Assembly (NCBI RefSeq): GCF_004010195.1
Contig: NC_057711.1
Span: 19,306,980-19,370,979, forward strand
Direction of reading: 5' to 3'
DNA from: Chiloscyllium plagiosum
Taxonomy: Eukaryota
Length of the DNA stretch: 64,000 bases
Below the pieces are notes generated by a model, which was given only the letters and a program-made list of their open reading frames with translations, did no database searches and was not told where the DNA came from. The first letter of the stretch is position 1. Each line of letters begins with the position of its first letter. Positions 1 through 64,000 of the stretch are shown here, in pieces. Position numbers and translations under genes: made by a program.

Positions 1-316
1 AGGGATGGGCAGGACTGGCAGCTTAATGTTCCAGGATACAAATGCTAAAGAAAGTACAGAAAGGGAGGCAAGAGAAGAGGGGGGTGGCATTTTTGATAAG
101 GGACAGAATAACAGCTGTACTTAGGGAGGATATTCCCAGAAATATATCCAAGAAAGTTATTTGGATGGAACTGAGAAATAAGAAAGGGATGATCACTTTA
201 TTGGGATTGTATTATAGACCCCCTAATAGTCAGAGAGAAATTGAGAAACAAATTTGGAAGGAGATCTCAGTTATCTGTAAGAATAATAGAGTGGTTATGG
301 TAGGGGATTTTAACTT

Positions 317-523
317 GCTGAAAATGTGTTGCCGGAAAAGCGCAGCAGGTCAGGCAGCATCCAAGGAGCAGGAGAATCGACGTTTCGGACATGAGCCCTT
401 CTTGAGGCTCATGCCCAAAACGTCGATTCTCCTGCTCCTTGGATGCTGCCTGACCTGCTGCACTTTTCCGGCAACACATTTTCAGCTCTGATCTCCAGCA
501 TCTGCAGTCCTCACTTTCTCCTT
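317..523 (+). mobile_element. PLE-derived palindromic insertion, family A
   Basis: Inverted arms about 317-397 and 406-486, unpaired tail to about 523. TSD ggggattttaactt at 303-316 and 524-537 duplicates the host CR1 GDFN codons. The hammerhead is damaged at the centre. Confidence 0.88.
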
Positions 524-2201
524 GGGGATTTTAACTTTCCAAACATAGACTACGTCTGCCATAGTGTTAACGGTTTAGATGGAGAAGAATTTGTTAAGTG
601 TGTACAAGAAAGTTTTCTGATTCAGTACCTAGATGTACCTACTAGAGAAGGTGCAAAATTTGACCTACTCTTGGGAAATAAGGCAGGGCAGGTGACTGAG
701 GTGTCATTGGGGGAGCACTTTGGGGCCAGCGACATAATTCTATTAGTTTTAAAATAGTGATGGAAAAGGATAGACCAGATCTAAAAGTTGAAGTTGTAAA
801 CTGGAGGAAGACCAATTTTGACGGTATTAGGCAAGAACTTTCAAAAGCTGATTGGGGGCAGATATTCGCAGGTAAAGGGACAGCTGGAAAATGGGAAGCC
901 TTCAGAAATGAGATAACGAGAGTACAGAGAAAGTATATTGCTGTTAGGGTGAAAGGAAAGGCTGGTAGGTTTAGGCAATGCTGGATGACTAAAGAAATTG
1001 AGAGCTTAGTTAAGAAAAAGAACGAAGCATATGTCAAGTATAGACAGGATAGATCGAGTGAATCCTTAGAAGAGTATAAAGACAGTAGGAGTATACTTAC
1101 GAGTGAAATTGGGGGGGAAAGGGGATATGAGATAGCTTTGGCAAATAGAATTAAGGAGAATCCAATGGGTTTTTACAAGTACATAAAGGACAAAAGGGTA
1201 ACTAGGGAGTGAATAGGGCCCCTCAAAGACCAGCAAGGCAGCCTTTGTGTGGAGCCACAGGAGATGGAGCAGATACTAAATGAGTATTTTGCATCAGTAT
1301 TTACTGTGGAAAAGGACATCGAAGATATAGAATATAGGGAAATAGATGGTGACATCTTGAAAAATGTCCATATTACAGAGGAGGAAGTGTTGGATGTCTT
1401 GAATAGCATAAAAGTGGATAAATCCCCAGGACCTGATCAGGTGTATCAGAGAACTCTGTGGGTAGCTCGAGACGTGATTTCTGGGTCTCTTAAGGAGATA
1501 TTTGTATCATCAAAAGTCACAGGTGAGGTGCCGGAAGTCTGGAAGTTGGCTAAGGTGGTGCCACTGTTTAAGAAGGGTGGTAAGGACAAGCCAGGGAACT
1601 ATAGACCAGTGAGCCTGACATTGGTGGTGGGTAAGTTGTTGGAGGGAGTCCTGAGGGACAGGAGGTACATATATTTGGAAAGGCAAGGACTGATTAGGGA
1701 CAGTCAACATGGCTTTGTATGTGGGAAATCATGTCTCACAAACTTGATTGAATTCTTTGAAGAAGCAACAAAGAGGATTGATGAGGGCAGAGTGGTAGAT
1801 GTGATCTATGTAGACTTCAGTAACGCTTTCGACAAGGTTCCCCATGGGAGACTAGTTAACAAGGTTAGATCTCATGGACTACATGGGGAACTAGCCATTT
1901 GGATACATAACTGACTCAAAGGTAGAAAACAGGGTGGTAGTTGAAGGTTGTGTTTCAAACTGGAGGCCTGTGACCAGTGGAGTGCCACAAGGATTGGTGC
2001 TGGGTCCACTAATTTTCGTCATTTATATAAATGATTTGGATGCGAGCATAAGAGGTATCATTAGTAAGTTTGCTGATGATACTAAAATTGGAGGTGTAGT
2101 GAACAGCAAAGAAGGTTACCTCAGATTACAAGGGATCTTGATCAGATGGGCCAATGGGCTAAGAAGTGGCAGATGGAGTTTAATTTAGATAAATATGAGG
2201 T

Positions 2202-2504
2202 GCTTTTCCTGCAACACATTTTCAGCATTAAATGTATTAGTCCTGCTAAGATTTGCTGGCCCATATTCCTCCAAACTCTGCCTATTCATATACCCATCCA
2301 GATGCTTGTTAAACATTGCAATTGTACTAGCCTCCACCACTTCCTCTGGCAGCTCATTTCATATACATACCACCTTCTGAGGAATTCCTGAAGAAAGGCT
2401 CATGCCCAAAACGTCGATTCTCCTGCTCCTTGGATGCTGCCTGACCTGCTGCACTTTTCCAGCAACACATTTTCAGCTCTGCATCTGCAGTCCTCACTTT
2501 CTCC
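2202..2504 (+). mobile_element. Composite PLE family A insertion with captured, inverted local CR1 DNA
   Basis: Order: PLE snippet 2202-2226, inverted target-site DNA 2226-2257, inverted copy of 3022-3147 at 2256-2381, PLE end 2382-2504 (ctgaaga..aaaacgtc, decayed hammerhead, tail cctcactttctcc). Confidence 0.85.
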
Positions 2505-3592
2505 TAATACACATAATGGTAAGGTCCTAGGGAGTGTTGCTGAAGAAAGAGACCTTAGAGTGCAGGTTCATAGCTCCTTGAAAGTGGAATCGCAGGTAGA
2601 TAGGATAGTGAAGAAGGCGTTTGGTATGCTTTCCTTTATTGGTCAGGGTACTGAGTACAGGAGTTGGGAGGTCATGTTGCGGCTGTACAGGACATTGGTT
2701 AGGCCACTGTTGGAACATTGCGTGCAATTCTGGTCTCCTTCCTATCGGAAAGATGTTGTGAAACTTGAAAGGGTCAGAAAAGATTTACAAGGATGTTGCC
2801 AAGGTTGGAGGAGTTGAGCTGCAGGGAGAGGCTGAAGAGGCTGGGGCTGTTTTCCCTGGAGCATTGGAGGCTGAGGAGTGACCTTATAGAGGTTTACAAA
2901 ATTATGAGGGGCATGGATAGGATAAAGTCTTTTCCCTGGGGTGGGGAGTCCAGAACTAGAGGGCATAGATTTAGGGTGAGAGGGGCAAGATATAAAAGCG
3001 ACCTAAGGGGCAACTTTTTAACTCAGAAGGTGGTATGTATATGAAATGAGCTGCCAGAGGAAGTGGTGGAGGCTAGTACAATTGCAATGTTTAATAAGTA
3101 TCTGGATGGGTATATGAATAGGCAGGGTTTGGAGGAATATGGGCCAGGTGTTGGCACGTAGGATTAGATTGGATTGGGATATCCAGTCGTCATGGATGAG
3201 TTGGACCGAAGTGTCTGTTTCTGTGCTATACATCTCTATGACTCTATATCTGCCTTTTCAGTTGGATGCAAAATTTGACATAATGTATTTGTAAAAATTC
3301 ATTCAAAGGTTTTGGCTTCATTGGTTGCACTTATCTCTCGATGCCTTTGAAAAACAAGGATGAGTGATCTTCTTGAATCCCTCTTGTCCATTTTGTGCTA
3401 GTCTGAAGGGAGTTGACTCAGAGACATCGAAGGAACAATGATATATTTACAAATCGGATTGGTGAGAGGTTTGAGGGGAACTTAAAGGCAGTGATATCTC
3501 GTGTATCTGCTATCCTTGTCTTTCTAAATGGCAACTGTTGTTTGGAATTTGCTGTATAAGAAGCATTGGTGAACTTCTGCAATACATCTTGT

Positions 3593-3918
3593 GGGCGGCA
3601 CGGTGGCACAGTGGTTAGCACTGCTGCCTCACAGCGCCAGAGACCCGGGTTCAATTCCCGCCTCAGGCGACTGACTGTGTGGAGTTTGCACGTTCTCCCC
3701 GTGTCTGCGTGGGTTTCCTCCGGGTGCTCCGGTTTCCTCCCACAGTCCAAAGATGTGCAGGTTAGGTGAATTGGCCATGCTAAATTGCCTGTAGTGTTAG
3801 GTAAGGGGTAAATGTAGGGGTATGGGTGGGTTGCGCTTCGGCGGGGCGGTGTGGACTTGTTGGGCCGAAGGGCCTGTTTCCACACTGTAAGTAATCTAAT
3901 CTAATCTAATCTAATTTA
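3593..3918 (+). mobile_element. Full-length young tRNA-derived SINE (HE1-like V-SINE)
   Basis: A box tggcacagtgg, B box ggttcaattcc, V-domain-like core, CR1-like 3' end, (taatc)n tail, TSD atcttgt at 3586-3592 and 3919-3925. CpGs are retained. Confidence 0.92.
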
Positions 3919-3929
3919 ATCTTGTAGAT

Positions 3930-4520
3930 GGTTCACCCTGTTGCTACTGAACGTCAATGTTAGAAAGAGTAAATGATTGAGGATTTGATGCCTCTCAAGT
4001 GGGCTGCTTTGTTCTAGTTGGTGTCAAGCTTTGGAGTTGCAGTCAACACACCCAATAAGTACTCCATCCTGCTGGTTTGTACCTTTTAGATGCTGGATTC
4101 ACATTTGGGAGTCAGGAGGTGAGTTAATCACTGCAAGATGCCTCACTTTTGACTTGCTCTTGTAGTTATAGTATTTATATGGCTAGTCCAGTTCAGTTTC
4201 TGGTCAAGAGTAGCCCCTAGGAGAGTGGGAGAAACAGCAATGGTATGCTTCAATTCTCTTTTGTTGGAGATGGTCATTGTCTTGATGGACATTGTACCAA
4301 GTGAATGTTATTTGTCACATGTCAGCCCAAGCCTGGATATTGTCCGGATCTTATTGCATTTAATAATGTGCTGTTTCAGTGTCTGAGGAGTCATGAATGG
4401 TGCTGAATGCTGTGCAGTCATCAATGAACATCTTCACTTCTGACCTCAGTTGGAGGGGAGGTCATTGATGATTGTTGGTCTTGTTCACTACCCTGAGGTA
4501 CCCTTGGAACTGAGATGACT
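3930..4520 (-). mobile_element. Ancient degraded LINE RT fragment (same family as 30030-30490 and 36715-38960)
   Basis: Shares gtcagcccaagcctggatattgtcc (reverse strand DNIQAWAD) and neighbouring motifs with the other copies. Confidence 0.6.
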
Positions 4521-5719
4521 GACATTACTAAGTGAGGATAAGTTCTCAAATTGGAAAGAAGCTAGCTATTTGCCTGTACGATTGCATGTTGCTATAAACC
4601 AAAATCATGCTATCCTGTTCTTGGCTTGTAGAAACATGTATGACAATCTCATCCATTTGTATTTCCAATTAATGTCAGACATACACAGACATTCGAAAAC
4701 AACAGCTCTGCATACACCCGAAGGAAAGTTATTATGAATAAATTAGTCCTCATTGAAAATTCTACATCTTTGGAGATTGCAGATTATAGCACCTCATTTG
4801 ATGCTTCTCAGGGTAAAACAGATTTTTGTCCCTGAGCTGATTATAACTGGTAATACATAATCTGACAGAAAACAAAGTAACAGAATCATACATTGCACTC
4901 TGGCAGACAGAATATAACTGATGCAATTCTGCAAACATTCATTTTGTCTGTACTGTGAATACACTGACAGACTAAAATATCAGATACCTTGTGCAAATGA
5001 TGACAAACTGTGTTCAATAAAGTTTTCACTTGAGATTGATGAAGTTGATAGTGCCCTAGTCTCTCCATTAGGAGGTGGAGTGTTCAATGGCTACAGCAGA
5101 AATTTGAGGTCATAATCTATAAAAGTGTGGGAGAGCTAAATTGTTGTTATTCAAATAAGGGTTTAAGATTTACGTAGTACTTTAAGGAGACATTGGTATC
5201 TTTCCAAATCCCTGACCATCATTCTGTTCTCTCCATGATCAGTGCCTGCTTGTTCCTTTGGCCCTCCCTGGTGATGTGTTTGGTAGAGGGAGAACATTTA
5301 ACCAGCTAGCAGTGTGGCTGTTAGACCTCCCCTGTACCCCTGCTTTCTTGCCCCAACCCCACCCCGATGAAGTTGGTGGTAAAAAGGCTGAGGACGACCT
5401 TTTGGCTCTGCCACCAATTGGGGTTGTGAGGACCTTACTCTGTTGGCACTGGTATTAAAAGTTGTGGACTGACTGTGCACTGGGCTCTGACATGCAAACC
5501 CTAGTGTATTTGGGTGGAGGTTCCCCAGTAAGGTTGGTGAGGGAGGAGGTCTGTTGCCCTGAGAACCACTGTTGCTCTTGCAGTTGACCTCACTAGCCCT
5601 CCATTGTGTATCCCACTGCATGGTCCTCTTTCTGTTATCACTCACCTTTATCCTGGAATCCCATCAACAATCTTGGGACTGAATGGATAGTCTACAGGCT
5701 GCAGCTGCCACATAAGACA

Positions 5720-6420
5720 ATCAAACTACAAGAAATAGGAGCAAGCCATTCTGACCCTTGAGTGTGCTCCCCACTGAATAACATTATGGCTGATCTGACA
5801 TTCAGCATGTCCACTTTGCTGCCTTTTCCTCATAACCCTTGATTCCCTTATTGATCAGGAATCTATCTGAGCCTTAAATATACACAAAGACTATGCCCCC
5901 ACAACTCTCAATATCAAGGAGCTTCAAAGACACTGTGAAAGAAGAAACTCCTCCTTATCTCAGTCTTAAATTAGTGCCCTTAACTCTGAGATTATGCTCT
6001 TTGGTTCTAGATTCTCCCATCAACATTTACTCTGCCAAGCCCCTTAAAAATTTTATATGTTTCAGTGAGATCATTTTTCATTCTTCGAAACTCCAGAGTG
6101 CCAATCTATTCATCCTTTGCTCTTAAGATAATCCCTGTATACTAGGAATATCCCAATGAACTTTCCTTGATCTGCCTCCAATAAAATATTTCTTTAAAAA
6201 TAAGAAGACTAAAACTGTTCACAGTACTTCAGATTTGGTCTCACCAGCAGTTGCCCAATAGCAGTAAGTCTTCTCTACTCTTATACTCCAAGCCCCTTGA
6301 AATAAGGGCCAATATTCCATTAACTTTCGTGAGTACTGTCTGCACCTATGTGCTAACTTTCTGTGTTTCATGTACTAGTACCTCAAGCCCCTTTGTGTTG
6401 CAGCTCTCTGCAGGTTTTCT
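5720..6420 (-). mobile_element. Old CR1 3' fragment
   Basis: Reverse-strand CR1 3' UTR (aagaaataggagcaagccattc..) followed by degraded C-terminal ORF2 sequence. Confidence 0.75.
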
Positions 6421-6900
6421 GCACCTCCCTGCTGTTACTTTGAGGTGGGCAAGATGTCTTTTCCCATCACCAGCCTCCCTTGTTGTTTAAGAGTCTAAAA
6501 GGTCATGAAAAACGTAATATTCAAGAGTGTCCCATGCACCGTTCCATGAGGATTTCACGTGATATTGCGGGCAGGTTCTTGAAGGAATGAGATTAATATT
6601 CAGAACCTCCTCAAAGGTACTTTTACATTATCTATCGTATCAATGTAACCTGTAACTAGTTACTAACATGCAAAAAAAACCAAGAGATGTGTCTAGTTAG
6701 ACCTGAAAATGGTTTCCCTGTATCACAATAAACCAATAGTTTCCTACATTCAAAGAGGATCAAGCATCAACCTTCATCAGGAGCAACAACTCAACGCAGT
6801 GCAGTGAGCTGACATGTCCATACAACTGCTCCCGAGTTCTTGATCCAAGAGAAGGGTTCTCTGTTGGCCCTTAAGTACCTAATTGGCCCACAAATGATGG

Positions 6901-7108
6901 GTGGATAAAGAGGGGAGCTGGAAAAAGCACAGGAAGTCAAGCAGCATCAGAGGAGAAAGGGCATTGACAATTCAGGTCAGAAAATTACTGATGAAAGGTT
7001 TCGATCTGAAACATCAACTCCCCTTCACTGATGCTGTTTGACCTCCTGGGCTTTTTCCATCTCCACTCTTTATCCACTCCTGACTCTCCAACATTTGCAG
7101 TTCTCACT
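6901..7108 (+). mobile_element. Older PLE family A-related palindrome
   Basis: Arms run gtggataaagag.. (6901) to ..ctctttatccac (7077), with a tail to about 7108. Core ctgatga (6988-6994)..gaaacatc (7008-7015). Possible decayed TSD ccacaaatgatgg / ccacagtacgatgg. Confidence 0.75.
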
Positions 7109-7230
7109 AACCACAGTACGATGGACCTTCCCAAAGAGAAGCAATTGGGGCTCTTGCTGACTCTCCACCGATGTCGAAGATTCCTGTTACTTCCACAGGA
7201 TTCGGCCGCCTGTCATTCATTACATTTTGG

Positions 7231-7620
7231 CATCAGCCATGGTTCAGCTTTAGTTCGCTTGCCCATAAGCAAGAAACTGTGAGTTCATATGCACTTCAGA
7301 ACTTCAGCTGATTCATTAATGTAGTTCTTGCATAGTTGAAGGTGCTGTATTTCATGAGACATTAAATCCACCCAGGTGAATCAAGATGATCCTAGGTGCT
7401 ATTTCAGATAATCTATCATGATGTTCTGGCCACTATTTATCCCTCAACTGATATCTGTAAAACAGACTACAGGGCCATTACCATATGTTGTTGAATAGAG
7501 TTTGTGTGAAAATTGACCACGTTTCTTATTTTATCGCAGTGGCTACACTTCAAAAGTACCTCTGGCTGTAAAACATGCTGAGGTTGTGAAAAGAGTCATA
7601 TAAATGCAAGTCTTTCTTCC
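7231..7620 (+). mobile_element. Deu-domain SINE (SacSINE1/AmnSINE-like), degraded
   Basis: Contains tggccactatttatccctcaac..aaaacaga and the 3' end gctacacttcaaaagtac..tataaatgcaagtctttctt, which I recognise as DeuSINE-like. Confidence 0.7.
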
Positions 7621-8199
7621 TTTTTTAAAAGAAAAGTGCTGATCAGTATAAATATCTAACTGCCTCAAAAGAGTTTGAAGCTTTCTCAAAGCAGGCACTA
7701 TCTGTTTTCCAACTCGTCTAGCCAGATTATTTATTTTTATTATTGTAAGAAAGTAAGGCCACCATTTCTCTTGACACCTCACACTAGTGCTATTGGGTAG
7801 AGGCAGGCTTGTCCTGCAAATCTCTAGCCTGGCTTAGACAGGCCCACATACATAGCAAGGACTAAAATGATTCACACTCTTGTTAAGGTTACCTGACCTT
7901 CACCAATCTGACTGCTAAAGCTGCAAATTGGAAAATTGTCCACATTAAATGCATGAATTTAAATTTCAAGTGACAAATTTATTCCAATCATACATAAAGA
8001 TCTAGACATGAGATTATCATCTGAATTCGCTTATAATATAGAGCTGGTTAACTGATATACAAGCTGATACACATAGTGAAGACTTATTTGTCAGGAATAT
8101 CTTTAAAACATGCACTGTAACTTCAACACAGCAAACTAAGGAAATGAGGATGTGAATGATTTTTTTAATCCGGCTCCAAACCTTTCTTAATAATTTTCA

Positions 8200-10080
8200 C
8201 AGATTCAGTCTTCTTTTAAAGCCTTCTACCTTTCCCAGCCTTAAATCTGTTCAATGATGGATGATCCCAACTTACTTCTAGTCGAGAATTATGATGATGC
8301 ACAATCCTCTGAATACAGAAATTTCTCCTCACCTGAGTCCTAAATTTTTGACCCCTTCTTCAAAGAACATGCATCCTTGTTCTAGATTCCTCAGACAGGG
8401 GAAATCACCCTTTCGGTTCTGACACTTCAAAATCTTCTGAACTATAGTTATTATAGACCAGGCCTCCTATTACAGCACAAGTCCCATATCCAGGGACCAA
8501 TTCAGGGTGAGGAGAAATATTTTTAAGGTGAGAGAAGAAAGATTTAAAAGAGATATGAGGGGCAATTTTTTTACACAGGCAATAGTTCTTGTGTGGAATG
8601 AGAAGATGGTAGATGTCGATATAGTTACAACATGTAAGAGACATTTGGATAAGGAATACGGAAAGGTTTAGAGGGATATGGGCCAAGCACAGGCTGGTGG
8701 GACTAGTTTAGTTTGGGATTGTGATTGGCATGGAATGGTTGGACCAAAGGGTCTGTTTCCGTGCTGTATGACTCCTTGAACTTTTGACCCATTCATCCAG
8801 AGAACATTTGTTGCACTGCAAATAATGCAAGCACATCCTTCTTAAAATGGAGACAAAAACTGCACAGAGTAGACCAGGTGTGATCTCACAAAGACTAGAC
8901 AATTATGTCAAAGTTTTATTCTTTTTGAATTCAAATTGCTTTGCAATAAAGTCCAACATGCCATTCCCTTCCTAATTACTTGCTGCTCTTGTATGCTAAC
9001 TTTCAGCAAGTCAATCCGAATTTTAAAATTTTGAAATTTCATATCCATTTTAAAAATGTTCTTCTTTTCAAGTTTTATAACTAAGTTTAACAATCTGACA
9101 CTTCCCATATTGTACTATGTCGATCAATTTGTTACCCATCACTTAAACCTGTTTATGTCTCCATTGAGCCTCGCCGTATTCTTTTCATGGTTTGCATTTC
9201 AACCGAGCTTTGCAGTGTCAGCAACATTAGTTACATTACACTGTCCATTTGTCTAATCAGTAATATAGATTGTAAAGTGATAAGGCTCTCGAATAGTCAC
9301 AACCTGCCAACTTGAAGACGTTCCATTTATGCCCATTCTTCACTTCTTATCAACCAATCTTCTATTCTTCTATTATTCTTCTATTATTAAAATATTAAGC
9401 CCCAATTCAACACATTTGACAAATGCAGGGGGCAAATTTACCAGTATACATAATAGAATAGAAAATAGTAATAGTTCTTTGAGCCTGTTCTGCCATTCAA
9501 TAAGATCATATTGCACTGATTATTTCACATTCCTGCTAATCTGTGATCAAATTTCACCTCCTTGCTTATCAAGAATCTATCTAATTCTGCCTTAAAAATT
9601 CCCGAGGAATCTGCTTCCACAGCCTTTCGAGGATGACAGTTCCAAAGCTTCACCACTAGACAAAAGATTCCCCATCTCCGTAATATGTGGGATCCCTTAT
9701 TTTTAAACGGCGGCTCATAATTCTAGTTTCTCCAGTAAAAGGAAATACCTTTCCACATGCACCCTGATTCCAATGCGTTTACATCCTTCCTAAGATAAAG
9801 AGGTCATGATAATAATAGTTCTCTAGATGTGGTTTCATCAATGTCTTTTTTAACTGAAGCATAACCTCACCACTTCAATTCCACTGGCAATAAAAATTGG
9901 CATTCTATTAGCTCACTAAATAACATGATGTTCCTGCATACCAACCTTTTGTGATTCATGCACCAGGACTTCCAAATCTCTCTGCACCAAACTATCAACA
10001 AATCTATCTTCAATCCCTTCAACAGAGGTCATAAATAAAAACTGTAAACCATTGAGGCCTCAGCACTCATCTCTAAGTAA
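8200..10080. mobile_element. Cluster of old CR1 fragments (mostly minus strand; plus-strand 3' end at about 8505-8777)
   Basis: Recognisable CR1 C-terminal and 3' UTR motifs, e.g. ggaccaaagggtctgtttccgtgctgtatgactc. Confidence 0.7.
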
Positions 10081-10214
10081 AGCATGGGTTATGGAAATTC
10101 ACATTTCACACTCAAAAAAAATCCAGCATCTTGTTTCCTTTCTGACTTTGACTTTAATGTTGCTTGAAGCAGACTATTGACTTTCAGACTATTTTTTTTT
10201 TCCTGAACATGAAG

Positions 10215-13200
10215 ATCTGTGACTGATGATGTTTCTCTGGGATCAATGGTGGGACTCTTATTGTTTATAATACATATAAATGTATGTAGTATGTAGCAGA
10301 ATGTATGTAGTCTGATTATATGGACAACACAAAAATTGGGTGAGCTGCAGATTTGAGGAGGATTGTCAAAAGATACAGCAAGATGTAGATAAGATGAAGA
10401 TTTGGACATAGAAATGGCAGATGGAATTTAATCCTGTCAAATATAAAGTGATACATTTTGGATGATCTAATGCAGGAAGGAGGTATACAATAAATGGCAA
10501 AACGTAGAAACATTAAAATACAGCAGGATCGAGATATTCAAGTTCATAGTTCCCTGAAAGTAACAACGCAAATGGACAAAGTGGTCAAGAAGGGATATGG
10601 CATGTTTGTTTTCATTGGTCAAGGCAAGGAGTATAAATTTTGTCATGTTACAGCATTATAGAACTTTAATTAAGCTTTATTTGAAATATTGCATACAGTT
10701 CTGGTTGCCACAATCCTGGGAGGATGTGGCGGCTTTGGAGGGTTCAGAAAAGGTTGACAGGATGCTGCAATGCTGAAGCGTGTTAGCTATTAGGAGAGAT
10801 TGGACAAACCTGGTCTCTTTTCACTTGAATGCCAGAGGCTGAGGAAAGATCGAATACAAGTTTCCAAAATTAAGACAGGCATGGACAAAATGGACAGTCA
10901 GAGTCTCTTTCTCAGGGTTGAAATGTCATTAACTACAGGACATAGGTTTAAGGTAAAAGGGGGAAAGTTTAAAGAAGACAATAGACAATAGGTGCAGGAG
11001 TAGGCTATTCTGCCCTTCGAGCCAGCACCATCATTCAATATGATCATGGCTGATCATCCTCAATCAGTATCCTGTTCCTGCCTTATCCCCATAACCCTTG
11101 ATTCCACTATCCTTCAGAGCTCTATCCAACTCTTTCTTGAAGGTATCCACAGACTAGGCTTCCACAGCCTTCTGGGGCAGAGCATTCCATACACCCACCA
11201 TTCTCTGGGTGAAGAAGTTTCTCCTCAACTCTGTTCTAAGTAGCCTACCCTTTATTTTTAAACTGTGTCCTCTGGTTCGGGACTCACTCATCAGCAGAAA
11301 CATGCTTCCTGCCTCAAGAGTGTCCAATTCTTTAATAATTTTATACGTCTCAATCAGATCCCCTCTCAGCCTTCTAAACTCAAGCGTATATGAGCCCAGT
11401 TGCTCCAATCTTTCAGGGTAAGATAGTCCCGCCATTCCAGGAATTGACCTCGTGAACCTATGCTGCACTCCCTCAATAGCCAGAATGTCTTTCCTCAAAT
11501 TTGGAGACCAGAACTGCACACAATACTCCAGATGTGGTCTCACCAGGGCCCTGTACAGCTGCAGAAGAACCTCTTTGCTTCCATGCTCAATTCCTCTTGT
11601 TATGAAGGCCAGCATGCTATTAGCTTTCTTCATTGCCTGCTGTACCTACATGCTTGCTTTCATTGACTGATGTACAAGAACACCTAGATCTCGTTGTACT
11701 GCCCCTTTACCTAACTTGACTCCATTTATGTAGTAATCTGCCTTCCTGTTCTTGCCACCAAAGTGTATAACCACACATTTATCCACATTAAACTGCATCT
11801 GCCATGCATTTGTCCACTCACCTAGCCTGTCCAGGTCACCCTGTATTCTCCTAACATCCTCCTCACATTCACCCTGCCACAGAGCTTTGTGTCATCAGCA
11901 ACTTTGCTAATATTACTTTTAATACCTTCATCTATATCATTAATGTACATTGTAAAAAGCTGCGGTCCCAGCACTGATCCCTGCGGCACACCACTGGTCA
12001 CCGCCTGCCATTCCGAAAGGGAGCCGTTTATCACTACTCTTTGTGCCTGTCGGCTAACCAATTTTCAATCCATGTCAGTATTTTGCCCCTAATACCATGT
12101 GCCCTAATTTTACTCACTAACCTCCTATGTGGGACTTTATCAAAGGCTTTCTGAAAGTCCAAGTATAGTACATCCACTGGATCTCCCCTGTCCATCTTTA
12201 GACTTACATCCTCAAAAAATTCCAGAAGATTAGTCAAGCATGATTTCCCCTTCATAAATCCATGCTGACCCTGACCTATCCTGTTACTGCTATCCAGATG
12301 CGTTGTAATTTCGTCCTTTATAACTGACTCCAGCATTTTTCCCACCACTGAAGTCAGACTAACTTGTCTATAATTCTCTGTTTTCTCTATCCCTCCTTTC
12401 TAAAAATGTGGGACAGCATTAGCCACCCTCCAATACGCAGGAACTGATCCTGATTCAACAGAACATTGGAAAATGATCACCAATGCATCCACGATTTCTA
12501 GAGCCACCTCCTTCAGTACCCTGGGATGCAGGCCATCAGGTCCCGGGGACTTATCAGCCTTCAGACCTAACAGTCTCTCCAACACCATTTTCTGCCTAAT
12601 ATAAATTCCCTTCAGTTCAGGTCCTTCATTATTACATCTGGGAGATTGCTCGTGTTTTCCCCAGTGAAGACGGATCTAAAGTACTATTTCTTTGTTCCCC
12701 GTAATAAATTCACCCGTTTCTGTCTTCAAGGGCCCAATTTTAGTCATAACCTTTTTTTTCTTTTCACACACCTAAAAAAGCCTTTACTATCCTCCTTTAT
12801 ATTTTTGGCCAATTTATCTTCGTGCCTTATTTTTTTCTTTGCATATTTCCTTTTTAATAATCCTCTGTTGTTCTTTAAAAGGTTCCCAGTTCTCTGATGT
12901 CCCACTCATCTTTGCTATGTTATACTTTTTCCCTTTTGTCTTTATATGGTCCTTAACTTCCCTCGTCAGCCACAGCCACCCCTGCCTCCCCTTAGGATCT
13001 TTCTTTCTTTTTGGAATGAACTGATCCTGCATTTTCTGCATTATACCCAGAAATACCTGCCATTGTTGTTCCACTGCCATCCCTGCCAGGGTATTGCACC
13101 ATTGAACTTTGGCCAGCTCCTCTCTCATAGCTCCATAGTTCCCCTCATTCAACTGAAATATTGTCACTTCCGATTCTACCCTCTCCCTTTCAAACTGCAG

Positions 13201-13590
13201 ATTAAAGCTTATTGTATTGTGGTCATTATCTCCTAATGGCTCCTTTACTTCGAGGTCCCTGATCAAATCTAGTTCGTTGCACAACACCAGATCCAGAATT
13301 GCTTTCTCCCTGGTAGACTCCAGCACAAGCTGTTCTAAGAATCCATCTAGGAGGCACTCCACAAACTGAGAGGCACCTTTTTACGCAAAAAGTGGCAAGA
13401 ACCTGGAATATGCTGCCAGAGGCGGTGGGAGAAGCAGATACAACAACAATGTTTAAGAGGCATTTTGACAGATACATAAATAAGAGATATGGACTACATA
13501 GAGGCAAGTGGTTTTTAGTTTACAAAGTCTTCATGTGTCAGTGCAGGCTTGATGGGCTGAAGGGCCTGATCCTGTGCTGTACTGTTTGTC
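10215..13590 (+). mobile_element. Older CR1 (RT to 3' end), split by a nested younger CR1
   Basis: Host reads ..gggaaagtttaaagaaga (about 10978), resumes at tgagaggcaccttttt (about 13367) and ends in a CR1 3' UTR at about 13590. Confidence 0.8.
10976..13365 (-). mobile_element. Nested 5'-truncated CR1 LINE, about 2.4 kb
   Basis: Minus-strand ORFs 12814-13362, 12400-12588, 12034-12348, 11822-12061 and 11154-11633 carry ORF2 motifs ([50 protein letters not shown]). Tail is (ctattgt)n. Confidence 0.95.
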
Positions 13591-14047
13591 ACTCTTCATA
13601 TTCTTTAATGTGTGCATCCGTATCTTAATTCTAAATCTAAGCTGAACCTTTGTTCAGCCACTAAAGTCCATTAGACTGAACAGTGACTAAGCTCCTGTGT
13701 CTAATTTAAAATCAAGATGATATCAGTGACAACTAACACTCCAGTATTGCCTTTCTTTGTCTATAATTTCGACAATGGAAGTGATTTTTTTTGGCTATTT
13801 GATGCCAGCGCTTATTTTCTAAGGCTTCCTTAAAATGCTTCTGTCTTGTCCTTTGCAAATATGATTTTTTTTAACAAGTGAACTACTGTTTTAAAATGAC
13901 TGGTTTTCCTACATGCAAAGATTTCAGTGGTTTGGGAGCTGGTGGGTGAGGGAAATGGAGTGAGGGGCAGGAGGGTGTTCTTTTTGCCTTCAGACCATCC
14001 AAAGAAACACCCAGGACTTCAGCAAGGTCCATGACTTTCTCTACACA

Positions 14048-14984
14048 GTTAACAATCACACAACACCAGGTTATAGTCCAACAGGTTTAATTGGAAGCAC
14101 TAGCTTTTGGAACACTGCTCCTTCATCAGGCAGTTGTGGAGGACACAATTGTAAGGCACAGAATTTATAGCAAAAGTTCACAGTGTGATGTAACTGAAAT
14201 TATACATTGAAAAATACCTTGATTGTCTGTTGAGTCTTTCATTTGTTCGAATACCATGATAGTTTCACTTCTTTCATGTGAAAATGACAATTTTATTTTT
14301 TTTAAAGTTGATTCTCAGGTTAACTGTAACAATTGGTTTCAGCTAGACAATATGTTGAAGGTGTTAGTTCCCTTTGTTCTCTGTCTATGCCATGAAGTTT
14401 AGATTGAGTGTAATCTAAAAAGTGAGATCACATGGACACACACATATAAATCTAGGGGTGAACTTGCATTTGTAGAATTGTGAATGCAGATACATTCTAT
14501 TTTGTTCAAAAAGCATACAATCTGCAGGCGATCCATGCAGGCAGTCAACGTTTGTAACAATTGATAAATTCCTACTTTGGAAATAAAAACAGTCTAACTC
14601 AAGATTGGGATACAGACAGACTCTAACCTCACAACTTTAATGCATTGTCTGAGCTGAGATGTCACCTTTTTTTAAAAAACCTTGTTATCTCAAGAATGTG
14701 GTTTGAAAGAAGTTCTGGGATTTACATATTAATGAACCGAAACCTGCAACCCATTCTAAAAGATGAAAGGCTTAACAGCAATCTAGGTTTGTTCAATATA
14801 TTATTTTAGTTGCATGCCAGTGTGATCATTTGCTAAAAATTCTGTGTCTTATGATCCTGCTATCTGATGAAGTAGCAGTGCTCTGAAAGCTGATACTTCC
14901 AAATGAACCTGTTGGACTATAACATGGTGTTGTGTGATTTGTAACTTAGCCCCACACCAGTCCAACACCGGCATCTCCACATCA
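14048..14984 (+). mobile_element. Long PLE family B inverted element
   Basis: Starts gttaacaatcacacaacaccagg and ends with the complementary arm plus tail ccagtccaacaccggcatctccacatca. Decayed hammerheads at about 14097-14131 (-) and 14861-14895 (+). Confidence 0.82.
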
Positions 14985-15172
14985 TTTTCCTACTTCCCAG
15001 GGTAAATGGCACCATCTGTTTTCTGCTTCCTTACACTCACTGGATCTCCACTACTGCACCTACTTCCATCGAACAGAGGTCTCTCACTCTCACTGTCGCA
15101 TGCCACATATTGCATCACTCGTTCTCAAACCTAGCCCGCCAATGCCACACAATGAATTCTGCACAGACTCTT

Positions 15173-15508
15173 GGGTAGCATAATTACTCAGTGGTTAGCA
15201 CTTTTGCCTCACTGTGCTAGAGACCTGGGTTCGATTCCAACCTTGGGCGACTGCCTGTGAGAATTTTGTGTTTTCTCCCGTGTCTGTATGGGTTTCCTCT
15301 GGATGGCGGTTTCCTTTCACAGTCCAAAAATGTGCAGGATAGGTGGATTGGCCGTTATGTCCAGGGATATGCAGGCCAGTGGGTTAGCCATGGGAAGTGC
15401 AGTGTTACAGGGACAGTGTGGGTCTGAATGGGATGCTTTCTGGAGGGTCAGTATGAATTTGATAGGTTGAATGGCCTGTTTCCCCACTGTGGGGATTTTA
15501 TGGTTCTG
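15173..15508 (+). mobile_element. HE1-like SINE, diverged
   Basis: cagtggttagcac, B box ggttcgattcc, core and 3' end similar to 3593-3918. Confidence 0.85.
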
Positions 15509-16115
15509 AGACTATACTCACTCGGGACATCGCACCACCTTTCCATAACTTGCAGTAGCAGTAACAATTTGTGTCAAATGCTTACATCTCACTGAATTCC
15601 TCCCTTTGTCTCATTCTAGGAGAAAATGGCCCATATCAGGGCAGAAACAGCTAAGAATGGTTGACATTTAGCTCCTCACAAACCTACAGGGAGAAGATCT
15701 TACTTGAACTCAACAAGTGGCCAATTGACAATCCTAAGCAAGACTCCTTTAAATGATTATATTTTCAGGCATCTGAGGTCCATCTGCGGCAATGATTTCT
15801 GAAACACCAATTGGCATGCACAGAATCTTGGGAGAACATTGGAGAACACTCTTATCTTGACTTACCTTTGAGTACAGACAAAAAAAAAGGCAGCTTATCA
15901 TGGCTGTCAGTCAATGGGGTGGACATGTTACAGTGTGGCCTTGTGTTACACCTGCACTATGTGGAAAACACATGTGCTTCAAACAAATGGCAAAGTCTCA
16001 AGATATAAGGGTTTCCCACTCAAATCAAAGGAGGCATCCTTCAGTCAAGAGGTTCTGGAACAGTGAGACAAGGGCAACCTCCAACATCAGCCCAAGTATT
16101 TGGGATCAGTGATTG

Positions 16116-16283
16116 AGCATCTGAGGAGCAGGAGAGTTGATGTTTTGAGCATAAGCCTTTAATCAGGAATTTCTGATGAAGAGTTTATACTCGAAACGTC
16201 AACTCTCCTGCACCTCGGATGTTGTCTGACTGACTGTGCTTTCCAACACCACACTTTTCGATTCTGATCCCCAGCATCTGCTG
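16116..16283 (+). mobile_element. PLE family A-related palindrome
   Basis: Inverted arms around ggaattt (16166-16172), tail tctgatccccagcatctgc. Confidence 0.78.
16171..16202 (+). ncRNA. Minimal type-I hammerhead ribozyme motif
   Basis: tt CTGATGA a GAGT ttat ACTC GAAAC GTC aa. The core is intact, stem II has 4 bp and stem I only about 2 bp. Confidence 0.65.
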
Positions 16284-17939
16284 GAAAATGAAGCATTTTG
16301 GTCTAAATGTCGAGAACTGCCTTACGGGACAATTCACCTCACCTTGTCATATTTCCTTCCATGTCCCACAGCATTCAGGGACTGGGAAGACTCTGCCTTA
16401 TTTATTCTTGGCTGGGTGAAGTAAAGCCCTAAATGTGGGAGTTGTCTGAGCTAAAACATTTCTGAAAAAAAAAGAAAGCACATAATTTGAAATAAACCAC
16501 TTGCAATGGGAAATATGACCTCCATTGTCACTTTGTAAGAAGTTTTCAAGGTGGTTCTGCTGGTACAGATAATTGGATATGCTTGAGCCAAAAAGAAGGT
16601 GGACTCCCAGGGGTAACTGACCTTCAAAGTCAGGTAAAAGAGCACAAAGAGGTTCATCAGCACAATCACTCTGAAGTTTCACTTCAAAAAATCTAATTCA
16701 AACAGAATATGTCCTCAATGCTCAATTTCTAAGTAAGTGGATTTTTTTTCTTTCACAGAACAAGGCAAAGCATTAGATCTAATGCCCCAGTCATCGAAGT
16801 GAAGAACTCTCAGTCAACGACCTCAATAGATATATAAATATAACCCACAAAGATCATAAAGATTAAAGAATAACAGATATTTTTGGCAGACTGTACCAGT
16901 CATAATCGAGAACATTGAGCTTGAATCATTCCCTCAGCCTGCAGTCTGTAAGTACATGCTCATTGATAAACAACTTTAAATGGCTCATGTATGAAAAGTG
17001 AGAAGGCCTTCAGGTTATGTTCTTGGGCCACAAAACTCTGCAAATAATTCCTCCACTAAATGAACTGTTACTTCTGAAATCACGATTAAATTCTCATTGA
17101 CAACATCCTATCCAATTAATTTTCCATCTTTGGTAAAGCCAGAAATTCCATTTTTAAAACACCTTTCATGGTTTCAAAATATTCAAAAGAGTCTAACAGA
17201 GAACTTCATGATTCTGAAGTGTATTCACTGTGATAATATAACAGTCACAACAGTCAGTTTTGAACACAGCAAGGTCGATAAATGACATGATCATTTGTTT
17301 TTATTGATCAGATAAATCTGGCCAGGGGAAACTGAGGGCCAACGCAAACATGATGGAATGAACAGTCTCCTTTAGTACTGTAAGTGTTCCATAGTTGTAT
17401 GCCAGATTTACAGCAACAAAATGTGCAGCTCAAATCAGGATGTTTCTCAACTGACTAGAAACACCTTTGTTGAAAGGTCCCTGACTGATGTGATCTTTGC
17501 TCTGGGGTGTTGTGAGCTGAATGGACTTTAGGCTATTGACCCAGAAGCAGTGTACAGGTGATCAATGGGTCATTGAGATGGTGATGTGCGCTGCTTAAAA
17601 GGCTTTCTGAGATTTTCCCTGTAGTAATAAAGGCCATTAGTCTCTCTAGCCCTCACTCCTCACACCTCTTCACCTCTCACCCAAGCTCCATGCCAACTCC
17701 TCAAATCAACTCAGGCTAACTCATGCCTCTTCTCTACCCCTCCCCATGGCCCCACTGACCTTTTGTATAAGTTCATAGCTCTTAAATGTCCATCCATGTA
17801 TTGTACAATATGTACAAAAAGGAATGAACTAATAAATACATCCAGTTCGACTGAACGATCTTACACCTATCCTCATAAGCATGTTTGGCCAAGAGCCAAG
17901 ATTCATTGCAGACTGTCTCATAAGGAGTTATGGTTTAAC

Positions 17940-19400
17940 CATTGGCGAAAATTGTTTTCTTTGCTTGATTGACGACTTGACAACATACCCAATGACTGAG
18001 CTTCTGGAGAAGAACATTCCACAGATTTGGAGCTCTCTGATTAAAGGTATTTCCTCATCCCAGTTCTTCAGTGGCTTCCCCCTCATTTTGCTTGCATCTA
18101 CCATGTCTTCACTTTTAAGTATTTTGTAGGTTTAAATAAGATCATCTCTCATTCCTTGAAACTCCAAAGAGTGCAGACCCAGTTTGCCCAATCTATTTTC
18201 ATTGGGCAGACGCACGATCCTAGGATCAAATCTGGTGACCCTTTTTGCATTCAATTTATGGCATTAAAATTTTTTCCTAAGGTAAATGGACCAATATTGC
18301 AAAGGACTCCAGGTGCTCTAAACAAGCTTCTATACAATTGGACAATCAGAACACTTATGGTACAGTAGTACTGTCCCTACCTCTGGGCCAGCAGGCCATT
18401 GTTCAAGTCTCACCTTCTCCAGAGGTGTACTGTAATATCTCTGCATTGGTTGTTTCAAAAATATCTTGAACTATTGAAGCAGAACTTTGTTACTCATGTA
18501 CTTAAATGTCTTTGTGATAATGGCTAATATACCATTACCCTTGTTAAATGTTTGCTGCACTTGCATGATTCAGTGATTTATTGACGAGGTCATCAAATGA
18601 GGTTCTGTGGTAAGAACTTAGAAATAAAAAGGGGACAGTTTATATTAAGAGTGTACTATGGGCGCCCAAACAATCAGTGGGCAATTGAGGTGTAGGTCAG
18701 TTCACTAATGTGTGTAAAACTGGTGGGAGACCTAGTAGTATCATTGTTAGGCTATTAATGCAGAGACCCAGATAATATTAATCGAATGGTCAATAACAGG
18801 GGGCTATTGTTTTAAAATGAGAAGTAGGAGTTTGGAGGGAACTTGAGGAAAAGCATTTTCAGTCAGAGGGTGGTGAGGGCCTGGAATGCAGGTCTGGGAG
18901 GTTATTTGCATTGGGAAAACTCACAACATTGAAAAAGTACTTGGATGAACACTTAAAGAGTCATAACATTCAAGGCTATGGGACAAGTGTGGGTAAGAGG
19001 AACTAATGTGGGTAGTCATGTTTTTGGGCCAAAAGGCCACTTCAGTACTATATTATTCTATGAGAACATTTCCAGGTGCCTTTACATCTTCTAATTTTCA
19101 TGATATAAGAAATACTCTATTCCTGCTATAAGTGTGGATAACCTTACATTTCTCAACATAGAACATACAACAGTACAGCACAGTACAGGACCTTTGGACC
19201 ACAATGTTGTGCCAAGCATTTATCTTAATTTAAGATCAACCTAACTTACACACTCCTCAATTTAATTGTGTCCATCTACTATTTTCTCACCCACTCACAA
19301 AACTGTTCAGATCCTTTTGAAGATCCTTTGCATCTCTGTCACAACACACATTCCACTTAGCTCCGTGTCATCCTTAAATGTCGAATATATTACATTTGCT
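17940..19400. mobile_element. Degraded CR1 fragments on both strands with small SINE pieces
   Basis: Minus-strand CR1 C-terminal motifs. Plus-strand 3' end at about 18790-19060 (cagagggtggtgagggcctggaatgca). Confidence 0.6.
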
Positions 19401-21378
19401 CCGAGAGATGTGAGTAATACAACATAATTTGCCATACACTGTTTCGTTAGGGAGATTATTGGCACCCTCTATTGAGAGACAATTGATGAGAGTTCACTTT
19501 TTCGTCTTTGATCTTTTTTACTGGATGTATGCATCATTGGCAGTACTAGCATCCCTCAATGTCCATGACCTGAATGGCTCATGAGGCCATTTCAGAGGAT
19601 AGCTGAGAAATAACCACATTGCCTTCTCTCAGTTACTTACAATAGCACAGTGATCACTCAACCACGAGAGTTGGCAGAGAATAAACACTTCAAACCAAAT
19701 AATGATTAACTGGCAGTATGTGCAGACCCTGACATGCAGGTGTAAGGGTGTGAAAATACTGTGTGAGGGTGAAATAAGTCTATGAATGTGAAGTGTTGCT
19801 TGCAGCTGGAGCGAGAACTACAAGTTGGTCCCATATCATGATAAACTATCTAACTATTCTAAGTATAAACCTGATTTTGTTAACTGCAGGATCCCTTTTA
19901 TGCATTTATCTGGCTGTAGTCATGCGGTATTTTAAAGGGTCTGACATGTGCAGTGCTTACGCTGGACTGTAGCGTTGTTTTGTGATCATGTGGTCATACC
20001 TTTCCATGGAACATTGAGCACAATCCCTGTGCCCATTTCATGGGAATATCCAATTCAGCTCCCACTATATCCTCAGAAATCTATTACCATTCAACCAATA
20101 AGTGCAACCACATTAACATAACAGATAAACTGATGGTTATCACTTTGCTGACTGCACATTGCAATCATATTTCGCTATGTTATGATAATGATGATGCTTC
20201 AACAACATTTACTTGGGCCATTCTCAGATTGTGAAAGCACATTAATAATAGGTGCTTTTCCTTTCATCATTATTTGTTCTGTTTAGATCTTGATGTTTGT
20301 ATTTTGAGGATAGATACTTCGGTAGATTCCAAGCTTTTTTTAAATGGATATACAAATGCATGTCCTGTCTTTCTTTTGGACTGTTAACTTAGAGTCAGTA
20401 ATGTAGAAAATGGATAGTACTGCTTTGACCTGGAGGCAGAAAATAATCCCTGTACTGGAACTGGTAGACCCAAGGCTCATTTGAGATTTTGCCTCAGAGC
20501 TGTTTAAAATGGTGAACTATGTGCTTTGGTTGTACATTTCTGGGTGGCTCACAGGTAAATCATATGTTAATTTCCTGGCCACTGCGATGCTAGAATTAGT
20601 TTTCTAGCTGTTGGAGGCAACAGGTCATTGGCACAGTGCCAGTAATCAGAGGCAGTCAAATGGCTTAAAGACTCCTGTGAAGCCAGGAAAGGTTCATACT
20701 GGCTTCAGAAACCTAGATTTTATGTGACATCCTCCAGTTATCTCTGTCAAGAATATGGTTCTGCTGCAAGAAGATCAACTTGTCATGAAGACAGCAATCC
20801 TGGTATTGATTGCTTTGAGTAAATCTTCAGGTTGGGGTCCTAAAAGAACCAATGTCATTTTTCCAAGTCAAATGAAGTAGCTGAACAAAGAACAAAGAAC
20901 AATATAGCACAGGAACAGGCTCTTCGATCCTCCAAGCTTGCACCAACACATGTTGCCCTTCCATACAAGGTCTGTGTGATCTTCCAAATTATCCAACGCT
21001 ACTTCATTGCATGAACTGATGTACATTAAACTAGTCTTGAATGCTATTTAGTTGTTTCCAACTTGGACATCTATTATTATTCTGATTTATGCTTCTTATT
21101 AAAGTATTAGTTAACATATACAAGGGACCATAAGTCTGCTGTTGGTGGTCATCAGGGATGGCTGAAAAATTATCAGATATAACCCGGAGTAGATTGTATT
21201 TCAGGTGTCCCTGGTCATTATTCTCCTATTCTAGTTAAATTAATTTGCCTCCACATTATCCGATTCTTCCTACATTTTAGATATGCTGATCATGTCATAC
21301 CCCTTTAATGTTCATATCTGAAAGACTTAAACTCTGAAATTGTCATGCTGTGTTCTTTTGACATTTTCTGTGGTGCAG

Positions 21379-21450
21379 AAATTATAACATTCAGCTCCAG
21401 CTGTGGAAGCTCATTCGATTGGCGATCAGATCGGGGAACCATGCATGGGG
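21379..21450 (+). CDS. Candidate 72-bp internal exon of an unidentified gene
   Basis: Acceptor ttttgacattttctgtggtgcag, donor gtcagt, length divisible by 3, open in two frames (IITFSSSCGSSFDWRSDRGTMHG or NYNIQLQLWKLIRLAIRSGNHAW), CpGs retained in unique DNA. Confidence 0.25.
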
Positions 21451-22748
21451 GTCAGTGCTTCTGATTCTGCAGCCATTGCATCCAACATCCTTTCTCAAAA
21501 CCTTTTTTGTGTTACTTTATCAACATCTCACAGAAATTCAGTACCCCATTCTGCTACGAATAAATGTATTCACATATGCAATACCTCATCCAATATTGCC
21601 TGCTGAACTGATACTTGGTTAACTATCATGTTTGGTCAAATTTGTCTTAATTTAAACTCTTGATATCATGGCAACCAACAAAAAATGTAATTATATTTGT
21701 GCCAGTAAGTTTTACATTTACATTTTACAGTGTTAAGTCTCATCACTTTATTTCAGCCAGAATTAATTCAGCTGAGAATTAGACTAGCTACCGTCACTGT
21801 GTCCATAGCAACAATGAACCTAATCCAATTGACAAGGGATAATTTGAAATATTAAATTTTAATTTCCTGATCAGTCAACTGAAAAATTGAGTTAATATTA
21901 AATATTTGATTATTGGACCAAATATTGTATTCGCTACTAAATACCACTCCCAACATTTTACATTCTAGTTATAATATGTTGGCAATCCTATTGTTCATCC
22001 AGTTGTCAGGATCTTTCAAGAGGTGCAATGTTTCCCAAAGAGTTTTCTTCTGCTCTTTCAAATGAGTAGATCATTAAGGAAGGAGAAGCCTGAGGATTGA
22101 TCTTAAATTCCAGCCTGGGGCCTCATTTATATCTGACAATTGAGCTGTGAATACCAACTGTTTCAGTCTTCTTGGAGTGGTTGTGTGATGAACCACCCAA
22201 TTGGTACTCTGGGTATAACTTAGGATTTTGAATGACTTTGATTTAGAACTATACTGTGAATGTCCTCCTGTCTGGGGCTGTCCACCTTCGCACCCTACAC
22301 CTGAAAGTTGTGACTGGAACTGTATAACCAAACTAATACAAACAAATCAGTTAAGTCACTCAATATCATTTTCAAACTGCTCTATAATTGCACCAGACAT
22401 TGGAATTAAACTTGATCCTGCCTACATCTTCCTCAAATCCAACATGAGAGAAAACCACAGACTTCTTTCTCACTAAAATTGAAATTAGTCTTTCAGCTAC
22501 GTCTAAACTTCTCTCCATATAATTCAGTTCACAAGTTAGTTTTTTCCCTACACCTGTGCTTTCCTGATTTGCTTTGTTATTCCACCATTAATGGCTTTGA
22601 CTTCAGTTGAGGAACTAATGGTCCAGCATTCTGGAACTTAACCTCTCCAACTTTCTATGCCACTTTTCTCCTTCAGGAAGCTTATTAAAGATACCTCTTT
22701 TACTTATCAGTCTTGGTGTCAGTTTTTGGTTGGTAATGTTAATCTGAA

Positions 22749-22863
22749 CTGAAAAATGTGTTGCTGGAAAAGCGCAGCAGGTCAGGCAGCATCCTGGGTT
22801 GCGCTTTTCCAGCAACACATTTTTCAGCTCTGATCTCCAGCATCTGCAGTCCTCACTTTCTCC
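22749..22863 (+). mobile_element. Short PLE family A palindrome lacking the ribozyme
   Basis: Perfect 14-bp TSD aatgttaatctgaa at 22735-22748 and 22864-22877. Arms ctgaaaaatgtgttgctgg / ccagcaacacatttttcag plus the 35-nt tail. Confidence 0.9.
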
Positions 22864-23084
22864 AATGTTAATCTGAAGCTTTACATATTAACAGTTTCAG
22901 ATAAAGACATTTTGTTGTCCTATATTTAACAAGCTGGTTCATCTGGATTTTGCTGTACAAATTCAACAAATTTTTCCCAATCCTCTCTCATGGTAAATTA
23001 CCAGCTAGCTGTAATGGGTCAAATTACATCACGAGTGAACATTGTTACTTTTCAAGTTGACATTGTTAGTATATTAAATAAAGC

Positions 23085-23240
23085 ATGGAACTGCGGATAC
23101 TGGAAGTAGAATTTTCTGGAGAAACTCAGCAAGTCCAGCAGTATCTGCAGAGAGAAAGCAGGATTAATGTTTCATATCCAATACTCATTCTTCAAAACTG
23201 GTCACTGGACTCAAAATGTTGGCACTGCTTTCTCTCCATT
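23085..23240 (-). mobile_element. Old PLE-end-derived fragment, distant family A relative
   Basis: actgcggatactgga..ctggagaaactcagcaagtccagcagtatctg resembles the family A tail and arm. A short inverted arm ends ctgctttctctcca. Confidence 0.5.
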
Positions 23241-23341
23241 GTTAGAATATTTTTAGAAAGAACAATATGAATTATTGTATATTCAAGAGGTGATTAGATA
23301 TAGCATTTGTGTCAAATAGGATCAAAGGTTAGTTACAGGTG

Positions 23342-23420
23342 ACCTGTTGGACTATAACCTGGTGTTGTGTGATTTTTAACTTTGTACATCCCAGTCCAAC
23401 ACCGGCATCTCCAAATCATG
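23342..23420 (+). mobile_element. PLE family B 3' end fragment
   Basis: acctgttggactataacctggtgttgtgtgatttttaactttgtacatcccagtccaacaccggcatctccaaatca. Confidence 0.8.
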
Positions 23421-24029
23421 ACCATCAGAGATATACTAAGCAAGTGAGCTGCTTTTTCCTGATTGTCTGTAATACATGAGAATAGTATGCTGTAAAAACT
23501 TTAAAAATGAAGCTATTTCATGTGTGGTGATAAATCAATACAGGTCCTTAGCAGCACATTTCTTTTGAAAATTCAGTGTTTGCTGAAGAGAGTAGAATAT
23601 CCTTAGATTTTAAGGGTGATACTTTGTAATGGTTGACAACTGCAATTTAAACCATAATTGGGTAACTATAGTCACACAATCTATAACACAACTATTGACT
23701 ATTAGTCAAACTCATATTACCAAATTAATTGTTATGAGGCTTATAGCTTATAATTTATTATTCATGAGGCAAAAAGAAACAACCTTTATCACTCTTAAAT
23801 AGGCGTTCATGTCTTCTTTATTGATTATAAGATGTATTTATTGCACATTTAACTCTTTAGTCACTGAAATAAACTGCATTAATCCATAGTTACAAGTACT
23901 TTGTGTGTGAACAGTATTAACCCTTAAACTGTCAGCAGATGCAAGGTCTCCCAACTCTTTGGCCATTTTAATTAAATTTTATCAGAGATTAGCTAAATTT
24001 GGTGAAGTAGACTGGAAAGTGTGAGGCTT

Positions 24030-24330
24030 TTTAACTAGGAGACACAGGTAGAAGGTGCGGGGAGGGAAGGTTAAAAGAGATGTGTGAGGTAAGTATTTCA
24101 CACAAAGGGTGGTGAGTGCCTGGAACGCGTTGACAGAGGAGGTAATGGAAGTTGACACAATAGCAGCATTCAGGAAGCACCTGGACAAATACATGAGTGG
24201 GAAGGGAATAGAGAGATACGGATCCTGGAAGTGAAGACAGTTTTCATGTGGAAGGGCTAGTATGTAGGCACAAGCTTGAAGGGCCAAAGGGTCTGTCCCT
24301 CTGCTGTACTGATCTTTGTTCTTTGTTCTA
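24030..24330 (+). mobile_element. CR1 3' end
   Basis: ttcacacaaagggtggtgagtgcctggaacgc..gaagggccaaagggtctgt..(ctttgtt)n tail. Confidence 0.8.
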
Positions 24331-24982
24331 AATGGAAGTGTTGTAAGTTTCATGGAGTATTTCTCTCCGTGAACCTTAATGAGTTTTCTCCCGCTATCTT
24401 CCCAAGTTCTCGTGGTTACATATGCACCATTTTCCTGTGCTGCCCTGTTTCTTGCATTCTCTCATGAACCACAAGTGGAAATATTGTCTACCTCTGGGAT
24501 ATCCCAACTTTATGCCCTGTGCATTTGCTCAAGTGCTGGCAGTCCTGTATGCGTTTCTGTAAATTGTGCCAGACTTGTCAGATAGAGAGAAATACCATTT
24601 TGCCAACAGTGACATGGAGATCCTGGAGAATAGGGAATGTGTGTGGTTGCTGCCCGTGGAGCTTGCCCTGTGATATGGGCACTGATCTGAAGGGCTACAG
24701 GAGCAATTGACAAGCTGGAGTCATTAGTAACCACACTGAATTTCATGTTGGGAATTGTTACCTTCTCATTTGTATCTGTGGGAGAATAGGAAATTTCACT
24801 TTAATGTGGTGATAATAAAGATTTTACGGCTTGCTGAAGCATGCAAATAATCCTTTCGCTAGTGAGAACCACATTTCACTCTTCAATATTTGGTTGAAAA
24901 ATAGAACTCTTTGCTCTCAACATTACAAATCTCCTTATTGCTAACCTTATGTGATTCTCTCAATGTTCTCACCAATGTACAT

Positions 24983-25190
24983 AAAGTCATAGAGATCCAC
25001 AACATTCTTTGGCCTATTACCTCTATGCTGGTCAAAAATGACTACCAAACTATTCTAATCCATTTTCCCCAGCACTTGAAGCATGTCTTCAGCATCGCAA
25101 GTGCCCATCTAAATACTCCTTCAATGTTATGAGGGGTTCTGCCTCTACCATCCTTACAGGCAGTGAGTTTCCAAATTCCCACCACTCTCT
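24983..25190 (-). mobile_element. CR1 3' end, degraded
   Basis: cataaagtcatagag tail and ctctaccatccttacaggcagtgagtttccaaattcccaccactctc. Confidence 0.65.
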
Positions 25191-27269
25191 ATTCCATTTT
25201 GATTGCTGACAGGGAAGATTCAGCTCAGTGTGAATGATTTCACAAGAAGAAAGTTGTATATATCTTAGTAAAATCCATTTTCTATCAAAACAATAGTAAG
25301 TAATAAAGACGATTACAAAATAGCTTTCAAAATAAAATTGTTCACTTGTCATTTAAGAATGGTTAATATTGGAATGAATATCTAGGTAGGATGATGAAAA
25401 CATTTTTTGAGTCTTTTAAAACGTTTTGGATTCTGTAATGGTAGTTCTACATATATTTCTAGATTAACGACCTTAGTGAAACTAGGTGTATAGGCCTTCC
25501 CAGACCATAATCATTCTTTTGATCTCTTCTGTTCTCTCTCTCTCTCTCTTTCACTGTCACTTTCATGTTGACTTGACTTTGAATTTAGTTTAATCAACTA
25601 CATGGCAGTAGTGACCACGTTTTGAATTATTCTTTCATATATAGGTTGTTTTGTGTGATAGCTATGTGACATATGGCACTACATTAACTCTTTTCTACTT
25701 TTTCTAAGATTTTATACTGGCCTTAAAGACTCTTACTTCTAAAGTTGTTCAAATATGCCTATTATAACAATAAAAAATCAAAACACACAAATTAAGGGAA
25801 GTATTTTGAAAAAAAAGAACACTTCATATGTAGTCAGAGGGTAATTTTATTTGAAAAATATCTGTCTTTATTATCCATTGTGGGGTTAGGCAAAGTATAG
25901 AATGATATCAAATTTATTGTCTCAAAATGAAAATAGATCATTATCATTTTCTTGAAGGCAATTAGGGATGGATAGCAAGTGCTGTTCCAGCCAACGATGC
26001 ACAAATCCCATTAATAAATTTTGAAAATTAGATGACAAGCACTAATTGACACGTCCACATGTAATGTGATAAATCTGATTGGGTTCTCAATTTCAAAATC
26101 AGGAAAGACTGTTAGGATTATGGAAACCTAGTAGTCTGACATCATGATTAGTGAACTGATCTACAATGTTCAAAGGATGAATTTTGTTCTGTTACAAAAT
26201 GTTATAGTGCCCAGAAACAATAGGCAGCAATTCGTTACATCAGGTAAAAATAATGTTGCTATGGTGCTTGTATGAGCATGACAAAAATTTGCCTGAATGA
26301 TTGAGAGTAACAACATTAATTAGATGGTTTATTCTTCATAATCTTCAGAAGATTATTACATGGAGTCAGCTTTTTCTTACATTCCCTGACAAACTACTTC
26401 CTAATTTGTTGAGTGGCTGTCTCAGGGTGTCAAGTAATGCAGAAGAAATTGGAGGAAGCAATACAATCAGTAGAACGTATTTTAAGGTGACACACAAAAG
26501 CTGCAGATTCACCAAATTTTTGTCCTTAATGATTTTGTCATAATTGCCTCCTTCCTCAGGCAGGTCTATCTATTTATCTTAATTATAACAATTAATAGCT
26601 CCAGTGTTGACAATTTTTTGGATGAAGTTTCATGGGTAATGTATATGCTACAATATTTGCAAATTCCATGCTTTATCTTGAAATGTTCAATATAATATCT
26701 TAGTATTCTTCAACATATAAATATGCAACATGAAAATAAGCAAATTCCTGACTGCATTTTAATTTATTCTGAAACCACACTTATCCATAGTTCACTCACT
26801 GCACAACTATTCCTAAAATAATAATCTGAACTGTTCAATTCTTGTCATTCTATGTTCAGCTTTTTGATGGGCTGCACGCTACATGTACAGGGTTTAGCTA
26901 TACTTATGCAAATACAAAAGCTTTGTGTTTATACTGCTTTGTGTTTATCTCACTTTTAAGAATTGTACATATTTTTAAAGAAAGGTGCATTTAAAATGGT
27001 CAGGCATTTGCACATGAGAAGACCCAATTAATATAATTGACTAATATGAGTCCCTAGTTTTTGACTGACAAAAAAGGAGTAGGTACATTGGGGAAAGCAT
27101 CAGATAGTTAAGAGACTTCATTAGGAACATGTAAAGGTCAAAGCATCCATGGGGGCGCCTAAAACACCAAGCAACCCATCCAACCAAATCTTCAAGCACA
27201 CAACCTGTGGCAGAGTCTGCAGATCATGCATTGGGCTTAGAACCCATTCAACTGGAGCGGAAACAATTC

Positions 27270-27530
27270 AAGTTTGTGTACAGCAAGCTCCCATGAGTAG
27301 GACGTGATGATGACCAAGCAATTGCTTGTGCAGTTATGATTGAACGATAAAAATTGTCCACGATATTTGCAGGAACTTGCTTGCTCTTCTTCCAATTACT
27401 GCCAAATGAACTTTAACATCTCCTCCAAAAGCCAGCATTTGCAACAATGCTGCTCCCCCTCAATTCTCTGTGAAAGTAGCAGCCTAGATTGTGCATTCAT
27501 GTGACTGAATGCAAACCCTTCTGCCTCAGA
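27270..27530 (-). mobile_element. Deu-domain SINE remnant
   Basis: acagcaagctccca..gatgacca..ttgctcttcttc resembles the reverse complement of the DeuSINE core. Confidence 0.5.
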
Positions 27531-27536
27531 GACTGG

Positions 27537-28339
27537 AACATGAAAGCATGGATGCAAATCACTAAATTCTTTGAAATTTCTAAATCCCTATGCAATTAAC
27601 ATGTTTCAGCAGAGGACCACGACTCTGTAATTATAATACAATTTACTATTTAAGGAGAGGAAGAGGGTTAAGAGTTTGTGAGGATAACTTTCCCACCTTC
27701 AAGTATTGTGTGATCATCAAGAATTATTTGAACAGGACTCCTATCAAAAAAAGATCCCTCAATTGTGAGCTCAAATTCCTGGTGCAGGAATTAAATCCAC
27801 AGTCTTGGAGTTCAGTGGACAGAGTGCTAAAAGCTACATCAATCTCTTGTAACTGTGTATGATAAAAGCTTTATTTGATGCAGTGCCTGGCATCATTTGC
27901 ACAACATATCTGATGCCTCATACTGTCACCATACTTCTAGCATAGACAAAATAAATATTTGTTGACACAACATCAGTTATATCCTGTCTCCTCCAGTGCA
28001 GTAGAAGAGAATATTATTCTATTTTCTGTCAGTTTGTGTTTAACCAGGTATATCCAGCAAAGGAACAAAAATCTATTATACCCTGATAAACATCAAACTA
28101 GGCGCTATTATTTGCATTGTTGAAACATCCTGAATTATCAGGATTAGCTAATTTATTGATAATGGTTTTCTTTTAAATGGATTCATCTCTTACATGAATT
28201 GAGGAACCAAATGGATTGTCCTATTGTATATAATTCTTCAAAGCAAGGTTAGAATGATATAGAAACATAAAAGCATGGAAGTCAGTAACCAAATTCTTTG
28301 AAATTTCTAACTCCTGATGCAATTAACATGTTCAGCAGA
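27537..28339 (+). repeat. Imperfect direct repeat of about 76 bp (27537-27613 and 28264-28339)
   Basis: Both copies read aacat.aaagcatgga..aaattctttgaaatttctaa..atgcaattaacatgtt.cagcaga. Confidence 0.8.
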
Positions 28340-28959
28340 ATGCAAAGGGATGTTTTATATAGAAGAATACTAGGTCTCAGTAAATATAAAGTAGCTGTCT
28401 TTACTAATTTCAATATCCTATCATTGTCTGACAAGGGTGCGTAATACTACCTTTAGTAAACCTTTAGTATACTTCAAAATAATTGTTAGATTTTAAAATG
28501 TTGGAATCTCTAAGTTAAAAGGTGAAAACTGTGCTCCTCAGAAAAAAGAAGTGAAAAAAAGAAGGGATTCACTTGAAGTGCTCACATTTATGAGGAGCTG
28601 AGAAAGAGTGAGAATAATGCTGGTCCAGCCAGCGGTGTGTAAGTCCAATGAATCAATAAAAGAAGCCTCCCTGTCAAGGATAACCTCCAGTCTCTGAAAC
28701 ACACATTAATCAGCTTTATGTTGAAGGGATGATTGTTTACCCATTGTCAATCTTTTATTTGAATACGACTACACAGTGACCACAGCACAAGTACCCACAT
28801 TGTTAGCAAGGATACAGGGGCCCATCTCTCTTTTTACCTGTCATTTCACTTTGTGATAATATATTGGTTTACCTCATGCTGATGGCCAGTTGTGCACCTT
28901 AATTAGACACGTACAAAGTTAAAAAGGCATTTAAACTGATCCAGGAATTTTGCTTTTCA

Positions 28960-29320
28960 TTGTTCACAAGCCGTGAGTGTCACTGGCTAGGCCAGTATTT
29001 ATTGTTCATTGCCACATGCCAAGAGGATAGTTAAGAGGCAATCACATTGCTGTGGGTCTGGAGTCACATTTAGGCTGGTCCAAGTAAGGATAATAGATTT
29101 CCTTCTTAAAGGACATTAGTGAATCAAATGGGTTTTTTTTTTACAACAAATGACAATGTTTCCATGCGCACCATAAGGACAGCTTTGTATTCCAGATGTT
29201 ATTGAATTCAAATGTCATCTTCTCCAATGATGGGCTTGAAACATGTGTCCCCAAATCATGAGCTAGAGGTTCTGAATTGTTCATCTAATGACATTCCCAC
29301 TAAGCTATCACATCCCCTTA
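28960..29320 (-). mobile_element. Ancient SINE family copy
   Basis: cacattgctgtgggtctggagtcaca..aaggacattagtgaa..atggg. The same core occurs at 29710-30000, 38970-39250 and 60430-60740. Confidence 0.7.
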
Positions 29321-29709
29321 AATATCAACTTGGAAGCCTGAATCACAAAATGTTGACATTTCTCAAGACTTCTTGCTTTTTTTCAAGAGAGAAGAGAATC
29401 AACTTTTTTGCCAACATTTGCCTACTAACTCTATAAATATTCCACCAAATTCTGAAAAATGCTGTTTTTCTTACGCTAGAGGGGACAGAATTGAGCTAAT
29501 TGCAAAAGGAATCAGAGATGAAGAAATTTTTTTGAATGCTGCCTGTTGTTATGGTATAGAGTACACTTTGAAATCATAGTGGAAGAAAATTCAATCATAA
29601 TTATCAAAAGCAAATTGAATAAATGTTTGAAGTGAAAAAAATTGTTGTGTTACAGGAAAAGATCAGGAAAATGGGACTAATCTGCAAGCCTTTAAAATAA
29701 ATAATCCAC

Positions 29710-30000
29710 TGTCTAGGCCAACATTTATTGTCCATCCCACAGAGTGATTAAGAGTCAATGACATTGCTGTGGGTGTGGAGTTACGTGTAGGCCAGACCAG
29801 GTAAGGATGGCAGTTTCCCTCCTGAAAGGGCATTAGTGAACCAGATGGGTTTTCCCCAACAATCAACAATTGTTTCATAGTCATTATCAGACTCTTAATT
29901 TCAGATTTAGTTTTTGAACTCAAATTCCACCATCTGACTCAGAACATTACCTGGGTCTCTGGATTAACAGCCCAGTGATAAAAACACTAAACCATCACCT
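29710..30000 (-). mobile_element. Ancient SINE family copy
   Basis: Same core as 28960-29320. Confidence 0.7.
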
Positions 30001-30029
30001 TACCATATGTATGTTAATAGTGGGAAAAT

Positions 30030-30490
30030 TCAGCAGTGTTAATGCCTATAAGTTTCAAGAAAGGATGGTTCGATTCTCCCTTTTTGGAAATGATCTTTAC
30101 CTTGCACTTGTCTGATATGAATCAAAGTTACTAACTCTCAACCCAAGCCTGGATATTGTCCAGGTCTTGCTGAATATGGATGCAGACTGCCTCAATATTT
30201 GACAAGTCATGAATAGTGCTGGAATTTGTATAGTTATCAGCAAATGTCATGACTTCTGACCTTATGATGGAGAAAAAGACACTGATGAAGCAGCAAAAGA
30301 TGGTTGGGCCTTGGTCACTAACCTGGGTAACTCTTGCAATGATGTCCTTGGGCTGGGATGACTGACCCCCGACAACCACAACCATCTTTCTTTCTGGGAG
30401 GTATGAGTCTAACAATCAAGTTTTGTTTTCTTCTGAATCTCATTGGCTATTGTTATGCAAGTGCTCCTTGGGCACACACTCAGTCAAAGC
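30030..30490 (-). mobile_element. Ancient LINE RT fragment
   Basis: ORF 30131-30415 reads VVVVGGQSS..VTQVSDQGPTIF..FADN..QQDLDNIQAW, i.e. RT motifs 4-6. Confidence 0.75.
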
Positions 30491-30679
30491 TGCCATAATG
30501 GGGAGATTGCTTAGCTCAGTTGGCTGGACAACTGATTTGTAATACAGAGTAATGCCAACAGTATAGGTTTCATTCCTGCATGAGCTGATACCCCCATGAA
30601 GGCACCTCCACTTGCTTGGTGCACTGACCTTCAGGTTAAACTACTGCCAGTCAAATCTCTCACACTGTCAAGGTTCAAT

Positions 30680-31605
30680 AGGACTATGGAAATTTTATGT
30701 CTTTTTCCCAGCACAGAAATATCAAATATTAGGGGGAATAGGTTTAAGACAAAAAGGAAAGTATTTAAAAGAGACGTGTGAAGAAAGTTTTTTTATGCAG
30801 AGTGTGGTAGGTACCTGGAACACACTGCCAGGAAAGGTGTAGAAGCAGAGGCTATGTCAACATTTGAGAAGGACTGAGATAGACACATGAACAGGCAGGG
30901 AATAGGGAGATACAGACCATAGAAACATAGAAAAAATACAACGCAGTACAGGCCCTTTGGCCCTCGATGTTGCATCAATCCAAGCCCACCTAACCCACAC
31001 TAGCCCACTATCCTCCATATGCCTATCCAATGCCCGTTTAAATGCCCATAAAGAGGGAGAGTCCACCACTGCTACTGGCAGGGCATTCCATGAACTCACG
31101 ACTCGCTGAGTAAAGAATCTACCCCTAACATCTGTCCTATACCTACCACCCCTTAATTTAAAGCTATGCCCCCTCGTAATAGCTGACTCCATACGTGGAA
31201 AAAGGTTCTCATGGTCAACCCTATCTAAACCTCTAATCATCTTGTACACCTCTATCAAGTCACCCCTAAACCTTCTTTTCTCCAATGAAAACAGCCCCAA
31301 GTGCCTCAACCTTTCCTCATACGATCTTCCTACCATACCAGGCAACATCCTGGTAAACCTCCTCTGCACCCGTTCCAGTGCCTTCACATCCTTTCTATAG
31401 TATGGCAACCAAAACTGCACACAATACTCCAGATGCGGCCACACCAGAGTCTTATACAACTGCAACATGACCTCAGGACTCTGGAACTCAATTCCTCTAC
31501 CAATAAAAACCATGTACAGGCAGGTGGGATTAATTTAGAAGATTGGTACAGACATGATGGGCCAAAGGGCCTGATACAGTGCTCTACTGTCCTATGTTCT
31601 ATGAT
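30680..31605 (+). mobile_element. Older CR1 3' end split by a nested CR1
   Basis: Host is continuous across 30920/31509 (ggagatacagaccat..accatgtacaggcagg). Confidence 0.75.
30921..31508 (-). mobile_element. Young 5'-truncated CR1 (open C-terminal ORF2)
   Basis: ORF 30857-31513 (PHLEYCVQFW, LERVQRRFTRM, FFTQRVVSSWNALP). Candidate TSD accat at 30916-30920 and 31509-31513. Confidence 0.92.
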
Positions 31606-32596
31606 GTCAAAGCAGTCATTCTGACTTTCCCTTTTATATCTAACGTTTCTGTCCATGAATGGACCAAAGTTATAACAAGGTCAGGAACAGGAAAACAACT
31701 TGAGCATCAGTGAAGAGGTTGTTGTTCAGTAAGTGCACTTGATAGCACAGTCAAAAGCACCTTCATCATTTGCTGGTAGCTGAGATTGAACTAATGTGGC
31801 AGTAATTGGCTGGGTTCAATTTCTCCCTTTTTTGGGGGGACAGAACATGCCTGGATAAGTTTCCACATTTCTGGCTAGATGTCACTGTTGTAACTGTGCA
31901 GGGCCAGTTTGGCTAGGCATGTGACAGGTTCTATAGCATAGGTTTTTGGTACTATTCCCAGAATATCATCAGGGTCCATAGACGTTTCAGACTTCAGTTG
32001 TTTGATATCATGTGGAATGAATTGAATTGGTTAAAGACCAAGTACCTTGGGAGGAGGCCAAAATGTATCTTTCACTTGACAGTTTTTTCAACAAGAAAAC
32101 AATTGAAGGAGGAATGAGAAATGTGTCAATTATTGCAAATATTTCACTTTCCATCTCTGTTTTACCCATTGCGAACGATTCTGTTTTTTTCACCATGGGT
32201 TTGTGACTTTACAAAAATTGTGGCACAATACCAATCCAATTAATATTGTGGCAAGTGGTTTTGATAGGCACTGAAGTGCCACATTGTCCCCACTCCACTC
32301 ATTCATTGCACAGAATTTACAGAACAGAGCAAACCTTCTGGCTCAGTTAATCTATGTTAGCATTTCTGCTGAACATGAGACTCCTCCCATTCCTCTTCAT
32401 TTTCCATCTCCTTTTCCTTTCTTCATCACCTGGCTCTCCCTTAAATCCTTCAAAATTATTTGCCTCAATCAGTTGTTGACAGCACTTTCCCTATTCATGC
32501 CATCATACAGCTAAAAAAATTCTCCTGAAATCCTAACTGGATTTAATTCACCAGTTTATTCTTAGAAGACAGTTGGTCCATTATATGGTTAGGAAA

Positions 32597-32797
32597 TACC
32601 GGTGTTGGACTGGGGTGTACAAACTTAAAAATTACACAACACCAGGTTATAGTCCAACAGGTTTAATTGGAAGCACACTAGCTTTCGGAGCGACGCTCCT
32701 TCATTAGGATCACCTGATGAAGGAGCATCACTCCGAAAGGTAGTGTGCTTCCAATTAAACCTGTTGGACTATAATCTGGTGTTGTGTGATTTTTAAC
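32597..32797 (-). mobile_element. PLE family B palindrome inserted in a CR1 3' end
   Basis: TSD atggttaggaaa at 32585-32596 and 32798-32809. Tail on the left, with arms mirrored around about 32709. Confidence 0.9.
32711..32745 (+). ncRNA. Minimal hammerhead ribozyme motif, family B
   Basis: cac CTGATGA a GGAG catca CTCC GAAA gg TA gtg. The opposite arm gives the family form gaaagCTAgtg but has ctaatga in the core. Confidence 0.6.
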
Positions 32798-33026
32798 ATG
32801 GTTAGGAAAGGTTTCGAGGGTATAGACAAAATGCAGGCAAATCGGACTACTTCAATTGAGAAAATCTAGTTGTTATGAGTTGGACTGAAGGGTCTGTTTC
32901 CGTACTGTATGACTCTATGACTCTATAACACAAGTAGATTTTTTTTTCTACATGTAGAACTTTGCAGTCACCATGAGTTCATATAATTTTAACAATCCCA
33001 AACTCTCTTTCCATTCACAAAAGTTT

Positions 33027-33242
33027 TAGAACATAGAACATAGAACATAGAAGAATACAGCGCAGTACAGGCCCTTCGGCCCTCGATGTTGTGCCGATCC
33101 AAGCCCACCTAACCTACACTAGCCCACTATCCTCCATATGCCTATCCAATGCCCGCTTAAATGCCCATAATGAGGGAGAGTCGGTGTGGACTTGTTGGGC
33201 CGAAGGGCCTGTTTTCACACTGTAATCTAATCTAATCTAATC
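33027..33242. mobile_element. Chimera: CR1 3' end (-) fused to HE1-like SINE 3' end (+)
   Basis: 33027-33182 matches the CR1 at 30921 and has a (tagaaca)n tail. 33180-33242 matches the SINE end at about 3847-3915 and has a (taatc)n tail. Confidence 0.85.
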
Positions 33243-34826
33243 AAAGGAACAAGATGGAAAGATTTCATCTCAGGCATTTTTACACAGCTTGGATATTTCA
33301 AGTGGTCAATAATGGAAATTTTTAACCCAAAGACGTGATTTCAAGCGTTCCATCCGATTATAGTTTCTTTCCTAAATATTTTGATTTGAAGTATTTTTTA
33401 TGGATTTTTACCAACGCTGAAACTTCACAGTTAAGGGCATATAGTTTTAGACTCAAGAATTTCTCTTGCTAAAATTAATTGTTTGTTGGAGGGAAAATTA
33501 GCATTCTTTCACTCCCTGGCACCTCCTATTTGCTACTTGAGTAACCATTTGAAAAAAAGGTGTTAACTGAACTCAGACTCTTCACCAAAATGTAAAGTTC
33601 AAAAATAAGGTTTATCTTAGTCACATATTAAACAATGAAAAAAGACATTAAACTGGTTGGTTTATGAGTTACTTGCATGATTTTTTTCACTTTGCTGTCA
33701 AGGGTGCAGTTATTACAATGTAGCAACTTGCAAATAAAAATACAGAATTCAGAGGTTGAAAGCTGAGTTGCACGAAAAAGTATTTATCACTTTAAACAGA
33801 CACAACTTCTGATACTGCACGTGCACATATGTAGAAAGTGCTCCCTCTGGTATTATAAATACATATTATATTACAAATAGAAGCAGCCCAATTTAAATTT
33901 CAATGCAAATCCAGCACTATTGGGAGGTTATTAGTCTACGTGCTTCGTAGTGGATTGTTTTTGTGTCCATTTTAAATTCTGTAAATGCTTCAGAAAAAAG
34001 TTGTTTGTCTATTTCGCTTTAAAAGGGAGAACAAGGAAAGTTTTATGTTTCTTATAATTAAAGAGGCGTGCCAATGTGGACTATGGCAGTAAAATATATG
34101 TGTAGTTAGTATGCACACGTTTTGTTGAAAGTGTGACAGTGTATGACAGAGACCTATTTCTTTATACGAACAAACAGAAATGTTTCTCTCTATCCTTTAT
34201 TGTGAATTTATTCCAGTTTTGGTCATCACTGGCCTATGATATACAGGAGTCATAGACTGGATCTTAACAGAATGAGTAACCAAATATACATTATCCAACT
34301 CAGAAGTTGTTATTATATAGTACAGAAATGCAACATAAGGCATTATTTCAGGAAAAGCACAAAAGGCAGCAGTTCTTTAAATAACTCAACATACAGAAAA
34401 CTGAAATAGCAGATCCTGGAGGACAGCAGAAATGCAAAGACGATGACAACATATTTAGTTCTTACATAAGCTTTCACTATTGTCCATTATGTTGATTTGT
34501 TTTATTATAATGCCTCAGCTTTCTTACTGCCCCATTTGTTTGCTGTTTATACTTTCCACATTCTTCACAGGTTTTTTTGCAGCATACCATTGTAGTTACA
34601 AAATGTCTCTTTGAAAAACCCAATTTTATTTATGCCAAATGAGACTGCCATTGTTAATAGCGTAATGGTTTTCCTGGCTTTTAATAAGGAAATCAGCCTG
34701 TAAATCCGGAAGATTAAAATATGTGTCATTAAGTGTAAACTCTTGAATTTGTTTGTCAATTTACATCACTTAGTCACTTGTTCCACATGAATAGTAGCTT
34801 GCCCTTTGACCTTACCTTTTCGTTAG

Positions 34827-34892
34827 GATGGGCAGAATATGTTTGGCATCTTCTCTGAAGAGAACAGCTCATATCTCGTGGTATTTACTACA
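34827..34892 (+). CDS. Candidate 66-bp internal exon of an unidentified gene
   Basis: Acceptor ccttaccttttcgttag, donor gtatgt, length divisible by 3, open in two frames (MGRICLASSLKRTAHISWYLL or DGQNMFGIFSEENSSYLVVFTT). Confidence 0.25.
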
Positions 34893-35057
34893 GTATGTAA
34901 CCCTGATTAAGGATTGTTTGGGATAGTTCAGTACCATTAACTCTCCTTTGTTTTGGCTTTATCTTAGGTCTGTCTAGTTCTTACAAGTGCATCTTTTCCT
35001 TTAGAAAGCTTTAGTCAAATTCAATTTATTGCCTTTTTTCTGTTTGAACAGAAAATA

Positions 35058-35398
35058 GGGATGGCACAGTGGCTCAATGGTTAGCACTGCTGCCTCACAG
35101 CACCAGGGAGGGACCTGGGTTCAATTCCTCCCTTTGGCGACTGTCTGTGTGGAATTTGCACATTCTGCTCGTATCTGCATGGATTTCCTTCAGATGGTCC
35201 AGTTTCCTCCCACAGTCAAACGATGCACCGACCAGGTGGATTGGCCATGTTAAATTCCTCATCGTACTTAGGGAGTGTAGGCTTGGCTGGTTAGCCATAG
35301 GAAATACAACGAGACAGGGATAGAGTGGAATGTTCTTTGCAGGGTTGGTGTGGACCTGATGGGCTGAAAGGCCTGTTTCCACACTGTAGGGATTCTAT
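35058..35398 (+). mobile_element. HE1-like SINE
   Basis: A box tggctcaatgg, B box ggttcaattcc, 3' end ggcctgtttccacactgtagggattcta. Confidence 0.88.
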
Positions 35399-36714
35399 TA
35401 AAAAAAATTCCTTGTCTCCACCCACAGAATTTGATGTGATATTGGCAGGATGGGTGTAGCCAATATAACATGAATTTTAACCCCTGCAGAAACATTGCCT
35501 CATACAACATACACACTAACTGGGGAGGTTCACAGATAAATTTGTCATAAAAAGTAAGTACCAGAACATGAAAGCATTTTGTATCTGATAATTGTAATTG
35601 TGATTCTACTTAGCTTTTGTTCAGAAAATTGTTGAATTTAATTCATGTTTTGTGTCAATGTTGAGATTTTTTAAAAATATTGAAGCTTAATATAATGCAC
35701 TTTTCTTACTTTTCCATTCTGTCATTGATTTCCACACTCCACTAGCCCCTGTCTGAGAGTTACCTATCTTTTCCACCTTTGACTTCTCACGTACAACCCT
35801 CTTTTTCAATATTCCTGTTTCTTTTTATAATCAGTAAGTCTCATTAATTATTGGATTAAACTAGTGCTCCAATGTTTGCTAATCTCCAAACTACAATGGT
35901 ACTTTCAGCACATCTATTAGCTTGTGCTTATGACATGGCACAAGTTTTTCTCAAGCTATATGGATTTTAATTAAACAATCTAAATGACAGTGTATACTGT
36001 TATATGCTATTCCCCATTAAGATGTGGTCCAGTATTTAAATTTTCCACTGGATCACCACCTTTACTCCAAGCCAATAAATTAAGCCAATGCTTTAGCTAC
36101 CTTTTAGTTAACAATCAATGATTACTTGCATTTTAAGTGCTATGTAAAGCTAGGGGTAATGGTGATCAAATTGCAATATAGTTTGTCCTAGTCACCAATC
36201 GATCCTGTTACATGACCTATGGACAGAGTTTCAGTTGCAGCTGCTGGAAATCTTTGTTCAAGTAATTAAAAAAAATCTGGAATTGAAAACTATTATCAGT
36301 AATGGCAATCATGAAACATTCCTCAAATTTTGTAAAATCTCATTTGATTCCCTGATGTCCATTCAGACAAAAAAAAACTGTTGTTCCCCAAAATTCCTCA
36401 AAACAAACCTCCCTGACAAGTACAGCCTCCTGCTTCTAAATTAATTAACTTTATATTGAGTAGATTATTCTTTACCTGATGTTAGTGTCTTGTTTAAATA
36501 GGTCTGACCAATGACCACAGTACAACTATTCAAGGTGTTAGCAAAGGCTGCTGGATGGGGAAACATAGGCCATCTCTCTCTCTCTTTCTCTCTTTCTTTG
36601 GCCATCACTTTACTTTGAGGTCATATTTTGATCTACCCATACTGAGGACAATTTGTGGGCCTTAATTCGACACATGTAAAGTTAAAAGAGTACTGATCAA
36701 CTGAGGAATTTTAT

Positions 36715-38960
36715 TTTTGTTGGTTCACAGGATATGAGTGCCACTGGTTAAGCCAGCATTTTGTGTCCATCATTGATTGCCATGAGCAAGGTGGAAGTAA
36801 AACATGTTCCTGAACATCTGCTGTCCTTTAGGTCTGGGGACACCCACAGTGATATTAGGATGGGAGTTCCAGGATTTTGACCTGATCTCTGACCCGCTTT
36901 ACTAATTAAAGTATTTAAATAGCCACTCCAGTTAATGACGTAGTCAATGTAACCATCAGAATGTTGATTGTGAGACATTCAGCATTGTTACTATCATTGA
37001 ATTTAGAGAGGTGATAGTTGGATTCTCTCTTGTTGGAGTTGGTCATTTCCTAGTATTTGTGTGGCGTGAATGTTACTTGCCACTTGTCAGCCAAATCTGG
37101 ATATTATCTAGGCCTTTCTGCATTTGGCAAAGATTGCTTCACTTTCTAAGGAAGCATGAATGGTCCTGAACATTTCACAATGATACTTAGTGAATACCCT
37201 CAATCCTGATTTTTTGATGGAGGGGAAAGTCATTGATGAAACAACTGAATATGGTTGATCCTGTGTCATTAAGCTTAAAGGAACAGTGGGGAGCTATGTG
37301 GTGCAGTAGTAGTGTCCCTATCTCTGAACTAGAGGCCCATGTTCAAGTTTCCCCTGTGTAATAACATGTATAAACAGGTTGATTAGGAAATGTCTACAAT
37401 GAAGAAATCTCCAAAGATATCCTGGAGCTGAGATGATGGACATCCAAAAATGATAATAAATATATTCCTATGACACTAACCAGTGGAGGGTTTGCCATGA
37501 ACTCCCATTAACTCCAGTTTTATTAGGGCTCCTTGATGCCATATCTGGCCAAATCAGGAGCATTCACTGTCAACTGATCTCTGTCGCTTATCGCTTTTGT
37601 CTATTGTTTAATCAAGGCTGTAATATCAGGAGCTGATTGGCTCTGGTGGAAACCAAACTGAGCAACTGTTATATCTTTAACAGTGCTGGTTGAGAGCACT
37701 GTTGGTGACTCTTTCTATTACTTTGCTGATGATCAAAAATAGACTGATAGGTATTAATCGATCAAGTGAAATTTTTGCTGATTTTCATAGGACACATACA
37801 GGACATATTTGGGCAATTGAACTCCTTTAACAAGTAGGTGTTACTGTTGTAATTATACTGAAACATCATTGCTTGGTGTGCAATTTGTTCTGGAGCACAG
37901 GTATTCAGTATTTTTGTCATAATCTTATCAGGGCGCATAGTTTTTGTGGTATTCAGAGATTTCAAGTTGTTTAATTGTCCCCCAGCATTCACAACTGGAT
38001 GTGGCAGGATGGCAAAACTTAGATCTGACCTGTTGACCGTTGGCTTGCTTAGCCCTATTGCATGCTGCTTCTGCTGCTTGACATGAAAGTACTCTTGTGT
38101 TGTAATTCCAGTGGGATAAACACATCATTTTTAGGATGGCCTGATGCTGTTTCTGTTAAGTATTTTCGAATCAACCTATTCAGAGATGTTATTGCACACT
38201 TCAGGAACAGTTGAGACTTGAACTGAGGTCTCCAGGGTCTGTCCTGCATTCTTTAGTAAATAACAGTTGACTTCCTGGACTGATGGTAACAGTAGAGTGG
38301 GGGTTTATTCCGGTCATCTGTTTAGAGATTGTAGTTGAATATAATTTTCCTGCTACTGATGACCCATGCTATCTCATAGAGACTCAGTTTTGAGCTATCA
38401 GATCTGTTTTAAGTCTTTCTCATTTAGCACAGTAATACTGCCACACAGTACAATGAATAGTGTCGTCATTGTGTAGACAGGGCTTTGTTTCCATAAGTGT
38501 TGTGCCGTGATCACTCCTACCTATGTTGTCATGGACAGACACTTCTGCAGTAGGTTGGTTGATGAGCATCAAGCCAAGTAGATTTTTCCCTCTTGTTGGT
38601 ACCCTCTCTGTCAGCCATACACCTAACCTAGAACTCAGCCAGCTGGTCTAGAAAGCAGTGAAACTGAGCTACTATTTGTGATGGACAATGAAGACCTTAA
38701 CAGATATCATATTCTGTGTCTTGATATCCTCAGTGCTTCTTCCAAGTGCTGTTCAATATGTAGGCAAATTGATTTCCACATGAGGTGGGGAAGGAATTGT
38801 ATGGTGATGTGCTTGTATGACTAGTCTATGGGACAGCTGTCCCAAGTTTGGCATGAGGTCCTAAATGTTGGCAAGGAGTACTTTGCAGATTCCTGTTGTT
38901 ATTTCTGGTGCCTATGTTAATGGACAGGGCCTATCTGCTTCCTTTCCACTTTATAGACAT
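36715..38960 (-). mobile_element. Ancient, heavily degraded LINE with an embedded SINE fragment (about 37290-37400)
   Basis: Shares motifs with 3930-4520 and 30030-30490. Minus-strand ORF remnants include LNTTKTMRPDKIMTKILNTCAPE and SSCECWGTIKQL. Confidence 0.6.
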
Positions 38961-38969
38961 TTGTTATAA

Positions 38970-39250
38970 CTGAGTGGCTGGTTAGGACTTTTCAGAGGGT
39001 AGTTAAAGGCCAGCCGCATTGCTGTGGAGTCACATTGGGTTAGACCAGTCATGAATGGCAAGTTTCCTTCCCTAAAGAACATTAGTGAGCCAGATGGGTT
39101 TTTACACAATGGAAACCAATTACATAGCCACCAATTTCAGATTTTATTGAATTTAAATGTCACCATTTGTCATGACAGGATTCAAACCTACATCTCCAGA
39201 ACATTAGGCTACAGTCCTGGATTACTAGCTTAGTGGCATTACTACTATAC
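38970..39250 (-). mobile_element. Ancient SINE family copy
   Basis: cattgctgtggagtcaca..aagaacattagtgagccagatggg core. Confidence 0.65.
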
Positions 39251-39756
39251 CAGGTGTCCCTGTGAGAAAGAATATAAGAATATCACTCACAAGATCCTCC
39301 AAACAAATGCCCCGGTTTAGGATTCCACTTATGCCAGTAAAATGTATAAATTTCAAGTTTGAAATTCCTTAGCTTCAATTGAAATCAAGGTAAAGATAAT
39401 CTGGTTATAATCCCCAAGTCCCAACCTTTTCATCAGTCGAGATCTAATATTTAAATCTTTTCACTTGTTGGAAATGCAGAAGAATCTGTTCTCATCATCT
39501 GTTTGTATGTATTCTAAGAGCCCCTGCAAAGACGATGTTCTGTGCAATCCCTTGCTACCGTGAGTTAAATGCATTATTACAACTTCAAACCTCCATACAT
39601 TGTCCACCAATTTGATTAGTTTTGTCCCCAGTATTCCATTACTTGTCACATATAACACAAGTTTCCACATTATTACTTATTTCAACGGAGACTGAAATCA
39701 CTACCATCAATATAAACGTTCTTTTCAATCCATTACAAGCTATCTTTCCTTTTCTC

Positions 39757-42700
39757 AAAGAAACAAAGAGAACAAAGAAAATTTACAGCCCAGGAACAGG
39801 CCCTTCACCGTCCAAGCCTGAGCCAATCTAAATCCACTGTCTAAACCTGTCGCCCAATTCCTAACCATCTGTTTCCCTTTGCTGCCCAACTATTCATGCA
39901 TCTGTCCAGACGCATAGAGTCATAAAGATGTACAGCATGGAAACAGACCCTTTGGTCCAACCTGTCCATGCCGACCAGATATCCCAACCCAATCTAGTCC
40001 CACCTGTCATCACTCAGCCCATATCCCTCTAAATCCTTCCTATTCATATACCCATCCAAATGCCCCTTAAATGTTGCAATTGTACCAGCCTCCACCACTT
40101 CCTCTGGCAGCTCATTCCATACATGTACCACCCACTGTGTGAAAAAGTTGCCCCTTAGGCCTCTTTTATATCTTTCCCCTCTCACCCTAAACCTATGCCC
40201 TCTAGTTCTGGACTCTCCGCCCCCAGGAAAAAAGACTTTGCCTATTTATCTTATCCATGCCCTTCATAACTTTGTAAACCTCTATAAGGTCACCCCTCAG
40301 CCTCCTACGCTCCAGGGAAAACAGCCCCAGCCTTTTCAGCCTCTACCTGTAGCTCAAATCCTCCAACCCGGGCAACATCCTTGTAAATCCTTTCTGAACC
40401 CTTTCAAGTTTCACAACGTCTTTCCGATAGGAAGGAGATCAGAATTGCACGCAATATTCCAACAGTGGCCTAACCAATGTCCTGTACAGCCACAACATGA
40501 TCCCCCAACTCCTGTACTCAATTCTCTGACCAATAAAAGAAAACATATCAAATGCCTTCTTCACTATCCTATCTACCTGTAACTCCACTTTCAAGGATCT
40601 ATGAACCTGCACTCCAAGGTCTTTGTTCAGCAACACTCCCTAGGACCTTACCATTAAGTGTATAAGTCCTGCTAAGATTTGCTTTCCCAAAATGCAGCAC
40701 CTCGCATTTATCTGAATTAAACTGCATCTGCCACTTCTCAGCCCATTGGCCCATAGGTCAAGATCCTGTTGTAATCTGAGGTATTACTACACCTCCATCT
40801 TAAATGAATCTACCATGCCTGCCTCTACTACCTCTGCTGGCAATGTGTTCCAGGCACCTACCACCCTCTGTGTGAAGTACTTGCCACGTGTAGCCCCATT
40901 AAACTTTTCACCTCTCACCTTGAATGTGTGACCTCTCATTATTGAATCATTCACCCTGGGAAAAAGTTTATCGCTATCTACCCTGTCTGTACCCTTCATG
41001 ATTTTGTAGACCTCAATCAGGCCCCCTCTCAATCTCCTTTTTTTCTAATGAAAACAATCCTAACTTACTCAACGTTTCTTCATAGCTAGCATACCAGGCA
41101 GCATCCTCGTAAACCTTCTCTGCACTCTCTCCAAAGCGTCCGTATCCTTTTGGTAATGTGGCGACCAGAACTCTACACAGTATTCTAAATACGGCCAAAC
41201 CAATGTCTGTACAATTTTAACATGACCTACCAGCTCTTATACTCAATACCCCATTCGATGAAGGCAGGCATACCATATGCTTTCTTGACCACTCTATCCA
41301 CCTGTGCAGCAACTTTCAGGGTACAATGGACCTGCACTCCCAGATCTCTCTGCTCATCAATATTTCCCCAAGGTTCTTCAGTTTATTGTATAATTCACAC
41401 TCGAATTTGACTTCCTAAAATGCATCACCTCGCATTTGCCTGGATTGAACTCCATCTGCCACTTCTCCACCCAGCTCTCCAGTCTATCTATATCCTCCTG
41501 TATGCTTTGACAGTCCCCTATGCTTTCTTCTCCTCAACCAATCTTTGTGTCATCTGCAAACTTGCTGATCATACCAACAGTGCCCTCTTCTAGATCATTT
41601 ATATATATTACAAACAACAATGGCCCCAACACTGGTCCCTGTGGAACACCACTGGTCTCCTTTTTCCATTTTGAGAAACTTCCTTCAACTACTACTCTCT
41701 GTCTCCTGTTGTTCAACCAGTTCTTTATCCACCTACCTAGAACACCCTGCACACCATGTGACTTCACTTTCTCCATTAGTCTACAATGGGGAACCTTATC
41801 GAATGCCTTAATAAAGTCCATGTATATGACATCTGCAGCCCTTCCTTCATATATCAACTTGATCACTTCCTCAAAGAACTCTACTAAGTTGGTAAGGCAC
41901 GATCTCCCCTGCACAAAACGATGTTGCCTATCACTGATAAGCCCATTATTTTCCAAATATAAATAGATGTTATCCCTCAGTACCTTCTCCAGCAACTTTC
42001 TCACCACTGACATCAGGCTCACTGGTCTGTAGTTACCCAGAATATCCCTATTACTTCTCTTATACAGGGGGACAACATGAGCAATCCTCCAATCCTCTGG
42101 CACCTCACCTGTGTTTAAAGATGCTCCAAAGATATCTGTCAGGGCCCCACCTATTTCCTCTCTCGCTTCCCTCAGCAACCTAGGATAGATCCCATCTGGT
42201 CCTGGGAATTTGTCCACCTTAATAATCTCTAGCCTACCCAACAATCTTCCCTATTTATGTCAATGAGATCCATAGTAATCAAACTTTTATCTCTTTTATC
42301 AACATTCATTATATCCCTCTCCTCAGTGAACAATGATACAAAGTAATCATTCAGAATCTCATCCATTTTCTCAGGATCAGCACACAGCCTTCCTGACTTA
42401 TCCTTTAGTGGACCAGTCCTTTCTCTAGTTACCCACTTGCTTCTGATATAAGAATAAAAGGCTTTGGGATTCTCCTTAGTTCTGCCCGCTAAAACTATTT
42501 CATGACCCCTTTTACCCTCTTGATTCCTCGTTTAAGACTGGTCCTACTTCCCCCAATATTCATCCAGGGCCCGTTCTGTTCTTAGCTGCCTGAACCTTAT
42601 GTACGTTTTCCTTTTCCTCTCGGTTAGTCGTACGATTTCTTCTGTCATCTACGGTTCACGAATCTTGCCTTTCCTATCCTTTGCTTTCAACGGGATATGC

Positions 42701-43590
42701 CTATCTTGCACTACCTTTAACCTATCTTTGAAAGCTTTCGACATCTCAAATGTGGACTTCCCTTCAAATAAATGTGTCCAATCCACATTTCCCAGCTCCT
42801 ACCTAATTTTGATATAGTTTAGTACCCAGTTTAGTACTCTTCCCTTGGGACCACTCTCATCTTTGTCTACGAGTATTCTAAAACTTACAGAATTGTAGTC
42901 ACTGTTCCCAAATAAATTCCCCACTGCAACATCTACCACCTGGCCTGGTTCATTCCCCAACACCAGGTCCAATATCGCCTCTTCCCTCGTTAGACTATTG
43001 ACATACTGCTCTAGAAAACTCTCCTTGATTCTTCTTACAAATTCTGCCCCATTCAGACCTCTGACACCAAGTGTATCCCAGTCAATGTTGGGAAAATTAA
43101 AATCTCCCACCACCACCTTGTTGCTTCTATATCTTTCCATAACTGTTTACCTACTTGTTCTTGTACCTCACACTCACTGTTGGGAGGCCTGTAATACAGC
43201 CCCAACAATGTAACTGCACCCCTCTTATTTTTCAGCTCCACCCATAATGCCTCACTACCCAAGGCCTCCATAGTGTCCTCCTTTAGCACAGCCATGATAT
43301 CATCCCTGACCAGCAATGCAACTCCTCCCCCACTTTTACTTCCCTCCCTGTCCTGTCTGAAGCATCTCTATCCTGAAACATTTAGTTGCCAATCATGCCC
43401 TTCCTTCAACCAAGTCTCTGTGATTGCAATAATGTCATACTCCCAGGCACCAATCCAAGTCCTAAGTTCATCTGCCTTACTCACTATACACCTTGCATTA
43501 AAGTATGTGCACTTCAGGGCACCAGTTCTTTTGCGTTCATTTGCTCTCTGCTTACGCTTCCCCTTATTAATGCTAAGTTCATGATTCTAC
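39757..43590 (-). mobile_element. CR1 LINE with near-complete ORF2 (EN+RT), disrupted, split by a nested CR1
   Basis: ORF2 start LKCTYFNAR near 43516. ORFs 43053-43316, 42799-43140, 41534-42244 and 40787-41032 carry EN/RT motifs. 3' tail agaaacaaagagaacaaag at about 39760. Confidence 0.93.
39913..40783 (-). mobile_element. Nested 5'-truncated CR1, same family as 1-3247
   Basis: Reverse complement closely matches about 2115-3247. Tail catagagtcataaagatg. Confidence 0.92.
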
Positions 43591-44689
43591 TTTTATGCTT
43601 CCCTTGAAGATGTTATAGCCAGGAATATTTAATTGCCATTCTCACTCTGGCTTACCCACATTTTTATGAAGGCTTTGAGGTCATATCTCTTCAATTTACT
43701 TTGTTTCTCTGATTTTTAGCATACCTATACATGAACATGGAAGACAATTTGCTTCTGTGTTGCTTTTCTATAGTTCTTCTTTCTTGTCTTTTCTTAAAAT
43801 CTCCAAAGATGCATCTCATAATGTAGCAACCCGAACATTCCAGGCTGTTTCACATAAGACAAAATTTGCCCGGAGTGCTGGAAGAGTATTCTACCCTGCT
43901 CACTATACCACCAATCCAGCTGCTTGATCAATGAAAAGCCATCAGTACCAGAGTAATCCAGTATTGACCTTTGCATGAACCTTGCCAAAATTATGGATTC
44001 AATGAGCGAGAATATTAAAGTTGTTGGTTTGGGAGTGTGTGTTAGATTGCTACTCCTCCGAGTCTGCTAGAAACTTTCACATAATATCCTGAAAGTTGCC
44101 TTGGGAAACTTTGCTTGCAATCGTCTCAATTGTGGTCTTGCCTGCCTAGTGTGCCACATAACCATTAGTTGGTCTGTCCGGTCCTGACTAGACAGACGAG
44201 ACATGCAGATGAGTGTTCAGAGTCTGCATTTTAATTAAACAGGGTCTTCTTCTTACAATGGCCTTGTGTGAACTGGCTCATCCCCTGACATGAGCATCTT
44301 TGAAAACATATCCTTGAAGTTTTGTCTTTGGCTTGGATCCCCATACAATTGATCCTGTTCTAGCTTCCAGTTTTTTTTTAAAATTAGCTCCAATTGTTGA
44401 AACAGTGTGGATTTTAAAAGGTTCTGTTTCTTTTGCCTGAAGGTTTTCAAACCTCCCTTTATAGTCAATAAACTTTGATGTATATGTTTCCCTTTGTCAG
44501 TTATCTCTTGGGTCATGCATCCATCCAATTGTCTGAAGGTCAGAAAGCTTAATACGATACTTAAATCAACCCATATGATACAACAGACCAACTTACTTTC
44601 CATCGACCCTCGCCAAGATCAGATTTGCCCGAGGTTAGTGCACAGAATGATATATAAAGGAATTTTGAAATTTCTTTATAAGATTTATA

Positions 44690-46070
44690 CATGAATATGC
44701 GAATTAAAGACAGGAATAGGCCATTAGAGCCTGTTCTGGCATTCAATAAAATCATGGCTAATTCTATTGTGGCCTCAATCCCACGTTACCTCCTACCTCT
44801 GACAGTGATTCACTCCCTTGGAGTGTACTTCTGTCTGAAAAAATATTCAATCATCAGATCTCCACTATTGTATGGGAAAGAGATCCAAAGACTCTCAAGC
44901 ACTGAGAGGCAAAAGTTCTCTCATCTTCAACTTAAGTGAAAGAGCCCTGATTTTTAAACCAATTCCCCTTATTCTGGTCTCTCCCTCACAACCTTTTAGC
45001 ATTGGCAATTTAAAGAAGAAAGAACAATACAGCATAAGAACAGTCCACTCAGCCCATTAAGGCTGTGCCAACACTTTACCTCTCTAAACTAAACACGCTT
45101 TGTCTCTATGTGGTCCGTTTCCCTCTCTGCCATGTCTATTCATGTATCTATCAAAATGCCTCTTAAATGCTATTGTATTTGCTTCTACACTCCCCTGGCA
45201 GTGCATTCCAGACATTTGTCAACCTCTGTGTATAACACTTGCCTCTCACATCTCCATTAAACTTACACCCTTTTCCCTTAAACCTATACTGCCTACTAAG
45301 TGACCATTCTACCCTGAGAAAAAAACTCCAACTTTCCATTCTAGCCATTCCTCTCATATTATAAACGTCTATCATGTTGCCCACTAGCCTCTGATGTTCA
45401 ACTGAAAATACACTGTTTGCCCAATCTCTCCTCAGAGCTAATGCCCTCCAAACTAGACAACATCCTGGTAAACCTTTTCTGTACATTCTACAAAACCTCA
45501 ACACCCTTCTGATGGTCTGATGACCACAGGTGTATGCAATATTCCAAATGTGGCCTGACCTATCGAACTGCAACATGACTTGACAATTTTTAAACTCTGT
45601 GCCCTGACTGATGAAGGCAAGCATGCTCTGTGCCTTCTTGACATCCTCATCCACTACTGTTGCGAGAAGGAACTGTGGACCTGTATGCCTTGATCCCTCT
45701 GTACATTATTGCTTCTAAGGGTTCTGCCATTTACTCTAGTCTTCCCTCTTGCATTAGACCTTGCAAAATGCATCATCTTGCATTTGTCTGGATTAAGTTC
45801 CATCTGGCATTTCTCCATTCAAGTCTCCAACCTATCTTTGTCCTGCTGTATCCTCAGGCAATCTTCTTCATTCTGCTCTCAGGATATTCTCTGTCTCAAT
45901 GTGATCACCTTTTATTCAATAACCTTAATGGATATAGGGCCAGCCTGTCCAATGCTTCTTCATAAGATAATCCTCCCATTCCAGGTATCAGTGATGGAAC
46001 ATCCCTTCAGTTGCCTCAAATATATTAGTATCCTTTCTCAATTAACAAGAATAAAGTATGCAGTATTCCT
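44690..46070 (-). mobile_element. Old CR1 3' fragments (at least two nested copies)
   Basis: ORF 45163-45654 carries a degraded CR1 C-terminus (VKKAQSMLAFISQG..TQRLTNVWNALP). Confidence 0.75.
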
Positions 46071-46299
46071 TGCCAAGGCTTATGGCAGCCATCTACATGA
46101 GGCATTGAGATTTTTAAACTTGGATTCATGAAGTATCAAAGGATAGCAGCCCTTGATTTGGAGCAGTGATTCTCCTCACTGCACACCGTACACGCAGGAG
46201 AATGGTTTCTGCAATAGTTGTAGCAGAGGGTGGTCACTCCATATTGTGATAGGCAAGCAAGGGGGAGTGTAGAGATGGCAGGAGAGTGGGAGATGAAGA

Positions 46300-49200
46300 G
46301 TCAGCATTTCCAGGAAACTCAGGACTCTTTGGAGCTGTCATACAGGTATGAAATATTAGATGCCTATTTAGTGAGCAATGAGGCTGATCAGGGATTGATG
46401 ACTAGAGGGCAAATCACAGGACCATGGAGCCCAATGCTGCTGTGAGAAAAGAGAAAGGCTACCAGGCAAGTTCGAAAGGTGGCAGTATTGTGTGACTCAA
46501 TGGTTCGAGGGATAGACTGTCTAGTTTGCAGCTGTGATTGTGAGTTCCACATGCTGTGTGGATCGGATTCAGAATATATTGGAATGGCTGAATAACCTTT
46601 TAGAAAGGGAGGATGAATAACCAATGGCTGTGGTTCATGTGGGACATAGGGAAATCTAGCTTGGAGGCTTGGAGGATCAGTTTTAGGAGTTAGGGAGAAG
46701 GCTGAAATATAGGACCTCGAGGGTCGTAATCTCAAAAATATTACCTATGCCATGAGTTTCACCATTTAGATAAAGGCAAACCAGGGAGATAAGTGTATGG
46801 CTTGACGGATGGTGCAGAAGGGAAGGGGTTTAGATTTTTGGGACATTTGGGATCACTTCTGGGACGGTAAAAAGCTGTTCAGAAAAGATGGGGTGGCATG
46901 GTGGCTCAGTAGTTAGCACTGCTACCTCACAGAGCCAGGACCCACGTTCGATTCCTGCCTCGGGCAACTGCCTATGTGGAGTTTGCACATTCTCCCCTTG
47001 CCTGTAGAGAATCTAAACCTGACTCAAAATTGAACTAGTCTTCTAGTTGAGAGAGTAAATAGTTTAGTGGGGATGGATTTAAACTTGTAAGATGGGGAGG
47101 TGGGTTGACTAATGGGCCCAGTTTTGGAAGTAGCAGAGAGGGAGAGAGAGAAAAGTTGGAAATAGGGAAAAGGAAGAAAGAGAGGACTTTAATGTTAACA
47201 GTGAACAAATAAATGGTGACCTCCCAATGGACAAGAAAGAGGTAAGGGCAAGGTTATGTTGTTTGTGTGTAAATGCACGAAGTATAGTGAACAAAATTGG
47301 AGAACTTGAAGTAGAAGTTTCTGTCAGGATATGACATAGTAGCATTGTTAGAAATGTGGATCAAGCCTGAACAGGACTAGATGCTTAACATCCCAGGTTT
47401 TAAGGTTTTTAGTAGAAACAGGCTGCGTAAAAAGGGAGGCGGTGCAGCAGTCTTGGTCATTGCTCTTGAACAAGATAGAGCTCCTGGATTATGGTTGGAG
47501 GTGAGAAACAGAAAGGGAGCAGTGACCTCGTTGGGTATCTATTACAGATCTCCAGATAATGGGGGAAAAAGTAAAAGTGAGCAGAGTATGGAAACCTACA
47601 GGATAAGTAGGGTTGGGATCATTGGTGATTTCAATTAGTTGACTTTAGACTCGGAAAAAAAAAGGTAGAGTGTAGGGTTGGGGTGGGGGGGCAGGAAAGG
47701 GAGAGAATTGTGCAATGAGTGCAGCAAGCCTTTTGGAAAAGTACTTTTCCAATCCGATTAGGGAGGGAGCTGTGTTGGATCTCGTCCCAGGATATGAGGC
47801 AGGCCAAATGGAAATTTTCAGAGTGGGTGAGCACTTGGGAAATGCCAACCACAATTCAATAACGTTCAATATTGAGGTGGTAAAGAATAAAACTCAGTCA
47901 GCGAGTTAGACCCTGGAGTGGAAAAGGGCAAATTTTAGGGGTCTAAAACTTGAACTGGAGCAAGTTGATTGGAAACATATTTTGGTGTATAAAACAGTGC
48001 CCGAAAATGGGAGATTTCCAAAAGAGAAATGAATAGGTTGCAAGCTAGTTACATACCCATGATAAATAAATATGGGGTAGCCAAAGCTAGGTATCCAAGA
48101 TTATTAAGGATATTAATGAGAAAATGAAGAAGAAGAAGGAGACATATGATACATATGATAATGATAATAGCAATAGAAATCAGTAAGTCAAATATAGGAG
48201 AGAGGTCAAGGATGGAATAAAGAAGGCAATGAGGAAACATGAGGAAAAGATGGAAGGCTATGCTAAAAAAAAGGAAAATATTCATCAAACAGTTTAATCT
48301 AAAACATTAGTGAAGGCATAGAGTGGGAGTCATAAAGAAAAACCAGGATAAACTGCTCACTGAAGCAAAGGGTATGGCAGAGGTACTAAATGAATATTTT
48401 GCTCCTGCCTTTATTCAATTAAAAGGTGAACATGGCCCAGTTGAAAATGTTTGTTTTGAGCAACTTGAGCAGTGTAGTGATAGATAAAGAAGAGATGTTA
48501 AAAAGGTGATAACACTCTAGATGCAGAAGTTGCCAGGCCCAAATGGGATGCATCTTATATTGATAACAGAGTAAGTGAACAAATCGTGGAGCCATTGACA
48601 AAAGTTTTCCAGGCTTCTCTGAATACAGGAATAGTCTTGGGGGAACTGGAGAATTATAAATATGTTTAAGAAAGACATCAACAATAACCCAGGAAACTAC
48701 AGACCTGTCAGCTGACACCAATAATGGAAAAACTGATGGAGGTCATAAATGGTGGTTAAATGTACACTTAGAGAAAAATAAATTAAGACTAGACAGTCAA
48801 CATGGCTTTGTCGAGGGAAAGTCATGTCTAATAAATTTAACTGAGTTCTTTGACAAAGTGGTTGAAGATATTGTTGTTGATGTAGTATATTTGGACTTTC
48901 AGAAAACATTTGATATAGGCCATATTGCAGGTTAATTAGCAAATTATAAATGTTTGAGATTGATAGATTCTTGGCAGCATGGATTAGATATTGGTTAAAA
49001 AAAAGGAACAGAGTCTAGGTATTAATGGACATCTCTCAGATTGCAGATGAGTTGAAAGTGGTGTTCCTCAGGGATCAATATTGGGACCCTTGCTTTTTCT
49101 GATTTATAAAAATGATTTGAAGATGAGTGGTGAGTCCAAAATTTCCAAATTTGCAGATTATACTAAGCTGGGGAGAAGAGTGAATTGTGAGGATGACACT

Positions 49201-49810
49201 GAGCAACTTCAGGGGACATTGTCAAGTTGGCCAAATGGGCAGATATCTGGCAGATGATGTTCAATTCAGAGAAATGTGAGGCAATGCAATTTGGTAGAAG
49301 AAATATGGAGAGACAATACAGGCTCAATGGTCCAACTTCGAAGGGAGTACAGGCGCACAGGGACCTTAGAATTCGGATGCGTAATTCTCTGAAGATGGCC
49401 AGGCAAGTTGAAACAGTTACTCAGTTGGATCTTTGTGTTTATATATTTTGGCATAGAGTATAAAAGCAAGGATGTGATGCTCCACCTCGACAATTATTGG
49501 TCAGACTGCATTTGGAGTATTGTGTTCAGCTCTGGACACTTTCAGGAAGTATGTTAAAGTCCTGGAGACAGTATAAAGGAGATTTAACAGAATGATATCA
49601 AGAATTACGGATGTTAGATACAAGGAAAGATTAGTAAATTGTTCAAGTTCTGAACAATTTTGACAGTGCAAAGCAGAATATTATGTTTCCACTAATTGGC
49701 AAGTCAGTAATCAGGGGTCACAATTTCAGCTAGCTCTTTCAGAGGCCGGTTACTGACATGATGGGTCAAATGGTCTCCTTCTGTACTGTAAATTCTATGA
49801 TTCTATAATT
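46300..49810 (+). mobile_element. Old near-full-length CR1 with SGNH-esterase-type ORF1 remnant and ORF2
   Basis: About 46480 reads VAVLCDSMVRGID (GDS-x-VRG-x-D esterase motif of CR1 ORF1). LCVNARSIVNK at about 47263, GIYYRSP, IIGDFN, SGVPQGSILGP, SKFADYTKLG. Tail ttctatgattctataattct. Confidence 0.85.
46890..47004 (+). mobile_element. HE1-like SINE 5' half
   Basis: ggtggctcagtagttagcactgc, B box gttcgattcc, gtggagtttgcacattctcccc. Confidence 0.8.
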
Positions 49811-50368
49811 CTGTGAATCAACACCAAGCAAGCTGAGTTATATCAGAGTCCATTGCAGCAGAATTGGTGCAAAGTAAGCATCAACAAAGCTTACTTTTTT
49901 CCAGCAGATATGTTATCCTATTAGGTTTACAATGACATGGTTTTACATTTTTATGTATTAACTGCATACCATTTTACAATTCCAAATGGGCCAAAATCAT
50001 AATGTAATATCAGTACCAAATGTTCCAATGTACTTTTAAAATCCCTTTGCCAGTTATTTGAACAAACCTTTTGACCTATTCATTTAAATGGGCAAAAACC
50101 TAAAACGCAAATTGTTTACAAAATATTAATGAATATATTAATAATAAAAGTATATTGTGAGTTTAACATTAATATGATTTGAGCTTTCATGTTAAACTTG
50201 CTGAGTAACTGAAATAAAGATCCACCTAATTCTGGGGCCAAGAAAACCTTTCTAAAGAGGGACATGTAGGTCTCCTAGGCAGTTTTTAAGTTGACTACCT
50301 GAATTTGTATGCTCAGATAGCACTCTTTAAACACTTAAACGTTCAACTACTGAGAGTAAATTTGTGTT

Positions 50369-50408
50369 GCAGACATTTCGTCCCCTGTCTAGGTGACATC
50401 CTCAGTGC
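50369..50408 (-). ncRNA. Minimal hammerhead ribozyme motif (mirror copy)
   Basis: Reverse complement reads gca CTGAGGA t GTCACCT agac AGGGGAC GAAA t GTC tgc, with one C>T in the stem III palindrome. Confidence 0.7.
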
Positions 50409-50445
50409 TTGGGAGCCTCCTGTGAGCCTCCTTGGGAGCCTCCAA

Positions 50446-50485
50446 GCACTGAGGATGTCACCCAGACAGGGGACGAAACGTCTGC
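50446..50485 (+). ncRNA. Intact minimal type-I hammerhead ribozyme motif
   Basis: gca CTGAGGA t GTCACC cagaca GGGGAC GAAAC GTC tgc. Stem I is gca/tgc, stem II has 5 of 6 pairs, ACGT is palindromic, and cleavage is predicted after 50482. Confidence 0.8.
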
Positions 50486-51259
50486 AACACAAATTCCCAG
50501 CTCGGCGAACAGAACCACAACAACGAGCAACCCAGCTACAAATCTTCTCACAAACTTTGAACTGAGAGTAAACTCTGTCGATGGCTGTATCCAAATCAAT
50601 TGTAGAACCCATGTTTCAGCAGGTTATTCAGAGTTGGAGCCAAACAGGAATTAAATCTTTCAAAGTAGAATGGAAAGGCCATGTAGGTGGAGGAGGTAAA
50701 TGCTTGGTACGAGGCCTGGGGACTAATCTAGAACAAAGGGATGGTGGGTCAATTATAGTTACTGATATTGATCTACATTTTCTTCCAACAACCCTAGGGT
50801 CTCCACGGTGTACTGTTCCTTTTGCCAGCTTTTTATATTTCCCATTCTTCTTGCCTCTTGCCCTTGAGTTTAATGCCTTTCTGCTGCCAATTGAGACCCT
50901 CTCAATTATGTTATAACAGGGAGGGCAGATGATCTGGGCAGCCCCAGAAAGCTCCTGGATGAGGGTGTTTTTGTTGTCAGACACCCAATGCCAGATCAGT
51001 AGGAAAAGGGGGGTCCCAGTGAAATCCATATCCTTGCTCTTGCTGCTCATCCACGCCAGCCTCCTGTGATCCTCAAACTACCTTTACTCCCTTTTGACCT
51101 GGGATCCATCAGTGATCTTGTCTTCTGCTGGTGCAGAGTCATAGATTCATGGAGGTCTGCAGCAAACCATTGTGCCTGCACCTTGTGATTGAGGAAAGAT
51201 CTTTGTTGAAGCCAAAGCCTGGGACTCAAACAACTTCAATTATAATGACAGGTTGTGTC

Positions 51260-51640
51260 AATTAGGGATGTTTTCCCTCAGAACAAAGTGTAAAATTAAG
51301 GTCTGATCGAGGCGTTTACATTGAAGAAGGATTTGATTCGGAATATGGAAGACATCTTGTTCCTTTGGTGGGGAGTCCAGACAAAGGTTAACCTTAAAAT
51401 TACAGCTAGGTTCTTCAAAGGTCATACCAGGAAACATTCCTTCGCACACAGGGTACTGGAAAGCTGGAATTCTCTCCCCTAAAAGGCTGCTGGGCTTGGT
51501 TCAGTTGAAAACTGAGATGGCTTAAATTTTGTTACACAAGATTATTAAGAGTGACAAAAACAAAGCAGATTCAGTCAATTATGATCAACCAGTGTCTAAT
51601 TGAAAGCAGAATAAGCTCAAGAAGCTTAACTCATGTTCTT
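51260..51640 (+). mobile_element. Old CR1 3' fragment
   Basis: gggagtccagacaaagg..ttccttcgcacacagggtactggaaagctggaattctctccc. Confidence 0.6.
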
Positions 51641-51983
51641 GAATTGAATTATTTATGATCATGTGAATTCAATATAAAATACAGTGAAAAGTGTGTACTA
51701 TCGTCAGACATAGGCGCCATTCATATTAAAAGAAAATAAAACATAAAGAAAGATAACTTAAAGAGACCCCCACTCCCACCACAGTGCCTTACAGCTATTC
51801 CATTGGGAGCACTGGGTAAAGGAATTATTTCTTGTGTGTGATCCTTCATTTATGTATTACTGCAATCTTTCGGTATTATACTATTGCCATTTCATATAAT
51901 CCAGTAAAGTGGTGTATGACCATTTTCGGATGGTTCTAGGAACTGACCATTTTATACAGTATAGAGGTGTCAATGTTAAATGA

Positions 51984-52391
51984 TGTTAAAAATCACTCAA
52001 AACCAGGTCATAGTCCAACAGGTTTATTTGGAAATACAAGCATTTGGTTGTAGCTAGTGGGGCAGATGCATAGGACAGTGAATTTATAAGTGAAAGATCA
52101 AAGTATCATATAACTGATGCGATGTATTGGACAAATGTATATGGCTGTTAAGTGGTGTGATTTTTAACTTTGTCCACCCTACAAGGCTTTAACAGCCATC
52201 TAGGTTTGTCTAATACATTGCATCAGTTGTATGTTACTTTGATCTGTGTCCTGTGTATCCTGCACCACCTGACACCTGACAAAGGAGCAGTGCTCTGAAA
52301 GTTTGCATTTACAAATAAACCTGTTGTCTATAACCTGGTGTGGTGTGATTTTTAACTTTGTCCACCCCAGTCTAACACCAGCACCTCCACA
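51984..52391 (+). mobile_element. PLE family B inverted element
   Basis: TSD tcaatgttaaatga at 51970-51983 and 52392-52405. Inverted arms, decayed hammerhead cacctgacaaaggagcagtgctctgaaagtt at about 52273-52303, and the family B tail. Confidence 0.85.
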
Positions 52392-55300
52392 TCAATGTTA
52401 AATGAATCCATGCCAGACAGTGAAGTTCACCGAACCTTGCTGTGATAGTATGTACATTTGTAGCGATATCCGGTTAGAAATATAGGTTTTATTGAGAAAC
52501 ACTTAGCTAATTAGATATAAAAATGATGCATAAGTTTAAAGTTGACCATTAAAGATTTTATCTCAGCTAGCAGAAATTGGTTTGGAATTACAATCACTTG
52601 GATATTCCTGATAGGAGATATGGAGATGACATGCAAATGCTATTAACTAAGTTGATGATTTGTACTCAGCACAGACAAAGCAAAAGGTGTAAACAATAAT
52701 TTGTTCACAATAAAGAAAACCAGCAGGAGACAAGGCACCATCTCACTTTGTTATAAAAACAAGATGTTAACTACAGAAGAAATACTGAACTCATAAAACC
52801 TAAAGCATCCAACTGATAACAGATATCGTGAAAAGATTCTTATCAAATGAATACCATGAAATAAAAGGATAAAACAACACATGCCAAAAATAGAAAGCAA
52901 TACAAATTTAAAAATGAAACATCCTTTTACTCATGAATCTTGAGCAACAACTTTTCAGATTCATTAAATTAGGGAAATAATAAAGAAAACTTCATGTAGG
53001 AATTGTTAGACTTCAAAAACAAATTGACTTGATAAAAGCTCACAGCGTTTCAAGGAAACCTCACCAAATAATTGAGGGATAAGGTTAAATAATATTATAG
53101 TTTCTCATGAAAGTAGAGGGTTAATACCTCTATTTGCAGGAGGGATCTGAGCAATATAAAAATAAAACCCTTTCACTGAATTTTTTGGAATCCTCAGATA
53201 ATACTTTCCAAAAGATTTTGTTTCCCTGTGGCAGAACAAATCTTATTTGCTCGGAGCATTAATATTTTACTTTAAATGTTGATGATTTTTATATTCTTAG
53301 ATAATCTTAGATGTTATTGAATAGTTTTAAGTAAAATCAAATATGGTACCTTAGATTTGATACGATATCTTTTGATAGTTTTGACTTCATTGTTTATTTA
53401 ACCACTTAAACAGCATTACTTCTTTTATTAATTTCTATTAATATGTGCAACATTAAAAATTTATCTTTTTTTTTTACAAGGAAAGAAATTCTATTCTCAT
53501 TTACTCCTTAAATAGAGAAGTATATATTCTGGAAGGAGAAATCCCAAATCCTTAAAGTATGTGGGGCATCTATAATATCGCTAATGCTTATTAAAATTAT
53601 ACTGGCTACTTTGAGGAAGGGAATATTTTTAGGTAATTTCTTCTCTATGGAATGGTTATGTAAAGTCTAAGACCCAAGACTAAGCAACTGCCTTAAACTT
53701 AGCAACCAGAAGTTAACAAGCAAACTCTCCTGATCAAAGTTAGTTCTAAATAAGATTTAAAATCAGTAAATGATTTCATATTTCAAGAATGTAGTATTGC
53801 ATATCACTACCTCCAATGACAAACACCATAGTTTCATAGCAGTCCCCTTTAAACGTGCTCAAAATACCTTGTTAATATACTATTTTTCTTTAATCTTAGT
53901 GGTACAATTAACATTGCATTAACAACTAAGTTCTTATTTGAAAATTAAAACGACCATTTCAAGGTAAACACCCTTGTGTGTTGTCATGAAAGGAGTTGCC
54001 CATGGCACATGAGGTGCTCAAAAATTGCATTCAAAGCGGATTAATCATTACCTTCCAGAAATTTCCATTCTTAGGCCATTTGAAAAACATTTTTAAAGGA
54101 ACATTTTTAACTCAGATCATTTATGATTAAGTTCTCCTCTATTTGTGAAGGACTCATTATGTTTGTTCTAATGTGAGACAAACAGATTCTGTGTGACCAG
54201 TTGTATTAAGCAGCTTTCCTTCTACCAGTTACATAAATATAACTTCACACTTGACAATATTTGTGGTCTGACCTTTTACCATTATACTCTGCACTAATCA
54301 ACTGAGTGACTCCTGCTGATACATCTGAATAGCTTCAGCTGAACACTTAGCTGATTTACAAAATTTTATGTGTATGGGCTGTGTGCAGTATATCTCCCGA
54401 CCATTACAAATGCCCTCTGATTCCAAAACAGTGCAGCAGTTTTATCACAGCTGAAGTATTTGACAGCTTTAACAAATTAGTAGTACCAATACTCAAGACT
54501 TAGAATTAACCTCTGCTCACACAGCAATCAGTGTGCAGTTTCCAACAGATTCTAAATTTAGAACAGAACAATAAAAGAAAAAAATGTGACTGAGCCAACC
54601 TGTATTTAATTTTCTTTGGAAAGCATTTCTCTTGCTTGATTTTTGAATGCATGTGTGAAATATAATTAAAGGATTTCACATCTGTATTAATGCTTTTGGT
54701 AACTATTTTGGACTGAACATAATAGAGAAGCAGTTTATTTTAGTACCCGAATGTGGGATATGTTCTTCAGTCCACAAAAAAAAAAGCTTTTACATTAAAA
54801 GGCATTAAAATAAATCCTTCTTGCTGTTACATTTGTTTCTGGCAAATCTTAAATATTTATATAATCAGAGAATTCCATTCTCTGTCACAATTTTTTGGTT
54901 TCATTACAAACATTCGAATATGGAATAAGATTAGGTCATTCGATCCTTTGCCATTCAATATGGCTGGCCTGATTTTAACCTAAAATGTAGAGTCCTGCGC
55001 ATCCCCATTCCTCTTTTATCCCCTGGGTAATCAATCATCTGTCCATCTCTGTCTTAAAATATTTAAAAGTTCTGCATCGATTCGAGGAAGGGAATCCCAA
55101 AGACCTACAGCACTCTGAAAGAATAAAAATGCTTCCTCTTCTCTGTTTTAAATGAGCATCCTTTGTTATAAAACTATGATCATCTACTAGTCAAATCCCT
55201 CAGGATCTTATACATTTCAATTAAGTCCCCTCTGACTCTGCTAAATGCTAGAGGTTACAGGCAAGTCCATCAAATCTTTTTACATCAGGCAATCTAATCA

Positions 55301-56287
55301 TTCCAGGTACTAGTCCAGAAAACCATCTCTGAATTTTTTCCATTGTATTAGTATTCTTCTGTGACCAATAAAGTGACCAATATTATATACTGTATTCTGG
55401 ATGGGGTCTCAGTAATGCTCTATATAACTATAGCATCAACTCCCCACTCGTACATTCAATTCCCCTCAACATTTTATGAGCTTCCCCAATTACTTGCTGT
55501 ACCTGCATACTAACACTCTGTAGTTCATGCACTGGGATTTTCAGATCTCTATGCATCCTGGAGCTCTACAACCTCTTACCATTTAAATAATATGCATAGT
55601 TTTTATGCTTTAGGCCAAAATGGAAATTTTTCAACATTTTCCACATCGTACTCCTTTTGACAGACCTTTGTCCATTAAAACTAGCCTATTAATATCCCTT
55701 TGTATGCTCCTTATGACTTCTACACATCTCACTTTCCTAATTATCTTTATGTCATCATCAAATTATTTACCATACTTTCTATTACTTCATCCAAATTATA
55801 AAGAGTTGAGGTTACAGAATTGACCCTTGTGGCACACCAAACTTGACATCCTGCCAGACTGAAAAAGACCCAATTATTCCTACTCTCTACTTCCTGTTGG
55901 TCAGCCAATCTTCTATCCATTTCAATATGTTACTCCTATACCAGGAGATTTTATTTTCCCAAATGACCTTTGATGTGCCACCTTCTCAAATGCCTCTGGA
56001 AAGCTAAATATAGTACATTTATTGGTTCCCCTTTTTCTGCAACACAAATTACTTCTTCAACGAGCTCAAATGAATTATCTAAGCTTTTTTTCACACATCT
56101 TGAACTTATCCAAATGTCCTCATCACTTCTTTAATAATTGCTTCTAACATTTTCCCGATGATAGGTGTTAGGCTAACTTGCCTAATGTTTTCTATTTTCT
56201 ACTCCCCTCTTTATTTGAATAAAGGAATTAACTATTTTCCAATCGAAAGGAACATAACCTGAATCTAATGAACTTTGAAAGGTTAAA

Positions 56288-56473
56288 GCAGAAAGTGAGG
56301 ACTGCAGATGCTGGAGATCAGAGCTGAAAATGTGTTGCTGGAAAAGCGCAGCAGGTCAGGCAGCATCCAAGGAACAGGAGAATCAAGAAGAAGGGCTTAT
56401 GCCCGAAACGTCGATTCTCCTGTTCCTTGGATGCTGCCTGACCTGCTGCACTTTTCCAGCAACACATTTTCAG
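56288..56473 (-). mobile_element. PLE family A palindrome
   Basis: 15-bp TSD ctttgaaaggttaaa at 56273-56287 and 56474-56488. Tail on the left. Partial hammerhead gaaga a GGGC ttat GCCC GAAAC GTC lacks the first CT. Confidence 0.9.
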
Positions 56474-57354
56474 CTTTGAAAGGTTAAACCCAACACATTA
56501 AATATTTCACTGGTTACTTCTTTTAAAACATTAGGATAAAATCCATCAGCATCTGGGGACTTGTTAACTTGCTCAGCCAACAACTCACTCTGTACTACTT
56601 TTTTGGTAATTGCAATTTTCTTGAGTTCCTTCTTCCCATTCAATTCATGATTCACAGCTATTTACAGGATGCTGCTTGTATTGTTTTTAGTGAAGATCGA
56701 TGCAAAATATCTGTTCAACTTGTCCGGCATCTCTTTATCCTCTATTCCCCAGGTTTATTTTCTCTCGGACCAGCACTTACTTTGTTAACACTTCACTTTT
56801 TAAAAATATTTGAAGGCACTTTTCTGATCTGTTTTGGCTCTTTTAGTCTAGTTCATCCCTCCATATTAATGTATTAGTAATGCTTTTCTGTGTTTTTTTA
56901 TATCCTATCCTATCTTCTGACCTCTCACGTATCTTTGCAGAATTATATCTAAATTCTTTGAGTTTAATACTTTGAGTTTAATACTTTGAGTTTTCTAATG
57001 CTAACCACTGAAGGCCGGTTTGACCCTTAGAAATGTTCATATTGGTTGGAATGCATGTTTTCTGTGCTTTCTGGAATAAGCCCAGTACATGTTTGACTCT
57101 GCACCTCTATTGATCTATCTCTTAACCTAAATTGCCAGTTCACTTTTACTAACTCTGTTTTCATGCCCTCATAAATGCCCTTATTTAAGTTCAAACTAGT
57201 AGCCCTGACTTCACGGGGCTTAATCTCCCTTAATTTGTATGTAAACTTCAATCATATTATGGTCACTACTACCGAAGAGTGTTTTCATGATGAGGTCAGT
57301 AATTAATCGTATTATTAGTCAAAACCAGGTTTAGTTTAACCTATTCTCTGGTTG

Positions 57355-57545
57355 GTGTCACTATCAACATGCCACTCCCACCTCTGATCTCTCTGCCTAC
57401 AAATTCTGTGCCTGTGTGCTTCTCTTCACTTCACCTGACAAAGGAGCAGCGCTCGAAAGCTTGTGATTTAAAATAAACCTGTTGGCCTATAACCTGATGT
57501 CATGTGACTTCTGACCTTCTCCAACACTGGCACCTCCACATCATG
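57355..57545 (+). mobile_element. PLE family B-related 3' end, older
   Basis: cacctgacaaaggagcagcgctcgaaagcttgtg..aaacctgttggcctataacctg..ccaacactggcacctccacatca. Confidence 0.75.
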
Positions 57546-58153
57546 GAACCACAAACATGCTGGTCTAAAAATTGTTCCAAAAACATTCAGTGAATTCCTC
57601 TTACATTCTTCCTACATAGACTACACTTTTCCATCTGATTTTTGCAGTCTCTATGTGGTAATTGCTGTATCCTTTGGACAAGTTTTCTTTATTTCTTCCT
57701 TGAAACCCTGTCCTACAACACATTTACTGTCAGGGGATCTGTATGCACCTGAACTCTTGACTTTATCATTTCACATCTTGACCCAGACAGCTTCTATATC
57801 CTGGTTTCCTCAATTAAGGTCGTACCTCTCTACTGAGCTCATATAATCTTTAATTAACAGAACTATTTCTCCACTCTTTTCTAGCTTCCTGGCCTTCCTG
57901 AGTGTCACAGAACTTCAATGTTCAGGTCCCAATCTAAGTCATCGTGCAGCCACATATCTGTTTTGGCCACTAGATCTTATTTGTCTCAATCCGTAATGCT
58001 GATCCATCTGTTTTGTTCTGAATCCTAAGTGCCTAAAGTTTTGTTCTTTTATTATTTGTGCAATTACTATTCATATCTGTTGATTTGCTCTTAGATCTGC
58101 ATTCTCGGTCCCTTCCTGCCATTGTCTTTATCATTTCCCATGTTAATTCCTTC

Positions 58154-58369
58154 ATGAGTTTTGAGATTTGTAGCTCAGGTTGAGGTTCTGGATGTAAGTT
58201 TGCTCACTGAGCTGGAAGGTTCATTTTCAGATGTTGCGTTACCCTACTAGGTTACATCATCAGTGACCCTCCATTGCTTCACCGGAGGTTCACTGATGAT
58301 GTAACCGAGTATGGTGACGAAACATCTGAAAATGAACTTTGCAGCTCAGTGAGCAAACTTACATCCAGA
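58154..58369 (-). mobile_element. PLE family C-related palindrome
   Basis: Arms ttctggatgtaagtttgctcactgagctg.. (58186) and ..cagctcagtgagcaaacttacatccagaa (58370). The left tail gagatttgtagctc matches the 50361 tail. Imperfect TSD aattccttc / aattctttc. Confidence 0.82.
58289..58330 (+). ncRNA. Minimal hammerhead ribozyme motif
   Basis: ttca CTGATGA t GTAACC gagtat GGTGAC GAAAC ATC tgaa. Stem I has 4 bp and the core is intact; ACGT has decayed to ACAT. Confidence 0.7.
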
Positions 58370-58714
58370 AATTCTTTCCTCTGTTGCATTTTCCTATCCT
58401 TTGATTCAGTATAAATTTCCAAATTTCAACCTTGCCCCCCAATATTTATTTTAAGTGCAGCAAGAAATCTTTTAAAATATAGCTCGCAATAAAAGTAGTC
58501 GTAAAAGTGCTCATGATACCATTGCTACATTGTAGCATGTGAACTGAGGAGGTAAACATTTCAGACTTTATCTTAAAGGGTACCACTTGAAGCATGACAC
58601 ACTGAAGAAAGCCTGCTATTATTTGTAACTGAGTAGCTTGATGTTAATCCATGGAGTCCTTCCTGATCTAAGAATGATGAAGGAGTTAACCAAATGTCCA
58701 CCCCACAGGAAAAA

Positions 58715-58876
58715 TGATTTGGAGATGTCGGTGTTGGACTGGGGTGTACAAAGTTAAAATCACACAACACCAGGTTATAGTCCAGCAGGTTTAATTGGAA
58801 GCATTAGCAGCGCTCCGAAAGCTAGTGCTTCCAATTAAACCTGTTGGACTATAACCTGGTGTTGTGTGATTTTTAA
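58715..58876 (-). mobile_element. PLE family B palindrome, ribozyme truncated
   Basis: TSD ccacagga(a/g)aaa at 58703-58714 and 58877-58888 (11/12). The centre keeps only gcgctccGAAAGCTAgtg. Confidence 0.88.
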
Positions 58877-60066
58877 CCACAGGAGAAAGATGGTTTGAGG
58901 CATTTGCTCAGATTTTCCAACATCCTCTCATCATATATTCTCAATATCATTGCAAAGGCAATGGTGTTGAGAGATTTGCTGAGGGCATGATGTCCCTTGT
59001 GTGTCAAGACAACCAGCAATGCATCTTCAAATCTCTCAAGTAAATTCTATCATCAAAATCTCACCTACTCCAAAATTACAGAAGGCAAGATGCATTCCTT
59101 GAAGTGGATGCATTGCAAAAGGCCTAGGCAGCTGTCTTTTGCAAAACGGAAAATATATTTTCTTTTGTTCGAAAAACCCCAATTATCTGAATTCGCCAAC
59201 TATTCCAGAACAGAGCTGAAAGCAGTAGCTTTGGTATTTGACATCATGTAGTTACACTTATTTTGAAATTTATTTAGCAAGAAATTCACCCTTGAAACAA
59301 GTCATAATCTATTAGAAATGATCTGTCATAAACTGACAATAAGTGCACCAGCATGTTGAAGTGCTTACTTGACAAGAAACAAGCATATGACTTTGAAGTC
59401 AGATACAAGCAACGAGAACATTCAACACACTGAACATCCCAAACAAAGACCAAGATATTCCTCTTGATCTTCATGTTGATTCTCTTGAATATGAAGTTGA
59501 TCTGTTACATTATCAATTGCTAAAACAGTAATTAGTTACTGCTTAAGATGGGGACTGCACAAGTTGCGAGAGACTATTATCCATGGATGGCCGAACAACA
59601 CTGGGGAGGAACTTGAGAGCATTCATTCATTTTGCCCAAACTAATATATCATTGTACGTTATTTTCAAGGTAAAACAAGTTTGAATACTGTAAATATTAA
59701 GCCAGTATATTATGAACATATTACACAGGAAGGTCACATGTACACTGAATGCAGGAAAGTAAGCACAAGTTTCTGACTACTGGAGGGATGAATCGGGGTC
59801 TTCAATGATGTGTAATTGCATCTGAGATATGGAAAGTGTATTAACACTAGCAATGGAAGGAGTTTTGACTTTCACTCTTAATCCATCCACTCCCTGGACA
59901 AAAGTAACAACAAATATATTTAACAGAGCATAAGAAAGCTTTCATCCTTGTGATAGATTACTGCCCCAAATTTCTCATTGTTCAATGGTTTTTCAACATG
60001 ACAAGTGTAACCATTGATACATTAACTGCTAATCTTAGTTTTTTCAGCATACTGGACTGGATAATT

Positions 60067-60980
60067 TCATAGAGTCATAGAGTTTTACAACATAGAAAGA
60101 GCACCGTCAGTCCATTGTTTCCATGTCAGTTTTCCAGCACCTTTCCACTCTAGTCTCATTTTCCAGCCCTTGGTCTATAGCCTTGTATATCACCTAAACA
60201 ATTAAATGTTGCAGTGGCTTGTGTCACCACCATCCTTTCAGGCAGTGAATCCCAGATACCCACTACCCTCTGGGTGAAAAGAAATCTTTGTTAAATCCCC
60301 TCTAAACACCCTGCCCTTTATAGTAAATCTGTCCCTCTGGTTATTGATCCATTTACTAAGTGTTTCTTCTTATGTGTCCTAATTATGTTCCTTATAATTT
60401 CGTATGCCTCAATCAAGTTTAGGGAAAAAAGGTGGCCTATTGGTATTGTCACTGAGATCACAATTTGGCAGTTTGAGGGACATGTGTCCAAATCCCAACA
60501 TGGCAGATGATGAAATTTCAATTCAATCAAAAAAAGATCTGAGTGAGAAAGTTGGCCTAATGGTCACCAAGTAACCGCTGTCACTCATTGCAAAGCCCCA
60601 TCTAGTTCACTAATGTCCATCTGGGAAAGAAATCTGTCATCCTTATCGAATCTGGCCTACATGTAACTCCAGATCCACAGCAATGTTGCTGACTCTTAAC
60701 ATCTGGGCAAATATGGAGAGGAAATAAATGTTGACCTCACCCTAAAAAGAATAAAAGTAAAGAACCCTACACCATGCCTCAGCTTTCTCTGGATGAAGGA
60801 AAACTACTCCTGCCTATTGATTTTCTCTTCATAGGCTAGGCAATATCCTGATGAATCACTATTTACATTCTCTAATGCAACCACAACCTTCATGTAGGAT
60901 GACAACCAGAACTGCACATAGTATTCCAGGTGTGGCTAAACATCTTAAACAGCTGCACCATAACATTTCAAACCTCAAGT
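60067..60980 (-). mobile_element. Old CR1 3' part interrupted by an ancient SINE (+, about 60430-60740)
   Basis: Tail catagagtcatagag. SINE core cccatctagttcactaatgtcc..tggcctacatgtaactccagatccacagcaatg. Confidence 0.7.
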
Positions 60981-62013
60981 ACTCAGTGGGGAGAGACCCA
61001 CGCCACTTTGCCATCTCATTATCCTCTCTCAAACGGTCTTCCATAATGTATGATATTTCCTGTCAAATCAGTGATGATCATTGACGGCAACAGGATAGGT
61101 GGATAAGTTGGTTAAAAAGGCTTATGAACATTTGCATTTATTAGTTGATGTATTGAATACAAGAACAGTGACATTATGTGGAAGCTGTATATTTCATTTG
61201 TGGGGCCATAGTTGGAGTACTCTATGCAGTTTTGGATGCCACATTATAGGAAGAATTTTACTGGAGAGAAGATTCATCAGAATATCACTTGGCCTGGAGC
61301 ATTTCAGCTATAAAGAGACACTAGGTAGGTTCGATAAAGGTAAAGGACTATTGCATGGAGGGGAGAAAAGTAAAATTTTCCATCGACCTACTGAGATAGA
61401 AGGGAGGTGCGGCCATTAACAATGTAGTTAAAAGGCACTTATCAACAGTCAACTCCCCCAAAAATCTGGGTATTTCAAAGTCTAAGGCAAGTGGCCTGGC
61501 AACATTTTTGCAACCTTCTGTACCACTTGTCCCTCATGCAAAAATTAGCGAAAGAAAACAATTTCGACCACCAGTCCATCAGGCAGTAGTTAGCATGTAG
61601 CTTTCTCGAGACCCTGTGGGTAAATGAAATGGTTGATCCTGCCGGGTGGTTCCCTGAGCAGACTGTCAAATGTATTTGGCAGAATGCCTCATCACCAGAA
61701 CTTTCTAACAAGTACCAAGATGTAGTTTGGCTGGTGACAAGAAGGGCACCACCTGTGAGATCCTTCATGTATGCCCAGCAGCTGATGGAGGGAGGGATGG
61801 AGACTGTCACAAATCTCCTTCTGGAAGGTGTCTTCGCAAAGGAACTCTGGAGAGAGTTGCTGTGGTTTTGTCGAGGTTCATCCCAAGTGGCTCCATGACA
61901 TTGGTCTCTGTCCTCTACAGGGAGAAAGTGAGGTCTGCAGATGCTGGAGATCAAAGTTGAAACTTTATTGCTGGAACAGCACAGCAGGTCAGGCAGCATC
62001 CAGGGAACAGGAG

Positions 62014-62049
62014 ATTCGACGTTTCGGGCACAGGCCCTTCTTCAGGAAT
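62014..62049 (-). ncRNA. Intact minimal type-I hammerhead ribozyme motif
   Basis: Reverse complement reads attc CTGAAGA a GGGC ctgt GCCC GAAAC GTC gaat, with 4-bp stem I, 4-bp stem II and palindromic ACGT. Confidence 0.82.
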
Positions 62050-62264
62050 GAGCAGAGAGTGTTCAGCAGGAGAAGATAAAAGGTAGGGAGGAGGGACTTG
62101 GAGGAGGGGAGTTGGAAATGTCTTCTTCTTGACCTCTCCGCCTCCATCCTACTCCGACCTATCACCCTCACCTTGACCTCTTTCCACCTATCACATTTCC
62201 AACGCCCCTCCTCCAAGTCCCTCCTCCCTACCTTTTATCTTCTCCTGCTGAACACTCTCTGCTC

Positions 62265-62300
62265 ATTCCTGAAGAAGGGCCTGTGCCCGAAAAGTCGAAT
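62265..62300 (+). ncRNA. Hammerhead ribozyme motif (mirror copy, one substitution)
   Basis: attc CTGAAGA a GGGC ctgt GCCC GAAA a GTC gaat. Confidence 0.68.
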
Positions 62301-62905
62301 CTCCTGTTCCCTGGATGCTGCCTGACCTGCTGTGCTGTTCCAGCAATAAAGTTTCAACTCTGTCCTCTACAGTCTGTTACCTATGACACACATCGAGACA
62401 ACATCGACTGAGACTGGATGACCATCAACTCGGTGAAAGATGATCTTTTGTGTGCCCGAAACTTGTTGGCCTCAAATGAGTGCTGCAGAATGGCACATGC
62501 CCAAGTCTACGATTACATACTGAGGGAAGCACTAAAGTTTGGAGCAGCTGCTGACAAGGTCAGCGCCTCAGGTCTTTCTGCCAAAGTCCAATGGGGGTCT
62601 GTTCAGTTATTAGACCTTATTGGTACATCAAATATAGGTAAATATAACCTTGTATAAGTAAGCAATGCTTTGCAACTTCAGGGAATGCTAAATTTCAATG
62701 TTTGCTTATTATTCATGTGCAAAGACTATACAGAAATGCTTCAGTAACTGAAGATGTACATCAATATTTTTAATGAATAAAATATATTTTTGTAATAAGA
62801 AAAATTACATTCCCCTCTGGTAAAATAGAGCAAACTTCACTTTCTGCTCTGATGAGACTCTCTGAAGGTCCATGAATAATCTGTGTTTCTTTTCAAATGA
62901 CTTAG

Positions 62906-63013
62906 GTTCCTCTGTATCAAACAGTGTACTCAGGATAGGAAAAGACCAGGAAGAGGCCCCAGCTGGACTGTCAACTGGTATTTGGTCATAACGAACTTTG
63001 GCAAAGAGAAGAG
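62906..63013 (+). CDS. Candidate 108-bp internal exon (phase 2-2) of an unidentified gene
   Basis: Acceptor ctgtgtttcttttcaaatgacttag, donor gag|gtatga. Only one frame is open: FLCIKQCTQDRKRPGRGPSWTVNWYLVITNFGKEK. Confidence 0.35.
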
Positions 63014-64000
63014 GTATGATCCAAAGTATGGTTCGGACATTTTCTTTCCGAACTTGCAACGCCTCACTGATATCAGGCAGAATTTTCAGGATAAGTGCTT
63101 TAAGATGAACATTTCACTCAGCTCAGCTCAGAGAATTATACAAGTGTACTTGCTCATTTCTGTACTAACACCAGCATCACTTGCTACCCAGCTCCACTCT
63201 TCCACATCCTGTCCCTTGCACAACTGGAGACAGAATAACAATAATTAATTCCACAAACTTGTTTCATAGTTCCAGTATTTGATGACAATCATTCTACACA
63301 GGCTTAGCTCTCCCAGATTTCAAAATACTTGCAGTGGTGGGAAGGAAAATTCCTAATTAACAGGAATTCTGAAGATGAGCTTATACCAATTATCATTCTG
63401 GTGAGTCTTTCTTTGATAAGTGGTGATTCATTTGAGAGCGCTTAGATGAAATGATGAATCTAATCTGAGGCTCATCAAAAAAATGTTGTTTCTCCAACAA
63501 TGTCTCAGACGAGCCACTTATTTCAAAGCCAACAGTTGGGTATTGAATCTGGTCATAAATCAACAGGGCCTCTGCTGTTCCTTGGAAGTGCAAACAGTTC
63601 TGGATGACAGAGCTCTCCCACCACCCAGTGAATTCAATTGACTCAATACCTTTTATGATTTACAGCCCATCCTTTTAATTAAGGAAAAGAAAACCAGTTT
63701 CACAGACTTGCCATACATTGCAGATGTTAACAATCTTTTTCAAAGTCCTATACTTGGAAAGTGGATTGTATTGTATCTACTTTATAGATGTAAAATTGGG
63801 ATGCAGTGGTCTTCTGTACTGGACGGTGGGTATCCCTTCACTCTTTACCCTGGATATCCATCCTTAATGCTCGAATCTTCGAACTGCGCAATTTATTTTT
63901 TGACCATGAAGTTGGTAATCTACAGAGTATGGTTCCAAAGCCAACTGAAATTGGGTCAAGCTATTTTAAGGCACTTTTTTGAGCACACTCTAGCCCCCAG

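Follow-up and report, generated by a model that had tools for sequence, protein, structure and literature searches.

Short hammerhead-bearing palindromes in the Chiloscyllium plagiosum genome are pieces of four protein-coding Penelope-like retroelements

A 64,000-nucleotide stretch of the Chiloscyllium plagiosum genome (contig NC_057711.1, positions 19,306,980 to 19,370,979; hereafter the window) contains many short palindromic insertions with hammerhead ribozyme sequence, which raises the question of whether these are independent noncoding elements or parts of coding ones. A sequence-only reading had assigned them to three families of retrozyme-like elements mobilized in trans by Penelope-like element (PLE) proteins. 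The short insertions are instead pieces of four autonomous, protein-coding PLEs. How such pieces arise bears on a wider problem, since the origin of the pseudo-LTRs (pLTRs), the inverted arms and the tail and the role of the hammerhead are named as open questions in two earlier articles (PMC8557442; PMC7761336).

Insertions in the 64-kb window

Family sequence is present at all 15 coordinates listed earlier for about 14 insertions. The design ascribed to them, with arms placed head to head, a tail on one side and direct repeats at the flanks, was recovered, except that the insertions at 2202, 23342, and 57355 are not intact palindromes. Flanking repeats of 12 to 17 nt occur at 8 of the 15 sites. 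The supposed third family consists of two, C1 and C2, which are 72% alike over 65 nt, giving four families in all. Hammerhead cores do exist in each family as claimed, but a full core with a valid cleavage triplet is retained only at 6901, 16116, 32597, 50361, 58154, and 61921; the complete core has been lost at the other nine sites, and 22749, 23342, and 58715 are without any hammerhead core. The features are as follows (arm positions are relative to the ribozyme cut, set to 0; strand is given where assigned).

317..521, plus strand: family A palindrome; short inverted arm -29..+62, long sense arm -19..+97; damaged core; TSD 301-316 / 522-537
2202..2504, plus strand: rearranged family A copy; inverted remnant of 31 nt, then neighbouring DNA in inverted orientation (about 150 bp), then sense arm 2384-2504 (-32..+97); damaged core
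6901..7108, plus strand: palindrome of an old A-like subfamily; single near-complete core at 6988
14042..14985: family B two-armed insertion; inverted short-end arm to -332, sense long-end arm to about -204
16116..16281, plus strand: palindrome of an old A-like subfamily; intact core at 16173
22749..22863, plus strand: family A palindrome without hammerhead; arms start at +12 and +34; TSD 22735-22748 / 22864-22877
23342..23419, plus strand: family B single long-end arm without hammerhead, starting at +16
32597..32797: family B palindrome; arms from -30 to the long end and -34..+55; core at 32714; TSD 32585-32596 / 32798-32809
50363..50560, plus strand: family C1 (Poseidon-like by motif only) insertion; arms from -54 and -49; two cores; first ORF codons included; TSD 50349-50362 / 50561-50574
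51984..52391: family B complex insertion; short and long ends; TSD 51970-51983 / 52392-52405
56290..56473: family A palindrome without a full core, because the long arm stops at the cut (0) and the short arm starts at -26; TSD 56273-56289 / 56474-56490
57355..57545, plus strand: older family B single arm; mutated core
58154..58370: family C2 (Poseidon-like by motif only) palindrome; core at 58293
58715..58876: family B palindrome without core; arms from -4 and -19; TSD 58703-58714 / 58877-58888
61921..62357: two-armed family A insertion whose arms extend into the upstream repeat (to -104 and -177); TSD 61906-61920 / 62358-62372
62014..62049, minus strand: intact minimal type I hammerhead; 4-bp stem I, 4-bp stem II, palindromic tetramer replacing helix III
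62265..62300, plus strand: second hammerhead of the 61921..62357 insertion; tetramer mutated

The 3' end of the 61921..62357 insertion is 96 to 100% identical to the ends of several RT-coding copies. Its intact hammerhead is predicted to cut between 62018 and 62017, and 62049 would be the family A transcription start at this insertion.

Genome-wide abundance and hammerhead content

The density of about one insertion per 5 kb estimated from the window applies genome-wide, with one per ~5.1 kb (226 in 1,158,024 non-N bases) in 120 arbitrary 10-kb pieces, all taken from the 32 largest contigs. PLE-derived repeats make up about 5% of the sampled DNA, and they often adjoin assembly gaps. A strict minimal-hammerhead descriptor gave 57 matches in 0.97 Mb (0 in each of 10 shuffles) and 4 in the window (0 in each of 20 shuffles), and a looser one gave 74 (0 to 1 in shuffles). 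Intact minimal hammerheads number about 60 per Mb and have the features of minimal PLE hammerheads, namely, a conserved core, stem II, a short stem I, and a palindromic tetramer. A search with Rfam models returned no hammerhead match at E ≤ 1, only miRNA-like hairpin matches below their gathering scores. The reported covariation of the stems amounts to conservation among four Penelope lineages, as published (PMC4209133), although one of the pairs given, GTCACC/GGGGAC, holds an A-G mismatch; in the more frequent A subtype, stem I includes a U-U mismatch. Folding of single strands did not favour the hammerhead structure energetically, with the A monomer folding no better than shuffles (z, +1.0 and -0.4), which is expected because the motif is of the dimer type.

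Coding parents

In a search for parent elements, as had been proposed, longer copies of every family were found to run on into RT or GIY-YIG coding sequence, and this genome is rich in RT+GIY-YIG elements (38,066 and 22,642 first-look candidates). RT lies 5' to the family end, in the same sense, at 22 of the 30 A loci and at 24 of the 30 C1 loci, the query's own locus being included in each. Family A has one 632-amino-acid stop-free frame with RVT_1 (E = 2e-7) and GIY-YIG (E = 3e-4, just under the cutoff), and C1 has RT and GIY-YIG motifs in frames. For B (5 of 30 loci) and C2 (the copies read), only RT-thumb/GIY-YIG remnants were seen upstream. Both the single ORF with RT followed by GIY-YIG that characterizes EN+ PLEs and the pLTR with a 30- to 40-bp tail and an inverted 5' copy are present, the latter seen as two 3' end peaks per family and as arm pairing. 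The A ORF begins at +135, that is, 135 nt past the cut, and the leader-to-ORF junction was recovered for A; the ORF start of B was not recovered. No complete pLTR-ORF-pLTR copy was found among the examined loci, many of which have N gaps, and deleted partial tandems were seen. L214, a candidate full-length C1 copy, proved to be two separate insertions. A DNA search with the C-rich upstream repeat had no matches, probably because of filtering, and no match came from a sequence search of the PDB. The sequence-only reading was right about the link to Penelope, about the minimal hammerheads and the inverted pLTR, and about the very high number of copies.

Animal retrozymes derive from pLTRs (bioRxiv 2026.07.22.740005), intact hammerheads are frequent here, and two same-strand hammerheads lie about 205 nt apart at L333, L335, and L336, so that nonautonomous RNAs that are transcribed, cleave themselves, and are reinserted by PLE proteins have to be considered. 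However, in other copies this sequence runs directly into coding sequence, element boundaries are unfixed, nine window sites are without a full core, arm ends have no peak at the cut, and only 2 doubtful tandem neighbours occur among the 226 insertions in 1.16 Mb, which makes a retrozyme-like origin extremely improbable. Head-to-tail tandems with complete hammerheads were not found, rare two-unit partial tandems appearing only in a targeted search, and no fixed noncoding self-propagating unit was seen, as centres and lengths vary and the sequence joins coding parents. Separate noncoding elements mobilized in trans are thus unsupported; what the insertions carry is terminal-repeat or leader sequence of autonomous elements with RT and GIY-YIG.

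Arm pairing and 3' ends

Before counting, duplicates of the window or query locus (L001, L081, L111, L141, L153, L171, and L201; L331 from the junction count), arms that ran into N or the edge of a locus, and arms with less than 80 to 85% identity were dropped. The 3' ends fall at two fixed sites 30 to 40 nt apart, one per arm, with peaks at about +62-67 and +97 in A, +55-60 and +92-94 in B, and +40-42 and +77-79 in C1. A long end is paired with a short end in 53 of 55 unbiased pairs and 115 of 123 total pairs. In 63 of these 115 pairs, the 5' end of the short-end arm lies beyond that of the long-end arm by 5 nt or more, which indicates that neither arm was copied from the other in those pairs. 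Exact direct repeats flank 62 of 97 pairs, with a mode of 14 to 16 nt (control, 0 of 97). The palindrome centres vary from copy to copy, which indicates that the hairpin is made anew at each insertion and not inherited. The long/short pairing, together with mutually noncontained arms, points to twin priming.

Self-priming (fold-back) on one cDNA or an antisense template, which has been proposed for rotifer Penelopes (PMC3846280), might also produce the inverted arm. It would fit junction overlaps of 1 to 4 nt in 36 of 97 pairs and longer ones in 15 of 97, and in 52 of 115 pairs the long arm could include the whole of the short one. It would also fit the sharing of subfamily variants by both arms (29 of 29, versus 14.5 permuted), for which gene conversion or a single donor locus could be alternative sources. 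As a general route, fold-back is refuted by the pairs in which each arm has sequence that the other lacks, and the short end lies on a long RT-coding body with the tail on a small inverted arm at L183, L190, L202, L211, L212, L218, L221, and L226; it is accordingly very unlikely.

5' ends, promoter signals, and extra G

Among family A arms, 39 of 71 end in -40..-26 and none in -99..-41, and among family B arms, 25 of 59 end in -45..-26 and none in -299..-60; BLAST-called ends at -36..-40 are partly overextension. Of the short young-A arms with an intact core, 30 of 51 end at -31/-32, a count made on young copies only, older subfamilies having partly inflated the -32 peak of all copies. The B pile-up is broader (-33..-39). 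The 21 of 71 A arms that end downstream of -26 indicate that run-off is not the sole route. No 5' pile-up was found for C1 (16 unbiased arms; 72 cores), and the C2 copies are too few for 5' end analysis. The A stop site matches the initiator motif YYANWYY and has a T/A-rich run 30 nt upstream, and TATAAA lies 30 nt upstream of the B pile-up; short A and B copies start downstream of a TATA or TATA-like box and are likely to be without an upstream promoter of their own.

G precedes A at -32 in 15 of 17 nonparental junctions (P = 7e-8 at p = 0.25), versus 3 of 22 at -31, although for at least 9 of the 15 G's the acceptor (partner arm, ORF, or TSD) is a possible source and only two, in L338, are clearly untemplated. 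Such a G is expected if the cap is copied, and in full-length L1 insertions capping is marked by an additional G (PMC11702581). In B, an extra G was found by hand at 4 of 7 junctions, which is not significant. Seven of 11 head-to-tail fusions start their terminal unit at -32..-36. Two other sources of the 5' ends were rejected: ribozyme cleavage, with no peak at 0 and 3 of 71 A arms in 0..+4, and a splice acceptor at the wall, with no AG before -32 (A) or -35/-37 (B).

The insertions might alternatively be ordinary 5'-truncated copies, arising when RT begins within the 3' pLTR of a long RNA but falls off early, stalling at the folded hammerhead, with twin priming still making the palindrome. 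Truncation at the 5' end is typical of PLEs (PMC8557442), all families combine fixed 3' ends with 5' ends ragged over hundreds of bases, C1 fits well, and the pile-up matches the 5' strand of stem I. However, the 3' partner of stem I would already be copied once RT reaches -32, the A monomer has no folding advantage over shuffles, and a stall does not predict the G at -33, the distance of the stop site from initiator and TATA signals, or the lack of ends between -41 and -99, which leaves truncation an unlikely explanation.

Proposed mechanism

Most A and B insertions are more plausibly run-off ("strong-stop-like") cDNAs of a capped mRNA leader, probably twin primed, joined head to head. The model would cover these two families, as C1 has no 5' pile-up and C2 too few copies. 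In this run-off model, a GIY-YIG/RT dimer would nick both strands about 15 nt apart, and each nick would prime at one of two internal start sites on the same uncleaved RNA. These sites would be only ~90 to 130 nt from the cap, so that both cDNAs would usually run off the RNA 5' end or stop earlier. Run-off would add a cap-templated base, and end joining of the cDNA pair would leave a promoterless palindrome in which the hammerhead is a passenger. An occasional RT jump from the cap to another RNA position would yield partial tandems, and long copies may result when such a jump lands in the 3' repeat, or when a read-through RNA is primed within its 3' repeat.

It is conceivable, though offered only tentatively, that Neptune-type Penelopes replicate like a target-primed retrovirus in which the leader of one RNA is read twice, from two start sites, a jump from the cap to the 3' repeat builds the pLTR, and the hammerhead serves as an RNA-end clasp. 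Dimerizing through its palindromic tetramer, the hammerhead would then draw the two RNA ends together, rather than act mainly as scissors, and the ~65 nt from the B start site to its poly(A) site would be essentially the hammerhead itself. If so, the hundreds of thousands of palindromes would be a fossil record of failed jumps. In LTR elements, a short minus-strand strong-stop cDNA is likewise made from the RNA 5' end before a jump, the primer being a tRNA and not target DNA.

RNA reads

The raw-read runs listed are poly(A)-selected single-cell libraries, and the species of run X19 may differ from that of the genome. If the two are the same, family B RNA is polyadenylated just past its hammerhead: in run X19, poly(A) occurs at +29/+32 (339 and 416 reads), ahead of the two start sites; these reads may be host transcripts using inserted copies. 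B read depth in run X19 does not fall at the ribozyme cut. No pile-up of molecule starts or ends was seen in the A or B reads, and no poly(A) site was listed for A, whose reads had a strand bias that was not taken as informative.

Comparison with known systems

The inverted pLTR and 30- to 40-bp tail of EN+ PLEs are described in PMC8557442, PMC3846280, and PMC2377424, and the layout of inverted pLTR, one-sided tail, and minimal hammerhead is already published; what is added here is mechanistic, namely, the proposed twin priming and leader run-off and the wall at -31/-32. The elements studied here resemble EN+ PLEs in RT with a C-terminal GIY-YIG, an inverted truncated 5' copy, a one-ended tail, TSD, and a pLTR promoter. 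They differ in consisting mostly of leader-length arms (~7e5 by extrapolation) and in the sharp 5' wall and G excess, neither of which was found described in the literature searched. The CxxxxCxxC linker of Neptune/Nematis occurs also in A and B and is absent from C1 and C2, whose Poseidon-like assignment is from motifs only.

The Anolis Poseidon element PAc nicks and extends both strands in vitro and starts at two internal sites on uncleaved RNA (PMC11167929). Its two RT start sites flank the tail, as here, and its ATG lies at the start of stem II, as does the C1 ORF ATG (PMC11167929). In the main text of that article, the sites are not tied to inverted arms and no strand difference in start site was observed, whereas one site per end is used almost always here. 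The present genome thus holds several hundred thousand natural reaction products with base-level ends and yields specific predictions for the existing in vitro system: a start at position -32, copying of the cap, a single start site for each strand, and jumps from the cap.

L1 twin priming (PMC11702581) resembles the present case in that the second RT is primed by the other target end and an extra G occurs at the capped 5' end; L1 arms, unlike those here, copy adjacent nonoverlapping parts and form no palindrome. Non-LTR retrozymes (PMC7761336; bioRxiv 2026.07.22.740005) are pLTR-derived and noncoding with a type I hammerhead, like the insertions here, but form head-to-tail tandems with circular RNAs, whereas the present insertions are head to head, vary in length, and in most cases do not carry two ribozymes on one strand. 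In metazoan PLEs, minimal type I hammerheads number ~4,000 in coelacanth and ~9,000 in Xenopus (PMC4209133), versus ~2e5 extrapolated here with different descriptors. The present result is also a caution that, in genomes of this kind, tallies of dispersed hammerheads consist mostly of dead products of insertion.

Abundance of hammerhead insertions

Family sequence was present at 15/15 of the sites listed by the sequence-only reading, and the density that it proposed, about one insertion per 5 kb, was reproduced in 120 arbitrary 10-kb genome pieces. These contained 226 insertions (138 of family A, 59 of B, and 29 of C), or one per 5.1 kb, a count in which the unpaired arms of one long insertion were possibly counted twice and which old copies escape. 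Extrapolation of this sample to the 3.56-Gb genome gives approximately 6.9 × 10^5 insertions, and in the first 100 pieces, family sequence accounts for about 5% of the DNA. A strict minimal-hammerhead descriptor retrieved 4 motifs from the window and 57 from 0.97 Mb of arbitrary genome pieces; none of the 20 window shuffles and none of the 10 genome shuffles gave a hit. On a looser reading, the full core is kept at 6 of the 15 listed sites; 3 have no core whatever. Randomly sampled loci (L285:2856; L275, minus strand, 8195; L276:9495; L235:3259) also hold hammerheads of additional families, more diverged and differing in stem II, an indication that the genome contains more Penelope-like element (PLE) lineages than families A to C. 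Much of the window is filled by CR1-like LINE and tRNA-like SINE repeats, and within window 237-1914 the insertion at 317 breaks a LINE-like reading frame at GDFN, which we take to be its endonuclease motif.

Parent elements

The genomic copies have fixed, common 3' ends and ragged 5' ends, and their upstream side continues into coding sequence. The search for parents encoding a reverse transcriptase (RT) and GIY-YIG endonuclease bore out the suggested PLE origin, with family sequence contiguous with coding sequence upstream. The family end lies downstream of RT, in sense, in 22/30 loci for A and 24/30 for C1. One family A copy retains a 632-aa frame holding RT and GIY-YIG, and families B and C2 reach upstream to GIY-YIG and RT-thumb remnants. 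A protein of a bamboo shark record is 81% identical to the C1 query over one third of its length, which makes a cartilaginous fish the likely host. The insertions are real but of a class already known: inverted pseudo-LTRs (pLTRs), one-sided tails, target site duplications (TSDs), and minimal hammerheads have all been described, the last also as dispersed motifs and as pairs on opposite strands (PMC4209133, PMC8557442, PMC3846280, PMC2377424). Retrozymes are described as tandem and derived from the pLTR (bioRxiv 2026.07.22.740005; PMC7761336); the retrozyme-like reading is unsupported here, since the copies run into RT/GIY-YIG coding sequence.

A Cys-rich linker, a motif described in PMC8557442, is present in A and B and absent from C1 and C2; judged by this motif alone, A and B would be Neptune-like and C1 and C2 Poseidon-like. 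In C1, the upstream ORF terminates within hammerhead loop II and a new ATG begins at stem II, the same placement as in PAc, the Anolis Poseidon element studied in vitro (PMC11167929). Numbered from the predicted ribozyme cut (+1 being the first base after it), the family A ORF starts at +135, reached by reading on beyond the tail, which indicates that hammerhead and tail serve as the mRNA 5' leader as well as the 3' repeat in A. The family B 3' UTR, upstream of the hammerhead, is a CA-rich stretch of 400 bp that resembles a microsatellite and differs between copies (loci L082 and L094). The long copies L171-L230 are strongly mosaic, with internal deletions, inversions, and local repeats, suggesting that this RT often switches templates.

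Origin of the palindromes

Each family has two alternative 3' ends, long and short, spaced 30-40 nt. Head-to-head pairs combine one long and one short end in 53 of 55 unbiased cases (115 of 123 in total), and no tail-to-tail neighbors were found among the unpaired arms of the sampled insertions. Partner arms of family A carry the same variant at four sites in 29/29, 27/29, 24/28, and 27/28 pairs, versus 14.5, 18.6, 13.2, and 17.8 under permutation; the test was weaker in B, with 13/15, 6/7, and, at a CpG position, 0/5. Of 97 pairs, 62 lie between exact direct repeats at least 8 nt long (mode, 14-16), versus 0/97 in a swapped-flank control. In the simplest reading, one RNA would be copied twice, each of the two nicked target strands priming from a separate start site. 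For PAc, nicking and extension on both strands are reported, and its two start sites bracket the tail (PMC11167929). Twin priming is well supported as the origin of the palindromes.

Fold-back copying of a single cDNA would also give inverted arms. Among the 115 pairs, the short-end arm reaches further 5' in 63, the long-end arm in 31, and the two lie within 4 nt in 21; fold-back cannot yield the 63. Self-priming on an antisense template, to which inverted junctions are attributed in PMC3846280, is contradicted as a general route by the arm containment test. Searches of the openly accessible literature turned up no paper that explains PLE insertion by twin priming, by run-off at the cap, or by RT jumping from the cap. 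Between the arms of the insertion at 2202 lies a 126-bp, 98% inverted copy of neighboring DNA (window 2256-2381 and 3022-3147), possibly captured during integration.

5' ends and head-to-tail fusions

The 5' ends of 71 unbiased young A arms form a wall, with 39 in -40..-26 and 0 in -99..-41; another 11 extend past -100, and 21 stop downstream of -26. Those of 59 B arms fall at -45..-26 in 25 cases, -59..-46 in 1, -299..-60 in 0, and beyond in 5. Base-level walking on short arms of young A copies that retain the whole core placed 30 of 51 ends at -31/-32. Judged against the initiator and TATA consensus motifs, A(-32) is the middle base of an initiator-like heptamer, and a T/A-rich run precedes it by 30 nt; in B, a TATAAA box precedes the pile-up by 30 nt. 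At junctions lacking the parental C, a G precedes A(-32) in 15/17, compared with 3/22 for position -31. At least 9 of these 15 G's could have been supplied by the acceptor, which is still compatible with pairing to a cap-templated C, and the two in locus L338 are untemplated. In full-length L1 insertions, an extra G is treated as a capping mark (PMC11702581). A arm ends are not peaked at the cut (3/71 in 0..+4), indicating a mostly uncleaved template.

Among 13 family A loci selected for having sequence past the tail, the terminal unit is fused head to tail in 11, and 7 of these fusions begin at -32..-36, the pattern expected if RT jumps on reaching the RNA 5' end. Cap run-off with jumps is moderately supported in A and weaker in B; the sampled C1 arms and cores show no wall, so the run-off scheme is limited to A and B and has no support in C. 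In loci L333, L335, and L336 (~1370-1710, element orientation), two hammerheads on the same strand, ~205 nt apart, lie in short partial tandems that RT would have built by jumping at the start site; the arrangement is formally like a retrozyme dimer and may illustrate how retrozymes arise. Some A copies abut the TSD directly at ~+171 or +221 (L344 ~1370-1630; L331/L004), indicating that RT can also initiate far downstream of both main sites.

Polyadenylation of family B RNA

Family B poly(A) falls at +29 in 339 and at +32 in 416 of 2,587 aligned reads of X19, a single-cell poly(A) run of which about 2% was read and whose species may differ from that of the genome. ATTAAA or AATAAA occurs at ~+12 in 47/53 B copies, with a GU-rich tract beyond the poly(A) site; the aligned reads reveal no transcription start and list no family A poly(A) site. 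Both B RT start sites (+55, +94) lie beyond the poly(A) site, so such RNA would be primed solely in its 5' leader. A working B poly(A) signal is seen at L271:7289-7349, and hundreds of thousands of copies could provide 3' ends for host transcripts.
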